Part shown: piece after piece, positions 1-64,000 of the stretch
How positions within the stretch are numbered: position 1 is the first letter of the stretch
Layout of the letters: the number at the start of each line of letters is the position of its first letter
Source: Psammoneis japonica
Lineage: Eukaryota
Assembly: GCA_008632985.1 (NCBI GenBank)
Contig: QPGO01000154.1
Span: 62,001-126,000, forward strand
Reading direction: 5' to 3'
Length of the DNA stretch: 64,000 bases
Program-made: the position numbers and the translations under genes
The notes under the pieces: generated by a model
What the model was told of the DNA's origin: nothing
Database searches by the model: none
What the model saw: the letters and a program-made list of their open reading frames with translations, nothing else

Positions 1-476
1 GTCGATGCAAAAGATCTTGTTGCTACCGAACGCGCTTTGGCTATGGACATTTGCCTCACAAAGAAACGACTAACGCTTGATGGAACGGACATTGTGTGAA
101 TGGAATTGGTCTGTTTCCTTTTCTTTATTGCTTCGCTTCGCCATTCGTCTCTTTTCCTTTTCGTCTTAACACGCTCAACACTCAACACTCAACACTGCAA
201 CGTTGGATGGACTTCGCTGGGGTCGCTGAGATCGAACGAGTGCGCGAGCGAGCGAGCGCGCAGCGAGCGAGCGACGAGGCAGGGAGAGGGCGACAATGGC
301 CGCAACTGTTTCTCAATTATAGTATTCCAATTTATGCTCCTGCAATAACAGCACACCTACCAAGGCTTTGCTGAACATATCTCCTTCATCGAATATTGAA
401 CAGAACTGTTATCAGGCTTTAACTTTTTGTCAAGAGGATCGAGAAAAGAAACGGGATTCATTCATTCAGATCAAAG

Positions 477-3400
477 ATGCGCTTTTCTGCTGTTCTTGCC
501 TCTTGTTGGTGGCTGCCGCTGGCGTCGGCTCTCTTTGAGGAAGAAGCCGGCATGTATGACTTTGTCGTTGCAACTGCGGGACACGGAGCCACCAAATACG
601 TTCATTCGTACGATGATTATTCGATATTGACCTCGGACAGTCCCATCAAGGCCGGTGCTCCGACTTCAGATGATGCAGTCCATACATCCTGCACCGTGGC
701 GAGTCGAGATGTAGCGACGGGATCGCTCTTGTGGCGTCGTAACGTGTGTTCTACTCAGTCCGATAAAAGCCGTCATGTGACTACAGCTAAGGGTGATTAT
801 GCCTATACAATGGACCATGCTGGTGTATTGCGTGCTTGGACGATGAACAAGGGCGATCTTGCCTGGGATGCTCCTCCGGATGAGGAGGTTCAACAACCAC
901 GTCTCTGGGCGGTTGGAAGCATTGTAGCTTCAACCGCCAATCATGAAACGCTTACAGTTCGAGATGATAAATCGGGGAGCTCCTTGGCCACACTCAGTGC
1001 CACGGACGCGTTGAACGAGGCAGAGGTTTCGGGGTCTGGTCAGGCCATGTGGCTTCACGTATTGGAGAACGGTGATAAAGTACAGGCGCTAGTTGGATGG
1101 GTATCACAGGACAAAACGAACAGCCTCACCAGCTCTGGAGGATCCATGGTTCTTGTCGAGATCTTTGTCAAAGACGACGGCGCCTCATTGGGTTCCCCAG
1201 CCAACTCAAACACGCTGACGGTACAATCCTCGTATCATCTCTCGAGATACAACGTGTCGACAATGAGTTACATTGTTTGGCGATTTCAGCTGATCAATCA
1301 CAAATCTTTCAGTTTTCTCTTTCTTCCAGTTTCAGTGAAAGTGTGACCATTTCAAAGCTCAAGCCTTCTTGGACTTCCGTTGAATCAATTCATCCGACGT
1401 TGGAATCGGGAGTTGTTGGTGTTGGGGCGACCGATGCTAACGCTCAAACTTCCGTGGGCCTTTTCCAGTTTGAATCCAGTCGAGGCTGGAACCAGTTATA
1501 CCCTGTACCAGAAGATGCCAGTCTGGAAGTCTCTTCGTATTGTCCATCCATGAAGTTGGGGGTGGCTTTGCAGCGTGACCAAGGCTTATCCGTCATGGCG
1601 TGGCTTTCAGGAAAGACCGTGAACGTCGTTGGAGATTCCTCCTTGGCCATTTCTGATCCGGTCACTTCCTTCACTCTTGTTTCTTGTCAAGAGAAGAAAA
1701 TGACTGCCTTGATCAGTACGGAGCTTGGTACGACAATGCAACTGTCCTTTAAGCCAGCGGGAAGCGACGTGTCTTCTGAAATTGTCTGGATTGCCGAGGA
1801 AGGCTTGTCGCAGGTTTCATCGGCTCTATTGTTGGATGCGAGTCACTCATCATCTATTGCAGATACGCATTCAACGGATGAAGAGCACGAAGTCTTGGCT
1901 GAATTAGATCTATCCTCTCGGTTAACTGCGCAGTGGGAGTCACTCAAAGCCATTGGCGGCGTTCGCATCGGAGCGTCCAAGGAGAATGATTACGCGTTTG
2001 GGTTCTACAAGGTGGCGGTTTTATTGTCGAAAGCTTCTCATCGATTGTGGGGCATGGACACACTTGGTGACAACAGAGGAAAAGTACGTTGGACGCATGA
2101 TTTGCCACCCACGGCGTCATGGCATTCTCTCGTTCACGGTACAGCGACCAGTCGTAATGCGGTGCACGGCGCCAATGGTGGAGTTCACAGCCGAGAGGTT
2201 CTTGTACTGTCGGCTGTCGACAATACTGTTGAATGGACTTGTGTCGATGGGACAAGCGGTGCCGTTCATGCGTCGGCATCGGTGAGCACGCCGGCTGCCA
2301 TCTCTCAGGTAATTCCTCTGTATATCGTCTCTTCGCACGGTAGTTCTTCCTGCCGACAAATGGCTCTCTTACTGCACGATGATAACTCCGTCACGGTTGT
2401 CCCTGATGACGAGACTGCAAAAGAAGCAGCCCTGGCTTACTTGGGCAAGTCGTCCGTAAGTCAGAACGGCTTGTACTCACACGTCTTAAAGCATGACAAG
2501 GATGCCAGCTTGAAAGCTTTGCAGCTAGTCGCCCCCAATGACGACATTTCCAATATAGTGACGCGGTTGGTCGGACAAGCTACATTCCCTGGTGAACGTG
2601 TTGTGGGCGTTGCGTATCCGTCTCGTGATGAAGTTGTGCAATCCCCCAGCACCGTCCTCGGTGATGACTCGCTATTGCTCAAGTACCTGAACCCTCACAT
2701 GGCTGCTGTAGTCACCATGTCGGATTCTTCGGATGCAGTAGGTGGCGATGACTTCTCCACCGCATTCGTGAAAGCCAGTGATTCTACGTCCAAGCGCAAG
2801 CCACGAGGAGTAACGCCTCCTGGAGAAAGTGCGAATGCGGTTCCCGACGATGTGGAGGACGCTCCGAATCTTTTTGTGAACGTTGTGGATACCGTTTCTG
2901 GACGAGTTTTGTATCGTGCCAGCCATGCTAGTGCTGCGGAGAGCGATCACGTGCCGGTATTGATAAACGAGAACTGGATCATTTACGCTTTCTTCAACGC
3001 CAAGACACGAAGAACTGATCTGGGTGTGTTGTCCCTCTACGAAGGCATGATTGACAAGAAGGGTATCACAGCCTTTTCTGCACCTGACCAGGCTCAGTCC
3101 TTCTCCAGTATGGAATCCCGAGATTCTAAACCTGCTGTTTTAGCTAAAACGTACGGCCTTGCCAAGACAGTCACGGCACTGGGTGTAACCTCCACACGCG
3201 GTGGCATTAGTGCTAGACACTTGCTTGTTGCTACAGGGGACGACAAAATCATGGAAGTCGACCGTCGTGCTCTAGAGCCAAGACGGCCCACGGGAGAAGT
3301 GAAAGACCATGAAAAACGCGAAGGACTGCACCGGTGAGTTTGTAGGCACCAACACAACTTCTGCGTACTTTTTTTTCATCTAAAACATTCGTCCCTGCTT

Positions 3401-3715
3401 CTTTCTTTGCATCACCCCAGGTATTCACCCATGATTCCACTCGTTTCACTCTGGTCCCCCTCTTACAATCAAACGGTTCACTCCGTTCAAGATATTGTCT
3501 CAGCTCCAACAGCGTTAGAATCGCAATCTTTGGTCCTGGCGTATGGAGGTTCAGACATATTCTTTACGCGCTTGTCACCTTCAAAAGGCTTTGACGTGCT
3601 CCCAGACACTTTTAACCGCAATCTTTTGGCAGTTGTTGTGCTGGGGTTGGTTGTTCTTCTGTTCGTGGTGAAGGATATGAGCGCACGAAAGACTTTTAAG
3701 ATTGGGTGGAGTTGA
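477..3715 (+). CDS. EMC1: ER membrane protein complex subunit 1 (apparent 1-nt frameshift at C-run 1195-1198; intron 3334-3420)
   Basis: N-terminal signal peptide. C-terminal EMC1 motifs: VLGDDSLLLKYLNPH, NVVDTVSGRVL, INENWIIY, PTALESQSLVLAYG, FFTRLSPSKGFDVL, followed by a TM helix. ORFs 477 and 1097 join if one C is added at ggttccccag. The GT..AG intron gives LHR/YSPMIP in frame. Confidence 0.92.
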
Positions 3716-4109
3716 GATAAAAGGAAGAGTGAAAACGATTAGTAGTTCGCAACTGCGCGCTTTTTCAATTCAGATTTGTATTTACTAGTGACGCCAAATT
3801 GTACGGTAAAGTTGCTTCTTACTGTGCCCTTGTTCAGGCATTGCCTCGAGCTCAAGAACGTATTGGTATGGTAGCTCATCTACGGCAGAAGATCTTTGCA
3901 GCAGTTTACGACATACTCTGTCTGCAGCACCAACGCAGATGATCCCAAACCACAGAAAAGGATAGCGTTCATGATTCATTTGGTAGGATATATTCGAAGT
4001 CAAGGAGAAAGTCACAACAAGGACTAAACTGATTATAAAAACAACCTCCTACAGTCTAGAGTAGACGCACAAGTAACAAGAATCCGAACAACCACACACA
4101 TATAACATT

Positions 4110-4878
4110 CTACAATCCAAAGGTGGCTCCTGGCAACTGAGAAATCATATCGCCATTGGGTGCGACCGACTGTCCCGTAAGAATTACAGCCGCCAAATCC
4201 ACACCAGCGGCTGCCTCCAGCTTCAAGTGCGCAAGGCCCATCTTGGACGAAATCTTTGCGACCGCTTTGGCGTCTCCCCCGTCAGCTGTTTCTACAAGCG
4301 CCTTGAAACTGTTTGCAATAACTCGCTTCGCCTTGTACAGAGCCTGCCAAGTATCCTTTCCAGTCAAGACACTGTAGGTGGAGTGAATATCGACGCCGGA
4401 TCTGCTGCCGTCAATCTTTGCGAAAAGATACAAGTCCTTGTCGTCCACTTTCTCCGATTCTTGTCCGTCGTAGACTGGCTCTGTCTTGTAATACTTCTGA
4501 TGCGATTCTTTCCTTTGGTGGTCCTAACGGAGAGAAACAAAAGGAAATGCCACGTAAGTCGACCACCGCGAGACGTTTGAAAAGTAAACGAACACACATC
4601 AAGATACTCACAATACGAACTGTCGCCAAAACATTGTCGTCACCGTCTAGAATCTCACCCTTGCGACCCAAAGTACCTTCAGCTGCCGTTTTGAAGAGCA
4701 CCTTCTTCTCCGCGTTCGCGTACTGATAACCGGGCTTGGCCCCAAACGCAGTCTTGCCGTCGAGCTCAACGGCATCTGCCATCACGACAGAAGCTCCAAA
4801 TGCGTTCTTGCCGTCTTCGTGAAGTGAGACCGAGAGAACAACCGTCTCGTTGAATTCCTTAGCAGCTGCGTTTCCCAT
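4110..4878 (-). CDS. Hypothetical protein, possibly N-myristoylated (MGNAAA); intron 4524-4611
   Basis: A gtgagt..ttag intron joins ...LATVRI to DHQRKESHQKYYKTEP...VDDKDLYLF in frame, through to the stop at 4110. Confidence 0.7.
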
Positions 4879-5099
4879 GGTTCTACTCTGAGTGATACCT
4901 TTTCGAATCTAACGGTGCACAAACAACATCAACAACGATCTTTTGAGAGTGATGTTCGGGTTCGCACAGTCTCTTGCGCGACTGGATGATGTTCCCTTTT
5001 CCCGCCACCTCGTCTGCCTTCTTCCGAAGATAAATATCTAATGGTATGAAGATGCCTATAATGAGGTTATGAGTCTTTTGAAGGGTCCCTCAGTCGCGG

Positions 5100-5107
5100 T
5101 GACGTCA
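5100..5107. promoter_or_regulatory. TGACGTCA bZIP/CRE-type palindrome in a divergent promoter
   Basis: Exact palindrome between the divergent starts at 4878(-) and 5331(+). Function is inferred. Confidence 0.35.
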
Positions 5108-5330
5108 AATTTTTAAAATCAGTGCGATTTCAGGCCAGATTTAAGAAATTTCAAGTTTTGAAAAATTTCGACAATTTTCTCAGGATTTTGATTTTTGGAA
5201 GAAAGATGAAAGATCGCAACGTGCTTCTCGCCCATCAACCCATCAACCATCAACCGACCATCAACATGACACACGCAACGAAAGACGCCGCCAGGTAAGG
5301 TTACAGTATCATACAGTAGAATAATTCGTC

Positions 5331-6563
5331 ATGAGACGGTGGCCGGTTCTGTTTGTCTTTCAGTACCTGCTGATAACACCAGCTACGGCCTTTGCACCTT
5401 CTTCGCTTTTCAAGTCTTCAACAAACTTGAAGCTTCCTTCCCTTATCTTTTCAACGGGGAACGACAGCTCCGATGCAATGTCTCGCAATAGAGCTCGTAC
5501 TTGTGTCAGAATTTTTCTGACTCAACGAGCTATTCAATCATTCATGTTCTTGTGCGAGCAATGTCGGGATCCTCACACGGTCAATTGGATTCAAGACACA
5601 TATGGGTGGAGCAACCTGAACAGTTTCCATGGCACCGGGGCTTTCAACACGACTCTCTATGAAACGTGGGACTCTGTTCTGAACGACATGATGACTCGAC
5701 CCACCGAGGTTGTGATTGTGCGCGCTAGGCGTCGAGGTGGAGGCCGTGGTGGCGGGTCAAAGAACAATCCCTATTTAGAAGATCGTTTTGTGGAATTCGA
5801 GATTGAAATTGAACCCGTTTCTCTTGCATCTCGAATTATTTCAGTGAGAGAACAGTTAGCCAAAGAATGGGAGCAAGACTTTGAAACTATCCATCGCGCC
5901 AATGAAATGATTCTCTCGAGCTATTTTGAAAATGTCATGTATTCTCGTGACGAAGAAGAGGCATACGACCCTGAAGACAGCGACCCAGAACTCATCGAAT
6001 CCGACACCAGCGAGGACTCAGCCCCGCAACCTTCGCTAGACTCCCAGCAAAATCCAGTATTCGAGCGGAACGCGATGCAAATGCTTTTGGATGAACATGC
6101 CTTTGAAACCCACAAGTCTTCACCATTGAGAAAGGGTAGCTATGATTTGATGATTTTGCTTGCTACCCAGGAAAGCATCCATCGTGTCCTACGCAACTAC
6201 AAGGAATCAGAAAATGACATCCCCTTTGAATGGCTTCGTGACTTTTATACGGATCGCCTTTCAAAGTTTGATGGAAACCAGGGATATGGTAGCGCGGATG
6301 ATTTTTTGGAGCAACTGCTGCTGACCTCTCCATCAGCGAAGAAAAGCGACGGAAAAATTGCCCTTATCGATCCTCTAGGAATTGCCGAAGACATTATCCG
6401 CACTCGAGGAGAAGTGGTTCTAGAATGGAAGGATATCATGTCCCTGATCCCACAAGAACATATGCAGCTGAGAAAAAGCTTACTGGCACTTCAGATGGGA
6501 AAGACTTTTGAGGAGGAAGAAGAGAAGGAGGAGACGACTCGTGATTTGGGGAGCTTTGAATAA
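5331..6563 (+). CDS. Plastid-targeted protein with two RbcX-like helical repeats
   Basis: Signal peptide ending ATA-FAP. Two internal repeats: FLTQRAIQSF..DPHTVNWI..EPVSLASRIISVREQLAKEW and LATQESIHRV..FEWLRDF..ADDFLEQLL..DPLGIAEDIIRTRGEVVLEW. Confidence 0.75.
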   Translation: MRRWPVLFVFQYLLITPATAFAPSSLFKSSTNLKLPSLIFSTGNDSSDAMSRNRARTCVRIFLTQRAIQSFMFLCEQCRDPHTVNWIQDTYGWSNLNSFHGTGAFNTTLYETWDSVLNDMMTRPTEVVIVRARRRGGGRGGGSKNNPYLEDRFVEFEIEIEPVSLASRIISVREQLAKEWEQDFETIHRANEMILSSYFENVMYSRDEEEAYDPEDSDPELIESDTSEDSAPQPSLDSQQNPVFERNAMQMLLDEHAFETHKSSPLRKGSYDLMILLATQESIHRVLRNYKESENDIPFEWLRDFYTDRLSKFDGNQGYGSADDFLEQLLLTSPSAKKSDGKIALIDPLGIAEDIIRTRGEVVLEWKDIMSLIPQEHMQLRKSLLALQMGKTFEEEEEKEETTRDLGSFE

Positions 6564-6962
6564 GGGTCCGCTTATCTGCGTTCTGTGCCCCACTGTGGAG
6601 CTGTCGTCGAACAACGAACTTTTGAAAAAGCATGCATTTCCCTCACACATCCCCTCACCAATAATGACAGCGATCGAACCGACAAGTGTTGAGATAAAGA
6701 GTCTTATAAATCGATCGATCGTTCGGAGAGAGAGAGAGAGAAAGAAGTTGCACAGTCTGCTCAATCACTGCACGCATTTGGTTGAAAGGAATTGATTTGC
6801 TATTCTACGTGCGTTAACTTCTCTCTGATATTCCTAACGACTACCAGTACGAAGGAAGTTCATAGCTGTGATATGAACAGATGCCTGCAGCTTTACGAGT
6901 TCGGGTGCCTTCCGAGAGTTCATCCAACTAGATTGAACTTGTATGACTCAAAGTATTTATAA

Positions 6963-9628
6963 TTATGCTATAGCTTCCTGTCTCAACCTCCTAACATGAG
7001 ACCAAACTTCTTTTTCACTCACTCCGATTTCTTGTGGAGAACCGACAACGCGATCGGCTTTGCTGTCGGCTTTCCTCTTTGGCGACGCGTCACTGCCCTC
7101 TTTATCCATTCTGATCAGTAGCCTCTGCATTTCCTCTACCTGATGCCGTAAACTTAAATTTTCACGTTCCAGTGTCATCACCTTATGTTTCAATCGTTCT
7201 GCCTCTCTACCTGAACCAACAAGGCGTACCCGGTGGGAAATGCTTGAGGAGTGAAGCGTACTAGAAACTATTGACTCCACATCGTCGTATAAAGAAACAT
7301 CGACTTCAGGGTTTAGCGTTTTGCATCGTTCGTCAAGTCGTTTCACACAATCGTCAAGTGCAAGTTCGAGACGCATCATTGTTTTGATGACGCTGAAGCA
7401 GATGTCAAAGTGAGGAACATCGAACGACGACAATAGCACATAGACAACGACAACGAAACTCACTCTAGGTACGGCCATGCGGCTATCTGTCCATACTTCA
7501 GATAAATCTCCATATCCTCTACGGTGGGGTTTGCCAAAGCCTTGAGACCGATTGTCTGCAGCCTTGTGAGTTTCGGAACTATCGTGAGGTTGCCTGTGTA
7601 CTTCTGCTTAAAGAGCTTCGACATGTCTTGCCCAAAGAACTTGGGGAAGAGTCCAAGTCGACTTAGCTTGAGTACTCGATTCCGCACATCCCATTCCCAA
7701 GTCTGGAACAGACGCCAATAAAAGCTCTTCTTCGTTGGATGATGTGCCTTATTCATCAACGGAATAACGTGGAAGTTCGTTTGAGAAACAATGTAGTTGG
7801 AAACATTGAACAGCGTTGAAATTCGCTGAAAAGGAAGATCCGCTTGAACGCTTCCGTCGATCCACTCAACTCCGTCGACCTCAAACGGCTCTTGTCGACC
7901 ATTGCTATCTTTAGCCATAAGCTTTGTAGGCGACATAACCCCAGGAAGCGCACAGCTCGCAGCAACAGCGGAACTGACAGTCACATGAGGGGTAGAAATG
8001 TGGTTCAGCAACAAACGTTGCACTCCTTGCCCGCGACTTGCCGAAACGGTGATACAGACGTGTTTACCGGTTCGCGCAAATGCCTCTGCGAATGTAAAGT
8101 CACCATAGTAAAAATCGCAACACTTCTTGAAGTCTGCCGAGTCGACCAACAAACGATTCTTAAGCCAATAAGCGCCCATCTCCATATTTGTCGGGAACCA
8201 ACGAATGTTATGCTTTTTCATTTCGCCATTTAGAAGGTAATCTGTACTGACATTGCTGACACAGACATCACGCAAGAGCTCTTCGGGGGTTTTGATAGCG
8301 CACATGGCAGCCGCAATACTGCCTCCCGAAGTCCCAGATATCACTGTAATGTGCTTGTAAATCTCCGCTTCGATCAAGGCACGAATTGTTCCCAAATGAT
8401 ACATTGCTAGAGCTCCACCTCCCGAGAGCATGAGAGCTGTTCGACCAACGTTTTGCTTCATTTTTCGCACCAAAGTGAGGCGATCTGAAATCTCACTGAC
8501 TTGTTGCTGAACCCTATCCAAGTCCAAGTCTTCTGAATCCATCGTCGGTGCGCCTTCTACATGTATAGGAGGAGACACAGGACCCTTCTCGTCTGCTTCC
8601 AGCGGTGAGTCCGCAACCCAATCGAGGCATTTGTCGACTTCGTCGTAGAATTCATAAATCGAGCTCCGGGTTTCGAGGGAGAGACCATGCTGACCAGAAT
8701 CCGCAATGGCTCTTGCGTCATCAGCCAAGAAGTCATCCAAAGTCAAGTGATTTCGCTTTACCACACCGGAGAGCAAGTACTTTATGGACGTTCTGTCAAC
8801 TTCTGCGCCCTTTTCCGAAGCTTGTAGTCTAGCCTCACGGAGTCTTGCGGTCGTGGTGAGGAGCATACCCCCTGTCATACCCAGTTCTTCCTCGACCAAG
8901 GCGACACGATGCGAATCTTCGTCCTCCTCCTCACCAAGATTCTGCTTCCCGTCAAACGATTTGTTTCGGGATATCGATACCGACGCATCAGTTGGTGAAG
9001 GCAAGGTCCCTACGCTCATGCTCCGCTTGATGGGTGACTGAGAAGCCTGCGAAGCTATTGTTTCGCTGGGAACCGAATTCTGACGAGTCGGAGACAAAGT
9101 GCGTCGGTCATGTGACTTTGTATGTTTCTTCTTATCCACTGGTTTTGGCTCAATCGGGATCTTTGAGTAGTTTTCATAGTTCCCAGCTTCTCCCAGACGG
9201 CGCTTCCATTCCCTGCGCCTGCTGGTTCGTTTTGCACGTCTTGCTCCTAGAGGTGTGTAATGAAGAATCTGAACGCGAATCACAGCAAAGGTCTTGAGCA
9301 TGCTGAGCCCCATAACATCACCACTTATCATAATGAACTGATACGTGACATAAATGAGCTGAATAATGCCAAAGATGACAGATGTCAATAGCCAAAAGAG
9401 CCACGTGGACGCTGCCGTGAGAGCCATTAGAGGCGTTACAACCACCGGCCAGAACAACACCATCACAACGAGCATGGTAACTACATGCTGGGAGCCCCAG
9501 TCGGGAATCAACCATTCGCGTAACGAAGCCGTAAAATCAGACCACTTGAGAGAGTAGAGGGTACCCCACTCATAAACGGCCGCCATGGTCTCCTGCAGTG
9601 CTTCCCACAACCCGGAACCGAGAACCAT
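6963..9628 (-). CDS. Patatin-like phospholipase / triacylglycerol lipase (SDP1/TGL-like); intron 7393-7463
   Basis: LSGGGALAMYHLG oxyanion motif, GTSGG nucleophile, ASCALPG and WIDGS. N-terminal TM segments. The intron joins WPYL-D-VIKTMMRLE in frame. Confidence 0.9.
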
Positions 9629-10115
9629 GGTTTCTTTCTCACTCGAGTACGTGTAGGGGCCCTAGAATCACTATAAGCTCGAGCTTATCTCTATCTGGTC
9701 TCGCATAGAACAACTTCTTGACTAAGGCCTTCTTTGTGCTCAAATTGAGAGGGAAGTTCTCACGGCACACACACACCTGTGACACCAAAACACTTCCGAA
9801 CCAAGCAATGGCGCGTTGTCAAAGAAAGGAAGGAGTGAGAGAGGTGTCGTGTCACATCCGCATGGCGGGAAACCGCGCTCGTGCGCCTTCAAAAACACGC
9901 AAGCCGGCGTAGTTCAACAAAAGAAGTCGAACTATTCGATTCATGATGTCATCCTGTCTGCTTGTTGGTTTGTCTTTCAACTTGGTTGTCTGCCTGTCAT
10001 ACGTACCGGTACGAGCTTTCCGCGCCAAATAATCCAACAATGACAAAACAACACACAACACACTTCAACACGACGCGACACATTGCGGTGTACTGCATGT
10101 CAATTTCCGCGAACA

Positions 10116-10709
10116 ATGGTAAGTCTCGTCGATAAGATGCGATTTGTAATAATGCGTTATGTATGCGATATTTCATTTTTGTGTAGGGTCAAAAGTTACC
10201 CATAACGACGTTCTTCTCATTTCTCCGCCTGATGTCAACAGGCGACTTCCGGTGAAACGTCTCTTGTGCGACCGGGTCTGACTCAAGCAGAGCTGGAGGA
10301 ACTTAAAGACGCGTTTAATCTCTTTGATACCGAAGGGAAGGGTACAATCGATTCTAGCGACTTACGCAACGTCATTGAAAGCTTGGGGCTAAAGGACAAA
10401 CCAAACGTGGTACATCTCTCGAAGCTTTTGGAGGAAGAAAACTCGGATATTGATTTCGACAGATTCGTCACGCTTTTCACCATGGGTATGGCTGATGAGA
10501 ACGATTTACGTCGAGTGTTTGATTTGTTTGATGAGAACGGCACGGGATACATAACTATCGACGATCTCAAAAAGGTTGCAGCAGATCTGGGAGAAAGCAT
10601 GACAGACGAAGAACTTCAAGAGATGATTGATCGAGCGGGTATGCAGGAAAAGGGAAAAGTAAATCCAGACGAATTCTATGCAATCATGACCAAGAAGCTC
10701 TTTGCGTAA
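10116..10709 (+). CDS. Centrin/caltractin-like EF-hand protein; ATG-only first exon, intron 10119-10241
   Basis: EF-hands DTEGKGTID and DENGTGYIT, LKKVAADLGESMTDEELQEMIDRA, C-terminal IMTKKLFA. atg|gtaag..cag|gcg is in frame. Confidence 0.9.
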
Positions 10710-10965
10710 TTTATTTGTTCCTTGAGTCGGTCGGTGCAAATACGGTCCCGGGCTATTTTCTTTACATTAGTACCAAGAGAAGTAAATTGGATCATATTAT
10801 TTGGTCTAGAATGCGGTCTATTTTTTTCTTTTAAAGGAATGACTGAGCCGTGATGTAATATGTCACTTAAATAATATGTAATAATGAAAAAGTAGTGAGG
10901 AACAATGCCTCCAGATGAAAAGCAGGCAACAGAACTGTAGAGGTTCGCTCTGTGTATCACGAGAA

Positions 10966-11874
10966 CTACGTTTCTCGCAATATTTTGCGCATTGCGTACT
11001 GAGCAACAAGGATAAAGAGAGCAATGTCACTTTCTTGAATACGATGAGGCAAATGGATTTCCAATAATGTGACCAAGGAAGGAATGATGGCCAGTGCGTA
11101 AAATGTGATTTCTGGACCGAGGCGGAGGCCCATTACTGCAATGGCCGACGCCAGAGCAACACTCACACTTCCCTGTTTAGTCCGTACGAACGTCTTAGTT
11201 TGGTCCCAAGAAAAGATCGACTGAACTTTGTACTCATGTCTCCCAAATAGAAATCCAGCTATCAAATGCTTAAGCCCACTGTTGTAGTTCTTCGTGCTTG
11301 TGCCGCCGCTAGTACGCAGTCCACCTTCGTTGGGTGTCTCGCACGAAAACTGGTATTCTCTGAGGAACTGGATGTAACTTTCTTCTGTTTCTTGGCATTG
11401 ATGTGGTTCATAACGCACCTTGACTTCAGATACGGGGGGCATACTTTCCGTGGCAGAGATACTTGATGCTGGAGACGATAACCCCAGTTGTGGGAGATCT
11501 GACTTGGCCGGTAGTTGAATACCTTTTCCAACTCCATCTTCTGATAGAGAAGAGCTCTCCAGATCTTTCTGAAGAGATCTTGTGATCTCATCTCGATGAA
11601 AGGTTTCAGAATTATCGTAAATGAAACCGGCATCAGTACATAACAGATGGGTACCATCAAGTTCTCTGCGAAGAGCTTCTTCGCTGTCAGCAAGGTGACG
11701 CAGCTCAGAGTCAATACTGCCGTTTTCATTGATTAGATTTTCCGCGCTCATATCTACGTTGAAAAGGAATGAATCCATCATAGCGGCAGCAGCGTTTACA
11801 ATTGAAACTACCGCATCAATCGAATCATTGCCGCGAAGATCGTTGTAGTCACAGATTGGAACGTTCTGTTTCAT
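10966..11874 (-). CDS. Hypothetical protein with C-terminal hydrophobic helices
   Basis: 302-aa ATG ORF with an acidic/Ser-rich N-terminus and a hydrophobic C-terminus. No family recognised. Confidence 0.55.
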   Translation of the reverse strand: MKQNVPICDYNDLRGNDSIDAVVSIVNAAAAMMDSFLFNVDMSAENLINENGSIDSELRHLADSEEALRRELDGTHLLCTDAGFIYDNSETFHRDEITRSLQKDLESSSLSEDGVGKGIQLPAKSDLPQLGLSSPASSISATESMPPVSEVKVRYEPHQCQETEESYIQFLREYQFSCETPNEGGLRTSGGTSTKNYNSGLKHLIAGFLFGRHEYKVQSIFSWDQTKTFVRTKQGSVSVALASAIAVMGLRLGPEITFYALAIIPSLVTLLEIHLPHRIQESDIALFILVAQYAMRKILRET

Positions 11875-13019
11875 TGTTTCTTTTGTAAAACAGAGAAACG
11901 CTTGACTGTCTTGTGCTGTATCCCAGCGGTACTAAGCGTACTGGCGGCGTTGTGAGGGATGCGGATCGCATGACACAACCTTGATGGCACGAGGGCAGGT
12001 GAAAGTAAGAATCTGCATCCAACGAGTGAGTGTGTGCGTTGAGTTGGCGAATCATCATCATCGAATATGGTTGAAAAAATCGGCGATCGTTGGTGGCGTA
12101 TTTGTCCCGAATCCGCCAACCATACTCCACCATTTCCTCCATCAACGAAGAATTACATCATTTCTTTTATTACGTAAATAGTAACCTATGGTATAATCTG
12201 AAACAAGACTTGATGACGTGTCGAAGCTTCACCACGCACAAGCACACTTGCAAGCACAACTAACTCCCACCTCAGCTCTCGCATCGCCAGGCAGCTCGTG
12301 CCGTAGTCCGTAGTCCTTACGCATCCATAACTAGAATACAAGACAACCGAACGCCAACTCTACGTTGAGGACCATTTGACATTTCGCTGTTGCATTTCTG
12401 GTTGGCATGTTAGTACGAAGGGTCGATCTTCGAAGCAGAATGTGCATCCTCGTCAGAGCCAGTGGAAAATTCACAATAATTAGTTCGGATCAATTGGTTG
12501 AGGAGTCGGGCGTAAGCATCCCACGTGTGTGTGGGCTCAAGATGCATCCTCAAGTAGCGAACCGTAAAAACAATATTGTTGGTCTTGCCACCAGTCAACT
12601 GACAAGGCCTAGAGGGCAAGTTCAAAAGTGGCCGACGACAGGAATGAAGGACAATACGTCTATGCCACCAGTCTCTTTCCACAAACTACAAAACAAGACT
12701 GGTGCTTGTCCATTGCTTCATTTTTAAAACACCAGGTGTTGATTGATAGTGCCGGTACCGTTCCTCATTGCACTACGCGAGTTTCCAGCGGTATTGGCAT
12801 ACACTAAGAAAGAATATCAGGACTCCTGCCTTCGTTCTGTCATGAGCAAGCGCGGAATATCCTTCTACTAGATGCTATGCTGTTGATGGTATGCTAGAGT
12901 CTGCTAGCGAAGCGAAACCTCAGGCTTCTCGTGCTTGAGACTAACTTGATAATCAATCGTGCTATTTTCCCACTTACCGGTAGGCACCAATCTTTGACAA
13001 CCCCCTTTTCTGTCATGAT

Positions 13020-13803
13020 TCATCCTTTTGCAGTTTCTGCGGTCGGATAGCGACGAAAGAGTTGCTGGACGACACTCCGTGGCGCATACGTAAATAGTGT
13101 CGCCGGGTACACAGCACTGCCCCATTTTGGATGAGTCAAAATTTTGCAAAAGCCTGCATTATGCGACTTGTAGTTCAAGAGACATTCCATTCCATCCACT
13201 TCAGAGTAAACCTAACGTGAGTTTAGAAGAAACGAAATGGTTACTTCGAGGTGCTCAACGAGAAATGGTGGGTATGCCATGAGGCAGGCAAGATAATCCT
13301 ACCTTGTTACAGTTCAATGTTAGCATTGGCAAGCCAGAGCAAGGATCAATAAAGTCAGCCCAATATCCTCGTGATCTAAGCGTCGTACACATCTCTTTCC
13401 CAAAGTTGATAAACTAATAAATCGGCGAAACATGCGCGGTTAGAAGGACAGGATAAAGTGGGGTGCGTACACAAAGTACGGCAGGAAAAACAACGATACT
13501 CACGACATTCAGTAACCGGTCCTTCTCAGCCTCAATATGATCTCCAACCGCCACAAGATCCTCCCTCGCTCTCTGATTCGTTGGTATAGCCATAAGCTCC
13601 ATTGGACCGACGTCGTCGCCTTGATCGGCATGATGATCTGTGTTCGTTGGAAAGCCAATGTAGTTGTCGCCGAAGACATGCTTGAACTCTCTTAAAAGAG
13701 GTTTTGGGAGTGTGTGAATGGAGGCCTCTAGTGCATCTTGGGAGTTCTCTCGAGGACAAATCAATGTGGGAGGCACAATGGTCGACGCCGTTGTGACGGA
13801 CAT
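13020..13803 (-). CDS. MMADHC: Cobalamin trafficking protein CblD/MMADHC-like; introns 13414-13503 and 13212-13302 (start may lie further upstream)
   Basis: The spliced product contains [53 protein letters not shown], the conserved MMADHC core. Confidence 0.85.
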
Positions 13804-14345
13804 GGTTGAGAAGGCGACTGGCGACTGACGTCTCTGAGCGGTGGTGTAGTGGTGTGAATGAAAGGAACGGAAGAGCGACGAGGTGAGGCGCTGACGGCTG
13901 ACGGCCTTCAACCACGCGACGGCGGGCGAGCCAGACTCAATCGACACCAGCGACTAACTGCTAACTGGAGCCCGCCTTATCCACTGTCACTGTCCATCCG
14001 AAGTCCCAGGTCTTTTCTCTTGTCGCACTACCCTGCGTCCTTTCCTTTTTCGTTTGTATTTTTGAGCAAAGTGATTTGACAACCACATCTGTACCGGTAC
14101 CACCTTCAGACACTCCAAACACATGTTGTCATCATGTCTGCTCTTGCGGCGCCGTTCACGCGTCGTCAATCTCAATCGACTCATTGTCCACACCCATGAA
14201 CAAAAGTTGAGTTCAACACAGCGTTCGACATTCTTTCCGTTTCCTGATTGACTACCAAGTACCAACAAAATGATTCCACAGCGGCAAGACTCGGATGGCG
14301 GCTTTGAAAAATTCATGCAGCACTTTCAATCCGAGCAAACAAACC

Positions 14346-15545
14346 ATGTCGTCTTCTCATGATTCGGCAACTCCTGAATCATCCCAGCAAGCATCACGAG
14401 ACCGAGATGTTACTGTCGAATACAGCAAAACGAGTGGCTGCATCGAGACAACACTACAGAACCTGCGGAAGAAGACTATGATTTCAACATGGCGCACCCC
14501 CCATTGACTTTTAGTACAACCATCTCGTCATCTCAAGAGGAAGGATCCTACGACTCAATGTACAAGGAAGATAGTTCAAAAGAAACACCAAGAAAGAGGA
14601 AAAACATATGAATGGTGGATACGAGCCTCTTCCCTGGCCAAGCTGGGTCGACGAGAAGAGCTCTTCCACGGTTTCTTCTGTTTCGCCCTCTACTACAAAA
14701 GTATCGCCACTGCATGTTGTGTCTCCAGTACAGTCACTGCACTCGAGTGAAGCAGAAAAGATTCCTGAGAAATTTACAAGGCGACTCTTCGACTGGTGGG
14801 TGCTAGGAAGAAGCTTCGTAAGCTTTTAGGCGCAGAAGCCATACAGACATGTGGAGAACTGAGCGCTCGAAAACGGTTTGGTAATTAACGCTGCTGGAAA
14901 CTTTTGTGTTGCCGTTACAAAGGCGACAAGGAAAACGATGAAGAGTACGACCCTTATGATTTCGGCGTGTATGATGAGGACCCAGAAAAGATCATTGAGG
15001 GTTTTCGAAAAAGCATAGAGGGCACACGAGCTGTTGGCGAAAAGCGAGCAGATAATGATGGAATAAATTTCCGCTCATCAACCTTTTCCCAAGCGGGCAA
15101 AGATTGATGGAAGATGGGGCAGGACGGGACGGACGAAGAGGCTTGACTAGATCAAGCCCATTGTCGAGGGACGATCTTGTCAAACCTGCTTCTATTAAAT
15201 TGGCATCATTGTCTCGACCAGGCACTCCCGACTCCATTCATATCGGCTTCGAGTCAAAAGTCTACGCTTCATCCAAGACGCAAATCTTCTCTCCAGGCCA
15301 GTTTGTCTAGCTTCTCTCCATCCACTGATATCTCTTTAGGTGCTTCAAACTCAATAGACTTATCATCCTCTTTAACCTCTCCAAGCTCTTCGACTGCGAC
15401 GACTCCGTCTGTGGAGGTATTTCAAGTGGACCCCTCGTTAGTAGATTCCTCGGCGCGGCGATCTCATTCCATCGAAGAATCGAATGATAGCTCTTCGCCC
15501 TCTTTGTTTGACATGCTTTCCGACACGTCAAGTAATGAGACGTAA
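14346..15545 (+). pseudogene. Fragmented Ser-rich coding-like region
   Basis: A chain of short protein-like + strand ORFs (MSSSHDS.., GYEPLPWP.., DEEYDPYDFG.., Ser-rich tail) broken by stops and frame changes, with no convincing introns. Confidence 0.25.
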
Positions 15546-16260
15546 ACTATAGGGCTTTGGTTTGCAATTAACTCACTGTCGTACATGATTCACGGTGGAA
15601 TCAGAATATTGAAGCTATTACTTTCAAAAGTGCAGCATGAGTCAGCATATGATTGCTTCCATGTATCCGTCATTTTCTTCATAGGCCAACGGTCGGTGGG
15701 AGAATGCAATATTAGCATGGGTTGTATTCCGTTTGGATTGTATTTGGCCAGCAAAACTATGAACAGAACCATGTTATCGAATTGAGGAAAGGTTTAATCA
15801 AAGAAATCTATGCACTATTTTAGAAACTACAGAAGAAGCAGCCAATGCCTCTATCGTGTTTGATTTTGGACTATGTTGAACCATTTAAGAATCAACAAAC
15901 CCAATGAACGTAATGCCGGTATATGGCAGTCTTTTAGTATTTTTGGTAGAGATGGAACAAACGAACCACCAATGAACAGACGAGTGAAATAATATTAAGG
16001 TCTGTCGGCCGAGTTTTTCTTGCGAAGAGCGATAGAATACTCGATATCCGTTGTGGGGATGCCCGACTTGCGGTAAATATTCAACATCGTTTCCAAGTCT
16101 TTTAGCGAGCAGCGAGAATACATATCCTCGTGTTGGTCGGAGGAGTTGTCTTGACCTGAAGTTGAGGTTGTTGTCGATGCAGAGTTTCCTTGAGTTGTAG
16201 CCGTTGAGGTCGACGCCGAGACCGGCTTCTTCAGAATGTCTTGGTCTCGCAGCGGCATCA

Positions 16261-17427
16261 TCAGCACATCTCCAACTTGCTGGACCAGTTTGGGCTTTTT
16301 GCACTGGTATTGTAAGGTATGCCGGGGATCGTTGGCATGTGTCGTAGAAAGAGAGAATGAGGAGGGTTCGTCCATTGCTCTCTCCACCCTTTATTGTGAT
16401 CCAAACCGAAAATCCGACAAATGCGCAAGATCATCAGAAGCCTTCTACAGGAAAACTCATCATCTTCAAGCTGCTCCCTTGTACCATTGAGAACGAAAAA
16501 GGTCCATAATGTTTGGCGAAGAAGGTTCATGTCAACCGTAGCCCTAGCCATCCAACGACGATGTCGGTTCGCTTCGCGAGAAAAGGCTTCTGTCAGGCGG
16601 ATCATGTCCTTCTCTTCCTCGCGTTGCTATTCCACATAAACGAGGACAAACAATTTATGTTAGATTGGACATTTTAAGACAGATAAAAGATTACATCCTG
16701 TACGTACCACGCTGAGTTCCGTAATCTCCCTTTCACATTCGTTTTTTTGGTTCGTTGCCCTGTTGAGCCGAGATTTCGCTTTTTCTAACTCTTTCTTCTT
16801 TGTCTCGAATATTGCTTTAGCGTCCGCTACTTCATCCTCAAGTCTATACTTTTCCTCGTATGCGTTTTCTTGCTCCTTCTTGTTGGATTCTTCCGTTTCC
16901 TTCTTTGACGCTAGCCGTTTTTCGATTTCTTCCAACTTATCCTGTGATTGTACCTGGATGTCACTGTAAGAACTTGGGAGAGTTCGAAATAATAGCGGGA
17001 TCGTATCATGGGGATTCCTGACATCATAAACCGTTCCTTCAGTAGGTACAAAGCTTTCTGCCAATGCATCGAGGAGCTTGTCATCGCCGTCTAGCTCCAT
17101 GTCTTCGGGAGGTTCTTGGTGCACGTTGCTGGGAGCGAGAACATAGACGGCGGCGGGGGTTGTGGCGGCAGGAGTGCCGTAAAGAGGCGAAGGACCAAAA
17201 ATAGATGAGGCATTGTAAGGAGTGTGAATGGAGGGAAGCGTTGCTGAGAAAGATCCGATCGAACCAGCGGTGCTAGTCGGCGTGTTATTAGCAACGCGCA
17301 CTGGAGCCGTTGTTTGCATGATGCGACTTTGAGGGGGCACATGTGGGGGGCTGAGCACAGGGCTGAACATTGCCTCCGCTCGACGTTTCTTCTGACTGTG
17401 ATGCGGAGAACTCATTGGATAGCTCAT
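16261..17427 (-). CDS. Hypothetical coiled-coil protein; probable intron 16627-16707
   Basis: Pro/Ser-rich N-terminus and a K/E coiled coil. A gtacgt..atag intron joins ELSV to QREEEKDMIRL in frame. Confidence 0.6.
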
Positions 17428-17596
17428 TGTGCACGTTTACGAAGTAGAATTTGTAATGCAGTTGCTCGCCGTTGTTGATGCTGGTGGTCGTTGCGTTTGG
17501 CCTGTTGTTTGAAAGAAAAGTGAGTACAAATCCACATACGAAGGCATGCAACGCATATTTCATACAGAATATTCCGTATGTACAACGTGTACGAAT

Positions 17597-17905
17597 TCTA
17601 CAAAGGCAATTGGAAGTACCAAGCGTCTTTGTAGCTTTCTACGTTTCGTAGAACTATGTACTAATTCGACAAAGGCATTTGACATTACAAGTGTCTTGGT
17701 AACTTTCTACGTTTCGTAGAAAATGTACTAATTCTACCAAGGCAGATGATAGTACCAATTGCCTTTGTAGGATTACACGTAAGTACAAAAGATACCAAAT
17801 CTACAAAGTCATTGCCATTACCAAGTGCCTTTGTACAATTTTACGCACGTACAACATACAACTACAATCGTTCAGAGTCATTGCCATTACCAAGTGTCTT
17901 GGTTT
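17597..17905. repeat. Degenerate tandem repeat, about 66-bp unit, about 5 copies, with internal palindromes
   Basis: Recurring ctacaaaggca..taccaag(t/c)g(t/c)ctttgta and ttctacgtttcgtagaa. Confidence 0.75.
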
Positions 17906-18934
17906 CTTTCAGCGCGACAGGGGTCATTCTTCCGTATCGGCGAAGAGTTGTGATAACCGCATTCAAGTAACTTGTATTTTAACATTTAGTGTGCATTGAA
18001 CTTACTTCACCAAGGCGTCATAGAGGTCATTATGGGTACGCGTGCTACAGTACGATGCTTTTCAATCCGTGGCAATCGGAGTACAGTACGGCCGCACCAT
18101 CACAATGACCCGCTCAGTGTCGTCGCCTTTTGTGTGATATGGCACTTTTATTGATAGGGTCGTCTCCTTCATTGTCCAATAAACTTGTGACGTGTTGGTT
18201 GATTGCTAAGGTTGTTTCTGTAGCGTTGCCGATCGCCGTTTGTACAAGCGCCGATGATTGGGGATTTTATTTTGGCTTAATTTGTATGGGTTTCTACAGG
18301 CTACAGGGCGTCATTTTTGTCGTCATGAGTACGCATTCGATTTGAGTAACAACATTGTGATGGATGATCCAGATTTTTTGAAGATAATATAAGAATAATA
18401 AGTTGAGTTGATCCATGTCTTGGTTTTTTAGAATGGAGTAGTGTGGGAGCAATGCGGGCGGCCTTGGCCCATGGCGTCGTCGTTTTTCGCTTCGAAAATT
18501 CGGTGAGGGAATCCCCTTCATCCTTGCACAACTCTGCACTTCGGTTGCATTTATCAACTCAAAAATGATCTTCCAGCTACAGGTAAAGGACGTTTAAGCT
18601 TCTCCATTCCCATGGATGTCTGAAACTGAAATTGCCTGGAGCTGGAAACATGCATTAGAGGCCATTGCTAAGCCACATCCTGAAGGGGTCAGGTTTCCCT
18701 TCCCTCCAAGCTCCACTCAGGGCCCTAGCTAGGAGGATGAAAGCCTTCTAAGACAAAACGGATTACTACCGGCGGGCTTTATAAATATTGTGCTTTTCTT
18801 TTCGCGCACTGGGTTTTAAGGCTACAGTAGCATTAGACGATCGGAAAACTTGCGCAAAAACAAGCGAGCTGTTCTGATTAGGTATTAGGTAAAATGCTGC
18901 TACTAATTTCTCTAATGAGTGAGAGAATAATAGT

Positions 18935-19156
18935 TTAACGAGGAGGGTTCTCTTTGTAGTACTCTTCAACGGCCTTGAGTCCTGGGTTACCGAAAAAGGT
19001 AGTGTAGCAAAGCCCTCCCGCGAGACCAATTACAAGAGCCTGTCCAGCGCAAATGACAAGACCCTGGAGAGGTGGTTTAGCTCCCAAGCCGACAGCCTTG
19101 CGGGCGAGCGGACCAGGTCCGTATAGTCTAGGATTCCGGTTTACAATGCGCTCCAT
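18935..19156 (-). CDS. 73-aa single-TM protein, COX6C/Cox9-like
   Basis: Basic N-terminus, one TM helix, then YTTFFGNPGLKAVEEYYKE, resembling the C-terminus of cytochrome c oxidase subunit VIc. Confidence 0.55.
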   Translation of the reverse strand: MERIVNRNPRLYGPGPLARKAVGLGAKPPLQGLVICAGQALVIGLAGGLCYTTFFGNPGLKAVEEYYKENPPR

Positions 19157-19832
19157 TACTCTAAAGAAATCAGTAGTGAAAGCAGAAGCAAATAAGAGTA
19201 AGATACACTTCTTGAAAATACCAATAGTCTGAATGCAGTCAATGGAAGGAAGAATAATTCGAGACTCTCGATTCTTCCTCTTTCCTTTTCGTCGCCATCT
19301 TTTCGTTCAGTTTTCTTCACAACCCCATCAAAACATGCCAATATTGCCCAATTGACCCACTCGATCACACGACGTAGAATCAGTACCAAAGCTACGTGGA
19401 AAAGCTTCGTACGTTGCGAGTGTCGCAATGGCGTTCGCGTTGTAACCGCCTTTGCATCCATTGTTCTCCCATCATTCATCATTCTACTTGATCCGCATAC
19501 ATCGCTCCCATCATGTCGTCGCCAAAAGTACAGCACAAAAGGCCATCGCTAGACACCATCGTCGCATCCCTTACCTTCGTCGTCACGTCGTCGGCGAGAA
19601 CTTCTTGTGTGCGACTCGTCACGTAGAGTTTACAGCGTGTTCAGTACCTGCGTAATTTTAGTACAAAAACCCCGTAGAGGCAATCCGAACTTCCGCATCC
19701 CCGCGCGCGTACGTCACGCGTGCGAGTGTCGTCGCGTCGTCGTTCGTCGTCGGCCATCTGGCTGCTGCCGGCGAACGGCAGAACGCAGAACGGATCTTTT
19801 CGAATCATCATCGCATTTGCCTTCTGTTGACG

Positions 19833-20435
19833 ATGTTGACTGCTGCTCGGGTAACTTCGTCGCTGCGGCCGGTCCTCCGGACCGTTCCCTTCCAGACTTG
19901 CCGTTCAATGACTGTCCTGTCGAAAGAGAGTGGGGAAGAGTACAAGAAACAGGTGAGAAATTGACTCTGAATGCGCCAAATGCCGATGCGGTATGTATCT
20001 GGTAGCAATTCACACAGAGATTTTATTTCCCGTTGATTGCAGAACTACACAAGCCGCATGAAGAAACTGGGACGACCCGTTAGTCCTCATGTAACGATTT
20101 ACGCTTTTCCGATAGTTGCAATCTCTTCCATCACAAACCGAGTCACCGGTGTCATGTTGGCTCTCGGAGCAGCTGGGCTTGGATTTACTGAGTTGGTTGG
20201 CGGTGCCGGCACTTCTGTTTGGTTGATGCACGAAATTGGAAGCCAGGGGCCCCTCATTGCATACACAGCCAAGTTTGCAGTGGCTTTTCCGTGCGTGTAT
20301 CACTACTTTGGAGCTGTTCGACACTTTGCGTGGGACTACACTCCAGAGATGCTTACTAACGTTGACGCGGAAAAGTCTTCCTACATTGTTGTCGGAGCTT
20401 CACTCTTTGTCAGTGGAGCAATTACGCTCATGTAG
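19833..20435 (+). CDS. SDH3: Succinate dehydrogenase cytochrome b560 subunit; intron 19953-20042
   Basis: Arg-rich mitochondrial presequence MLTAARVTSSLRP, RPVSPHVTIY, SSITNRVTG, YHYFGAVRHFAWD. Confidence 0.93.
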
Positions 20436-20571
20436 ATTAGGGATATGAACACATCAGGATAATTGTAAGCTTCAATGTGATAGAAGAGCAGAGACTGACG
20501 TAAATAGAAGTATTGTAACATAATCAACGTAAGCTATCTGTTTCCTTAATTTTTACTACAGTGCATGTAAG

Positions 20572-23500
20572 TTAGGGTAGGTTACTATCCTTAAGCGCGT
20601 TCATGAGAGCCCCTCCTCTCCTCATTCCAATTGCGGGTGCTTGCTTGACCAAATCGTCTGTAGGTTTCTCGTAGCCTTCAGGCTGTACTGTCTTCCCAAT
20701 GGCGGTGTACAGCTCGTCATCGTCCAATCCGAGAGTTTCTAGGGTCAACTGCAAGTCACGCGGTGTAATGGACTCTACAACGGCGTGAAAGTCAGTAACG
20801 CACAAAGGCCCCTTCTTGGGGATAGACTCTTCCTGAAGGCCGTTCATGAGTGTTTGTGACCAGTAAGCAGTTGTGCGCAGCTCTCCTTCGTGGCGATTCA
20901 GAACGACACCTGCAATAGACAACAAGTGAGGATAAGAGTTAGCAGGAACGAGCGAAAGGAATGGTTGGCCACACTCAATTACGCCGACTCACGTTTTGCA
21001 GACTCCACATTATCTGCAGTGATAATGCTAGACTTGCGGATACTGTGTAGTGTCTCCTTGCATGCTTCGAGTGCTTGTTGGGCCTTCTCCTTCGACGCCG
21101 TCACGGTGACAAGGAACCAACCACCAAACAACCTTTCAAAGCCGGTGAATGAAAAGTTGGCATCATAAGTGAGCTGCTTTCGTTCCCGGACAGTACTAAA
21201 GAGACGTCGATTAATAATCTCGGAAAGCAGCGACAAGGCCACGTTTCCGAAAAGTGGATGCGCCCGGCGTTTCTTATCATAGTCACTTGCTTTCTTATCC
21301 GCAGCGGCGACTCTGTCTGCAACGGTAGTGCCATCCGCAAGGTAGCCCCACATGTTTGGAGCTGCTCCGGCTACGTATGCGACGGCACGCGGATCAGAAT
21401 CGGGGAGTTCCAACTCAAGGAACTTTCCGGGAGTCTTTAATTCTGGCACTTTCCCGAAATCGTGAGCTTCGTTAATATTCAAACCTTCGCGGTACTCCGA
21501 GTTGGTGTCTGCGGGGATGCTTCCCAGATATTTGAGCATCATGTTTAGCACATCCTGCACTTCAAAGTCGCCAGCCACCGAAATCTCAATCTCTGACGGG
21601 AGAAGCTGAGACATCACAGCGAGTTTGGCTTCTTCCAGAGTAATGCTGTTTACGGTGTCAACGTCAATGGAAAGGAACCTTTGTAGACCAGGTACACAAG
21701 AAAAACACGACAGTGAACATGAGATACAAGTCCTGAACTGCCAAGCTCAAGAAAACTGCAACACAAAGCGGACCTACCTGTCGTCGTTCTGAGTCATACT
21801 TTCCATGACAACCTCCGTGCTTAGACCTTCTAGATTCTTCTGAAGGGTTTCGTGGGCAGAACGGAAGCTTTGTTTGCTTCTACCAAGAGCGTCCTCTTCC
21901 CAGTGAAAGCCTACTAGAATTTCGCGAACAACCTGCATTACCGCTTCCGTACCAGTAATACCCAACTGGACGTCGTCTCCAAAGCCAACATTTCCCACGT
22001 TGGTGGTTGGGAAAACGAAATCAATTGTCAGGGCTTCTTCATTGCAAGTGATCTCTACCATCAAGAGATGGTCGACACAAAAAAGCTCCACCTGCTCCCG
22101 CGTCCACGGGCCAAAAGCTCCACCTTCCTGCATAGTACGGGCGCCAATAGCCATGCTTCCATTCTTGAATCCGAATCGTTTCTCGGCGTCGCGCCCACCA
22201 GGTGCGGTCAGACGAAGGTGTCCTCTCTGGGATTCAGCCTGATTCCGTGCGACACCAATACGGATTCCATTGCCAAGCCGGCGTAAAACAAAAGGACGAG
22301 TGATGGTGTTTGCAGCAGTGGGAGGAGTGCCATCCGTGAACTCGCCGCCCTTCCACTCGGGTGGGTACTCGGTCACCGCCTTTTCGAGTTCGTCAGCAGG
22401 GATAAGTGTATGTGGAACGACAACATCGACTTCGGGTTCGATTTCGACTTGGCAGGCTTCGTAGATGGCTTTCACGAGACTGTCCTCGTCACAGTATGCA
22501 GGGCTACCAGGTTCAACGTTCTTCGGAGAGCAAGCAACGGCAATGACAGGTCCCTCAGCGAGATCATCATCTGCAGCAGCTTCGTTAAGGTTTGTAATAT
22601 GTGAGCACAGTTCATGGGCAGCAGCGTTCACTTCCTCAAGTGTCAAGGATGACAAAGCCCTCGCCGTCATGATATAAGACTGCTCGGGTGACATGAAAGT
22701 GTGTCCGTTGGCAACGGTTTCCATGAGATAGGAGAGTTGGTCTCCATGGCTGATTCGATCTCCCTGAGCTGCGAGCTGTTCAGCGTCCGTCATTAGAGAC
22801 GATGCGTAGCGTTCCATCTCACCAGGCGTTACTCCAAAATGGCCCAGTTTGCGAATCTCAGATAGAGATTTGCAAATAGCATCCTTCCATCGGTGAGGCT
22901 CAGCTGTCATGTCGAGACTGCACACCGCACAACCCTCTCTCGCAGAATCGAGTTGATTGAATTCGACAAACGTAAACGCAGGATCGTCACTTCGTCCACC
23001 AACGTTCAACCTAATCTGTAGCGCCGCCAGGGCTATACGGCGTGCTAAGCTACGACGAAACGATTCCATGTCCGCAATCGGATCCACCGGTCTCTTCGCG
23101 AACAGGTGAAGAGAGAATGCCTGCAATAGTTCATGGCTACAAGCACAAGGAAAGCGAGACACAGGGAAAAGAAGGCTTAGCATCGTACTCAATATTCCAC
23201 GCCTCGCATATTTGCGCTGTAACTTACCGAAAGATATGTGGGCGAATCTTCTTGCCAGGCTTGATTTCCTCAGTCTTGAGGAAATCTACCTCTTCATCGA
23301 GTGGCATTGGTTTCTGCAAATGAATGTCATAATCGATTTCTTTGTCCAATGACGTCAAATGCTTTTCATCATAAGTTTTTACGGGTACGCACCAGTCATG
23401 GCGGACCGGTGGGTAGTGCCAACTCTGAGCAGCCTTGACGGTAGTTTCAATGACAGCATCCGCAAGATCACTTGCTTCTTCCTTTAGCTCCGGAATTCTG

Positions 23501-24628
23501 ATATCAGCAGCCTGTTTGTCGGCACTCAAGTGACCAAATCTATCCGCGATTGTCTTTTCGGCTTCATCGGGATCGATATCACCCACAAGATACAGCAAGA
23601 CATTGTCCGGGCGATAATGGGTGCGATGCCAAGTACGGACGTCATCACCGTTCCAAGTACGAATCAAAGACTCTTTTCCAATCGGAAAGCGTTTCGCCAA
23701 ACGATTTTCACGGTGAAGAGTCGAAAGAATCTGACACTCGACGCGGTATTCGATAGTATTAACCATTGTCATTTCCGACAAGACAGCTGCACGTTCCTTT
23801 TCAAGTCGAGACTGTTCGACACGAGCCTCCATCACGTCAACGAGCGCATCAAGCGCCATTGGAAGCATAGGAGCGTCTCCACGAGGTGTTTTTGTTGGAC
23901 AAGCAGCATAAAAGACAGTGTGGTGGAAATCAGTGTATGCATTGGTCTGCGATCCCGTACCAAAAAGGCGTTCACGCTTCCGAGAACCCATGTAAGCAAC
24001 ATGCTCTGTCAAGTGTGCAATGCCCTGTTGCGGCTCGAGCTCGTCGGCTTTCGATAAGCAAGTCCATCGAAAATTACGCATAAGTACATATGTGACAAAG
24101 ATTACAAGGTCAGCGTCCCAACTATTAAGCGAGTAAATGCAACTCATAGCACAGGATCGATCACTCACCTGAACCAGAGAAGACCTGCAAATGTGCTTCG
24201 AAGCGACCAGGCGGACTCCTGTTTGGGAGAATGATGTAAGGCAAGCCATTGTCAAGAACGCCACTTCGCACGTCTGCATGAACTGGAAGCTCTTCCTGTG
24301 ATGGTGCAGCGACCTTTTCAGGTGCTAATCGGTTCAGTGGAGAAATATGCGGACGAACGCTCGGGTGCTTCACTCCTTTCTTCGTCTCACTTCCTCTGAG
24401 AGACGCTTCAGCGGAAGTTGAAGATTTTCCAGTCTTTCCAAAGAGCGACTTGATTGAAAATCCCTCCGAGCTACTGTCTTTCATAACCAATGGCGACCGT
24501 TGAACGACCGAAGGAGACGTGCTGATGCCCCATTTTTTCGGTGATGGCGATAGCGAGAAACCCCAAGCAGGCGCTGCGAAAGCCACGCATACCGCCACCA
24601 GAATGGCAGGTTTGACACGGAGATTCAT
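20572..24628 (-). CDS. SPP: Plastid stromal processing peptidase (M16 metallopeptidase), multi-exon
   Basis: Signal peptide ending AWG-FSL, SGVLDNGLPYIIL, inverted zinc motif HLTEH, TNAYTDFHHTVF, RFPIG, HYRPDN, RLFSTVRERKQLTYD. Consecutive ORFs are separated by short GT-AG introns. Confidence 0.92.
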
Positions 24629-25152
24629 TCTACAAGTCCGCTTATTCAATCTTGCTTTCTGAATCGATCAAGCTAGCAACTTCACAATGCAGATAGCAAC
24701 AAGAGGTGTCTCCCCAGCCTACTTCAAGGCTACCGCTCACTTTCTTCTCAGCTCACAAGTCGAAATAGAGAAATTCACCGCAGAGCGGCTGGCAACTCGA
24801 TCGGCTCGCTTCGTTGATTATCGTCGGCTCGGAGGGAGCTTCAAAACCGTTGCGTAGAAACATACCAATTCCTCTGTACGAGCCATTGTGACGTATTTTT
24901 TCGCCATCACCAGCTCATTGCCAATTGAAAATAATCCTTCGTACCGTGCGCGTACGTAGAATATGGTACAGTCCGACCGACGCCCGTTCAAGTTGTACCT
25001 AAGAGCTCAGCGCCTAATAACAATACACCTGTTGATGAGATGTTGCGATGTGTTGTGAGTTGTGAGTTGACGATGGTGGCGAATGAGAGCAACTCTCGTA
25101 CTACTCTATCTAAAAACACGAAGCTGCAAGAAACAAGTCTCATAAAAGCGTT

Positions 25153-25545
25153 ATGATGAAGTATGGTTATGTTTTATCCGCGACTCTCACAGTGGTTTTC
25201 TTTTCGTTGGGAGAAGCCTTCGGGCCCGCAGGAAGCGGTATTTCCAGAGCTCACCTTTGCGTTCCACACCGCACCCCCAGTCCTCTGTTTGCAAAGATGT
25301 CTGGTGGTGGTGGTGACAAGATCTCTAAAAAGCGACGTGACCAGCTAGGAATCGCCGACGATGAAGATGAATATGATTTGGGATTTGCTCTTGAACAAAA
25401 CACGGATCCTTTGATTACCAAGATTATTGCAGGTTCTTTGATCCTTGTCATTATTTCTCTCCTCGTTGTCGGTGTCATTGTGCCTTCCCTTACAGATTAT
25501 GGCGAGGGTGTGTGCAGCCCTATTCAATCAGGCGGAAGATGTTAA
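25153..25545 (+). CDS. Small plastid-targeted single-TM protein
   Basis: Signal peptide ending GEA-FGP, a transit-like segment, an acidic patch and a TM helix. Confidence 0.75.
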   Translation: MMKYGYVLSATLTVVFFSLGEAFGPAGSGISRAHLCVPHRTPSPLFAKMSGGGGDKISKKRRDQLGIADDEDEYDLGFALEQNTDPLITKIIAGSLILVIISLLVVGVIVPSLTDYGEGVCSPIQSGGRC

Positions 25546-25759
25546 AGTCTAGGCGCTTGGTCTTTTGAACGCATTGCTTGGCCACTTCTGCTAACTACCA
25601 TATTGCTTGAAGATACAAACAAAGAGCGGCGCTAAGCCACGGAATTGAGACTATCGGTCACTACTAAGCTTATTTCTTGAAAACAGTAGATGATTTCACT
25701 CTACATATACTCAAACTCAGTTGTGTTTTGTTGTGTACAGTACAACGACTCAAGAATGT

Positions 25760-26809
25760 TCATTCCAGCCCACACACAGACATGCTGGTGAGAGCCCCGC
25801 CATAAATTCCTTTCGACTTTACTTTCTCGCGTCGTTTCAAAAACTCTTCGTATCCCTCGAATTCATTCAACTGTGTGTTTGTCATTTTGTTCCCGTGAAG
25901 ATTGAGGTCAATCAACGGGGTGTCTGTGAAGAGGGACGCTGGAAGTGGTTGTGGATTCTTGGAAGTAAACGTCGTGGACGTTACGCGGATCTTATTATTC
26001 TTCAGAGACAAACCTTGAGCTTTTTTAGTTTGCCAATCTCTTCGGGTAAGGACACGATGCAGTTGTTGTCCAAATTCAGTTCTGACAGTGACACAAGATT
26101 TGCAATTTCTGTTGGCACCGAAGCAAGGTTGTTTGAAGATAGGTCAAGCTTTTCAAGTTTCACCAACGTGGAGCTCACAACAGGACGAGGCACAGATGCT
26201 AGGTGATTCGCATCCAGTTTGAGTTGCTTCAGAGTTTTTGGTAGTGGTGGTAATGGATCTGGCTGAGGACGCTGAGGATGCGCGGAGGGGTGTTTTCGTT
26301 CCACCTTGGTTCCAAGCTGGTTGCTACCGACCGACAGTGATTGCAGTTTCGATAACTTTGAAATCGGCATCAAAGATCCGGCTTCAAGCTTATTCTCATC
26401 AAAGTTCAATTTTTTCAAGTTCGAAAGAGTCGCAAACTGCCCTCCAAGTCTCCTAATGTTGTTTCTTGACAAATCTAAAGTTTGCAGGCCAGGGATTCTT
26501 CCCACAAACAGAAACACAAAGGTACGGAAACAGGACAACCTCAGAGAGATGAAATCGCGCTTTTCTTGTCAATAAGGCTTTTTCCTACTTACTGATAAAC
26601 TTGAGCGGGTACCTCATCTAAGCTGTGTTCCGTCAGGGACAACACTCCCGTCTTCTTGGCATTCTCGAGTTTCTTTTTGAGAGTCACTCATGATCGGTTA
26701 GAAGGATTGAAGTCGAGGCAGAAATTCGTGCATTTATTCTCAAAGAACCTACCTGAGTGACTGCCTTTCTTCCAGTCCGGTTGGTAGGCTGTGATCCATG
26801 GTTCCCCAT
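25760..26809 (-). CDS. Leucine-rich repeat protein, LRRC57-like (introns; apparent 1-nt frameshift at 26010-26012)
   Basis: MGN start, KLENAKKTGVLSL exon, LxxLxLxxN repeats, C-terminal GYEEFLKRR. KLKV-LSLKNN is restored by adding one base to the homopolymer run. Confidence 0.8.
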
Positions 26810-27549
26810 CTTGCTTCGCCCTGTGTCAACGTTATTGGTTATTGTTGTTGCTGTATGGTGGCGCTGTGGGTTGTGAACTGCAAGATGCAACAAGAAGCAA
26901 GAAGCGAAACCCGCGATCTGCGATCTGCGATCCAGATCTCACGCACAGCGCGGCAGTGGCTGCAAAATTCGTGACTCATAACGGCACTCGTGACTCGTGA
27001 CCGGATCGTCGCTGGCCTTTCGTTGCTTTTCACTCAGAGCGAGAGCAGTCCATTAGTATGAATAGCAAAGGATTTATAGTCTATCTTAAAAATCCTTGAG
27101 TAGTAGGGCCCTACTCTCTAGCTCTACAGTAGGTACCGGTAGCTTCTTTACTCCCTCTCTATAGGCTGGTAGAGGGCCTCTAGAAGGCCTACTCCAGTTG
27201 GTCCTCAACCGCCGAATACGCTGGAAAAATTCATCTTCATGTGTCGCCAGAGCTCTTGGATGAATTCGTAAGGGATGATTTCGTCCTTTTCTGACGACGG
27301 TGGCTCATTGACCATTGAACTCGTCGTGATTACACAGCTTTTCATTTGCACAGCCGTCAATCTATGTATTTTAGTATGTACGTTTGTATACCTATTATGC
27401 TCCGACCCTCTCAAAACTACACGGGAGTTGGTTAGCAAGCTTTCTGGATCCTTGTCGGTCTTTACTACATACCGGTAAAAGTAGACTAGCTGACAGGGCA
27501 TTGGGTGAACAACAATCTCAATTAAAATTACAAAGTAAAGATTGTTTAC

Positions 27550-28173
27550 TTAGAAGACACCCTCTCCATCACCGAACGGGGAAAAGTGAGAAGCAGCGTA
27601 TTGCTCGTACATGGTCTGGCCGGTCATGCATTCCACAACCATGTTTCCCAAGATACCCATCATGGCGGCACGGCCGTTGTTGAGCTCGGCGTTAAGCTTT
27701 CGTGCCTTCTCTTCGGGGTCCTTGATGTTGTCACCGAACCAGCCGACACCGTAGTCTCCGTCGTACTTGGAGGCAGGCATCCATGCAAGCTCGACAAGAG
27801 CAAAGAAGAAGAGAATCTGGAGAAGACCAGCAGTGGGGATGGCCCGGATTCCGTCGACACCGGTGGGGATGTCAGAGAACTTAAGGTTCTCACTGGGGCT
27901 GAGGTACCCATCGAAAGTGATGTGGTTGTTGTGGACAATGCATCCAACAACGGCAGCCATTGCAACACGTCCATGCTTACGTTCGACAGCACGACGGCGC
28001 TCGAAGGCCTCAGGTTCACCATCCAACCATCCAAGAGGATCGTAGACACCAAGAGGTGCGGTGGCACCGAGCTCAAGCTCGTTGACGTTAAGGGCGGTGG
28101 ACGCCTTGCCGGTTTGGGCAGGGGCGAAAGCGGCGGCAGAGCCGATGAGAAGAGCAGCGACAGCGAGCTTCAT
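27550..28173 (-). CDS. Fucoxanthin-chlorophyll a/c binding light-harvesting protein (Lhc family)
   Basis: AAA-FAP presequence, YDPLG, ERKHGRVAMAA, ELNNGRAAM. Confidence 0.97.
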   Translation of the reverse strand: MKLAVAALLIGSAAAFAPAQTGKASTALNVNELELGATAPLGVYDPLGWLDGEPEAFERRRAVERKHGRVAMAAVVGCIVHNNHITFDGYLSPSENLKFSDIPTGVDGIRAIPTAGLLQILFFFALVELAWMPASKYDGDYGVGWFGDNIKDPEEKARKLNAELNNGRAAMMGILGNMVVECMTGQTMYEQYAASHFSPFGDGEGVF

Positions 28174-28385
28174 GGTGGATGGATGTTGAATCTATGGGTT
28201 TGACAAAGATGTGTGCATTGATGGTACCTCCCGTACAGTTTGTTTGCGTTGCGTCACTGTCGATCCTCGTTCGTCGCGATCCGCGATCCGCCAAATTCAA
28301 CTTGTGCTTCATTCTTGACGACGTACGGACCACAACCTTCGCAATGCGCGCCCGCTCACTTCATTCGCGCGCTAATGATTAATGT

Positions 28386-28393
28386 TGACGTCA
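28386..28393. promoter_or_regulatory. TGACGTCA palindrome upstream of the Lhc gene
   Basis: Exact palindrome about 210 bp upstream of the Lhc ATG, in a divergent promoter. Confidence 0.4.
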
Positions 28394-28465
28394 CGAGAGA
28401 TTGTCGGAACGAACGAAGTCTTGTGGCCATGGGTTTTGTTGTTTTGTTTTTCGAGATGAATGAAT

Positions 28466-28495
28466 GAGCTGGAGCTGGAGCTGGAGCTGGAGCTG
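28466..28495. repeat. (GAGCTG)5 microsatellite
   Basis: Read directly from the sequence. Confidence 0.9.
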
Positions 28496-28664
28496 GTGCC
28501 GTCTTTCGTCTTCGTCACATTCGGTAATCCCATCTACTGTGCATACCAGGGACTTTTCTTAGAACTAAATCAGCGGCTAAAAACGGTTCCCCGAAAGGCG
28601 CTTCCTCTTCTCCATCCGAATCGGCGGAATCCATCAGTCCATCAAGAAACAGTTGCCATTTATA

Positions 28665-29367
28665 ATGATGTTGCCGGTGCTTCGACGAGTGGGGGGTGTC
28701 AAAGAATACGAGGGGAGTTTGAAGGTTTGATGCAAGGACTTGGATACAAGCGGCTTTCTTGTCGAATTAGGACGAGAAGAAAAATCGAAAGTCGTCATCC
28801 CTTTTCAGAATGGACTAGAGGAACAGATCTGCTCGCCGAGTCACTAGCGTTTGGAAAACAACCGAAAATCGTATTGAATGCTTATTCACCGTCTGGTTTT
28901 GATGTTTTGGGTATGATTGAGAAGGTTTCTGAAGAAGAAACCTCCACATCGGGTGTGGTACACATGGACGGATCAATAATTGTATTTCCTCATGCGTGCT
29001 TCCTGTGGAAGATAAAGGATGCGTCGGATGTCACCGTTGAGTCTTTATCTGCGGTCATGTTGCACAAACCGAATCTAAAGTATTTATTTTTGGGATGTAA
29101 TGGGGAGATTGCGCAAGACGAACTTTTGAAAATAAAAACTGAATTCAAGGAGAAGGCCGGCATCATAGTGGAAAGACTTGATGTGGTGAGTACGCAACAG
29201 CCTTTTCTGTTCTTGTGCCGCCCCGTCTAGTATTGCTATATCCTAAAGCTCACTCCACCATTGCATTTTCTTAACTATAGGCGAATGCAATGGGCACATT
29301 CAACATTTTGAATGGAGAAGATCGTCTAGTAGCTGCAGCTCTAGTTGTTGACAAGGATCAGAAATGA
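28665..29367 (+). CDS. NDUFAF3: NDUFAF3/Mth938-like complex I assembly factor (apparent frameshift at G-run 28691-28696; intron 29186-29280)
   Basis: AYSPSGF, GSIIVFP, LFLGC, spliced NAMGTFNILNGEDRLVAAAL. The presequence MMLPVLRRVGG joins the frame if one G is added. Confidence 0.8.
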
Positions 29368-29755
29368 AATGGGTGACTCTCCCTTTTCTTTACAAAATAT
29401 AGAACAAAATGATTCCATTGTTCAGTAGTTATTCTGCTTGATAAGTAGTCTATGTCGAAAGGAACGGCGCTGTTGTATTGTGTGTGAAGTCCGTCAATTC
29501 TGTTCTTATCGACAATAAGCGCCTCGATCGAGGCGTTGGTCCTTACGAGCTATTCGAGCTCTGAGCATCTGAAGCAGGCGGCATCAAGCCAAGAAGTTGG
29601 ACGTTTGGAGTTGCTCCACAATGGTTTGCTTTTCCCTTGTATTACATCACCGGAGACGCTCCACGCTATCTTCTTCATTTCGTTTGAAGTTGCCCGCTAC
29701 GCGTAGTTCCAAACTCGTCATAAGTTCTGACGACACAGCACTGCGTTCACATAAT

Positions 29756-30307
29756 ATGGATCCACCTGCGACGCCATATGTCGGCTCCGAAGGAGATGAC
29801 TCGCTTTCGACGCAAGAGAGGGCTGTCGCTAACTCTATCGTTGATGATTTAATATCTTCGATTTGCGTTGATATTGCATGTGGTATTCATCGTAATATAA
29901 AAACTGGCGTGCTGCCTTACACCGAGTTGATGACCCCCAAGACTCGCAAAGAGGTGTATCCAGAGATTTTTGGCGCCGACAACGACGAAAGGAACCCAAA
30001 TAGTCGGCTTATTAATGAGGAACCGGTATCACTAGAAAAGGCTAGAAGCGCAGTATCTGACGTCGAAGACACAAATGATCAGAATACAACCGAACCCTTA
30101 AACTCCGGCACAACTTCAATAGCTACCCGCGGTAGCGTGAACAACACAGATATCTGGGGTCGCATTCCTCCAAAGGAGCCAAAGAATCCAGTGACGTGCC
30201 CTATATGCAGTCGTCAAGTTAGTACTCTTCGATTCGCACCTCATTTGGATAAGTGCATGGGTATTGGGACCACCGTTCGATCCGCAGCAAATGGAAATCG
30301 AGCGTAA
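29756..30307 (+). CDS. SGF11: SAGA-associated factor 11 (Sgf11/ATXN7L3)
   Basis: N-terminal helix DDLISSICVDIACGIHR and zinc finger CPICSRQVSTLRFAPHLDKCMG. Confidence 0.88.
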   Translation: MDPPATPYVGSEGDDSLSTQERAVANSIVDDLISSICVDIACGIHRNIKTGVLPYTELMTPKTRKEVYPEIFGADNDERNPNSRLINEEPVSLEKARSAVSDVEDTNDQNTTEPLNSGTTSIATRGSVNNTDIWGRIPPKEPKNPVTCPICSRQVSTLRFAPHLDKCMGIGTTVRSAANGNRA

Positions 30308-30497
30308 AAGAAGATTTTCCTTCCAATGGATCTCTACTCCTTTGATTTCGGTAGGGTATGCCACACCGTAACGCGCTATTGCAGAATGGCAGGATAGAGT
30401 GGAATTATAGTATCTCACTGCATGATAGAATGGCCAACTATCCAATACCCACAACTATTGCAGAAGCTGAAAGAAGTAAACTGGTTGAGTCTTGGGT

Positions 30498-32597
30498 TTA
30501 CTTATGGACAGCGAGGTAGTTCTGAGTTATCGTGAGTGGCAACCACACAGCATATTCCAACCAGCTAAAGAAAAGCCGGATACATGGAATGAAAAGTGCA
30601 AATGACCACCGAGTAACACGAATAGGGCCGATCTGTATCGAAGCTTTAATCAGCTCGTTAACAATCTTGCTCACTTCCTCCATCGCCGGATTCAGAATTA
30701 GCTGCAGAACCAAGCCAGGAAGAATCCAACGAGTGAAGAATGGCTTTGGCACCAGCGTGCCGCTCTCGTCAAACTCTCCTGTCCAGAAAGTAACGGGGAC
30801 ATCCAGAAAACAGACCATACCGATTATGAGAATCGTTTCTTCCAAGATGAACTTCAACGTCTCAATGTATATTGATTGCGCAACGATGACCAAAGCATTG
30901 CTACAATACCAAGGATGTTCCTCCCGATCCCAACTAGCCAGGATCTTTTCATTACGCCATCTCTGAATTCTCCTTCGAAGAGGCTTGCGGCCTTCGGTTT
31001 CCATGGAATCGAGAGGGACAAGACCAGGCGGGGAGCATTCCTTCCTCTCGTCAATGGGAATGGGAACGACGAAATATTCAATAATTCTTGCGGTGCTTTT
31101 AGGCTTGCCTGGTATTTTCTTGCCGTACCGTTTGAGCCTCGGCTTAATGATCAAATGGGTTATCTCAAAGAGGACACAAATAACAAAGAGAGCTTTCCAA
31201 GTGACAGCGAATGTTGTGTTTGGCCTCAACAGCAGCTTCTGGCTGAGGGACTTCTCCTCCTCGACTCCAACTTCTTCCTGCAGTTGGTACAGTCGCCGTC
31301 TTTCCTCAGCAGTTAAACGTCCCTTGTTCTTGAGCAATTTTTTCCTTTCTTCCTCCTGTAGCTTTTTCAGTTCCTCCTTCTTTATAAGCAAGCGCAGTCT
31401 TGCACGGGTCAGCATGGCCTTGAACACTCTCTGCATTTTGATTGCGGCAAGAGTAGCCTTATCCCCTCGAAGAATCTTGAGTGCAGCAACCGTCCTGGCA
31501 GTTCGATGGGCTCTCCATGTCTTCTGAATTACAACTGCGGCAGCCTCTCGTAACTCGTCGTCGGTCAAATGCTTCCATAGTTGTCGACGAATTCTTGCAG
31601 CTCTGGCCGCCTTCCTTTTCTGAGCGCTTTTCTTCAAGAGATCATTTACATTACCCTTTAGTTTGTTTCCAGTTCCAATCAAAGGCGCAAGATATTGTAT
31701 CCACCGAACTACTGTGAGTGTTTTTCGTACACGCCTGGTAAATGTCTTGGGGTGTTTGATTGCCATGAAAGCCAAACGTCGTGTAAGCCGCCTTCTGAAT
31801 CGTTTCATAACTTTTTGCACCGCCGCAATTTGAGTGCCTGCGAGGCGAGAGGCGATCAATAGAAAGTGATGAATAATTGCGTAAGCCACACTTTGAGTTG
31901 TGTGAGTGGTGATGGTTTCGCGGAAAGCTGGCACGTCCTCGGTGTCGTCGTAGACGATTTCGAGTTTTTCTTGATCTCTCACGTCAGCGTCGAAGTTACC
32001 ACGTAAAACATGACGGCAAAGCATAAAGAAGCCCACCGGTAAGAGAAGACACTGCAGTACCAGAGTGCGGAAAAATGGTCCCCACCCACCACTGATCCAT
32101 TCGTCGTAGACAGACAAATCCAAAATTCCAGTTTCTTCTTTGGTTTTAGATGTACTCTGCATGAGACGTTCCTTGTCCCGTATTCGCAACGTCTTTAGAC
32201 GGTTTCGACGTGCGCTCACTATAGCATGCATGAACCACAAAAGCGAAAACACAATCGATATTTCTGTAGCATTTCGTTCGATCCATTCCACCTCGTCGGC
32301 GTACCAGGGAGTTTCCGGCTCTTCCTCCCAGAATTCTCGTGTTCTCCTAAACAGGAACGGATTCTCTTTTTCTTCTTCAGATTCATCATCCCCAGTATCA
32401 GCCATTAACGGAATGACAATCGACAGAAAGTCAAGAAGAGCTGAAAATCCCAACAACAACTGCCAGACTTCAGTGAAGATGGGAATCTCGTACAAAGCAA
32501 AATCTGAAACAAGCGTTCGAGTTTCCTTGTGTTCTACAGCTTCGAGGGCACCATCGTGGCGAACGTCAACGATAGATAGATCACTCTTGGGCGCCAT
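30498..32597 (-). CDS. Multi-pass membrane protein with two IQ calmodulin-binding motifs
   Basis: IQKTWRAHR and MQRVFKAML, a coiled coil, and several TM segments. The C-terminal part resembles S1-S3 of CNBD-type channels, without a visible pore. Confidence 0.75.
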   Translation of the reverse strand: MAPKSDLSIVDVRHDGALEAVEHKETRTLVSDFALYEIPIFTEVWQLLLGFSALLDFLSIVIPLMADTGDDESEEEKENPFLFRRTREFWEEEPETPWYADEVEWIERNATEISIVFSLLWFMHAIVSARRNRLKTLRIRDKERLMQSTSKTKEETGILDLSVYDEWISGGWGPFFRTLVLQCLLLPVGFFMLCRHVLRGNFDADVRDQEKLEIVYDDTEDVPAFRETITTHTTQSVAYAIIHHFLLIASRLAGTQIAAVQKVMKRFRRRLTRRLAFMAIKHPKTFTRRVRKTLTVVRWIQYLAPLIGTGNKLKGNVNDLLKKSAQKRKAARAARIRRQLWKHLTDDELREAAAVVIQKTWRAHRTARTVAALKILRGDKATLAAIKMQRVFKAMLTRARLRLLIKKEELKKLQEEERKKLLKNKGRLTAEERRRLYQLQEEVGVEEEKSLSQKLLLRPNTTFAVTWKALFVICVLFEITHLIIKPRLKRYGKKIPGKPKSTARIIEYFVVPIPIDERKECSPPGLVPLDSMETEGRKPLRRRIQRWRNEKILASWDREEHPWYCSNALVIVAQSIYIETLKFILEETILIIGMVCFLDVPVTFWTGEFDESGTLVPKPFFTRWILPGLVLQLILNPAMEEVSKIVNELIKASIQIGPIRVTRWSFALFIPCIRLFFSWLEYAVWLPLTITQNYLAVHK

Positions 32598-33054
32598 TAT
32601 GAAACTAGCTTTGCACTGTGGCTGTACCCAAACGTTCCAGTCTGAAATGGTAGGTTGTATCGTCGTCAAGCGAGGTTGTCATCGGCTTGAAGCTTGAAGA
32701 GAGAAGTGAGGAGTATCTTCACTTCTCTTGAACCGATCGAACAACCTTTGAACGATCTCAACGCTCAACGCAGATTTCCCTCCACCCGGCTCGCGCGACA
32801 ATTGCCCCTTCTTGGAGGGAATTTTTGGAAGATTTCCAGCTTTGCATGCACCCAGCACCAACCCGCCCGCCACACGCCTCCAATTTACTGTAAGGTTATG
32901 CATCGCATCGTTCATCGTTCACCACAAACAAAACTCTAGAAGCAGAAGAAAAGTGTAATTCAACCAGCACCTGACAAAATGGTGTTACCGCTACGTCGAT
33001 AGTCTTTTACGTGTATTAAAATCAAAATAGCCCCTGCTGCTACCGTGATTGGCG

Positions 33055-34611
33055 ATGAGCAATGACAAAGAATGCCGAAAACGTGTTTACGTGGACGTCG
33101 TTGTACCGGTTCACAACGCCGAGGAAACAATTTTCGAGACTGTCGAATCTGGAATGAACCAGGTCGCCCCGTTGCATTTATCTAAACATGCAGTCGACAT
33201 TGATTTGGCAGTTTGCTGCTACAATGATGGTTCGACTGATAAGAGCTGGTCTATTCTCTGTGGACTGAAGGAAAAATATGAGACTACGTCCACTAGATCT
33301 TCATACCCCGAAGACATCGCTCACCGTCCAGAATCATCGACAATGCGTATCGTGAGATCAACGCTTTTAATTGACACGAGTGAGGATGGACGTGCCCGTG
33401 GAGCTGGTTATGCTCGAAACAAGGCAGCTTCTATGAGAATGAAGAACTGTCCAATTGATTTGCCGGAAGACGATCTTTACTTTCTTTGTCTGCTTGATAG
33501 CGACGACATTATGCATTGCACACGTGTGGCAGAGCAGCTTGATGAAATTCTTTCTATACCTTACGAAAATAGATGTCGCACTCTTCTCGGGTGTACATTC
33601 AATAGAGACCCTCCCGACTCAACATGGCATTATTCGTCATGGGCGAACAATCTGACAGATGAGCGTCTAATGTTGGAACGATACAGAGAAATTACAGTGC
33701 TGCAGCCGACATGGTTTTTGCCAAAGTCACGTTTTCTTGAGCTTGGTGGATATATTGAACCGCCTATCCAAGAAGAGAATGACTCAGAGGAAGGGAATCG
33801 TGCTGCTATCCAGAACTTGTCCGCAACTGGTCGCTTCCGACTCATCCACCCTGCATACGATACTTTATCCAGTTTGCGCCTTGCCGAGGACTTGCGTTTC
33901 TTTCATGAACATCTACTTGCCAATGGACTGGTGCGTCTTCACCGAGCATTTACACCGCTTGTTACCTATCGCCACCGAGCTGGACAGTCCCAAAGTTCTC
34001 AAACGCCACGAAAGCTACTTCTTCACCTTCGCGTGCTTGCGTTTGAAAAGAGTGTGCTGCGCTCCGACCCAGTTTGGCTTGAAAACAATGGGTCCTTTGT
34101 TATATGGGGTGCAGGACGCGACGGGAAAGATTTTCTCAAGGCTTTGAGTCAAGACTTGCAAAGTCGAGTCGCATGCTTTGTGGACGTTGACAAGAAGAAA
34201 ATTGCAGCTCGCTACTACGAAAACAAAAACATGGGGATCAAGATTCCAATCATCCACTTCGCCTTGCTGGCAAAGGACTTGTCAACTCGACAGAGGCTGC
34301 TATCTGAATGGGAAGCGCAAGACCAATCAAGTGATTCAGTGATTGCTGGACGCATCGACAAGAGCCGAAAAGACCCAGGCTCGCAGGAACCATCGAGGTC
34401 ATCAAAGAAGCGAGGCAACAACAGCGACAACACAAACATCAGAGAAGCAAAGCGAATTAAATCCCACAATGTCGACGAGCTTGACTCGTCGCTTCTACCT
34501 TCGCTTCCTGTGGTGGTTTGCGTGGCCATGTACCGGACACAGGGTGTCCTTGAAAAGAATGTTCAGAGTATAGGACGCACCGAAGGGAAGGATCTGTGGC
34601 ACTTCTCTTAG
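33055..34611 (+). CDS. GT2 glycosyltransferase, B3GNTL1/QTGAL-like
   Basis: VVVPVHN, NDGSTD, GAGYARN, LDSDD, QPTWF, EDLRFF, IWGAGRDGK, FVDVDKKKI and C-terminal EGKDLWHFS. Confidence 0.85.
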   Translation: MSNDKECRKRVYVDVVVPVHNAEETIFETVESGMNQVAPLHLSKHAVDIDLAVCCYNDGSTDKSWSILCGLKEKYETTSTRSSYPEDIAHRPESSTMRIVRSTLLIDTSEDGRARGAGYARNKAASMRMKNCPIDLPEDDLYFLCLLDSDDIMHCTRVAEQLDEILSIPYENRCRTLLGCTFNRDPPDSTWHYSSWANNLTDERLMLERYREITVLQPTWFLPKSRFLELGGYIEPPIQEENDSEEGNRAAIQNLSATGRFRLIHPAYDTLSSLRLAEDLRFFHEHLLANGLVRLHRAFTPLVTYRHRAGQSQSSQTPRKLLLHLRVLAFEKSVLRSDPVWLENNGSFVIWGAGRDGKDFLKALSQDLQSRVACFVDVDKKKIAARYYENKNMGIKIPIIHFALLAKDLSTRQRLLSEWEAQDQSSDSVIAGRIDKSRKDPGSQEPSRSSKKRGNNSDNTNIREAKRIKSHNVDELDSSLLPSLPVVVCVAMYRTQGVLEKNVQSIGRTEGKDLWHFS

Positions 34612-34755
34612 TTTTACGGAAAACCTACCATATTTGTCAGTTACGGTGCGTTGCCATGTTGTCTTTTATGGCCGCGTTGTCTTCATCGGCTTTTGTGCGG
34701 TATTGAAACAAGTTTCATGCAGAAGCCTGCCTCATATACTGTTTCTTCCATTCAT

Positions 34756-36234
34756 TCATTTCTGCATCGGGCTTATTTCTGATTTTGAATCGTCGTAAAG
34801 AAGGTGCCACCTCAACACAAAGTCTGGAGCCCGTCTCTCTTTTGTCGCTACTCTTTTCAACAACTTTCTTACATCCCTGGATCGTCTCAATTGTAAATGA
34901 CTTGGTGCTGCGGCGGTGTATCGACCCATGATTTGAAACTGGGATTCGTGGTCCTTTTGTCTAACTATTTCTCTCATAAGCGACTCAGCCGTGACGTTTG
35001 ACGACGACATTTCACCACGCCGATACAGTGCATACTGTCCATCAGGCGTAGATTCCTCGTCGAAATCTGGCAACTCCTCCGTTCGGTTAAGGTATCGTCT
35101 CAGCGCTTGTTGAGAGAATCGATCGTGTCTGATACGCTGATCAAAATAGAGTTCCATTGGTGATGCGGCAATGCGGTTGTGCAATTCTCTATATTGAGAA
35201 AGTGATTCTTGGAAAGTTTCATCCGAAGATTCTGGCATTGAATCAATATGGTGGTCGTTCGACAAAAGTAGCTGCCTCAATTCTTCCGCAATGTAAACCC
35301 GATGCCACGTCTTTTCTCGAAAATCTTGGCTAGACAACGCCGACCTTTGTGGCTTGTGCTCTGCTTCAAAGTTTTCTTCAAGCGATAACCTTCTGCTTAG
35401 CTTGCGACGATCATGTCGATTTCTTGGCAAAGGTCGATCATACTGTCGAATGTCGGTCTCGACTTTTAACAGAGCATCCATCAGCTTCTTTTCTTCGGCA
35501 GACTCCAACAACGGGGTGCCAATCATATCTTCCCAGTGCTTTTTGAGAAGGTTCGCTACATGGAGGCTTGGAAATACCTTGACAGCACGGACATTGCTAC
35601 TACTCGAACTCTTGTCGTGCGGGCTGGCCGTGTAGCGCCTGGAGCGCAAGCATCTCGATCGCAATTCTCGATCTGACGTTGCCACAAACACGTCGGGTTT
35701 ACAGGTTTGCTGTGACAGCCATTGACAATCGTGGGCAATGACATCATCCGCAGTTCGATTCGGTCCAGCAAACACAAGTGTAATACCATGAAAGAGAAAT
35801 GCATTCGGGCGGCATCCATGGTCAATGATGCACACCACAGATCCCTCTTTCATATCGACAGATTGACGCCAAGAAGCTAGGGAGCGGATCAAGTCAAAGG
35901 TGGTAAACTTGAACCCATCAACGCCACGCACATTATTCGCATCGACAACGAGAACAACGTCAGTTCCGTTAACGTCGCCACCGGTCCTCTTTCGGACGCT
36001 TTCGTCAAGATGAGCGAATCGCAATGCTTGCTTAGTATTGTAGAGTTTCTTTTTCGCGTACATTGTCATGGATGAACGGAGCTTTTCTGTTAGGAACATT
36101 GTCTCGTATTGATGACACTGTCGCGTTTGGGAAGATAGCGAAAAAGATGCTGTCCATAATGGTAGTACAAGGAGAAAAATGCCATGAACAAACCACCTCG
36201 AACTTGATTTTCGTCCGATTTTCGTTTCTTTCAT
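34756..36234 (-). CDS. NYN/YacP-like PIN-fold RNase-domain protein, possibly plastid-targeted
   Basis: VVDANNV, TADDVI and VATSDREL acidic motifs; hydrophobic leader ending TAS-FSL. Confidence 0.7.
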   Translation of the reverse strand: MKETKIGRKSSSRWFVHGIFLLVLPLWTASFSLSSQTRQCHQYETMFLTEKLRSSMTMYAKKKLYNTKQALRFAHLDESVRKRTGGDVNGTDVVLVVDANNVRGVDGFKFTTFDLIRSLASWRQSVDMKEGSVVCIIDHGCRPNAFLFHGITLVFAGPNRTADDVIAHDCQWLSQQTCKPDVFVATSDRELRSRCLRSRRYTASPHDKSSSSSNVRAVKVFPSLHVANLLKKHWEDMIGTPLLESAEEKKLMDALLKVETDIRQYDRPLPRNRHDRRKLSRRLSLEENFEAEHKPQRSALSSQDFREKTWHRVYIAEELRQLLLSNDHHIDSMPESSDETFQESLSQYRELHNRIAASPMELYFDQRIRHDRFSQQALRRYLNRTEELPDFDEESTPDGQYALYRRGEMSSSNVTAESLMREIVRQKDHESQFQIMGRYTAAAPSHLQLRRSRDVRKLLKRVATKERRAPDFVLRWHLLYDDSKSEISPMQK

Positions 36235-36389
36235 GTTCTCCTCTTGATGGAAGAATTGAGCCCCCGATGTGTACCTCAGTGAAACGATGTGGATATAGAG
36301 AGCGGACGGGACTATACAGTAGTGGCAGCCGAGGGTGTTGTCCGGCATGTAGCACCGAGACACAAGATCAAGAACAGCGTCACCTACCG

Positions 36390-39300
36390 GGCATGATGCA
36401 TCCATGTGATCGTTGTGTGCGATGCGTGATGCGGCGAGTGGAGAGGGCTCTGTGCGATGCCGGACAGACGTCGGAGGGAGAAATGCGATTTCAACACAGG
36501 CTCAGAGTAGGAGTTGGCAGCAAAACACAGAAACTTGGCATCAGAGAGCTGGCCGCAGAAGAGCTGTGGAAAAGAGGACAGTGCTTTGCAAATGAGGGCT
36601 GTGCTGCAGCCACGTGTGAAAGAACTCAATGTCACAGCACACAGCAGAGACCCAAGACCTCCCTCTGCTTGCTGCAGTGTGATGCAGCGACAAGACAAGC
36701 ACGAGGCAAACACCTTGAAGTCAATGGGCTCTGACAATGCACAGGTCAAAGGGGGGGGGGGTTGTCATTGTGCATGGCTGTGTGCCAGGGCCCCACTCCC
36801 TCTCATGATGTTGATTTGTTGCCCGCCGTTGTGTCGTTGAATGGACAGCCATTCGGCGGATCAAAACCCACGAAAAGTTTGAAAGAGATGCCAGAAATGA
36901 GCGGGGGATGACGATGACGATGCCGGACACACAACCCAAACACATTTCTCATAAGTCCAATTGAAGCGTCAAAAGAATCTCTGGTTGACACAACGCAAGT
37001 GTGGTTCGTCCGTGATTTTTTGCCTGTCTCACACAATCAAATGTGTCCCGACAATTTGGTCTGAACATTTTTTTCTTGGCAGTGCAGCGGGGGCGATGGA
37101 GTGCACTTCTTGCTGCACAGGCAGTGGTTGGCAGGCAGCGCTTCTAGATTTCACGTTGCCTTGCTGCAAAATGCACGCACAACACAACAACAACTGGCAG
37201 TTCGATGGAGTCGGTTTTTTCTTCTTTTTTTTTTGCAGCTCAGGCTGGCTGTCAGTCAAGTTGGAAACATTTGAGAGACATTGAATCTTTTTCACATGGC
37301 CCTGATGCAGAATTTTGCATTGAATTTTTGTCCTGTGGGGAGTTGTGCCGGCTGCTCTTCTTTTTTTGTGCGGCGCGGCAACTGCTGGCTGCTGGCAGCA
37401 GCAGGTGACAAACAAAAATTGAGAATGTTTGAGAGACATTGAATCTTCTTTTCGTGCAGCTCTGGTGCATGAATCTGCGTGCATTTTTTGTCCTGCAGCA
37501 CGGGAAATTGACACGAGCGGCTCAACATTGAACAAATTTCACGGAAATTGAATCTTTTTTGCGCAGCCGCAGTGCATGATCCTACGTGAACTTTTCGTTC
37601 TACAAAAAACATTGAGAACATTTGAGAGACATTGAATCTTTTTCACGCAGCTCTGGCACACACAATCCTGCATGAATTTTTTGTCCTGCGGGGCATTTTA
37701 ACACCAGCGGCTCAAAATTGACAAAATTCATGGAAATTGAATCTTTTTTGCACAGCGGCAGTGCACAATCTATGTGAACTTTTCGTCCGACGAACATTGG
37801 GAACATTTGAGAGACATTGAATCTTTTTCACGTTGCTCTGGTGCACAACCCTGCGTGAATTTTTTGTCCTGCAGGGAGTTGACACAAGCGGCTCAACATT
37901 GAACAAATTTGACGGAAATTGAATCTTTTTTGCGCAGCCGCAGCACACAATCTACGTGAACTTTTCGTTCAATGAACATTGAGAATGTTTGAGAGACATT
38001 GAATCTTTTTCACACAGCTCCAGCACACAATCCCACGTGAATTTTTCGTCCCGCGGGGAATTTACACGAGCGGCTCAACGTTGAACAAATTTGACGGACA
38101 TTGAATCTTTTTTGCATAGCCGCAGTGCACAATCTACGTGAACTTTTCGTTCGACGAACATTGAGAACATTTGAGAGACATTGAATCTTTTTCACGCAGC
38201 TCCAGTGCACAGTCCCACATGAATTTTTTGTCCTGCGGGGAATTGACACGAGCGGCTCAACATTGAACAAATTTGACGGACATTGAATCTTTTTTGCGCA
38301 GCCGCAGCACATGATCTGTGTGAACTTTTCATTCGACGAACATTGAAAATGTTTGAGAGACATTGAATCTTTTTCACGCAGCTCCAGTGCATGATCCCAC
38401 GTGCATTTTTCATCCTGCGGGGAATTGACATGAGCGGCTCAACATTGACAAATTTCATGGATGTTGAATTTTTTTGCGCAGCTGCAGCACATGATCCCAC
38501 GTGAACTTTTCGTTCTGATGACGAAATGCTGCAGCGGAAATTCGGCAAAGATCGGAGACCAATGAGAGACAGTGGTCTGCGCCTCCCCCGATTTCAAAAC
38601 AGAAAAGATGCGCAGACATGCAGATGTCCATGCAAAAAAGCGCGCTGGGCCGCACGCACAAAACTGGAAACCATGGCGTTTGAGTTCGCCGACTCTTCAT
38701 GGGACAATCTGTTGGAACAGGCATTCACCCGTCTCATCACCGGTGGGCACCAACCATTTCTTGGTCTCTGCAATGATGATTTTGCATCTCGCTTGTTTGT
38801 CACACCCACAGCCATCGCCGCAACCTTGTGGCCATCAAGATGGATCCTTCCTTTGGACAACTTCCCGGAAAATGAAATCGCTTTGCCAGTGACCTTGCTT
38901 GGTCAAGACTCAACACGTGAGCCGATCCATGCATGGGATTCAGAGCCGACCATTTCTTCTTGGCCGGCTGCAATGGCGGTGTCCTGCCTTGCTCCTTCTT
39001 GCGCTTGTGTCCCGCCGGACTGTTCATCCTTGTTTCGTTGACACTTCTGGCAATGAATGCGGTGGAACGCAAGAGCTTTCTTTTTGCATCTTGGCGGGGC
39101 ATTGTCTTTGTCAGATCAAAATGTCAAACAAAAACCCAAGAGATTCTTGTGTGTGTTTCAAAATTTCCTGTGTGCTGTGTGCAGTGTGCAGCACGCCAAC
39201 AGCACGGGAACAAGCCATCCGCCATCACGACTCACGACCATCACAATGAACAAGCTGATGACCCCTGCGCACAGTGCGCACCACAACAATGACATGCAAA

Positions 39301-39700
39301 TGGTGTGTTTTCATCGTCAGATCAGAGGCGACAACTTCATTTTGTTGCCAGTTTTGTTGCCGGCAACCAATGTGGACGGAGATTGCTGCAACGTGCAAGT
39401 TTCGCAGAAATTGAATCTTTTTTGTGCAGCCGCAGTGCACAATCCCACGTGAACTTTTCGTTCGACGAACATTGAGAACATCATTTGAGAGATGTTGAAT
39501 CTTTTTCACCCAGCTCTGGTGCACAATCCCACGTGAATTTTTCGTCCTACGGGGAATCAACACGAGCGACTCAACATTGAACAAATTTCACGGAAATTGA
39601 ATCTTTTTTGCACAGCCGCAGTGCACAATCCTACGTGAACTTTTCGTTCGACGAACATTGGGAACATTTGAGAGGCCATTGAATCTTTTTCACGTTGCTC
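36390..39700. other. TAY-depleted (A-to-G hypermutated) block 1
   Basis: TA dinucleotides almost vanish after about 36,390. Repeat units carry ca/tg where sister units carry ta. Confidence 0.85.
37265..38697. repeat. Array of about 182-bp units (about 7) plus a unique end segment; mutated copy of a probable non-autonomous element
   Basis: ttgaatcttttttg recurs at 37548, 37737, 37919, 38101, 38283 and about 38464. End segment 38520-38697 matches 40565-40747. Confidence 0.9.
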
Positions 39701-40747
39701 TAGTACACAATCCTACGTGAATTTTTCGTCCTACGGGGAATTAACACGAGCGGCTCAACATTGAACAAATTTGACGGACATTGAATCTTTTTTGCGTAGC
39801 CGTAGTACATAATCTACGTGAACTTTTCGTTCGACGAACATTGAGAATATTTGAGAGACATTGAATCTTTTTCACGTATCTCTAGTACATAATCCTACGT
39901 GAATTTTTCGTCCTACGGGGAATTAACACGAGCGGCTCAACATTGAACAAATTTGACGGAAATTGAATCTTTTTTGCGTAGCCGTAGTACATAATATACG
40001 TGAACTTTTCGTTCGACGAACATTGAGAATATTTGAGAGACATTGAATCTTTTTCACGTAGCTCCAGTACATAATCCTACGTGAATTTTTCGTCCTACGG
40101 GGAATTAACACGAGCGGCTCAACATTGAACAAATTTGACGGACATTGAATCTTTTTTGCGTAGCCGTAGTACATAATCTACGTGAACTTTTCGTTCGACG
40201 AACATTGAGAATATTTGAGAGACATTGAATCTTTTTCACGTATCTCTAGTACATAATCCTACGTGAATTTTTCGTCCTACGGGGAATTAACACGAGCGGC
40301 TCAACATTGAACAAATTTGACGGACATTGAATCTTTTTTGCGTAGCCGTAGTACATAATCTACGTGAACTTTTCGTTCGACGAACATTGAGAATATTTGA
40401 GAGACATTGAATCTTTTTCACGTATCTCTAGTACATAATCCTACGTGCATTTTTCGTCCTACGGGGAATTAACATGAGCGGCTCAACATTGACAAATTTC
40501 ACGGACATTGAATCTTTTTTGCGTAGCCGTTGTACATAATCCTACGTGAACTTTTCGTTCTGACGACGAAATACTGTACTACAGTAGAAATTCGGCGAAG
40601 ATCGGAGACCAATGAGAGACAGTGGTCTGCGCCTCCCCCGATTTCAAAACAGAAAAGACGCGTAGACATACAGACGTCCGTACAAAAAAGCGCGCCGCGC
40701 TTCACGCACAAAACTGGAAACCATGGCGTTTGAGTTCACCGACTCTT
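39400..40747. repeat. Array of 182-bp units (about 6.5; each an 80+102-bp dimer) plus end segment; largely unmutated copy
   Basis: Unit starts at 39411, 39597, 39781, 39963, 40145, 40327 and 40508, with near-identical right-hand units. Confidence 0.95.
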
Positions 40748-40764
40748 AGCTACCATAGCCTGAT

Positions 40765-40942
40765 TGTATTGAGGTTTTCTACTGTACAGAAAAACCGTGG
40801 CACCACCAGGATTTACCAGTGATTACTGTAAGCACAGTATTGAGGTTTTCTACAAAACACCTTTGGCACTATCCGTAGTCTCTCGCATCTCACTGTATTG
40901 AAGTTCTCTGCGGCCGTACAAAACACCTGTGGCACTACCAAG
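40765..40942. repeat. Three degenerate copies of gtattgaggttttctac..aaaac..tggcactacc
   Basis: Copies start near 40766, 40837 and 40895. Confidence 0.65.
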
Positions 40943-40959
40943 ACTTACCTACCAATACC

Positions 40960-42869
40960 ATGAATCCTTGCTCGCATTTGCCATCATCTATTTTCCTGGT
41001 GTTCTGGGTCGTAACAAAGTTTGCTCGGTGCACGGGAGAAGTCAACCTACCGCTCGGGGACGTGAACGTTTTGATCGTGACAGACACTCACGGATGGGTG
41101 GGAGGTCATGGCTTTCACGAACCAGAACTCAATGCGGATTATGGAGATGTCTTGTCCTTTTATGAACGATTGAAGCACATGTGCCACGAACGGGGGAAGA
41201 GCTTGTACTTTGTTATGAATGGTGACTTTGTCCATGGCACAGGACTGTCACGAAACCCACCGAGAGAGCTTGAACCTTTGCTTGAAAAAATGCCATGGGA
41301 TGCCGTTAACGTTGGAAACCATGAATTACAGGAAGACGAAACAGTGGAATTTATAATGAGACCAGCCGGATTTGTTGATTGGTTCGGTGATGCATATCTC
41401 ACATCTAATGGTGAGTCCGCGCGGTTTCCCGGCTGCTTCTGCTCTGGTTGCATCATTTTGAGTTTCTGACAAAGTTATTATGCCGCAGTTGTGCGAGCTG
41501 CATCGGGACGGCCTCTTGGACAAAGATATCGCTTGTTGCAAGGGCGGTTTCAAGAATCAACAATCCTTATTTTTGGGTTTCTTTTCAATCAAGAGGATGC
41601 TAGCCCCCTGGTCGAAGTCGAGCTCGTCGAAGACGTAGTGAAGTCGAATTGGTTTGTTTCTGCGCTGCGTGACAACTCATTTGACGCAATTGTTGTCATG
41701 GCGCACATGGATGTTCAAGACCCGCTTGTTTTTGTTATCTTGTCTGCGATTCGCAAAGTGTGTGGCAAAGGTATGTCCGAGATTCTGTCATTGGGCCGAG
41801 GTAGCAGAGTTGAAGTCTCATCATTGACCTTTCCTTTTCGACGAACGCCTGGAACGAAGACATGCCAGTTCAGTTCATCACTGGTCATACCCATTATAGA
41901 GCACACGCAATGCTGGATAACGCTAGTTGCTCCTTTGAGGCTGGAAGGTTCTTGGATACTGTCGGGTTTGTCTCTCTAAATTTAACCACAGGCGTCAACT
42001 CAACGGAGCGTTTTAACCACGTCTTTTTGGATGCCAACAAGGATATACTTCGAGATACATTGGGAGTCCCCACATTAGCCACTGAAGCTGGTACGGAGCT
42101 GTCAGAGTTCATTCGCGATACTCAGGAAGCACTTGGACTTCTGAATGTAGCTGGCTGTTCACCGAATCGCTTTTACGAGAACATAGCCATGAACGAGACG
42201 AACTCTCTCTGGGGTTTGTATTTCAATCAAGTCGTTCCAACTCAATTTTTCAAGGGCGACACGTCAAAGGTGTTGGTTCAGAGGGTGTCGTGGTTCTTTC
42301 GTTACGATTTGTGGGACGGAAGTGTGAGAGTTTCTGACATTGATGCGGTTGTCCCAGAGGACGAATCCCTTTATTTCATTGCAAAAGATGTCAAAGGCTC
42401 TATCATCAAGAAGCTGGTGAATACGCTGGCACGCGAAGAGGAATACAGAAACGGGACACTGCCTTCATTTTGGTATTCAGGAGTGGTAGAGGATGACGAC
42501 ACATACGAGTTGTACACGATCGGCAAGGACGTCCCTCGAGTCAAATATGCTTTGAGCGATATGGACGCGTCATCTGATCCACAAGAGCTCTACGAAGGAA
42601 ACACAACAGTGCGCACTCTTTGGGAGGGATTTGTGACCGAGTTCTGGCCATGCCACGGTAACAAGCACGTCCCTACATCATCAGGATCGGGCAACAAAAA
42701 CAGCGACGCCGGCGGCTCTGACGGTGCGTCAGCAATCACAAAGATAACCATCGTGACCATTTTAGCAGTAGCCATTGTATTTGTTGTTCGGAATGTACCG
42801 AGATGGCGCCGTCGTTATGACACTGAATTTATTCCTGAACCGGAGGGACATGTTGCCCTTGTAGTCTAA
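40960..42869 (+). CDS. Secreted/membrane-anchored 5'-nucleotidase-like metallophosphoesterase; introns 41411-41488 and 41771-41859
   Basis: Signal peptide, TDTHGW, NGDFVHGTG, VGNHEL, AHM, TGHTH and a C-terminal TM helix. Both introns keep frame. Confidence 0.88.
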
Positions 42870-44563
42870 CACGCCGGAAACGCAGGAACGTGAGCGTTAC
42901 GGCAATTAAGATTTAACTTTCTCTGTCATTTTAGACTACAGCATATGCCCGAGTCTCGCTTTCGGAGAATCCTCCAAGGAAAGGTTTTCCATAACGTTAC
43001 GTTAACGTAGCAAAATTGTTACGGACTCCGTAACGAAACGCAATGTTTGAGAACAATCAAGTTGGATCGGATTTGCCAATTTCTAATTTGTGATAACAAA
43101 AACTAGAGGCTACTCGACAACCAAAAACCAAAGAAAGAAAACAATAAGTGACTCGTCCTTGTGCTGGAGCCAACACAGATGAACGTGCACCAACGACTTG
43201 TCAGGAACGAGAAGTTCTTGGTTACATAAAACAAGAAGAGAGGTTGGGCTCCATTCTCGTTTTGAACTTTGGACCTCTCAAGTGGCATCGGTTGTTTGAT
43301 CTGTGATTGGTTGAGACGTTGATGGCGGTCTTTGTTTGTGGCGGTCTTTGTGACTCGTAGCTTGAGGCACAACACATGAATAATTTCAAACTCCCTCATG
43401 CCGAAAGGTCCGAGTTGTCACCACCCATGCGATTGCGCACGAATGCAGGCAAGTCGGGCATTTTACATGGTCAAGAGATCAGCCTGCCAAAGCTCAGTGC
43501 TGACAGCCTCAATCAATGGGTGCCCATTGGCAACTTCTGAGTGGAAGCAGTGGCAGACATTGTTGATGTGATGAGTTCTGGCCCTCATCTTGGGCACCCT
43601 GGCAGCTCAGCTGCCGAGTTGTCCTCGATCAATTTGCAGAAAATGGGTGGAGTCACAATTGCTGGGCAAGCTGTTTGTTGATTTCCTCCAACAAGCACGT
43701 GGATGCTTTCACATGCTGAGTGGCAGCTGACAAAGGCAAGTGCTCACTCTCACTGCTGCTGAGAACAAGCTGGGTCTGCAGCTTGGATGGCCAGTGGGTG
43801 GGAGCTTCTCTCCATGCTTGACAGCACAGCCACTGTGAGACTTTGCTGCTTCAGGATCTTCAGCCATGATTGTCTTGTTCCAATTGCCATGGAAACTGGC
43901 ACCAGACTGCTGAAAAACCATTTTCTTTGTCAGGTGGGACATGGGCACACTAGCCCTTGTCACGGGCATTCAACAGGAGCCAGCCAATGTGCTCGCCACA
44001 TGCAATGCCATGAGATTGCTTTGGGCTCTGGCGGTGGTGAGGCTGAGCCACTTCGTTGGTTGTGTGTGTGGTGTGTGTGGTGTCAGGCCAATTGGACTTC
44101 TCCAGGAAGCTCACTTTCCCCATCACCAACTGGCAGACAGCAGAGTCAAATCTGCACTTTGGGTGCTGTCACATCTGGACACTGGCCCCAGCAGATTAAC
44201 CCGCCACACTCCCATCCACCAGCATGCCAGTTGGCATGGCAGGATTGTCCACAGGACAATCTGTCCATTTTGTTTCCAGTCAAACAGGAAATTGGCCAGA
44301 GATGCTTGTCTTTGCACAGCTGACTGTGTTGGAAGAGAAGAGAAGCCCCAAAACAATGGCCAAATTGTTGTCCAAAACAAGGCCAGAGCACAAGTCTAGT
44401 CACCGCATTTCCCACAAATCTGTTTGTGAGCTCCAAGATTCATGGAGGCAGCTTTTCCACTTGTGGACCTCACGTGTGTGGACTTGGTGCTTGGACTTCA
44501 TCAACTGCGTCACTGGCAAAATGGTTTCATCCTCTTGGGCACATCTGCTTTTTCACAAAGCTC

Positions 44564-45737
44564 TGACCCTGCATCTCCTTGATCATGGCTTTTTTAGCTG
44601 GGTGGCAACTGGCTGGATCACAGCTTTGTGCAGGTGCACGGCACAAGGGTTGGCAAATGCTTTCATGGGGTGCACAAGGACAGAGCAATTAAGCTCTGAC
44701 TCAACATCCTGTTCCTCTGAGTGCATGTCTTGGTTCATTGTGTTAAACTTGACACCCCATGAGAGACAAGGCCAGCTTGCCATTGCAACTCTGACTCTGT
44801 CATGTGTCATGTCAGCTGAGCTGTGTGCCCAGACCTGGTTGTCCACACAGGTGGCAGTGGCTCTGGTTCTGGAGCACCTAAATCAGGTGTGGCAATTCAG
44901 GGGTTTCAGACACTCTTTTGCTCATTGCATCTGTTGCAACTCCCTTGTTTGGGATTTGGGGTTGTTTCCTCTGGAATGAGTGCTTGCCAAGGGACATCAG
45001 CTCTTTTGGCCTGGTGAGGAGAGACATTCATTTGTCACATCTTGATCTGCATCTTCTGCTCAATCTTTTCATCAGGTCATGGCTGCACTTTCAAGTCTTG
45101 GAGGTGACATGTCTCTTGCCAGTGGGACTCAACTGCACACTGCTGGGTGCTGAGCATCTTGAACAAGTTGTCAAATCTCAAATGATGCTGAGGTGTGTGA
45201 GACCACACCCTTTGTGAAGTTCAACACAAGAGTGGTGGAATGAGAGTGTTGTGGTGATGACAATCCAAGATGCAGACCAACTCAAGAGCATGAGCCCCAC
45301 TTTGGAACAGGCTTGCTCAACTGCAGCTTGTTGTTGAGAAGAAAGTGCCAAATTTTGGGTTTTGTGGGTGCTCTCATGAAAAGCTAAATTGGAGATGAAT
45401 TTTGCCCAGTTGCAGGGATGCAGTTGTGCACAGCATTTGCATGTTGGATGACACAAGGCTGTGCTGGGAGACCTCTGCCACTGCCTTTGGCCATCAATGC
45501 TCCTTGGCATGAATGAGTTGAGGTTGTGCTGAACATTGCAAATCACAATTTTTTTTGGTGGCACCACTCTGGAAATGAGAGTTGACTTCAAAAAATGAAA
45601 TCACCTGACTCACATCTTTGATCACAGATGGATGTGTGCTGTGAGCAAAATGGCCATTGTTGAATGACAGCAGCACATGTGCTTGCTCCCAGAAAACAAA
45701 AATGAGACTCAAAAGCATGTTTTGGCTGCAACAGTCT
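44564..45737 (+). repeat. Dispersed repeat of about 1.15 kb, copy A
   Basis: Collinear matches with 53021-54130: ctgcatctccttgatcatggc, cttgatctgcatcttctgctcaatcttttcat, gtgacatgtctcttgccagtggg, aatgagactcaaaa. Confidence 0.85.
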
Positions 45738-48700
45738 CAGCTCCAGTGCAAGGGTTGTTTGCAGGCAGACAAAAGAGAAACTGCTGTGATGATTGATCAT
45801 TGTGGTTGCATGGCAACATCCTTTTTGTTGCTGCACAATCTTTCAATTGACCACCAACAATGCCTGGGGTTGTTGCACCCAGCTGATTGACTGATGCACA
45901 CAGCCCAGACTTTGCACCCATGAACATTTTGCACTGTGTTGTGTTGCTTTTGACTTTCCAAGGTGCTTTTGTCACTTTTGCAAATCAACAGGCAGCACAT
46001 TGAGAAACATGACACTCAGCAAGTTGTCAAGGCAGACTCCATTTCAAGCCACAGCCTGGATTGGAGAGAGTGAAAGATGACTGAGTTGATGGCGCCAAAG
46101 TGAAAATTCATGCAAAGAGCCCGCTGGAGCAATTGGCTCATCATCTTAAAAAGCTGGAGCTTTGTCAGAATCATTCATTGAGAGGTTAAAACAAACAGCA
46201 CTGTTGCTGGACAAAGGAGCCAACTTGTTGGTGGCAACAGTTGCATCGCAGCTCACAGGAGTGGCATGGCCACAGATGGGGACTTTGTCAGCAGGAACAG
46301 CAAAATGATGTGAACAATGCTTGGCATGTCCTGATGGCCTGATGGGTGGAGAAGCATGTGCAGAAGCAACAGCAACATCAGGGTGCCATTGTTTTGGGTG
46401 AAGAGAGAGGTTGCCTGGAAAGCACAATTTTTTTGTGTTGACAAAAGCTGGAGGTTTGGCACAGTGCTTGAAGGGGCTTAAAAGATGGGGAAGAGTGAAA
46501 GACACTGATGTTGCTGGCCAACCATGTGAGTTTCTGACCCACCTGTTCAAGTGTCATGCTCTTGTTCATTTTCACAGAACAAGTCCCTTTGTGGGGGGTG
46601 GTTCACTCTTGCAGCTTGAGAGTTTGAGTCAGGTGTTGCAGAGACAGGCAGGAGCCACATTGGCAGCAGGTCGAGGATGCAGTGGATGCCAAGAATGCAA
46701 AGTGAGGTTTCTCTCCATGATCCTCTTTTGTGTGTTTCAATGAACAGCTCCTTTGCATGAGGCTGGAGTGCTGCCCAACATGAACTGCATGCTCACATTG
46801 ACCTTGGCTGGTGACAAAAGGAGTTTAGACTTTGAGCTTGTGAAACAACAAGAAGCATGCTGGTCATCAATGCCAGCAGGAAATGAGTCAGTGTCGAAGC
46901 TGTCATCATTGCAGGTGTGACATGGTGGTGTCCATTGGCAGCAGGGAAGCATCCAACAACATGCTCACAGGCAATGTGGGCACAGACTGCCATGTGCATG
47001 ATGCGTGCACCATGTGTGCAATGAACACAGTGACTGTGACACAGGTGGAGTGAGGCTTGCATCAATTTTGATGCCGCTTGACATGGGGCTTGAGGCCAGT
47101 GTCAAAGCAGAGTGGGGGTCGGGCCAAGTCAGCAGACAAGGAGGACAAGAGATCACATGCACTGCAAACCAAGTTGGCTGCAATGGGAGTTGCTTTTGTC
47201 AACAGCAATTCCAGAATCTCATCAGAGCAAGCCAGAATTGCAAGTGGCGCAACAAGCAGAGTGCAGCACAGATCAAATCCAAACCTGCCCACCACTTTTG
47301 TTCATGGCTGGGCTCATCAGACACATCCTTGATGCCTGGGTTGGCGATGAAAGTGACCAGTGCATTGGAGGTTGGCCAAGAGAAAGTGTCTTGGGAGCAG
47401 CTCTGCTTGGCTCTCCACTTGGCATGGCAACCCTTGTTGAAGTGTTTGCCCCAACAGCCATGGAACTTGAAAATTTTCCACCTCTTCTTGTTCCTTTTGG
47501 GCCCTGACACAGCAGCAAAGAAGGGCAAAATGTGTCCAGCACAGAGCACAGCCTGCCTTGCACACATGTGCTTTGCTGTTGGTGAAGCCCACCATCAGTG
47601 CATTGCATGCCAGTGGCCTCATGCTCCTGGCCAATTGCACATTGACTTGAGCCAAATCCACCATTGCCAAAGGTGAAATTGGTCACTTTGTGATGTGCTC
47701 ATTGGATCCATGCTTGTCCATCAGCAGCAGAATTGCTTTGTGACACCTGTGCATTTGCTCAATGCATGCAAGTGTTTTGCCAAAGATGGTGTGCTTGCTT
47801 GAAAAGATGATTGGGCACCTTTTTCTTCATCATCACAACCGCCGCTGAATCCTTGCCTTCTTGCCTGTGCCACACCCATCAAGCTGCCCGCTGACAGCCT
47901 TCAAGGAACACTCCATTTGATGGAGACAGCCTTGGGAAGAAAAAAATGAAAATGTGGTGATCGCAGTTGTTGTGTTGAACAGGGAGGTTGTGTGTGAGGG
48001 TGGGGCATCATTGTGTTGTTGGCAAGTGACCATTGCGCTCAACAAACACAGAGACACTTGCAAGTCATGGCTCATGATCAAGACGGCATTGAAACAACAA
48101 GGATCAGGTGAGCCAGAGAGCAGTGGTCATTGCAGCAGAGTGTTTGCTTGGACAGTGGCTGACAACAGCCGCGGCAGGTTTTGTGTTGTCAGCAGCTGCA
48201 GACTTGGATCAGTCAGATTCAATGAGCTTCAAACACAGAAAAGAAGAAATTGTTGCATTGAAATGCAGCCACAAAATGTTCAACCAGCTTGTTTGTTGTT
48301 TGTTGCAGCAGATCCCACTCACATGCAAGAGCCCGGGGCAACGCTTGTCTTTCTCTGCGGGGGTGTTGTCAGGCTGGATCATTTTTGTTCCAAAACATCA
48401 CAGTTGGGAAAACCACAGAGTCCAACAATCAAACAAGTGGAAACAGTGTGATGCACTCATTTGCTGTGAAAGAAATGTCACTCTGTCACAACTCACAACA
48501 CTGTGAAAGAGACCTGTTGGGGCACACAACCAAGGACAGATCGTCTCAAGTGGAAAGGTGTCTGCTTTTCGCAATTTCGTAATTTTTTGAAAAACCGTGT
48601 TCGCCAGAAAAAATTGAAAATTTCAAATTTCAGCTTTGAAGTTGTCCCTCCGACAAGGCGGGTGCGGCGATGGTGGCGGCGATGATGGATGATGCGATGG

Positions 48701-48961
48701 CGACATCGCAGCAGAAGCACACCAAGCTTGCAATTCATTCACTGCTGTTGTTTCACAGTCTGGCCTGTGAATTTTCTTTTCACTGCCGGTGTTGCTGCGT
48801 TGTTGCGCTCCACAAACTCCGCAACAGCATTCTTGCCGATTGGGAGATGAATGAACGCCCATGCGCTGTCATCTGAGGGAGCCTCCTCCTCAAGTGCAAG
48901 GAACCATGCTGTCAGATTGCCTCGTGGCGGTGCATTCTTTCACTCGGACAGCAAACTCAAG

Positions 48962-50075
48962 ATGGCGCGCACTGCGTTGGACGAGGCATCACAAGACGGC
49001 GCGTTCAAGAGACGGGAGGCGTCTTGGCAGAACTGGATCAGCAGAGGTGAGTGTGCGTCTGTGCAGAGGTCACTGTGACTCTCTAGAAAAAACTTCTTGC
49101 TTTTCTCTTTTGTGCTGCAACCCAATCATGACAGAAAAAGGAGCTCGATTCCCTCCAGAAAAGAATCACTGTCATTTGTGTGTTGCCTGTGCATGCCCGT
49201 GGGCTCATCAGACTTTGCTGATGCAGGCTCTAAAGGGGCTGGAAGACAGCATTTCCATCACTGTGGTGCACCCTGTTTGGTGCAAGACAAGGCCCGACGA
49301 CGAAAGTGATGAACACCATGGGTGGGTGTTTGGCAATCCTGACGGAGAAGAGTTTCACAACACCATTGGTTTGGGTGGGCCTTTCCCCGAGGCTCTTCCG
49401 GGCAACAACCCAGATCCTTTTTTTAGCTCCTTCAGTGTGAGAGATTTGCATGAAGAAGCCAAGGACACAGATGGCAAGTGCACGGTCCCCATCCTGTGGG
49501 ATGCCAAGCTGGGTGCCATTGTCAGCAACAAATCCTCGGAAATCATGCAAGTGCTCAACTCGGAATTCAAAGATTTTGCAAAGAATCCAGATGTTGACTT
49601 CTACCCTGAGGAGTTGCAGACGGCAATTGACAGTGTCAATGACTGGATCTGTCTGACTGTCAACAATGGCGTTTGCTGTTGCGGCTTTGCAACTTCGCAG
49701 CAGGCTTGCGACAAGGCAATTGAGCAGTTGACGGATTCATTTGATCGAATTGACTCCATCCTTCAGAAGCAACGATTCATTGCAGGTGACAAAATGATGG
49801 AAGCCGACATTCATTTGTTTGTGACGTTGCTTCGATTTGATGAAGTTTGCATTGTTTGCTTTAAAGCCAACACCCGCAGCGTTGCCTTGACTCCGGCAAT
49901 TGTCAACTGCATGCAAGAGATCCACCAGACACCAGGAGTTGCGGACACAGTCAACATGGATCAAATCAAGATGCACTGTGTCGCCTCTCATCCAGATTTA
50001 AACTGCTGGTCAATTGTTCCTCGTGGACCTGACTCATCAAGTTGCTTCAGAAGCCACACAATCGATCGGAGGTGA
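48962..50075 (+). pseudogene. Glutathionyl-hydroquinone reductase (GST Xi/omega-like, YqjG/ECM4 family) inactivated by hypermutation; intron 49047-49134
   Basis: CPWAH, LKGLE, TVPILWD, NNGV..CGFA, LLRFD and SHP motifs. Conserved Tyr appear as Cys/His and conserved Arg as Gln/His/Cys. Apparent 1-nt frameshift after GPD. Confidence 0.9.
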
Positions 50076-53020
50076 GCCAAGAAATTGAACACAGCCCAGC
50101 AGCAAGCAAAAGAGTTTGTCAAACTTTCATGCAAGTGGCATTGCCCGAAATGAGTGCATGATGCAGTTTCAATGGCGACAAAGATTTGTCTCGTTTGCAT
50201 TTGTAAGTTGTTGCTGTTGTGGAATGTCTTGAACCGTGGCCGATGACATGTCATCCTGATCGGATTGCCCACAACCATTGGACAGCTTTTCAAGTTAAAA
50301 GTCAACTGATGGAGCACACAAAAGATTCTTGGAAGCACTCGTTGACCAATGTCGGTCACCAAGACACTGTGAAGCACTAAAAAGTCAAGAAAGAATGTTT
50401 GCATGAAGGAAGATAGATCGCATCAAACATGAGTTGAAACCAACATGCCACGCGCACATGCCACAAAGTCAGCTCTCTAGTCTAAATGACGAATGGCAGA
50501 TTTGATGTTGAGTGGGATTGCCCCATGCATTTCTTTTTTCTGTTCTAAATTGCTTGGCACTTGTCTTAATTTTTACTTGCAACAATCGAGAGTGAATTCT
50601 GTGATTCGGTGAGTTGGTCATGACCAACTGGACAGCTCCAGTTGGTTCCCTCACCACAGTGAATCAAGGCATCACAGATGCCTCCTCATGTTGCAAAGTG
50701 GAATTCTTCCCTTGATTGCTTCCCAACAATGATGCGGATTGTGCCTGACGATGATGAGCCTGGACCCTTTCCTTGCGCTTGGCGGCTTGCACTTCCTGAT
50801 GCATGTGGAGAAAAAACGGAACATCTTCGGCCAGTCGATGACGACGGAGCTTCTTCTGAGCAGCGGGCTTTTCGTTTGTGCCAAAGCGACGGGCATTGAT
50901 GAGATTTTTACGTGCCAATGCTTGTGTCTTTCGGCGATCGAAGGGAGAGTCATGTTCCTTGTCCTTCGAACGTTTGCTCTTGTGGACTTTGCGGATGGTG
51001 CGTTTGCAAGTGGTCATGGCGGTTTTGGCACTTTCGTTTCACGAGAAGAGTCTTCAACGTCATCAGAATGGCTGGCAGTGCTCGATCGCTTTCTCTTTCC
51101 ATTGTTCGACTGCTCGATGGGAAACTGGATTAGAAACATCTTGGATGGCTTGGTCTCAAGGACTCGGACAGTCGCGACGCACGTCTCGTCAACGCTCGAA
51201 ATTTGAATGGCTTGCTTCAACGCGATGAAGACGGCAAAGGCAAAGAGCTCATGTTCGATGGGGAACAGAACAGCACCGTCAACGATGGCAAAGAGCGCCA
51301 TGGTGAAAAGAAGAAGAGAGGTCTGCATGATGATTGACAGCAGCAAGATGCAAGTCAATGCTTGATCAGGTGGTCAAGTTTGGAATTGTGAGAGGATCAG
51401 CGTGATTGCTGTTTCGAAGGCTTGCCCGGACAGGATTGCCTCAACATGCCAGGTGTTGCATGGCTTCTACGGGAAGTTGTCATCTGTCGAAGTGCGTCAT
51501 CAGCAAAAGCAGGCTGGCAGGTTTTGTTCACAAAATGCGACAGCACCAACTTCACACCATGCTGTGCACTGATTTGTGTGCAGAGCTCACAAACACTCAT
51601 CAAACTTTACAAACACGAATTAAAATGATCATTGTGTGTGTGTGTGGCAGTGATGCAAAGAATGTGCATGAAACAAAAGTTGTGGGGATTGGGCGGAAGC
51701 TCTTTTGCGATGTTGATCACGCGCACGCGCTTGCGTGCTTGCGCATGCAGCGTCATGTGGCGCTGGCCACTCTGGCTAGACAGCTGCAGCAGCAGCTCTC
51801 TAGCTAGAGCAGAGCAGTTGAACACGTTCATTTTTGCGTTGCTCGTTTGCTTGGCTTGATTGGCGCTGGCCCACAAAATGAATGAAGCAGTCAACAAGAC
51901 ATGCAGCGCTTTTTTGTGGGTCAATGAGTGCGACTGGAAAAAGATGAGATGCCAAAATCAGGCAGAGAAGAGGAGCAAAGCACAGCTCTGCACCCCCACC
52001 TCCTTTTCTCTGAGAAACAAAAGTTTTTTGTGCACCATCTCAAGTCTGGCTGTCTCACCTCCTTGGTGCAGTCAACAAATGATGGAATCACTTGAAAGAA
52101 GTCACTTTTCAATGGCCAGACAGCCTGCTTTTTGAGCATGCGTTGTGGGCAGAAGAGCGGCCACACAGGGGTGCAGAGTGGCATGCAAAATGCACACACA
52201 AAACACAAAGAGTGCAGCACAGTGGACAGAACCAGCATCATGAAGTCTGTGGCTCATGACACAAGTTTTGAAAAGTGCAGGTTGGCAGTTTGTGTGGCAA
52301 TGGCAGAAGCCTGGGTGCTGGCCACAGCTTCAAAATCAAATCCTCCACCCAGCATGATTCAGAGACAAGTTCACAGGGTGTCCAAATGTGCAGCTCTTGT
52401 GAGCAAGTGGAGGGCACAACACTGTTTTTGTTTTCCATTGGCTCTCATCAGCTCTCAGAAGTCAGGGGCAATGTTTTGAACCTGGCTTGCATTGCTGTTG
52501 ATTTTTTGTTGAACCCCATCTGTTGCTTCTTCTGTTTTTCATTGGCGCGCCAATTTGGACTCAAAGAATGATGTGTCTGTTGGCACTGCACATGTTGCTG
52601 TGAGTCACTGGGAAAGTGCATCATGCAGCACTCTTCAAGGATTGCTTGCAGCTTCATGTTTGTCTCAGTCTTCAGGTCAGTTGTGTGATGCTGCAACAGC
52701 ATGTTTTGCTTTGGAGCCAGTTTGATTTGCAGAGCAAGTCTCAATCTCCCTCTTGACCACAGAGAGGTGTCAATCATTCTGCACCTGACTCTCCATTCTC
52801 TGCTCTCAGCACCTGCTCTTTTTGCTGCTTGGATGGGTGCCAATGGCTCAGATCATGGGTCGCCAGCACCAGTTTGTGACACTGGACATTGCTGCCTCCT
52901 TTTTGGGGGGTGCTGAGCACACTGCGCAATTGAGGCTGCAGGCTTTTTGAAGCCAGGTCAAGCAAAGGTTGGGCACACCCACTTTCCTTCTTGCAAAGCT
53001 CCCAGTGGTCTCATGCAGAG

Positions 53021-54130
53021 TGATCCTGCATCTCCTTGATCATGGCTTCTTTGAAATGGGTGGCACTTTGCAGCTTTGTGCAGGTGCACAGCACTGGGAT
53101 TGGCCAGCGCTTTTGTGGAATGTGCAGCAATGAGGCCATCATGCTGACTCTGACTCAAGGTCCTGTTCTGAGCACATGTTTTGGCCCGGTGCATTAAATT
53201 CAACCCCTCAAGAGACTGTGTTGGCTTGTCTTGCAATCTCCAATTTCTGTCATGCACTGTGCTGGCTGAACTGTGCGTGGCCATCTGCACAGGTGGCAGC
53301 GGCTCCAGCTCAGGAGCACCAAACTCAGGTGGCAGCCCAGGGTTTCAGACTCTCCCTCACTCCTTGCAGCAATTGCATCTCCCTCTCATTTGGTGTTTTT
53401 TCCTCTGAAGAATGAGTGCTTGCTGAGGGACATCAGCTCTCTTGTTGCTGAGGAGTGAGATTGGCTCACAAGGTCTTGATCTGCATCTTCTGCTCAATCT
53501 TTTCATTGAGTTGTGGTTGCACTTTTGAGTCTCAAAAGTGACATGTCTCTTGCCAGTGGGGCTCAACCAGGCAGGACCTGAGCATCTTGAACAAATTGAC
53601 AAATCCCAGATCATGCTGAGGTGCAAGACCATGCCCGTCATTGAGTTCAGTGCAAGAGCAACAGAGTGCAAATGCCATGGTGATGGTCCACCAAGGTGCA
53701 GACCAACTGAAGAGCATGAACCCCACTTTGGCACAGACTTGCTTGATTGCAGCTTGTTGTCAAGAACACAGATTGGACATGCAAATGGATGAAAGGGCCA
53801 AATTTTAGTTTTTTGGGTGCATTCATGTGAAGTGCTCAATTGGAGGTGTGTCTTGCCCAGTTGCAGGGGGATGCAGTTGTGCACAGCACTTGCGTGTTGG
53901 ATGGCACACGACCATGGGGTGACCACTGCCTTTGGCCATTGATGCTTGGCATGGGTGAGTTGAGTTTGTGCTGACCACAACAGGGGGGAAGCTGATTTGC
54001 ACCTGTCTTTGCAGATGGATGTGCTTGAAGTGAGCAAAATGGCTGTCATTGGCATGACAGCAGCAAGTCCAAGTGCTTGCTCCTAGAAAACAAGAATGAG
54101 ACTCAAAACCACACTTGGTTGCAACAGTCT
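53021..54130 (+). repeat. Dispersed repeat of about 1.1 kb, copy B
   Basis: Diverged direct copy of 44564-45737. Confidence 0.85.
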
Positions 54131-56199
54131 TGACCCCAACAAGGGAGAAACATGGGCTCAGTGGACCAACTGTGTGTGCCAGCAGAAGATTGACTTTTTT
54201 GTGACTCTGTGGAGTTTCTCATTTTGAATGACTGAGTGCAAGAAAGCTTTTAAGCAGAGCATTTCCTTTTGGTTGCAACAGAGCCAACAGTGGCACACAC
54301 ACAGAACATGTCAAAAATGACCTCTGCCAGGTTTCAACATGTGAGCCAATGTGATTTTTTCCATTGGCCCCTTCATGGAGACATGGCCGGAGAAGCCAAT
54401 GTTGCACAGTTGGTGCAACAAGAGACTGTTTGAGTGCAACAATTAAAAAATTTGATGAGGGTCAATCCTCTGAACCAAAGAGCTTGCACACACAGGAGGT
54501 CCACCAGCAGGCAGCTTTGATGAGGGCTGCCTGGACACACTCACAAGTGCCCCGGCCGGGGTGCTCAGAGGCACTGCAAAAAAACACAAGGGAAGTGCGG
54601 GAGAATTGCAAAACCATGAGCTGTCAAAAAAATGCCTCTGCTCACTGATCCATCCTCACCTGCCTGCCTGTGGTGAACAACCAAAAATCAAAAAATGGAC
54701 AAAACGGACTCACTTTCTCCCTCTGCCACCAAATTGAATCTTGCTCATGACCAACCACCTTGCACTGCACTGCATCAACCAGCAACCAGGCATCCACATG
54801 CCGGTGCATGCAGTCCACTGCAGATGCCATCTCCATCTCAGCACTGATGCAAGATGCGAGTGCACTTTCTTCTTTCTTCTTGACTGCAACAAACCTCTCA
54901 AGAGCAAAGTGCACCATGAAGACACCACCCACCCACCTCCGTTCAGCAGTCACTGGCGGTGGTCCTGGAGGCATTTTCTTTTGCCGTGCTCTGGCAACAT
55001 GCCAACCAAGAGCTGCAAGCAGAGAGAGGTTCAAAAGCACAAGCTTTGCTGCAGTTTGCAACTTGCTTGGAGCATGTTGCTGCAGTTGGAGGAGTTTGGA
55101 GAAGTCAACGAACCTTCACCAAAAATGACAAGGAAGATTCTGGCAAGGAAAATGACAGCAACAACAACAACAATGATGATCTTGGCAACAAGTCATGTCA
55201 GCTGAGACTGGTCAAAACCACAAACATGTCTTGTGGGTTGGCGGCAGATGTCCCGCCAAAGACTTCACTCATGGGCATCAAGTGCAAAGCAAAATGAGTC
55301 TGTGTTGGCAGAAGCTCCAACAACAATGTCATCACGTGGACAAGCAGCTGGCCTCAAGACAAGGTGGAGCCAAACAACCACCTGCTGCCTTGGCAGAAGA
55401 TGGCAAAGTCATTCAATTTGCCAAGGCCAATCATGTCTTTTGGACAAGCACAAAATGTGATGCGAGATTGCATCCAAGGTTTGTGACATTGACACCACAA
55501 TCTTTTGCATGGGGTGTGCTCCCAACTTGGACATGTTGGACAAAAAATTGCGCAAGCCACACGCTGAGCAACAAGCTGGTGCAGGAGGCATGTTGGTGCT
55601 CTCTAGACTCACTCTACAAACAAGACTTGGGGAAGTGTCACACAGGTTCACAAACAGTCAATTTCTCCAAAACGTTTGTCACACTGCACCAACAAATCGG
55701 TGACAGGCACATTCTTTCCCACACAACAACAATCTGCGGGCAGCAGCATGGTTGTTGCTGCTGCTCAGGCTTGCCAAATGCAAAAAAAACATTCTTTTTC
55801 TTTCTCACGTGTGTGATGCAACCCAAGAAACAATGCTGCCACCAACAGAATGCACCATCTGTCAAAAACCCTTTTCCCATCTTGCTTTTGCTTTGTGCGC
55901 GGGTTGCTCTTCCACCGCTTCAGCCCCATCACACCCGCTCACCTTGTGAACAAAGCACAGGGCTGCACAACCATGTGATGCAATTGGGTTGTTGCAAGCT
56001 TGCCAGCTCAAGCTTTTTTTGATTTGTGGAGCCATGGAGGCAAGCCAGCAAGCTCAGATCCCCCTTCTCGTTTCATGCTGGACCCCCCCAAAAGCTCAAA
56101 ATCTCCCCAAGCCATCCAGCGCGCACTTTCCAAATGATTGGCACAAATGGTGGCTTGACTCTTGATCTTGTCATGGCAGGAAAACTTGTCCTTTGCATT

Positions 56200-56840
56200 G
56201 ACAAGCATGGGTGATGTCTTGGCAGCTCTGGCCTCGTCAACAATCTTTCTGTTTCAGCCTCGCACTCGAGCAGATCCTTGAGCAAACTGGGCCAGCAGTG
56301 CTGAGCCATTTCGCCATTGCCACGAATCTTCATTTTTGTTCAATCACAACTGGAGTCACCCCTTTGCAACCCAGTGTGGCAACAAAATCATCATTTTTGC
56401 AAACGAGTGTTTGAAGCAACTCACAAGCGCGTTTGAAGACATCCTTGTCAAACTGCTCACTTTTCACAACCTTCAGGACCGTGCCAACAAGAGAAGGGTG
56501 CTTTTGCAGACAACATTTTTGGCATGGGAATTGCAGAGTGAAATGTGGTTGAGCATGTGCACAGTGCATTGTCGTTTCTTTTGTCGACTGAGGGAGTTGT
56601 CAACGCCTGTCAGCGAAAGGCCGCGCCCATGCGCACCAACAACTTCGCTGCAGCAATGCAAGCATGGATCATCAATGGCACCCTCATCCATGAGCAAAGT
56701 GGCAAGATCTTTTGCAGCTTTGGAAATGGCCTCAAAGCCATCTCTCCATGCACAAAGCCTCGCACAAGAGCTTGGATGAACCCGATGCTCTCGAATCTTT
56801 TTGCATCTCTGATGCTTTGCATTTTCGATCACTGGCAGTG
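56200..56840 (-). pseudogene. Degraded helical (ARM-like) protein gene fragment
   Basis: Broken frames FEAISKAAKDLATLLMDEG / VGTVLKVVKSEQFDKDVFKRACELLQTLVCKNDDFVATLGCKGVTPVVIE look amphipathic-helical. Confidence 0.3.
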
Positions 56841-58299
56841 TTCATCTTCAATTCGGTGGTTTGGGGGTGGCGGTGGCTGCTTTGCACTGTGGCAGGTGAC
56901 AGCGATGCTGTGGAGCAACCAGCAACCCTACGATGACGACTTCTGCTTGTCTCATCCATCCGGCAACAACAATCTTCCGCTTTCACTTGGCTTCCATTTA
57001 CCGGCATTTTGATTTTTGTTTTTTGCTTTGCGTTGCTTGCTTCCTTTCAGCTTGTAGAATTATTTCTACGTACATTCTACCTACAGTACAAAGACACGTA
57101 CACGCCTACTGCACACTTTGCAATCTAATAGTCGCGCACGTACAATCAATATCCAGACCGGCGCCTATTATAGGCGCTGGCTGGCTCAAGGGCTGGCTCG
57201 CTCCCGCTCAGTGATGGGTGATGGAACCTGTTCGGTCTGGGTCTCTTTCCATGGCGTTGGTACTCTAGCTCTACTAGCATTGAAGCAAGCGTCTGGTGGT
57301 AACCTCCGTCAAGCACGATTGGGGTCTCCAAAGAACATGATGATATGGTTTCATTTGGCAGTCGCTCTGGAACGATTGGAGAAAGCTAAAGACAGAAGAC
57401 AGAATTGATGGACATGCTACGTCGCTGCGAAGCCGAGCACTTGCTTGGCTAGTCGATTCTTGGGGCTACATTCGTTGGCATACTCGCAAAATCCCCTCCA
57501 CAAGAACAATCTGTACTACGGTGGTTCACGTGATAAGCTGCAAATTGCGCTCGACGCTGCTGAACCTCTCGTCAAGCAGAGCGGGTGGCTGTATGAATTT
57601 GCGTGGCGCCTTCTAATGCAGATGACCCCAACCTTTCCGCGGAAGTGCGGATTAAATCTGACGAGTCGTCAAAAGAACGACCCTGTGAACGTTTGCTTTT
57701 GCTCCCTTTCTTCTCACGAAGGCATTGACTGACTTTTTCAAACGCGTCCTCGTGAGACACCACCGTCCAAACATGTTGCCTCTCATTCTTTTCTCATGAA
57801 TCTTCCTGGAGGAGAGAGACCTTGAATCTCGAAATCAACAAAGAGTACAAGCTTCCTTTCAATCTAGACGACTCACGTCCAATCGTCGTTTTGTTCATGC
57901 CGCGAGTCAAGAGAGTTCGGATGAAATCATGGGCAGCAGTCATCGCCATAATAACGACCTGGACGGAGTTTGTCGCCATCTCGAATTGCCAAATCCTATC
58001 GAATGCAATGTATGAAAAATAATGGGGTGACCACTGCCAATACCAATTCTACTACTCAGAAACAACAATAGTATGGCTCGTATCAAGAGGATGACTTGTT
58101 AACGTCGTCTACAAACGACGATGACGGTACGCTAACATGTGTTGGACAAGTGGTTGCTGGTAGTCGTGCTCCCAAGACTTTCAATCATGATGATTCTTGT
58201 GCAGCCAATAATGATGCCAAACAGAGTTGGTTGAATCAAGGTGGTGGCGGTGATCAACACCGTAATTCCGCGTCACTGTTGCCGCATCAAAACAGTGTC

Positions 58300-59041
58300 G
58301 TGTTGCGCATGGATTATGAAAGCGATGGCAATGACTGCAATAAGAGGGGTGGTGGTGGTGTAGCAACCAAGCAGAATAACGATCCGCCCCTCCACCCGAC
58401 TCGGTCATTGAGCCTTCTTGTCGCACTGTCGGAGGAAGACGATCGTACCTTTGATTACGGATCACTCCTCGAAGAGAGTACACACGGGTGCTTTGATACG
58501 CAACAAGGAGAGGCACAACGCAAACCAAGGAGGGAATGGATCAACAAGCCAGTGTTGGCTTTGATCAAGAAGCATCATCGCCACTCATTAACAAAGATGA
58601 TGTTAAGTTTTAAAAGAATGCCGCCGGTCAAGCCAAGGCGGGTGTCGGAGTGGTGGCGGCCGGTGCCGTGGGAGGGTTGCTCTTGGGGCCTGTCGGTGTA
58701 TTGGTGTGGGTGCCATGCAGATTCCAGAAGAACAGCGAGCCAATGTAAAAGAAAAGGCGACAAACGCCGTCTATTCAGCAACGGACAAACTCTCGACGAG
58801 CTGTGGCACGGCGTGTATACAGTCTGGTATCGTGGATCAACTACCTCCCAAAATGACGCAGTGTTACACTGGAACGGTCGCAGAAGAAGGTACAGTCGTC
58901 ACCACAATGATAGAGCCGGATAATGCGCAAGACGCGGCCAGCAAGGGAGCGTCCGAAGTAGCAGCAGCAGCAGCAGCAGCAAACGATACCAGCATGGAGA
59001 AGAGCGGTGTCGATGCTTTAACAGCACCATGCGAGGGTTGA
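58300..59041 (+). pseudogene. Frameshifted gene fragment with a glycine-zipper-like segment
   Basis: An alternative frame gives GVGVVAAGAVGGLLLGPVGVL, continuing after a shift into GAMQIPEEQRANVKEKATNAV. Confidence 0.3.
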
Positions 59042-59964
59042 TTCCGGAGCAACGACACGCAAATCAACGTCTCCATCTCGGAGAGCTGCGTGCTTGCGAG
59101 AAGCTAAGGATTGCGCCCAACAGTGCGTTTGCTACTTGTTGTTGTAACGCGCATTGAAGAAAGGCTCAAACACATTTTGCACAATCTCACTTGTTGTAGT
59201 GAGAATAGTTCCAGTAAATCAGATTCATTGGCTGAGTGCAATACAGCAGCCTCGTGCATGGCTGATGTCATGGAATGTACTTTCTGCCGTGGTACTTTAT
59301 GTCTAGTCAATCCAGCTAGTTTCTCACGAGCGACACATTTGTATTGATTGCTTAGAAACATGCACGGGTAATTCTTGATGTAAGTGCAAAATAGCTACTG
59401 AGTTTTACTGATTGGATAAACACGTGGTTGCTCACCATTTTTTCGTCATCCGCCAAATGTTAAAACCATTGTGTCACCGTCAAAGCTTTCGCGCACAGAT
59501 TCGAGTGCCCAGTAGCTCAAAATCAAATACAATCAATTCGTTGTCCATGAAAGATATAGGAAAGACAGAAAGTTGCTTAATATGGGTCGAGGGTGATTCT
59601 CGCTATGGCTATGGAGAGAGATCCGAGGTGAGAAAGGGTGTAAGACCCTGCTAAGCGGTGTCAAAGGCGAGCTAAGTAGTACGGCACCCCCCTCCTCGTT
59701 CACAGCTGCCCTGGCTCAGGCCCACAGAACGAAAAAAAAAAAAAACTCTCCACCGTCCACCAAAACCCCGGGGCAAAAGCCCCTGCGCAACAATCTTCCA
59801 GTTCAAGGCTTTACCGGCATGCATTAGGTACGGTACAAAACTGTTGCTCTGACCATGGTGGAAGCTACCGGCATTTACAAGACGGTTCTTCATCCGACGT
59901 GGATGCCTTGGTTTCGCTGAGCTTCTTTGGTGGAGAGCGGATGGGACTTGGAGGCACGCTACGA

Positions 59965-62900
59965 CGACAATGGTGTCCGCTCATCCGACAGCGATTTGAG
60001 GTGGTTGATGGGAGCGAGGAGATGATGAACACTGGAAAGCAAGAGAGTCCATCGAACGAAACATCGAAAGCATGTCATCCTGACAATGCATTTTTCGAGT
60101 TGTTGGATTCAAGTTCAGACTCCTCTTGGTCTTGTCCCGACGACGCGGAAAGCAGGAGGTTTTCCGACGATTCTTCTTTTGATCTTGTTGATGCTCCCCC
60201 GAAAGCCAAAATCCAGTCGATCTGTCAGAGCACAGTCTTGTCGACGAGTGATTGACCTGTGGCAGCAGCGACGACGAAGAGGAAAATGAACAAAACCGCC
60301 TGCCGAAAAGGTCTCCAAACCACATCTTTTCGTCTGATTCTAAGAGCGGAGGGAGCGACACAGAAACAACGGGCACTGGTTTGAAAAGCAGTCCACACAT
60401 CAATTTGTCTGTTGAAGAGCCTCTTTTGGATTTGAGCAAAGTCGTTGTCGGCACGCCAACAAGAGCACCGACTTTCCCGAGAAACAAGGATTCACAAACG
60501 ACGCAATTTTTTCTTGACGACTCTGGCTCGGAAAGCAATGGAATGTCAAATGCACTGAGCTGCCTTGGCAAATCGCATCGACATTGATGATGATGAATCC
60601 GTTCAATGTCTCGCCGGGGCCACCTCCCATTTCTCAATTGACGACGGCTCCACATGTGGTGGAGAAGAGAAGCGGCTGCCCCACCTTCGACTGCCAAGCC
60701 AGCACCGCTCCAAACAACGACCGAACTCCATTCGGCCTGAAGTGCAAAGTTGCTCTCTGCTTCTGCATTTCAGACATCGTGAGAAGAAACCGCTCATTGC
60801 ATCAGAGTGCACGACATCGCAATGTCTGCACACATGACAAAAATGTGTTGCCACATCATGAAATCTGCTTGTCTGCACACAACGGTTTTTGTCATTTGGC
60901 CAATTGTTGATCTCCTGCTGTTCTTCATGTTTGAACACAGATGTTTTTTAATTTTTGTGCTCTGCCTTTTTCACAACAACTGACGATCTTTGACGACAAG
61001 CCAAACATTGCAACTGCATGCAATGAAATTTTCATCATGCAAAGTGTGGCCAATTGTTTGGTCAACAACTGTGCTCCAATTTGCCTGGTTGCCCGCATTG
61101 TCCGCTTCATTCCACATGTCTTGTCTGCTCTCTTGCAAGAATTTCAAATGTGCCGCTGCTGCGTTGGATGTTTCCTTGTCACCATTCCAAAAAAGCCACA
61201 CTGCATTTCTTGCATTTGGGTGAACATCATCGAGAGGAAGAGGTCCCTCGAAATGCTGAATCGTGTCGCTGCTCCCCTCTTGACGTCATGTCCTTGGCTT
61301 CTTTTTCTCTTTCTTCATTTTGCCCGTCCTGTTTTTCTCTTCCTTCCTCTCGTCTTGGTGCCGCCTGTTTTCACCGTCTCCGGCATCTTTCCATCCGAAT
61401 CCTTCTTTTTCATCGATCCCGTGCCGTCGCCTTCATCTCTTGTTGTTGTTGTTTTTTTTCTGTTGGGTGTCACTTTGTTTTGGATCCATGTTTCTGACTT
61501 CTCTCTGTGCTGTCTCCATTTCTGAGTGTTTCTTTGTGATTGTTCGCACGCGTCACTTGAAGGCACCCATGTGTTTTTCACGCACCTTGACGCACATGTA
61601 GAAATCCATGTTGTTTTCCAGTGCATGCACCCTTTCTCCTGATGCTGTTCCACACAATGTTTTCTTCCATCAACTCCACACTCCGTGTTGCCCTTTCCCG
61701 GCATGATCTCATGCAGGATTTCCCTGGGAGAAGTCACATGTGCGTCTGGTGGGTTTTTGTGTTTAAAACTCCAAATCGCACCAGGCGCGTGTGTGACTTC
61801 TCCCACACACCACTCTGGCACATTTCCACAGAAACCAGATTTTTTGGTGTTGGAACAGCAACCATGGCACCGCGTGACCTGTCGGTCACCTCTCTGTTGC
61901 AAGACAACAAACAATTCCCACCTCGAGGAGGCCGCATTTGAGTCTCTCTTTGCCAATGGTTTTGGAGTGATCAACAGCAACGAGCAGAGCCACGTCAAAG
62001 TGACAATCGAGACGGTGAAATCCAAGGTTCAGTTTCACCGCGATTCCACTTGTGACCCCTCTCCGAATTGGATTGCGCTTGCCTGTGTGTGGCAAAAGTT
62101 GAAGGGCAGACCTCATTTTTTTGCAGAGCTGATGGCTGTGAACACATTGTTGCAAAGGAACTTGGGCACAAGAGCTTGCTGCACTTTCTTTCCGCAAAAG
62201 GATGGAGTCACTCCAGTCAAGGCGCCAAACATCCTCATGTGTTGGAGCATCACCGTGCTCCCAAAGCAGAGGACATGAAAGGCATCAGCGACAAGGCAAA
62301 ATCAACAGACATTGCAACCAACATGATGGCAAAGATTTCCATGTTGCACAAGCTTCTCCATGATCCCGGATTGTGCAACCCAAAGGGAGAGCCACTTGTC
62401 AAGCACATTGAGCTGAGAAGTTTTGAAGGGAAGGTTTTGCGTCACGCACAACACCTTCACATTGGTTTTTTGATTCTTCGTGACAAGATTCTGCCGTGCG
62501 CACCTGAAAGGAATGGCGACTGCGATCATTGGCTGCACTCCCTGTTCGGCAAATGTGACGAGACATCGACTTGCATCAACTTTTTGGAGAATTTCCTGGC
62601 TCTTGGTCACTGTGAGACAACCAAAGACGAATGACCCATGTCCTTCCCTGAATTCGTAAAGTCGTTGTTCCGCCAACACAAAAATTCTTGGGAAAAGCCT
62701 GTGCGACTGGCGATGCTCGATGTCGAGCGAGAACAAATGCGCGCAACACATGTCGATGAGACTCTTTTAAGATGTGTGAAAATTGATCGTGTGGTTTCTG
62801 CCACTGACGATTCAGGCAAAAGCAAGGCTGCAAGGGATCGTTTTGAGGCCATGTGGAAAGCCAGGCTTTGTGACTTTGCCACTCAGCACAAGAAGAAAGA

Positions 62901-64000
62901 AATCGGCAATGCAATTCCATCCGTTGCGAAAAATGCTCGGAAACAAAAAAATCCAAATGGCGTGAATCCATCACATTGTTTGATTGATTGTTTGTGCTCC
63001 TCTTCTTGTCTCTAATTCTTCTGTTCTTCTTGCCACCTCTTTAGCCGCCTCCCTTTGCTCCTCAAGCCCCAGTCTCAAAAACCCCAAAGATGGCGAACCT
63101 TCTGATGTTTCTCAGAACAAATTGCTGATTCTCCAAGATGTGCCGACTCTCGAGGAACAATTTGAATGTTCCCGAACAAAGTGGCCGACCCTCGGCACAA
63201 CTCATCAGTCACCTCCTCCTCCTCCAGACAATTTCACAAAAGAAGAGCTTGTGAAAGTGTTTCCTGAACCATCTCCATTTGCGATTCTGGGTGAGGTGAA
63301 GTCACAACATTCTCACCTTGTTGTCTTTGAGGAAACCCCCATTTCCGCTTCCTTCAAGGGGAGCTGTGTCAAGCACCAGTTGTCCCACAGCATCTCCAAT
63401 TTCCACTTGGTGAATCACCTCCACAAGTTCATGCATGGATTTGAAAACGGCATGGCTCCCAATGATCCGATGCAAGAATCGATGGTTGCGGTTGCTTGCC
63501 CGACCCAGTCAACCTCTCATTTTTCCGACGTGGTCACTCATTTGTGACACACGGACAAGATGCATCAGAAGTGCTTTTTTGGATTGTGATTCAGTGTGTC
63601 ATCAATGCTCCGTGCAGTGTTGGAACATGGCAAGCCGAATGAAAAAAGGGATGGACCAGAATGCAAGTTGTGCTGTCAGATCTGTTTTGGTTGTTGTGGC
63701 CAGAATTGCGAAGTTGCAGACGGTGAGTTAGCTGAAGTGGGACCTGCTCACAAGCCTGGTGCTGTCTTTGGCAGGGACAAGTGGGAGAAGCTTCCAAAGG
63801 ATGTGCAGATGATGATGGCCTCAATCTTGGACGCCGCGCAACTCTGCGAGGACGAAATTGATCTTGTTGCTTTGAAAGAAATGCGCTCCTTCCATGACCC
63901 ACACTGCGACAGTCTTTTCGCGGCTGAGCTCCACAAGATGGTTGGAGCCAAGCACACTAGAAGGGAAGGCGAGGAAATTCAAGTGAAGTGTTGTTGCACC
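59965..64000. other. TAY-depleted (A-to-G hypermutated) block 3, CpG largely retained; relic coding sequence
   Basis: TA is nearly absent to the window end while CG stays frequent. Protein-like Tyr-free frames lie at 62068-62965. Confidence 0.85.

Follow-up and report, generated by a model that had tools for sequence, protein, structure and literature searches.

Domain-confined, TpA-removing hypermutation in a diatom genome: a candidate case of DNA adenine editing

Three blocks of the window (a 64,000-nucleotide stretch of contig QPGO01000154.1 from the diatom Psammoneis japonica) have lost nearly all of their TA dinucleotides, and they are probably chromosomal domains in which TpA was edited in place to TpG or CpA, within local limits, by a putative adenine deaminase directed to silent chromatin (Table 1). 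The near-absence of TA, first reported in the first-pass annotation together with normal TA in the genes at 1 to 36 kb and in the intervening islands, was confirmed: the observed/expected ratio (o/e) of TA was 0.03 to 0.09 in the three blocks compared with 0.59 to 0.63 in positions 1 to 36,350 and both islands. Across the 21,112 bp of blocks, 70 TA were observed against 870.2 expected from the TA density of the other 42.8 kb of the window (Poisson P about 1e-272; for block 1, 13 against about 137). CA/TG showed an o/e of 1.47 to 1.88 inside the blocks and 1.11 to 1.23 outside, and AA was not depleted in the blocks (o/e 1.17 to 1.36). As an outside control, diatom-like metagenome DNA totaling 448 kb, from 72 loci and cut into 1,684 windows of 500 bp, gave a median TA o/e of 0.64 and a 1% quantile of 0.25, with 5 of the 1,684 windows below 0.2. 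Block borders were sharp to about 10 to 50 bp and lay roughly 0.5 to 1.2 kb from the closest gene ORFs in the two islands; no motif common to the five borders was evident by eye. Beyond its phosphoesterase gene fragment, island 1 holds more ORFs as far as 42,866; the ORF of island 2 has no Pfam family.

Table 1. Blocks, islands and repeated or gene-like features of the window (positions in the window; strand as +, or. for unstranded blocks).
Feature	Position	Strand	Remarks
Block 1	36,386-39,700	.	TA o/e 0.06, CG o/e 0.84
Mutated 182-bp tandem array	37,412-38,515		within block 1
Mutated array plus 180-bp flank	37,412-38,697	+	paired partner of 39,465-40,747
Second 182-bp array, mutated first 1.6 units	39,396-39,700		within block 1
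Second 182-bp array, clean part	39,701-40,566	+	normal TA, units 97-100% alike
Island 1, normal composition	39,701-43,358	+	calcineurin-like phosphoesterase gene fragment 40,879-41,466
Block 2	43,382-57,054 (13.7 kb)	.	TA o/e 0.03-0.09 throughout
Old duplicate, copy A	44,400-45,900	+	partner 52,860-54,300
Dead glutathionyl-hydroquinone reductase (Xi-class GST) gene copy	48,855-50,072	+	frame open, nearly without Tyr
Old duplicate, copy B	52,860-54,300	+	partner 44,400-45,900
Island 2, normal composition	57,055-59,866	+	ORF 58,072-58,920
Block 3	59,877-64,000	.	runs past window end; TA o/e 0.04, CG o/e 0.72

The direction of change, from TA to TG or CA, is established by the units of the tandem arrays, by double mismatches between the old duplicates and by tyrosine codons of the dead gene copy, and it is the direction that had been proposed from the paired copies. 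The mutated array of block 1, taken with its flank, differed from the clean copy by 143 substitutions (A>G 41, T>C 39, C>T 22, G>A 19, transversions 22), so that A>G and T>C made up 80 of the 143, and it held 8 TA where the clean copy held 70. Across the six mutated units, 78 ancestral TA site-instances now read CA (42), TG (26), CG (1) or TT (2), or were kept (7); the 71 changed instances thus comprised 68 single transitions, one double transition and two transversions. In the same units CG had become TG or CA in 21 of 78 instances, and other bases had changed at 29 of 779. Each of the two old duplicates of block 2 was mutated independently of the other, and a CA/TG double mismatch separated them 50 times, compared with at most 10 times for any other double mismatch. 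In the dead GST copy, the 13 conserved Tyr columns now hold Cys (TGY) in 10 cases and His (CAY) in 2, with 1 kept; among the 11 Tyr codons with a preceding pyrimidine, 9 read TGY, 1 reads CAY and 1 was kept. Conserved Arg of the same copy had become Gln, His or Cys in 8 of 14 positions. No Tyr-poor relatives were found among 240 proteins fetched, the minimum of the GST set being 3.1% Tyr.

Loss of TA depended on the flanking bases. The tetranucleotide RTAY was absent from the blocks (0 against 255.5 expected), RTAR and YTAY together were reduced to 26 against 466 expected, and YTAR was the best-surviving context (44 against 149 expected). The preferred changed base is the A of 5'-T-A-Y-3' (equivalently, the T of 5'-R-T-A-3' on the opposite strand), with the 3' neighbor preferred in the order T>C>>G,A, and of the changes at the mixed sites of the arrays, 27 hit the TAY strand and 8 the TAR strand; the TAY preference suspected earlier is borne out by both sets of counts. 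Each TpA site was changed once, on either strand, and one and the same ancestral TA became TG in some array units and CA in others. Strand use was about equal at the 500-bp scale, where TG and CA counts were balanced save in one window (z of 3.2) and strand-coordinated clusters were not found. An apparent small TA island at 50,204 to 50,574 was rejected, as 7 of its 9 TA sites lie in the refractory YTAR context. The RTAY o/e is an easy marker with which to locate such domains across a genome.

The border at about 39,700 cuts a unit of the second 182-bp array in two, and the units at 39,765 to 40,492 are clean, though they are near-identical neighbors of mutated units. A border within a homogeneous tandem array implies a process that acts in place and whose limits are not set by homology, and this border, together with the position of the others near gene ORFs, points to targeting by silent chromatin. 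Under the reading that we consider probable, the domains (satellite, old duplicates, dead gene copy and high-copy repeat, set between active host genes) would carry a heritable silent-chromatin state that directs an ADAT/TadA-like or other deaminase to DNA, where adenine would be deaminated to hypoxanthine and then read as G. The repeats, duplicates and dead gene copy that the first-pass annotation had placed in the blocks were all found, but the repeat-induced targeting that it had modeled on fungal repeat-induced point mutation (RIP) was not upheld, with near-identical tandem units untouched beside mutated ones and the border in mid-unit. Like RIP, the process mutates non-genic or duplicated DNA densely and by transitions only, within sharp limits and with few indels, and it kills gene copies whose frames can still be read. 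However, RIP changes C to T mostly at CpA and creates TpA, which the process in the window destroys, and RIP mutates both copies of a duplicated sequence, whereas here clean tandem units adjoin mutated ones. The chemistry, with TA destroyed by A>G and T>C transitions, is thus unlike both RIP and 5-methylcytosine (5mC) decay, as had been argued. RIP depends on an enzyme of the RID/DNMT4 type, and a diatom methyltransferase, DNMT4, is described as related to RID (PMC9998398, in the accessible part of that text).

Parts of the blocks are also depleted in CG, an observation absent from the first-pass annotation. In block 2 the CG o/e was 0.11 at 43.4 to 48 kb, 0.65 at 48 to 52 kb and 0.23 at 52 to 57 kb. 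Since the extent of CG loss varies about tenfold between blocks with equal TA loss, the decay of CG to TG or CA in the domains appears to be distinct from the loss of TA and slower, with deamination of 5mC as its most likely cause; the change at CpG is the one known from 5mC deamination, and is strong at 43.4 to 48 kb and 52 to 57 kb, but 5mC deamination is unable to remove TA.

A weaker form of the TA signature was found in another diatom, on a metagenome contig (L044) with a block at about 5,000 to 8,990 in which RTAY was lost first. RTAY fell to 1.5 per kb in this block compared with 13.2 and 16.5 per kb in its flanks (about a 9-fold loss), mixed sites stood at 13 per kb instead of 17, and YTAR was not reduced; CA/TG o/e was 1.70 and CG o/e 0.33. 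The 10 ORFs of the block gave no Pfam match. Between L043 and L044, 5 substitutions were seen in 1.4 kb of the block, of which 2 were TA against CA/TG, a small count. The loss of RTAY in L044 exceeds the prediction of a simple model with two independent half-sites, and this excess would suit a deaminase no better than a modification enzyme that reads palindromes. Such an enzyme is central to the strongest of the alternatives, in which a maintenance-type activity marks A or T at RTAY in silent chromatin and the marked base mispairs or decays to a transition, parallel to 5mC at CpG, making the loss of TA a by-product of an epigenetic mark. The cooperative, about 9-fold loss of RTAY in L044 speaks for it, as do the self-complementarity of both TA and CG, their common end products TG and CA, and the resemblance of the borders to those of chromatin domains near genes. 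On the other hand, the blocks have not lost TA and CG in step, and we know of no modification of A or T that yields hardly anything but transitions at about 60 times the background rate. The diatom Phaeodactylum tricornutum is moreover reported, in the accessible text of a preprint, to have 5mC and to lack 6mA (bioRxiv 10.1101/2024.10.28.620566). We therefore consider a decaying modified base unlikely, and well behind in-place editing by a deaminase.

It could also be supposed that viral, episomal or retro-transcribed nucleic acid was hypermutated before it was inserted, for example by an ADAR-like activity on double-stranded RNA (dsRNA). In favor of this are the sharp limits of the discrete blocks, the high-copy nature of block 3 (from about 60,800 onward it is a very high-copy repeat, with a summed contig depth of 5,500 to 12,800 compared with about 63 for unique DNA), and the hits on both strands, as with dsRNA editing. 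ADARs are not known outside animals and act on RNA, with a 5' preference of U>A>C>G and a 3' preference for G, which is not the T-only 5' and Y 3' preference of the window. ADAR hyper-editing shares with the window its clustered A-to-G changes on both strands and a favored 5' U; here, in contrast, the changes are in chromosomal DNA, T is required 5' and Y is preferred 3'. Neither the undepleted AA nor the order of 3' neighbors fits the ADAR context, and the border within a resident array argues for DNA edited in place. That border, in mid-unit with the next units clean, also argues against insertion of edited nucleic acid, as do the satellite and host-type gene copy among the blocks and the mixed content of block 2 over 13.7 kb. 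In Bigelowiella natans, the same signature arose in place during culture, according to the accessible text of the preprint (bioRxiv 10.64898/2026.01.13.699255). Taken together, editing before integration is very unlikely.

An artefact, in which the real DNA keeps its TA, could come from the miscalling of modified bases in native long reads, a refuting scenario raised beforehand, or from a polishing error, and a motif-specific pattern is indeed what methylation-linked basecalling errors would give. Contigs of sequencing run X1 (31-mer depth about 61 to 72) matched the blocks with 0 to 7 differences per 0.9 to 2.2 kb, a depth and accuracy that would lie beyond noisy native long reads, and two of them span the borders at 57,055 and 59,866, one contig per border; this depth and these border-spanning contigs make a consensus or assembly artefact unlikely. 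X1 is the sole strong read source, its library type is unrecorded, and it may be the very sample from which the window was assembled, in which case it would not count as independent support; run X2 covers parts of the window only and run X3 nothing. An identical ancestral site in an identical context is nevertheless read as TG in some array units and CA in others, and the unrelated metagenome assembly of another diatom carries the same signature. The artefact is therefore highly improbable, and the miscalling scenario, unlikely already from the X1 contigs, can be given little weight. No more credible is patch synthesis by a Y-family polymerase of the Pol eta type (A to G at WA) recruited to the domains, a candidate of the first-pass annotation: Pol eta errors do favor A after T or A, but its WA mutagenesis hits AA as well as TA with many transversions, whereas single transitions accounted for 68 of 71 changed TA site-instances, AA was not depleted (o/e 1.17 to 1.36), and near-saturation of TAY over a low background (29 of 779 other bases) is unlike polymerase error. 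Of the earlier interpretation as a whole, the directional, domain-confined signature and the deaminase candidate survive, while RIP-like targeting, Pol eta and the implied lack of precedent do not.

A precedent was found in a preprint of 2026 that deals with a rhizarian alga, the only prior report of TpA-removing transition hypermutation in the full-text literature searched; the same search returned no description from diatoms. In mutation-accumulation lines of the chlorarachniophyte B. natans, two integrated viral regions gained 231 mutations, of which 230 were A>G or T>C, and the authors place all of those changes at TpA and propose an ADAT2-like deaminase (Mettrop et al., bioRxiv 10.64898/2026.01.13.699255). 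As far as the accessible text of the preprint goes, the case is very close: the signature of the window matches this directly measured TpA-only hypermutation in its near-exclusive A>G and T>C changes at TpA giving TpG or CpA, in its discrete regions within an otherwise normal nuclear genome, and in its many affected sequences that are without annotation, with an adenine deaminase proposed in both. TpA depletion coupled to CpA plus TpG enrichment in discrete regions, by which such regions are recognized in Bigelowiella, is likewise found in the window. The two differ in lineage (a stramenopile diatom and a rhizarian chlorarachniophyte) and in depth of depletion, which is far greater in the window (TA o/e 0.03 to 0.09, compared with a cluster cut-off of Rho <=0.43 and a Rho of 0.45 for the NCLDV region in the accessible text). 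They may differ also in their targets, which in B. natans are integrated viral regions and in the window include a satellite and the dead copy of a host-type gene, with no viral or transposon domain found. The mutation rate measured in real time is that of B. natans. The 3' pyrimidine or RTAY preference, the sharp borders near genes and the accompanying CpG decay are features of the window of which the accessible text makes no mention. What appears new here, relative to that text, is the T-A-Y/RTAY rule, near-gene borders with a sharpness of tens of bases, one border within an array, and independence from CpG decay.

An adenine deaminase, put forward in the first-pass annotation, remains a reasonable candidate for the agent. 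The T directly 5' of the edited A and a product read as G agree, as a resemblance, with an ADAT/TadA-like enzyme, as ADAT2/3 and TadA likewise take a target A preceded by U or T (U33-A34 in tRNA) and give a product read as G. Their natural substrates, however, are tRNA loops, whereas those of the putative enzyme would be DNA domains, and the T-A-Y preference, with T at least as favored as C at +1, is unlike the ADAT substrate pattern. To our knowledge, domain-wide DNA editing by ADAT2/3 or TadA has been shown in no alga. The ADAT2 enzymes of amphioxus and of trypanosomes are reported to act on DNA (cited in the accessible text of bioRxiv 10.64898/2026.01.13.699255), and the same preprint puts forward an adenine deaminase for the B. 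natans signature.

The saturated form in one diatom and the weaker form in a second suggest a wide distribution of the process across the SAR supergroup. We tentatively raise the possibility, to which we give less weight than to editing in the window itself, of an old SAR-wide genome defense common to diatoms and chlorarachniophytes, in which a DNA adenine deaminase acting on silent chromatin would erase TpA, RTAY first, continuously during vegetative growth. The process may be old enough to have shaped the decay of repeats and pseudogenes in a major group of marine primary producers. Such a defense would parallel CpG decay at A:T pairs, killing whatever lies in a domain, and its enzyme would be the first natural domain-wide DNA adenine editor. 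Genetically tractable diatoms could be used for finding the enzyme, and a natural DNA adenine deaminase, if it exists, would be of interest for base editing.

Protein searches returned little from the blocks. None of the 18 ORFs of block 1 matched a Pfam family, just two sub-threshold chance matches came from the 133 ORFs in blocks 2 and 3, and block 2 held no Pfam family except the GST-like copy. Viral or transposon domains were absent from the Pfam results for these 133 and 18 ORFs, in which heavily degraded or orphan viral genes would escape recognition, and Rfam gave 0 matches in the whole window. For a normal gene, the closest protein matches had no more than 61% identity, and all those with a named source came from diatoms. 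No homolog was found for the ORF at 61,318-62,028(-), and the ORF at 55,180-56,019(+) had two weak multi-stretch matches alone (E = 3e-7 and 3e-4). A protein-atlas look-up gave no usable match for the ORFs at 59,984-60,769(-) and 44,200-44,976(+), whose recognition scores were about 1,070 to 1,125, while most known families reach 2,300. With homologs, Pfam and recognition scores all wanting, the long ORFs of the blocks were rejected as genes. Such long open frames are a by-product of absent TAA and TAG stops and should not be annotated as genes.

The window is diatom nuclear DNA. Open reading frames (ORFs) in its first 36 kb encode EMC1, a patatin-like lipase, an M16 peptidase and a GT2 enzyme; the top matches of the patatin ORF were at most 61% identical, and those that were named were all diatoms. 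Observed/expected (o/e) ratios of TA in 1-kb windows were 0.37 to 0.84 in 1-36 kb, whereas they fell to 0.00 to 0.14 in three blocks, with intermediate values where a window lay across a border. TA-poor stretches were delimited with a 300-bp criterion (see the table), and the list of TA positions gave block borders sharp to ∼10 to 50 bp, bearing out the restriction to domains claimed in the first-pass annotation. With strands combined, TA o/e was 0.03 to 0.09 in the blocks and 0.59 to 0.63 in the rest, and CA/TG o/e 1.47 to 1.88 and 1.11 to 1.23, respectively. The near-absence of TA was confirmed: the 21,112 bp of the blocks hold 70 TA against 870.2 expected from control density (Poisson P ∼1 × 10−272). 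As an outside control, 72 metagenome loci (448 kb) encoding relatives of the patatin gene had a median TA o/e of 0.64 in 500-bp windows (n = 1,684; 1% quantile 0.25), with only 5 windows below 0.2. Normal genes are present in both islands between the blocks. A gap at 50.2 to 50.6 kb was rejected as a TA island, 7 of its 9 TA sites being in YTAR context. Across 36,000-64,000, 199 stop-to-stop frames of at least 70 amino acids overlap positions above 36,000. Most are in the blocks, as a result of the lack of TAA and TAG, and genes would be over-predicted there by a gene finder. The normal part of the window also carries a short, diverged tandem duplication (17,588-17,903; period ∼69 bp, 76% identity).

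Coordinates of features in the window, of contigs from sequencing run X1 and of the block in a second diatom
Feature	Coordinates	Location	Remarks
Block 1	36,386-39,700		
Block 2	43,382-57,054		
Block 3	59,877-64,000		runs off window
Island 1	39,701-43,358		normal composition
Island 2	57,055-59,866		normal composition
TA-poor stretch	36,351-39,701		300-bp criterion
TA-poor stretch	43,359-57,055		300-bp criterion; small gap 50,378-50,547
TA-poor stretch	59,867-64,000		300-bp criterion
Calcineurin-like phosphoesterase gene fragment	40,879-41,466	island 1	
ORF	58,072-58,920	island 2	
Old duplicate pair	44,400-45,900 and 52,860-54,300	both in block 2	
Dead glutathionyl-hydroquinone reductase (Xi GST) homolog	48,855-50,072	block 2	ORF
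X1 contig	44,086-45,069		0 differences from window
X1 contig	46,342-47,495		2 differences
X1 contig	47,689-48,775		3 differences
X1 contig	51,874-53,502		1 difference
X1 contig	53,477-54,381		2 differences
X1 contig	54,352-55,551		5 differences
X1 contig	55,553-57,730		7 differences; spans border at 57,055
X1 contig	59,732-60,827		1 difference; spans border at 59,866
Block in second diatom	L044:∼5,000-8,990 (also L043:5500-6848)		sharp edges; o/e CG 0.33, CA/TG 1.70, TA 0.31

The blocks recur in reads of X1, a sequencing run of unrecorded library type that may be the source sample of the window. X1 contains 0.85 of the words sampled from 52,001-62,000, and its contigs, at a 31-mer depth of 61 to 72, match the window with few differences, two of them across borders of island 2. 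This depth and accuracy argue that the contigs do not derive from noisy native long reads. The eight differences listed in unique block parts include four sites with CA in the window and CG in X1, one with CG against TG, and one T>C at a TTAA site.

The proposed direction of change, from TA to TG or CA, was borne out by three independent sources, namely a tandem array, the old duplicates and a dead gene copy. The 182-bp array is present twice in the window, and relative to 39,465-40,747 the copy at 37,412-38,697 carries 143 substitutions (A>G 41, T>C 39, C>T 22, G>A 19 and 22 transversions), its TA count being 8 instead of 70. Six mutated units were scored against the consensus of four clean units: the 78 ancestral TA site-instances had become CA in 42 and TG in 26, with 7 unchanged, 2 TT and 1 CG, while CG had changed to TG or CA in 21 of 78 instances and other bases had changed in 29 of 779. 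Calculated from these unit counts, the hazard relative to other bases was ∼9-fold at CG sites and ∼60-fold at TA sites. Units differ in whether a given ancestral TA now reads TG or CA; the ancestor was therefore TA, and the hits postdate formation of the array. Both strands of a single TA site were hit in only 1 of 78 cases, which fits a process requiring an intact TpA. In both arrays (37,418-38,515; 39,410-40,566), the satellite unit itself comprises two related sub-repeats of ∼80 and ∼102 bp, and the clean array lies directly upstream of the phosphoesterase gene.

Between the old duplicates, adjacent double mismatches paired CA with TG 50 times and were of any other type at most 10 times; both copies were therefore mutated independently. 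Read contigs also join the two diverged direct repeats of block 2 (44,990-45,953; 53,060-53,961), some skipping ∼8.5 kb and some running back ∼6 to 8 kb. Related copies elsewhere are probably differently arranged, possibly with an old element in solo or tandem form. The dead GST copy, aligned with 60 homologs, is identical in 165 of 207 columns that reach ≥70% conservation. Its 13 conserved Tyr columns now hold 10 Cys (TGY), 2 His (CAY) and 1 retained Tyr, leaving Tyr at 1 of 406 residues compared to 4.5% in the homologs, and 8 of 14 conserved Arg columns have become Gln, His or Cys by changes from CGN to CAN or TGN. All 406 codons are free of stops and frameshifts; only point changes killed the copy. 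Contigs of a further sequencing run, X2, match it (48,682-50,158) with ∼9 to 12% differences (23/189, 43/497 and 48/554 letters) and probably represent an intact paralog at another genomic locus, which would supply ancestral DNA for a base-by-base spectrum.

Sequence context showed a graded loss. RTAY tetramers (ATAT, ATAC/GTAT and GTAC) were absent from the blocks (0 against 255.5 expected), RTAR and YTAY together numbered 26 against 466, and YTAR 44 against 149. The most enriched tetramers (TGCA 3.06-fold, CACA/TGTG 2.67-fold, GCAC/GTGC 2.36-fold and CATG 2.06-fold) are the expected products of TA-containing tetramers. In the dead GST copy, 11 Tyr codons follow a pyrimidine, so placed that the coding strand alone offers T-A-Y; 9 are now TGY, 1 is CAY and 1 is kept. 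At mixed sites in the array, the T-A-Y strand took 27 hits and the T-A-R strand 8. These strand counts indicate that the A of 5′-T-A-Y-3′ (equivalently, the T of 5′-R-T-A-3′) is preferred, upholding the suggested TAY specificity as a preference and not an absolute rule. TG and CA counts were balanced at the scale of 500-bp windows, so both strands are used, interleaved.

The repeat-induced targeting put forward in the first-pass annotation, by analogy with RIP, did not hold. The right border of block 1 falls within the second array: unit 39,396-39,580 is mutated throughout, unit 39,581-39,764 only in its first ∼120 bp, and the adjoining units 39,765-40,492 are clean and mutually 97 to 100% alike. 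A border within a homogeneous array is neither an element end nor set by homology, and the process therefore acts in place on a physical domain, which may be defined by chromatin state. The four island borders lie ∼0.5 to 1.2 kb from the phosphoesterase fragment or the ORF of island 2, and the left border of block 1 (36,350-36,385) lies within the upstream end of a stop-to-stop frame (34,756-36,501, minus strand). This frame gave a weak match to a YacP-like NYN nuclease domain (E = 6 × 10−5, under the Pfam cut-off). From ∼60,800, block 3 is a very high-copy repeat (summed contig depth 5,500 to 12,800, compared to ∼63 in unique DNA) and 50.7 to 51.3 kb is moderately repeated (depth ∼890), whereas a large part of block 2 is close to single copy at a likeness of ≥80%; present copy number is thus not what defines the target. 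Copies of the family at 60,800-64,000 number in the order of a hundred; many contigs have loose ends at 60,800, and no recognizable protein domain was found in the family.

CG o/e varied between parts of block 2 (0.11, 0.65 and 0.23), block 1 (0.84) and block 3 (0.72), with TA o/e at 0.03 to 0.09 throughout. We read the CpG decay as ordinary loss of 5mC from silenced DNA and as distinct from the TpA process. The old duplicates carry 163 transversions in 1,366 aligned columns, yet match the young array in their lack of TA; continuous removal of TA and a single late burst on already diverged copies both fit this.

A full-text literature search found no description of such a TpA process in diatoms and no paper combining TpA, CpA, TpG and diatom. 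The supposed lack of any precedent nevertheless fails, as TpA hypermutation is described in Bigelowiella natans (Mettrop et al., bioRxiv 10.64898/2026.01.13.699255). According to the available text of that preprint, 231 of 302 nuclear point mutations in mutation-accumulation lines fell within two integrated viral regions, 230 of these 231 were A>G or T>C, all of which the authors place on TpA, the rate was ∼6 × 10−7 per site per generation (∼1,000 times background) in some lines only, and an ADAT2-like deaminase is proposed. The words diatom, stramenopile and trinucleotide are absent from the available text, and its Results and Discussion do not take up the 3′ neighbor or CpG (bioRxiv 10.64898/2026.01.13.699255). 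By this match, the window places a process of the same kind in a new lineage, far more saturated and with added anatomy. The process is distinct from RIP, its chemistry being opposite and its target not being defined by duplication. In the available text on diatom DNMT4, this relative of fungal RID has no known function (PMC9998398); nothing ties the TA changes in the window to it. Of the first-pass interpretation there remains a real, directional, domain-restricted and TAY-preferring process, with a deaminase as a plausible agent; its repeat-induced and unprecedented character does not. Any mechanism past the mutation signature is what we infer from it.

A combined filter (RTAY o/e <0.15 and TG+CA o/e >1.35 in 1-kb windows) was passed by a single region among the 72 control loci, present as L043 and L044 (99.6% identical over 6.4 kb), which supplied all 7 passing windows of 789 in the control, compared to 39 of 127 in the window under study. 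The patatin ortholog of these loci is 67% identical to that of the window, identifying them as another diatom. The L044 block has 1.5 RTAY per kb (flanks, 13.2 and 16.5), 13.0 mixed sites per kb (left flank, 17.0) and 9.8 YTAR per kb (compared to 8.6). Judged on these counts, the block seems to represent an earlier stage of the process in the window, and it shows palindromic RTAY being lost first, beyond the prediction of two independent half-sites. Upstream of the block are a TLDc-domain gene and the patatin ortholog.

Follow-up and report, generated by a model that had tools for sequence, protein, structure and literature searches.

Flanking bases set the pace of TpA loss in TA-poor blocks of a contig from the diatom Psammoneis japonica

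The TA-poor blocks in the window, a stretch of 64,000 nucleotides from Psammoneis japonica (contig QPGO01000154.1), have lost TpA to TpG and CpA at rates that depend on the flanking bases. The change runs in one direction, follows the sequence context, is additive over the two strands, takes place in situ and stops at sharp domain edges. The reading that we favour, at a probability of roughly 0.7, is a directed TpA to TpG/CpA mutation in position-defined silent chromosomal domains adjoining transcribed genes, with the flank bias as its footprint.

The main TA-poor block (43480–56920) retains 43 TA, consisting of TTAA (14), CTAG (9), CTAA (6), TTAG (5) and nine sites that are not YTAR (Y, pyrimidine; R, purine). 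In 2-kb bins, rho(TA) is 0.02–0.13 within the block as compared to 0.43–0.73 in unaffected bins. CA and TG are approximately doubled (to 1.55–2.11), and the G+C content stays at about 0.48 throughout. The edges of the block are sharp at the resolution of 500-bp bins. An earlier note on this DNA had described the leftover TA as mostly YTAR, and the counts agree, with a YTAR share of 34/43 in the block against 300/1750 outside (odds ratio 18, Fisher p = 4e-18). Its quoted examples are all present: CTAG (TA at 44397), CTAG with CTAA (50478 and 50483) and CTAGCTAG (51801 and 51805), as is the quoted exception, ttcTAc at 49602. TA is under-represented genome-wide (rho 0.43–0.73 outside the blocks), and YTAR is the rarest TA class there too.

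Sorted by flank, the main block holds no RTAY, 3 RTAR, 6 YTAY and 34 YTAR; the outside reference, 42,602 bases of gene-rich DNA, holds 512, 487, 450 and 300, respectively. This is the predicted order of RTAY below RTAR and YTAY, with both far below YTAR. Survival relative to the outside density is 0 (RTAY), 0.020 (RTAR), 0.042 (YTAY) and 0.359 (YTAR), or 0, 0.019, 0.038 and 0.325 after normalisation to the YR steps in the respective flank class. Ancestral TA numbers were estimated from the gene-rich outside DNA, with a direct ancestor proxy for 67 TA sites and 11 Tyr codons only. The flank pattern recurs in the blocks at ~36500–39600 and 60000–64000 (pooled over the blocks: RTAY 0, RTAR 8, YTAY 12, YTAR 44). 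YTAR had been taken as a class with no target, but it is reduced to ~0.33–0.36 of expectation, and 7/9 YTAR sites are converted to TG or CA in the repeat pair described below. The flank effect is thus quantitative, and YTAR is the slowest-lost class rather than an immune one.

In an additive two-strand model, two rates describe the counts better than one (LRT p = 1.6e-20). The ratio of the rates for a pyrimidine and a purine 3' of the A (kY/kR) is 6.1 (95% 4.1–9.5) in the main block and 4.6 (3.4–6.5) in the pooled blocks. The 3' pyrimidine is a rate preference, about five times faster. Of the need for a 5' T and a 3' pyrimidine that the earlier note had proposed, the specificity for TA and the advantage of TAY stand, but the 3' pyrimidine is a ~4–6-fold preference and no requirement. 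The two strands of a TA step behave independently, and the suggestion that both strands are acted upon is supported. Among ~161 RTAY, the two-rate model expects 0.35 survivors (CC 0.11, CT 0.16, TT 0.08) and none is observed; the fit is poor at the AG class (11 observed, 16 fitted). When the rate is allowed to vary by 3' base, the values are 4.5 for T, 2.6 for C, 0.64 for G and 0.39 for A (p = 0.04 over two rates, with few survivors). Surviving half-sites with a pyrimidine at +1 show a T:C ratio of 4:16, compared with 889:1073 outside (p = 0.024, again with few survivors), and T appears ahead of C as the 3' neighbour of the converted A. An A at +2 further shields TA from change, an effect absent from the earlier note; the counts are 63/108 against 475/1538 (p = 1.6e-8).

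The products indicate which adenine changes. At one-flank sites (RTAR and YTAY) that can be scored directly (the repeat pair and the Tyr codons of a gene copy), the A with the 3' pyrimidine is the converted one in 31/39. In the repeat pair, RTAR gives 16 CA and 3 TG, YTAY gives 7 TG and 4 CA, and the symmetric RTAY gives 10 TG and 8 CA; the 7:4 ratio for YTAY is weaker than the ~5:1 of the model. Conserved Tyr codons preceded by a pyrimidine in the gene copy have become TGY in eight cases and CAY in one. By mass balance, ~209 and ~200 lost one-flank TA are recovered as RCAR plus YTGY rather than RTGR plus YCAY, at ratios of ~6.9:1 and ~11:1 (CG loss divided evenly between both products). This direction fits 5'-TAY-3' as the preferred A-to-G site, and the converted base behaves as the A of 5'-TA-3'.

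An internal comparison is provided by a second TA-poor block (36500–39600), in which CG is mostly kept. It begins at the 5' end of a gene on the minus strand (34756–36405) and ends inside a tandem array. The segment 37412–38697 (plus strand; tandem units of ~80 and ~102 bases with flank) lies in this block and is 87% identical to a TA-normal twin at 39465–40747 (plus strand), which serves as ancestor proxy. Where the normal copy has its 67 TA, the TA-poor copy has 6 TA, 25 TG, 30 CA and 6 other states, so that 55 of the 61 changed sites are TG or CA; these sites are not independent, because a position comes back in successive tandem units and the aligned units are possibly non-orthologous. TA is kept at 6/67, the other 15 dinucleotides at 56–97%, and 91% of TA but 34% of CG is changed. 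The 143 substitutions comprise A>G 41, T>C 39, C>T 22, G>A 18 and 23 transversions; most of those other than A>G and T>C are CpG transitions. Along the array, the near-identical units pass from mutated ones (39410 and 39596, the first of the twin) through a partly mutated one (39678) to intact ones (39780 to 40566), which places the domain edge within the array. CA and TG occur as alternative outcomes at the same repeat position. The mutation occurs in place and depends on position. Within the main block, an old direct repeat (44564–45737 and 53021–54130, both plus strand, 70% identical) pairs CA with TG at 27 aligned dinucleotides, which indicates that the two copies were converted independently once they had been duplicated. 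Indels and transversions also separate the copies of both pairs.

The main block contains a dead gene copy of a Xi-class GST (glutathionyl-hydroquinone reductase) at 48963–50075 on the plus strand, with the ATG at 48963, a GT-AG intron at 49047–49134 and a second exon that ends at the stop at 50075. Since the intron is retained, the copy was made at the DNA level rather than by retroposition. None of the 11 conserved Tyr is left (9 are now Cys and 2 His), and 7 of the 14 conserved Arg are replaced by His, Gln or Cys. The frame is still open because a change of the TA to TG/CA kind creates no stop codons. A diverged, expressed-looking paralogue aligns to the copy with 129 differences, most of which run in the directions expected; over read run X2 as a whole, the differences from window to read are C>T 30, G>A 41, A>G 20 and T>C 20. 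The earlier judgement that the pattern is not compositional drift is upheld by the mutated and unmutated twins, by the edge inside the tandem array and by the Tyr to Cys or His replacements in this gene copy.

The main block is not uniform in CG. The sub-block 43480–48500 is poor in both CG and TA (rho(CG) 0.06–0.12 in the 44001–48000 bins), and the dinucleotide bins mark a second such sub-block at 51900–56000. The central segment (48500–51900), which carries the GST copy along with a multi-copy repeat whose word depth reaches 619 (bin 50675–51341), is TA-poor with much CG left and holds 7/9 of the non-YTAR survivors of the block. We read 43480–48500 as older DNA that has also decayed at CpG and 48500–51900 as a younger or less exposed part. 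A third TA-poor block (60000–64000) continues past the end of the window and keeps part of its CG. The CG-to-TG/CA loss of the two sub-blocks, absent from the earlier note, looks like a separate, slower decay. Relative to the outside density, CG remains at 0.18 (RCGY), 0.14 (one-flank) and 0.10 (YCGR), without flank dependence. It is probably decay of methylated CpG, which the replacement of 7 of the 14 conserved Arg in the GST copy also fits. Such decay covers the CG loss only, whereas the TA loss is faster and also found in blocks that keep CG. The blocks consist of non-genic DNA, the tandem array, the dead gene copy and the multi-copy repeat; none of their 37 open reading frames matches a viral or transposon Pfam family, reverse transcriptase included.

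The TA-poor blocks are no assembly quirk, given that a contig of 4362 bases from read run X1, possibly the assembly's own data, covers 40708–45069 across the block edge with 0 differences. The word depth in X1 is similar on both sides of the edge (~60–70). Heavily modified DNA, such as DNA carrying a modified A at TA and a methylated C at CG, could in principle be misread in sequencing or consensus, leaving TA and CG really intact. Strand-dependent miscalls would look much like what is observed, in that the two palindromic YR steps both become CA/TG and a given repeat position can show either product. The read runs found are all from one sample. Such a misreading is nonetheless very unlikely in view of the exact match of the X1 contigs at even depth, the GST paralogue with its differences in the expected directions, the indels and transversions between copies, a context rule and product asymmetry unlike a generic miscall, and the real-time TpA mutation on record in another alga (main text of 10.64898/2026.01.13.699255). 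Foreign or structural DNA that intrinsically avoids TA, for instance under selection against TA-targeting transposons or nucleases, would agree with the low TA genome-wide and with the rarity of YTAR outside. We find this scarcely credible, since identical repeat units differ only by their position relative to the domain edge, and the destruction of every conserved Tyr at unchanged G+C is decay and not selection. The blocks might instead be retro-copies of transcripts that had undergone ADAR-like A-to-I editing before reverse transcription and insertion; both strands are affected, and a 5' U preference is typical of ADAR (main text of 10.64898/2026.01.13.699255). An edited transcript-derived copy fails on the GT-AG intron of the GST copy, on a domain edge inside a tandem array whose unmutated units continue beyond it and on the lack of a reverse-transcriptase domain among the 37 reading frames. 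The 3' neighbour preferred by ADAR is G, as opposed to the pyrimidine preferred here, and the route is very improbable.

We infer that the responsible agent of the directed mutation is an enzyme, most likely a DNA-acting adenine deaminase with a T-A-Y preference, and that its targeting operates via chromatin state or silencing and not via sequence homology. Each TA step would offer two adenines, one per strand, and each would be converted to G independently. The rate would be set by the 3' base of the adenine, a pyrimidine being ~5 times faster than a purine (probably T > C > G >= A), with a further slowing by A at +2. The base 5' of the T would then have no effect other than as the 3' neighbour of the adenine on the opposite strand. 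RTAY would be the first to vanish because it has two fast adenines, RTAR and YTAY would be nearly gone because they have one each, and YTAR would persist at about one-third because both its adenines are slow. The chemistry would probably be adenine deamination to hypoxanthine, which is read as G. The converse chemistry, in which oxidation or some other alteration of the T of 5'-RTA-3' leads to its being read or repaired as C, would make the TAY rule the complement of an RTA rule; as A-to-G on one strand is T-to-C on the other, all counts fit both equally. We regard it as unlikely, since adenine deamination is a one-step route to the transition and the Bigelowiella natans authors propose an adenosine deaminase (main text of 10.64898/2026.01.13.699255), and since a T/U at −1 is a known trait of TadA/ADAT editing in the account of PMC10027721. 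At sequence level, a mutator preference and context-dependent repair also look alike, so that all TpA might be mutated equally, with lesions or mismatches at YTAR, especially TYTARA, repaired back better. The partial loss of YTAR, including the 7/9 conversions in the repeat pair, is a quantitative effect of the kind that repair would give. The one-flank products (31:8) and the mass balance (~7–11:1) would, however, demand that repair tell apart the two adenines of one TA by their own 3' neighbours. Repair of that kind is conceivable, but an enzyme preference would account for the bias more economically, and we hold the repair explanation to be decidedly improbable.

The closest known case is the TpA hypermutation of the chlorarachniophyte Bigelowiella natans. 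According to the main text of the report (Mettrop et al., bioRxiv 10.64898/2026.01.13.699255), A>G/T>C changes arise in real time in the integrated viral DNA of mutation-accumulation lines, and at TpA only, with giant-virus and virophage insertions as targets. Both systems show almost only A>G/T>C, from TpA to TpG/CpA, in local regions that are TA-poor and rich in CA plus TG, with nearby genes spared. The host here is a diatom, however, and the targets are non-genic DNA, a tandem array and a gene copy in place of viral insertions, with no viral or transposon domain among the 37 reading frames. The depletion (rho 0.02–0.13) is far deeper than the 0.45 given for their NCLDV region, and it is known here from sequence, whereas theirs was followed in real time. 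Their main text gives no flank rule (the words 'context', 'flanking' and 'trinucleotide' do not occur); the supplements, including the table of mutated sites, may hold one.

As in repeat-induced point mutation (RIP), non-genic or duplicated DNA is inactivated by transition hypermutation at particular dinucleotides, in tracts with sharp edges. RIP, in Neurospora and other ascomycetes, changes C to T at CpA, which makes TpA and lowers G+C; it is triggered by duplication and mutates both copies. The direction here is the opposite, with TpA destroyed, CA/TG doubled and G+C unchanged, and the repeated tandem units at 39780–40566 are intact while those left of ~39680 are mutated. RIP was rejected on these two grounds. 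TadA/ADAT enzymes act on RNA hairpin loops and favour U at −1; bacterial TadA favours UACG, and A/G is the enriched +1 neighbour in fungal ADAT-type editing, as summarised in PMC10027721. The TA-specific loss in the diatom agrees with T/U directly 5' of the edited A and, as in bacterial TadA, with a pyrimidine at +1, which is the opposite of the fungal editing. It differs from bacterial TadA in that T at +1 serves no less well than C and there is no preference for TACG (7/16 surviving TAC half-sites against 268/1073 outside, p = 0.14).

The 2026 preprint on that unrelated alga is the one earlier report of natural, targeted A:T-to-G:C hypermutation in nuclear DNA, and its main text gives no sequence rule beyond TpA. 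A quantitative flank rule tells an enzyme-like process from drift and predicts both unequal products at one-flank sites and which site classes disappear before others. It is a biochemical fingerprint for testing candidate deaminases, could identify the responsible enzyme and is of use in detecting and dating affected DNA in other genomes. As a tentative proposal, to which we give somewhat short of even odds, diatoms, and perhaps with Bigelowiella a wide span of SAR, may carry a chromatin-guided DNA adenine deaminase that permanently silences non-genic or invading DNA by erasing TpA, a 'reverse RIP', with the site preference 5'-T-A-Y (T over C) and with R at +1 and A at +2 disfavoured. If so, the enzyme would be a natural DNA adenine editor. 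Genes caught in TA-poor domains die by Tyr-to-Cys/His replacement while their frames stay open. DNA free of TA lacks the stops TAA and TAG and so displays long spurious open reading frames, which is a caution for annotation.

The 64-kb window is eukaryotic, encoding an EMC1 C-terminal domain, a patatin-like phospholipase and an M16 peptidase, and its G+C content is about 0.48 all along its length. Three sharp-edged blocks within it are nearly devoid of TA: block 1 at ~36500-39600, the main block at 43480-56920, and a third that starts at 60000 and runs off the window. The main block has rho(TA) of 0.02-0.13 in 2-kb bins, compared with 0.43-0.73 in unaffected ones, and its CA and TG are raised to 1.55-2.11. 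The sub-blocks 43500-48500 and 52000-56000 are poor in CG as well (rho(CG) 0.06-0.22); much of the CG is retained in the middle of the main block (48500-51900) and in the other two blocks. The domain edges adjoin transcription units. Block 1 starts at the 5' end of the gene 34756-36405, and the main block starts about 600 bases past the last exon (end near 42883) of the gene 40724-42883, which carries a calcineurin-like phosphoesterase domain. Stop-to-stop open reading frames (ORFs) of at least 110 aa number 75 in 36400-64000, in all frames; the long ones in the blocks occur in every frame because TA-free DNA has no TAA or TAG, and over-prediction by gene callers is to be expected there. A Pfam scan of 37 such ORFs in 36036-64000 left 36 with no match, the sole match being Metallophos (40879-41469), outside the blocks.

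The blocks have lost TA through a transition process specific to TpA: it works in place within domains, its effects on the two strands add up, and the +1 and +2 bases bias it. Comparison of the window with itself gave a TA-poor segment (37412-38697) and a TA-normal twin (39465-40747), both on the forward strand, 2 kb apart and 87% identical. The normal copy, taken as a proxy for the ancestor, has 67 TA, which in the TA-poor copy are 6 TA, 25 TG, 30 CA and 6 other. The two copies differ by 41 A>G, 39 T>C, 22 C>T and 18 G>A transitions and by 23 transversions; other dinucleotides are retained at 56-97%, CG at 60/91. Both segments are built of ~80- and 102-base tandem units, and a unit-by-unit comparison places the boundary of the TA-poor domain within the second array: mutation is evident in the units at 39410 and 39596 and partial in that at 39678, and those from 39780 on have the full TA set. 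As near-identical units differ in fate by position alone, intrinsic avoidance of TA is excluded and a homology trigger of the kind known from RIP is argued against; RIP would be triggered by homology, whereas the tandem units here are mutated or intact according to position. This domain edge within a tandem array, with its position-dependent action in place, is new. The ~80- and 102-base units alternate with a period of ~182 (37261-38515 and 39396-40566), the array occurring twice within a segmental duplication of ~2.05 kb. Its intact copy lies directly upstream of the transcribed gene starting near 40724, and its word depth of 135-330 suggests further genomic copies.

The TA that is left depends strongly on its flanks. 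A TA flanked as RTAY presents two TAY trinucleotides, one on each strand, RTAR and YTAY present one (one-flank sites) and YTAR presents none. The main block retains 43 TA, 34 of them YTAR (TTAA 14, CTAG 9, CTAA 6, TTAG 5) compared with 300/1750 outside (p=4e-18), which bears out the earlier note's reading that survivors are mostly YTAR; every example that it quoted was found in the sequence. Counts for RTAY, RTAR, YTAY and YTAR are 0, 3, 6 and 34 in the main block versus 512, 487, 450 and 300 in the 42.6 kb outside, a survival relative to outside density of 0, 0.020, 0.042 and 0.359. The order RTAY < RTAR, YTAY << YTAR is thus as had been predicted for NTAN counts inside versus outside. Normalising by YR steps alone within each flank class, a quantity that such mutation conserves, gives 0, 0.019, 0.038 and 0.325. 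YTAR had been regarded as a non-target; it is the slowest class but is still hit, being cut to about one-third of expectation and converted at 7/9 sites in the repeat pair. Seven of the nine non-YTAR survivors of the main block sit in its central CG-retaining segment, as expected if exposure time was shorter there. In the mutated tandem units, aTCTACGTGAAC retains its TA in several units (37583, 37953, 38135, 39549, 39632), every other TA of these units being gone; enrichment of TACG among survivors, which bears on protection of aTCTACGTGAAC by the adjacent CG, has p=0.14.

A TA step contains two adenines, one per strand, and the base 5' of the T complements the 3' neighbour of the other A, so the product at a one-flank site tells which adenine was converted. 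In the twin, RTAR gave 16 CA and 3 TG and YTAY gave 7 TG and 4 CA; pyrimidine-preceded Tyr codons of a dead glutathione S-transferase (GST) gene copy in the main block gave 8 TGY and 1 CAY. The adenine with a 3' pyrimidine was therefore the converted one in 31/39 one-flank cases (twin and Tyr codons). Symmetric RTAY sites of the twin gave 10 TG and 8 CA. Mass balance agrees: ~209 and ~200 one-flank TA are missing from the blocks, and the gain is +231 and +319 in RCAR+YTGY and +68 and +136 in RTGR+YCAY, a ratio of ~6.9:1 and ~11:1 with CG loss halved between products. The proposal that the favoured site is 5'-TAY-3' on either strand is upheld by both lines of evidence.

Survival was fitted with a Poisson model that lets each adenine decay independently of the other, at a rate set by whether its 3' base is a purine (kR) or a pyrimidine (kY). 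Two rates are far superior to one (p=1.6e-20). The main block gives kR 0.51 and kY 3.07, a ratio of 6.1 (95% interval 4.1-9.5), and the three blocks together give 4.6 (3.4-6.5); the 3' pyrimidine, which had been thought to be needed, is instead a preference of about 4-6-fold. The model leaves 0.35 RTAY survivors of ~161 (CC 0.11, CT 0.16, TT 0.08); none was observed. A four-rate fit suggests T (4.5) > C (2.6) > G (0.64) > A (0.39) at +1 (p=0.04), and surviving +1-pyrimidine half-sites have T:C of 4:16 versus 889:1073 outside (p=0.024). At +1-purine half-sites, +2 is A in 63/108 survivors versus 475/1538 outside (p=1.6e-8); surviving YTAR with T at -2 or A at +2 number 39/44 versus 168/300 outside (p=2e-5). 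No separate effect of the -2 base is visible, since the slow-adenine rate is about equal in RTAR and YTAR (arithmetic from the twin and the model). Among 25 symmetric-site outcomes, no strand clustering of conversions was seen (15 runs versus 13 expected), and CA/TG is not consistently skewed along the block. Two elements are new here: the direction-resolved flank rule (the A of T-A-Y, with pyrimidine over purine ~5-fold, T over C and a protective +2 A) and the additive two-strand model, which accounts for the class order.

The main block has one recognisable gene, the GST copy, whose closest relatives are diatom proteins (Seminavis, Nitzschia, Ditylum, Skeletonema and others). The ORF at 48861-50075 (forward strand) matches Xi-class GST/glutathionyl-hydroquinone reductase; the copy itself starts at 48963. 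Its GT-AG intron (49047-49134), skipped by a contig of sequencing run X2, marks it as a DNA-level copy and not a retrocopy. In an alignment with 25 diatom homologues, all 11 conserved Tyr (columns with Tyr in at least 80%) are altered, nine to Cys (TGY) and two to His (CAY), and 7/14 conserved Arg are His, Gln or Cys (CpG transitions). The frame is still open because TA-to-TG/CA and CG-to-TG/CA changes hardly ever make stop codons. X2 also has low-depth contigs that align to the gene with 81 and 48 differences and seem to come from an unmutated paralogue that is expressed; window-to-read changes for the whole run X2 are C>T 30, G>A 41, A>G 20 and T>C 20. Word depth in run X1 is 256-619 in 49341-51341 versus ~60-70 in flanking DNA, so a multi-copy repeat includes part of the GST copy and sequence downstream; 49341-51341 gave no protein domain.

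That the pattern arose from base calling is very improbable. The sequencing data are three runs from one sample and one study, none listed as RNA. An X1 contig of 4362 bases crosses the main-block edge (40708-45069) with no differences, at a word depth of ~60-70 on either side, but X1 is possibly the assembly's own data, so its agreement is not independent support. Against an artefact stand the indels and transversions between copies, the diverged paralogue contigs in X2 and the product asymmetry at one-flank sites. X2 carries the label 'DNA?' and looks like spliced RNA: a contig of 1993 bases matches 40724-41409, 41488-41767 and 41857-42883, the gaps implying two introns (41410-41487 and 41768-41856). 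X2 cover is absent over most TA-poor DNA, a blank that was not counted as evidence. One enzyme causing both losses, of TA and of CG, was rejected as the principal explanation, as CG is kept in blocks that lost TA and its loss is slower (34% changed in the twin versus 91% for TA) and independent of a 5' T (C>T at ACG 8, TCG 4, CCG 2). CG survival by flank class (0.18, 0.14 and 0.10 of outside density) shows no flank dependence either. Our reading of the CG loss is that CpG, probably methylated, has undergone ordinary decay in the silent DNA that has lost TA.

A pattern this sharp and this tied to position does not fit compositional drift, against which the earlier note had set an enzyme. The agent of the TpA process would be an enzyme, most likely a DNA-acting adenine deaminase converting A to hypoxanthine, read as G, and a chromatin or silencing state would aim it. 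The sequence fits A-to-G at TAY and T-to-C at RTA alike, and equally an enzyme preference or biased repair. The TadA/ADAT family has T/U at -1, which is matched here. Evolved TadA base editors prefer YAC; this was not used as evidence. PMC10027721 describes a UACG preference for bacterial TadA and an enrichment of A/G at +1 for fungal ADAT-type editing; the +1 preference here (T at least equal to C, TACG not favoured) corresponds exactly to neither as described there. Text matches to 'YAC' in PMC9399415 and PMC11369719 are irrelevant.

The literature searched contained no account of TpA-erasing hypermutation in diatoms, and a preprint on Bigelowiella natans (10.64898/2026.01.13.699255) was the only account in any organism; a 'TpA' text match in PMC4504042 was the word 'Tpase'. 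According to the main text of the preprint, A>G/T>C made up 210/211 and 20/20 of the mutations that arose in two integrated viral regions of mutation-accumulation lines, all of these A>G/T>C mutations lay at TpA, clusters genome-wide are TA-poor and CA+TG-rich, and an ADAT2-like candidate is proposed. The words 'context', 'flanking' and 'trinucleotide' are absent from that main text; its supplements may hold a list of mutated sites. The TpA flank rule is real and extends, in quantitative terms, a process so far known from this one preprint, in another lineage.

An old direct repeat in the main block (44564-45737 and 53021-54130) has 70% identity and a spacing of ~8.5 kb. X1 contigs link its copies ('skips 8488', 'skips 8551'), as they would if the copies were the termini of a long element or if another copy had been collapsed elsewhere. 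At 27 aligned dinucleotides one copy has CA and the other TG; the contexts of discordant pairs (YNNY 7, YNNR 6, RNNY 3, RNNR 1) are uninformative, because ancestral TA and CG are indistinguishable there. Relatives of the neighbouring gene product (41862-42869) occur at 15 metagenome loci, 14 with 28-39% identity and one a short match (77% over 39 residues); they are too distant to say anything on spread. No TA-poor tract was seen in their ~130 kb. The lowest 1-kb value is at positions 1-1000 of locus L012 (rho TA 0.43, CA+TG 1.65, CG 0.50), a microbial mat contig with a distant relative of the neighbouring gene, and this 1-kb end has a mild form of the signature.

What the first reader, a model, noticed from the sequence alone, without database searches (positions are those of the whole stretch)
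48962..50075. Glutathionyl-hydroquinone reductase copy with Tyr systematically recoded to Cys/His
Family-conserved motifs read here as HCHLCVACACPWAHQ (family RYHLYV.xACPWAHR), GKCTVP (GKYTVP), WICLTVNNGVCCCGFA (WIY..INNGVYR.GFA), QACD (.AYD), FDEVCIVCFK (FD.VY..YFK), EIHQ (.IYQ) and HCVASHP (HYY.SH). Only one Tyr remains in about 300 residues (DFYPE). Tyr codons are TAY, so TAY to TGY gives Cys and the opposite-strand hit (RTA to RCA) gives His. The Arg to Gln/His/Cys changes fit added CpG decay. The intron is retained, so this is a DNA-level copy of a host gene rather than a retrocopy: the process also kills ordinary genes inside the domain, probably through missense load with the frame mostly left open.
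Basis: partly seen in the sequence, partly recalled or inferred. Interest (0 to 1): 0.85.

Follow-up and report, generated by a model that had tools for sequence, protein, structure and literature searches.

The report
Host gene copy killed by TA-erasing mutation
A spare copy of an ordinary diatom enzyme gene lies in a block of DNA where almost every T-A step has become T-G or C-A, so nearly all its tyrosines now read as cysteine or histidine.

Summary
Window 48962-50075 (+) is a two-exon Xi-class glutathione transferase / glutathionyl-hydroquinone reductase (GHR) gene. At the 11 columns where at least 88% of 26 diatom homologues have Tyr, it reads Cys (9) or His (2). Six of 11 conserved Arg read Gln, His or Cys. 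None of 154 homologues shares the pattern.

The gene lies in a 13.5 kb block (43464-56929) with TA observed/expected (o/e) 0.02-0.14. Neighbouring DNA has 0.58-0.60.

Contigs of a run from the same sample reproduce the window at normal depth. They also show a roughly 91% identical second copy that still has TAT and CGT at 2 codons where the window has TGT, and T|ATC where it has T|GTC. One contig of that copy lacks the 88-nt intron.

I read the window gene as a dead, intron-bearing copy of a host gene, mutated in place by TpA-to-TpG/CpA hypermutation plus CpG decay. Surviving TA sites show a T-A-pyrimidine preference. That makes Tyr codons ideal coding-strand targets and explains Cys outnumbering His.

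This signature has been reported experimentally only in Bigelowiella natans (Mettrop et al., bioRxiv 2026). This scan had already noted the process on many other pieces of this genome. The new points here are a host-gene victim and an apparently spared second copy. The enzyme and the targeting rule are inferred.

The parts
43464..56929 (.). TA-erased block holding the gene copy. It has 44 TA in 13,466 nt, and TG and CA o/e of 1.5-2.0. Its edges are sharp.
   Evidence: TA o/e is 0.02-0.14 inside and 0.58-0.60 in the three TA-normal stretches. The 500-nt bin 56501-57000 has 2 TA and the next bin has 27.
48682..50158 (+). Segment homologous to a second GHR gene of the same sample (about 91% identical). 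This is the extent of the duplicated host DNA as far as contigs align.
   Evidence: X2 contig 8 lies on 48682-49044 plus 49133-49629 (43 differences in the last 497 nt). X2 contig 9 lies on 49605-50158 (48 differences, 4 gaps). X1 contig 2 lies on 48682-49017. TA o/e 0.06, CG o/e 0.59, TG 150 against CA 146.
48962..49046 (+). It encodes the family's N-terminal ARTALDE..WxNWIS stretch. An in-frame ATG at 48851 could start a longer presequence.
   Evidence: alignment A1; tblastn of homologues onto 48950-49057.
49047..49134 (+). Retained 88-nt intron with GT..AG ends. It has 1 TA left.
   Evidence: sequence. X2 contig 8 joins 49044 to 49133 with no letters between, which is the same 88-nt skip allowing for the repeated AG. 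One search gives the composition.
49135..50033 (+). Exon 2, the GHR core up to the frameshift. The CPWA motif is kept. Conserved Tyr are all Cys or His, and 6 Arg are lost.
49602..49604 (+). The only surviving Tyr codon (TAC, Y157), in context cTAc.
50034..50034 (+). Approximate site of a 1-nt loss. The conserved C-terminus continues one frame over.
   Evidence: 8 of 12 residues identical to a homologue's C-terminus in frame 50033-50158. No own-locus read contig was listed here, so an assembly error is not excluded.
50033..50161 (+). Shifted frame carrying the family C-terminus. It then runs on for about 30 codons to TGA at 50159-50161. No TAA or TAG is left where homologues stop.
50500..51500 (.). 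High-copy repeat just downstream of the gene copy. It is TA-poor, but CpG o/e is still 0.76-0.99.
   Evidence: summed contig depth 600-1100 against about 72 for flanking single-copy DNA..
44564..45737 (+). Left member of a diverged 1.2 kb direct repeat pair flanking the gene copy.
53021..54130 (+). Right member of the direct repeat pair, with start-to-start spacing of about 8.4 kb.
   Evidence: Identity is 80% over 1061 ungapped columns, with 138 transitions and 71 transversions. At 30 sites one copy has CA and the other has TG.

Best explanation
This is a dead copy of a host gene for a Xi-class glutathione transferase (glutathionyl-hydroquinone reductase). The copy still carries its intron, so it exists as a DNA-level copy and not as a processed retrocopy.

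It lies in a 13.5 kb repeat-bearing block in which a local mutation process has converted almost every TpA to TpG or CpA. These are A:T-to-G:C transitions on one strand or the other. Ordinary CpG-to-TpG/CpA decay runs alongside but more slowly.

The process works fastest on 5'-T-A-pyrimidine. Every Tyr codon (TAY) is therefore a prime target on the coding strand and becomes Cys (TGY). His (CAY) needs a hit on the other strand, which is favoured only when a purine precedes the codon. This explains 10 Cys against 2 His.

TA-to-TG/CA changes destroy TAA and TAG stops and create no new stop. The gene is therefore killed by missense load and its frame stays largely open.

Shown here:
- the pattern and its direction;
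- the sequence-context rule;
- the block's extent;
- a less-changed second copy in the same sample.

Inferred:
- the chemistry is adenine deamination in DNA (A to hypoxanthine, read as G) by a TA-reading deaminase, as proposed for Bigelowiella natans;
- the process is aimed by place (silenced, repeat-rich chromatin) and not by sequence identity, because the second copy seems to have been spared.
For: Identity: PDB 4uss at E 2e-75, Pfam GST_N_2, GST_C_2 and GST_C, and the closest database proteins are diatom GHRs at 56-70% identity.

Direction of change: 11 of 11 conserved Tyr read TGY or CAY and 6 of 11 conserved Arg read CAR, CAY or TGT, against 13 of 148 other conserved columns changed. In 154 homologues those columns remain Tyr or Arg.

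Three further conserved-column changes sit at T|A or ATA in a TAY context: T128A (t|GCC), I138M (ATG then c), and V for I at 49659. At 49659 the second copy reads T|ATC.

Second copy: of the 4 coding-region differences printed, 49651 G>A gives TGT against TAT, 49659 G>A gives T|GTC against T|ATC, 49677 T>C gives TGT against CGT, and 49643 is a silent C/T difference.

Not an assembly artefact: X1 contigs at depth about 72 match the window with 3 differences over 47689-48775, 3 over 49030-49622, 0 over 50075-50492 and 0 over 51874-52500.

Action in place across unlike DNA: TA o/e is 0.00-0.16 in the 5' flank, intron and exon 2, and 0.02-0.04 in the older flanks.

Context rule: 68 TA remain in 20,548 nt of TA-poor DNA, against 1773 in 43,452 nt outside. 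The survivors include TTAA 18, CTAG 11 and CTAA/TTAG 15. ATAT, GTAC and ATAC/GTAT have 0 survivors, against 111, 169 and 238 outside. Per 1000 trinucleotides, TAT is 0.10 against 10.28, TAC 0.41 against 12.62, TAA 1.44 against 9.13 and TAG 1.19 against 8.78. Of the 10 hit Tyr codons whose preceding base was printed and is a pyrimidine, 9 became Cys.

Relative speed: the gene segment keeps about 58% of its CpG (o/e 0.59 against about 1.0) but about 10% of its TA (0.06 against 0.59). Per site, TA loss is roughly 4 times faster.

Precedent: in mutation-accumulation lines of B. natans, 230 of 231 new mutations in two viral inserts were A>G or T>C, all at TpA. The authors propose an ADAT2-like deaminase (I read Results and Discussion of 10.64898/2026.01.13.699255).
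Against: The second copy's sequence was seen at only 4 coding positions, because 420 further differences were not printed. So 'the second copy is spared' rests on 2 TA sites, 1 CG site and a divergence budget.

Run X2 is labelled 'DNA?'. That it holds transcripts is my inference, from the intron-less contig and from its lack of any contig at least 95% like the window. An intron-less genomic paralogue would look the same.

I found no transposon protein domain in the block's flanks. None of the 154 ORFs scanned gave a match above Pfam's cut-off there. 'Repeat DNA' therefore rests on one direct repeat pair and on contig depth.

The context rule takes TA-normal DNA as a proxy for the block's unknown ancestral composition.

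One of the two His outcomes (codon 264, preceded by c) goes against the simple context rule.

Several conserved-column changes are not of TA or CG type, for example K53R, M140V, L154V and L257V.

The frameshift lies where no own-locus read contig was listed.

No enzyme, chromatin or methylation data exist for this locus.
Confidence: 0.82

Rival explanations
1. Homology-triggered mutation in the manner of fungal RIP. The cell detects that the gene is duplicated and mutates it because it is a repeat. Its position among repeats is incidental.
For: The victim is one of at least two copies in the same sample. A diverged repeat pair and a high-copy repeat share the block. At 30 sites the two repeat copies carry CA against TG, so mutation followed duplication.
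Against: RIP marks both copies. Here the second copy keeps TAT, T|ATC and CGT at the 3 informative sites printed, and it appears as an intron-less (probably spliced) contig. The roughly 8.7% divergence is about what one-sided loss of TA and CG would give. TA erasure runs unbroken across DNA of different ages and kinds and stops sharply at 43464 and 56929. In B. natans the main target is single-copy (passage read).
Confidence: 0.12
2. RNA-level A-to-I hyperediting by an ADAR-like enzyme on double-stranded RNA, fixed in the genome by reverse transcription of an unspliced transcript.
For: A-to-G change with a 5' U/T neighbour is the ADAR-type preference, as stated in the preprint's Discussion. 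The alignable segment 48682-50158 lies within what the transcript-like contigs cover.
Against: The intron is retained. Flanks outside the homologous segment, with much lower CpG and so probably older, are erased to the same or a greater degree. There is no strand bias, with TG 150 against CA 146. No poly-A tract follows 50158. Loss of about 90% of TA sites is far beyond what I recall for editing of a single RNA.
Confidence: 0.04
3. Sequencing or assembly artefact. The DNA really has TA at these sites, but a base modification or polishing error makes it read as TG or CA.
For: The best DNA holder is probably the sample the window was assembled from, so it is not independent.
Against: k-mer contigs at ordinary depth (about 72) reproduce the TA-free sequence with 0-3 differences per piece. 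The same run yields the second copy with TA and CG intact. Known modified bases that I recall (6mA, 5hmU) are copied as A or T by polymerases. The two repeat copies differ by CA against TG at 30 sites, and the block also carries CpG decay, transversions and indels typical of real divergence.
Confidence: 0.03
4. A working, neofunctionalised paralogue in which Cys and His replaced Tyr under selection.
For: The frame is open for 406 codons, the CPWA cysteine motif is intact, and similarity to GHRs is still strong.
Against: All 11 conserved Tyr and 6 conserved Arg are changed, and none of 154 relatives shares this. The intron and untranslated flank are as TA-free as the exons, so the cause is mutational and not selective. 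There is a frameshift before the conserved C-terminus. The long open frame is expected in any case, because TAA and TAG are almost absent from the block in all frames.
Confidence: 0.02

Closest known systems
TpA-restricted hypermutation of integrated giant-virus and virophage DNA in Bigelowiella natans (Mettrop et al., bioRxiv 10.64898/2026.01.13.699255; I read the abstract, Results and Discussion)
   Same: The changes are exclusively of TpA-to-TpG/CpA type and are confined to particular regions. TA-depleted, CA+TG-enriched clusters occur elsewhere in that genome, including some coding sequences with host-like domains. Adenine deamination is the proposed chemistry.
   Different: That organism is a rhizarian alga, whereas the closest relatives of this gene are diatom proteins. 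There the main targets keep many TA (3.3% of dinucleotides), whereas here erasure is near saturation (TA o/e 0.02-0.14). Here the victim is an intron-bearing host gene with a less-changed second copy. The main text has no occurrence of 'trinucleotide' or 'downstream', and its supplements were not open to me. Rates were measured there but only inferred here.
Repeat-induced point mutation (RIP) of Neurospora and other ascomycetes (details recalled; I saw only the abstract of PMC7296669 in a search listing)
   Same: It is regional, dinucleotide-specific transition hypermutation that inactivates repeats and duplicated genes.
   Different: RIP is C-to-T at CpA and makes TpA, so AT content rises and stop codons are created. 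Here TpA is destroyed, GC rises and stops are removed. RIP hits both copies of a duplication, whereas here one copy appears to be spared.
ADAR hyperediting of double-stranded RNA (as summarised in the preprint's Discussion; otherwise recalled)
   Same: It is A-to-G change with a preference for U/T before the edited A.
   Different: It acts on RNA. Here the change is in genomic DNA, on both strands equally, and across intron and intergenic DNA.
CpG decay of methylated DNA (established knowledge, recalled)
   Same: It accounts for the Arg-to-Gln/His/Cys, Thr-to-Met and Pro-to-Leu changes and for the low CpG o/e of the block.
   Different: It cannot produce the Tyr-to-Cys/His changes or the loss of TA. 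In the gene segment it has gone only about 40% of the way, while TA loss is about 90%.
Glutathionyl-hydroquinone reductases / Xi-class GSTs (PDB 4uss, 3r3e YqjG, 6gc9)
   Same: It has the same fold family and the CPWA active-site motif, with 56-70% identity to the diatom proteins compared.
   Different: The conserved Tyr and several Arg are replaced and the C-terminus is frameshifted, so it is a pseudogene.

Membership tests
Xi-class GST / glutathionyl-hydroquinone reductase | GST N- and C-terminal domains with significant similarity to solved GHR structures | tested here: met
   (GST_N_2 E 3e-7, GST_C E 4e-5). (4uss E 2e-75, with 11 PDB sequences matched).
Xi-class GST / glutathionyl-hydroquinone reductase | Catalytic Cys in the C-P-W-A motif (motif role recalled) | tested here: met
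   CPWA is present and aligned with the homologues' near-invariant C21-P22-W23-A24.
Xi-class GST / glutathionyl-hydroquinone reductase | Family-invariant Tyr residues (active-site role recalled, not tested) and an intact reading frame, as expected of a working member | tested here: not met
   All 11 of 11 conserved Tyr are replaced and there is a frameshift at about 50034. It is a derived pseudogene of the family, not a working member.
TpA-restricted hypermutation (B. natans type) | Changes are A:T-to-G:C at TpA, giving TpG or CpA | tested here: met
   (Tyr codons). (2 TA sites in the second copy). (TA o/e 0.06, TG and CA o/e about 1.6).
TpA-restricted hypermutation (B. natans type) | Confined to discrete genomic regions with sharp edges | tested here: met
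   The blocks are 36508-39548, 43464-56929 and 59960 to the window end, with TA-normal DNA between them.
TpA-restricted hypermutation (B. natans type) | Mutation rate measured to be orders of magnitude above background | not testable with these tools
   This needs mutation-accumulation lines or pedigrees. Here I have only a relative estimate, about 4 times faster per site than CpG decay in the same DNA.
TpA-restricted hypermutation (B. natans type) | Targets are foreign DNA (viral or transposon) | tested here: inconclusive
   The victim here is host DNA. Its flanks are repeated, but no transposon or viral domain was found in 154 ORFs.
RIP | C-to-T at CpA, producing an excess of TpA | tested here: not met
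   TpA is nearly absent and CpA and TpG are in excess, which is the opposite direction.
RIP | Both copies of a duplication are mutated | tested here: inconclusive
   The second copy keeps TA and CG at the 3 informative sites printed, but the rest of its sequence was not shown.
ADAR-type RNA hyperediting | Acts on a double-stranded RNA intermediate | tested here: not met
   The intron is retained, non-homologous flanks are equally erased and no poly-A follows. This is indirect evidence only.

The most novel reading that the evidence does not exclude
The TA-erasing mutator is aimed by place and not by what the DNA is. Any sequence that lies in, or is engulfed by, a silenced repeat block is rewritten, while an identical copy elsewhere is left alone. 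That includes an ordinary intron-bearing host gene, and possibly a gene at its ancestral locus. This would be a position-dependent mutagenesis that kills genes by missense while keeping frames open. Its T-A-pyrimidine fingerprint could identify the enzyme.
Probability: 0.4. Interest if true: 0.8.

Novelty: new member of a known kind. Interest (0 to 1): 0.62.

Why it matters
The process was first reported in 2026 in an unrelated alga, where it is presented as a defence against viral DNA. Three points here bear on how it is aimed.

- An ordinary host gene with its intron can be a victim. So being foreign is not required.
- A second copy in the same sample seems to be spared. That argues against a RIP-like rule of mutating every copy, and for targeting by chromosomal place or silent state.
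- The same DNA carries two clocks. CpG is about 40% lost and TA about 90% lost, so TA erasure is the faster process.

The locus also gives a clean protein-level read-out (Tyr to Cys or His, with no new stops). That read-out can be used to find other victims in diatom genomes and to flag mis-annotated 'cysteine-rich' genes.

Tried and rejected
- **Whole genome:** none is held for this window. I could not fetch the second copy or search for deaminase candidates.
- **Same-species paralogue in the protein collection:** the whole-protein search and a search with residues 1-165 alone gave best identities of 66-70%. The paralogue is not there. P0041 (70% identity) differs in ways that TA and CG changes do not explain.
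- **Second GHR copy in the window:** tblastn with 4 homologues found only this one.
- **Sequencing runs:** three runs of one sample were listed and no RNA holder was listed. X2 and X3 held next to none of the window's own words. X2 gave no contig at least 95% like 47500-52500, and X3 gave none at all.
- **Printed differences:** The full substitution table could not be made.
- **Transposon domains in the flanks:** I scanned 75 ORFs of at least 110 aa from 33-64 kb and 79 ORFs of 60-109 aa in the block. Nothing in the block scored above a Pfam cut-off. The weak hits (Cep3, Connexin, IF2_N, Perm-CXXC, DZR_2, and TNP-like_GBD at 38013-38438) look like chance. The long ORFs of the block read as Cys/His/Gln/Trp-rich noise, so I did not spend database searches on them.
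- **Inverted repeats:** none was found around the gene.
- **TGN and CGN trinucleotide gains:** I tried them as a second test of the context rule. They were confounded by CpG decay and unknown ancestral composition, so I did not use them.
- **Literature:** four full-text searches returned no paper reporting TA-erasing mutation in diatoms, judged from titles and abstract starts. Only the B. natans preprint describes it.
- **Earlier scan notes:** searches by sequence, by place nearby, and by words for a host-gene copy gave nothing.
Full report
**What is there.** Window 48962-50075 on the + strand holds a two-exon gene. Exon 1 (48962-49046) encodes the N-terminal stretch that diatom homologues share. 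An 88-nt intron with GT and AG ends follows at 49047-49134. Exon 2 starts at 49135 and reads through to a TGA at 50073-50075. The 313-residue exon 2 product (P0001) matches poplar glutathionyl-hydroquinone reductase 4uss at E 2e-75 and ten other Xi-class GST structures. It also matches Pfam GST_N_2, GST_C_2 and GST_C. The closest proteins in the large collection are diatom GHRs at 56-70% identity, with named ones from Seminavis, Nitzschia, Skeletonema and others. The window holds no second copy.

**Check of the observation.** P0001 has a single Tyr, Y157 (TAC at 49602-49604).
- Against 26 diatom homologues, 14 columns have Tyr in the majority. The window reads Cys at 10, His at 2, Tyr at 1 and Val at 1.
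- In the 11 columns where Tyr is held by at least 88%, it reads Cys 9 times and His twice, always as TGY or CAY.
- Over residues 1-300, among columns conserved at 80% or more, Tyr is changed in 11 of 11, Arg in 6 of 11 and everything else in 13 of 148. Fisher tests give p = 8.6e-11 for Tyr and p = 4e-4 for Arg.
- The lost Arg read CAC, CAG, CAG, TGT, CAT and CAA. The kept ones are CGA three times, CGC and AGA.
- T222M (ATG), P174L (CTG) and E133K (c|AAA) are also of CpG type. T128A (t|GCC) and I138M (ATG followed by c) are of TA type.
- In a wider alignment of 154 homologues the Tyr columns remain Tyr (154/154, 146/146 twice, 147/148, 149/151 and so on). Cys appears only once in 142 and once in 145.
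- One correction: the frame is not wholly intact. After GPD, at about 50034, one base is missing. The family's C-terminus continues in the shifted frame 50033-50158, with 8 of 12 residues identical to a homologue's end. That frame then runs about 30 codons further to a TGA at 50159-50161.

**The surroundings.** The gene is not an isolated oddity. Per-kilobase dinucleotide counts show three TA-poor blocks: 36508-39548, 43464-56929 and 59960 to the window end.

| Stretch | TA o/e | CG o/e |
|---|---|---|
| Three TA-normal stretches (1-36507, 39549-43463, 56930-59959) | 0.58-0.60 | 0.95-1.19 |
| Older left flank 43464-48681 | 0.04 | 0.14 |
| Segment homologous to the second copy, 48682-50158 | 0.06 | 0.59 |
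| 50159-52000 | 0.14 | 0.76 |
| Older right flank 52001-56929 | 0.02 | 0.22 |

- TG and CA o/e are 1.5-2.0 inside the blocks.
- The block around the gene has 44 TA in 13,466 nt and sharp edges. The 500-nt bin 56501-57000 has 2 TA and the next bin has 27.
- Inside the gene segment, the 5' flank has 0 TA in 280 nt, the intron has 1 TA, and exon 2 has 5 TA in 941 nt. All are depleted alike, and TG (150) and CA (146) are balanced.
- The gene segment and the DNA to 52000 keep much more CpG than the older flanks, although TA is gone from all of them (table above).
- I read this as a younger piece of DNA lying in an older, already decayed block. TA loss (about 90%) has outrun CpG loss (about 40%), roughly fourfold per site if both decay exponentially. 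That ratio is my inference.
- The block holds a diverged 1.2 kb direct repeat pair, 44564-45737 and 53021-54130, which brackets the gene at 8.4 kb spacing. The pair is 80% identical over 1061 ungapped columns, with 138 transitions and 71 transversions. At 30 sites one copy has CA and the other TG, as expected if an ancestral TA or CG was resolved independently in each copy after they separated.
- A stretch at about 50.5-51.5 kb is high-copy by contig depth, 600-1100 against about 72.
- I could not show that the flanks are transposons. None of the 154 ORFs scanned gave a credible Pfam match inside the block. TA-normal DNA nearby holds ordinary genes, with glycosyltransferase, NYN and metallophosphatase matches.

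**Evidence from reads.** One run search and one read-laying run were allowed.
- Run X1 (contigs, same sample, probably the source of the assembly) covers all 30 bins of 47500-52500. Its contigs reproduce the window almost exactly, at depth about 72. They show 3 differences over 47689-48775, 3 over 49030-49622, none over 50075-50492 and none over 51874-52500.
- The TA-free sequence is therefore present in accurate read k-mers at single-copy depth. Two of those few differences, at 48221 and 48340, are CA in the window against CG in the contig. They look like allelic CpG decay.
- The same data hold a second GHR gene. X2 contig 8 (927 nt) lies on 48682-49044 and then directly on 49133-49629, with 43 differences in the last 497 nt. 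X2 contig 9 lies on 49605-50158, with 48 differences and 4 gaps. X1 contigs 2 and 5 are similar.
- Contig 8 joins the two exons with nothing between them, skipping exactly 88 nt. So it is either a spliced transcript or an intron-less gene.
- X2 is labelled 'DNA?'. It holds no contig at least 95% like any part of these 5 kb, although it comes from the same sample. I therefore think it is a transcript library, but that is inference.
- Of the four coding-region differences the tool printed, three are informative. At 49651 the window has TGT where the second copy has TAT (the Tyr-173 column). At 49659 the window has T|GTC where the second copy has T|ATC. At 49677 the window has TGT where the second copy has CGT (the Arg-182 column). 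The fourth, at 49643, is a silent C/T difference.

**Why tyrosine, and why mostly cysteine.** The TA sites that survive in the three TA-poor blocks are not a random sample.
- 68 TA remain in 20,548 nt of TA-poor DNA, against 1773 in 43,452 nt outside.
- Among the survivors, TTAA (18), CTAG (11) and CTAA/TTAG (15) make up 44.
- ATAT, GTAC and ATAC/GTAT have no survivors, against 111, 169 and 238 outside. ATAA/TTAT has one survivor, against 252.
- Per 1000 trinucleotides, counting both strands, TAT falls from 10.28 to 0.10 and TAC from 12.62 to 0.41. TAA falls only from 9.13 to 1.44, and TAG from 8.78 to 1.19.

The simplest reading is an A-to-G change that needs T before the A and is much faster with a pyrimidine after it. 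A Tyr codon is by definition TAY on the coding strand, so it is the ideal target and gives Cys. His needs a hit on the opposite strand, whose context is set by the base before the codon. Of the 10 hit Tyr codons whose preceding base was printed and is a pyrimidine, 9 became Cys. The two preceded by a purine gave one Cys and one His. The lone surviving Tyr sits in cTAc, and four of the five TA left in exon 2 are in pyrimidine-TA-purine contexts. I derived this rule from this window before looking it up. The scan's notes show it had already been seen on at least eight other pieces of this genome.

**Why the frame stays open.** TA-to-TG/CA changes remove TAA and TAG (TAA becomes TGA, CAA or, after a second hit, TGG) and make no new stop. 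Only CpG decay of CGA can create one, and the three conserved CGA codons here are still intact. This follows directly from the genetic code. It fits the near absence of TAA and TAG in the block and the long junk ORFs in all frames. RIP, as I recall it, does the opposite and makes stops.

**Mechanism and rivals.** I conclude with high confidence that this is a pseudogene made in place by TpA-to-TpG/CpA hypermutation plus CpG decay.

The chemistry is not shown here. I adopt adenine deamination in DNA by a TA-reading deaminase from Mettrop et al. I read the Results and Discussion of 10.64898/2026.01.13.699255. They found that 230 of 231 new mutations in two viral inserts of Bigelowiella natans were A>G or T>C, all at TpA, and they propose an ADAT2-like enzyme.

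On targeting, the apparent sparing of the second copy, the unbroken erasure across unlike DNA and the sharp edges favour aiming by place or silent chromatin. They speak against a RIP-like response to duplication. The B. natans target is also single-copy. This rests on few sites, so I give the RIP-like rival 0.12.

The other rivals are weaker:
- **RNA editing followed by retroposition.** This is unlikely given the retained intron, the equally erased non-homologous flanks, the strand balance and the lack of a poly-A tract.
- **Artefact.** This is unlikely given the X1 contigs and the normal-looking second copy in the same data.
- **A working Cys-for-Tyr enzyme.** This is excluded for practical purposes by the TA-free intron and flank, the loss of conserved Arg, the frameshift and the absence of the pattern in 154 relatives.

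**What remains open.**
- Which locus is ancestral. The window gene has the intron, so it could even be the original locus, with the intron-less form being the copy.
- Whether the segment's ends (48682, 50158) are true duplication borders or only where local alignments stop.
- Whether the 1-nt loss is real.
- Whether the window copy is transcribed.
- What marks the block.

**Novelty.** Four full-text searches returned no paper reporting this process in diatoms, judged from titles and abstract starts. The only description found is the 2026 B. natans preprint. Within this scan the process itself is not new. At least 16 earlier notes on other pieces of the same genome describe it, including Tyr-to-Cys/His in a copia polymerase. 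I therefore class this as a new member of a recently described kind. Its added value is the host-gene victim, the apparently spared second copy, the comparison of the two decay rates, and the codon-level explanation of the Cys-to-His ratio.

Noticed in passing
window 36508-39548 and 59960-64000: Two further TA-erased blocks (TA o/e 0.03-0.33 per kb) lie in the window, with CpG kept better than in the old flanks of the main block. The only protein hint is a sub-threshold TNP-like_GBD match at 38013-38438 (-), E 0.003.
   Followed up: partly
window 56930-59959: A 3 kb island with normal TA and CpG content lies between two erased blocks. It holds an ORF at 58072-58920 (+, 283 aa) with no Pfam match. 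The edge at 56929 is sharp.
   Followed up: no
window 44564-45737 and 53021-54130: This is a diverged 1.2 kb direct repeat pair 8.4 kb apart that brackets the gene copy. It could be old LTRs or two copies of one element. No gag or pol domain was found between them. At 30 sites the two copies differ as CA against TG.
   Followed up: partly
window 50500-51500: A high-copy repeat family has summed contig depth 600-1100 against about 72 nearby. It is TA-poor but has CpG o/e 0.76-0.99, so it is perhaps a recent insertion. It has no Pfam match.
   Followed up: no
window 48221 and 48340: The window reads CA where the read-derived contig of the same locus reads CG. These look like allelic CpG-to-CpA differences, which would mean CpG decay is still segregating.
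   Followed up: no
window 48871-48873: Contigs of the second copy carry 51 letters where the window has 3. An in-frame ATG lies at 48851.
   Followed up: no
window 49093-49491: A 4690-nt X1 contig matches only this part, at about 85% identity (60 differences in 399 nt). That is more diverged than the roughly 91% copy, so the organism probably has at least a third GHR-like gene.
   Followed up: no
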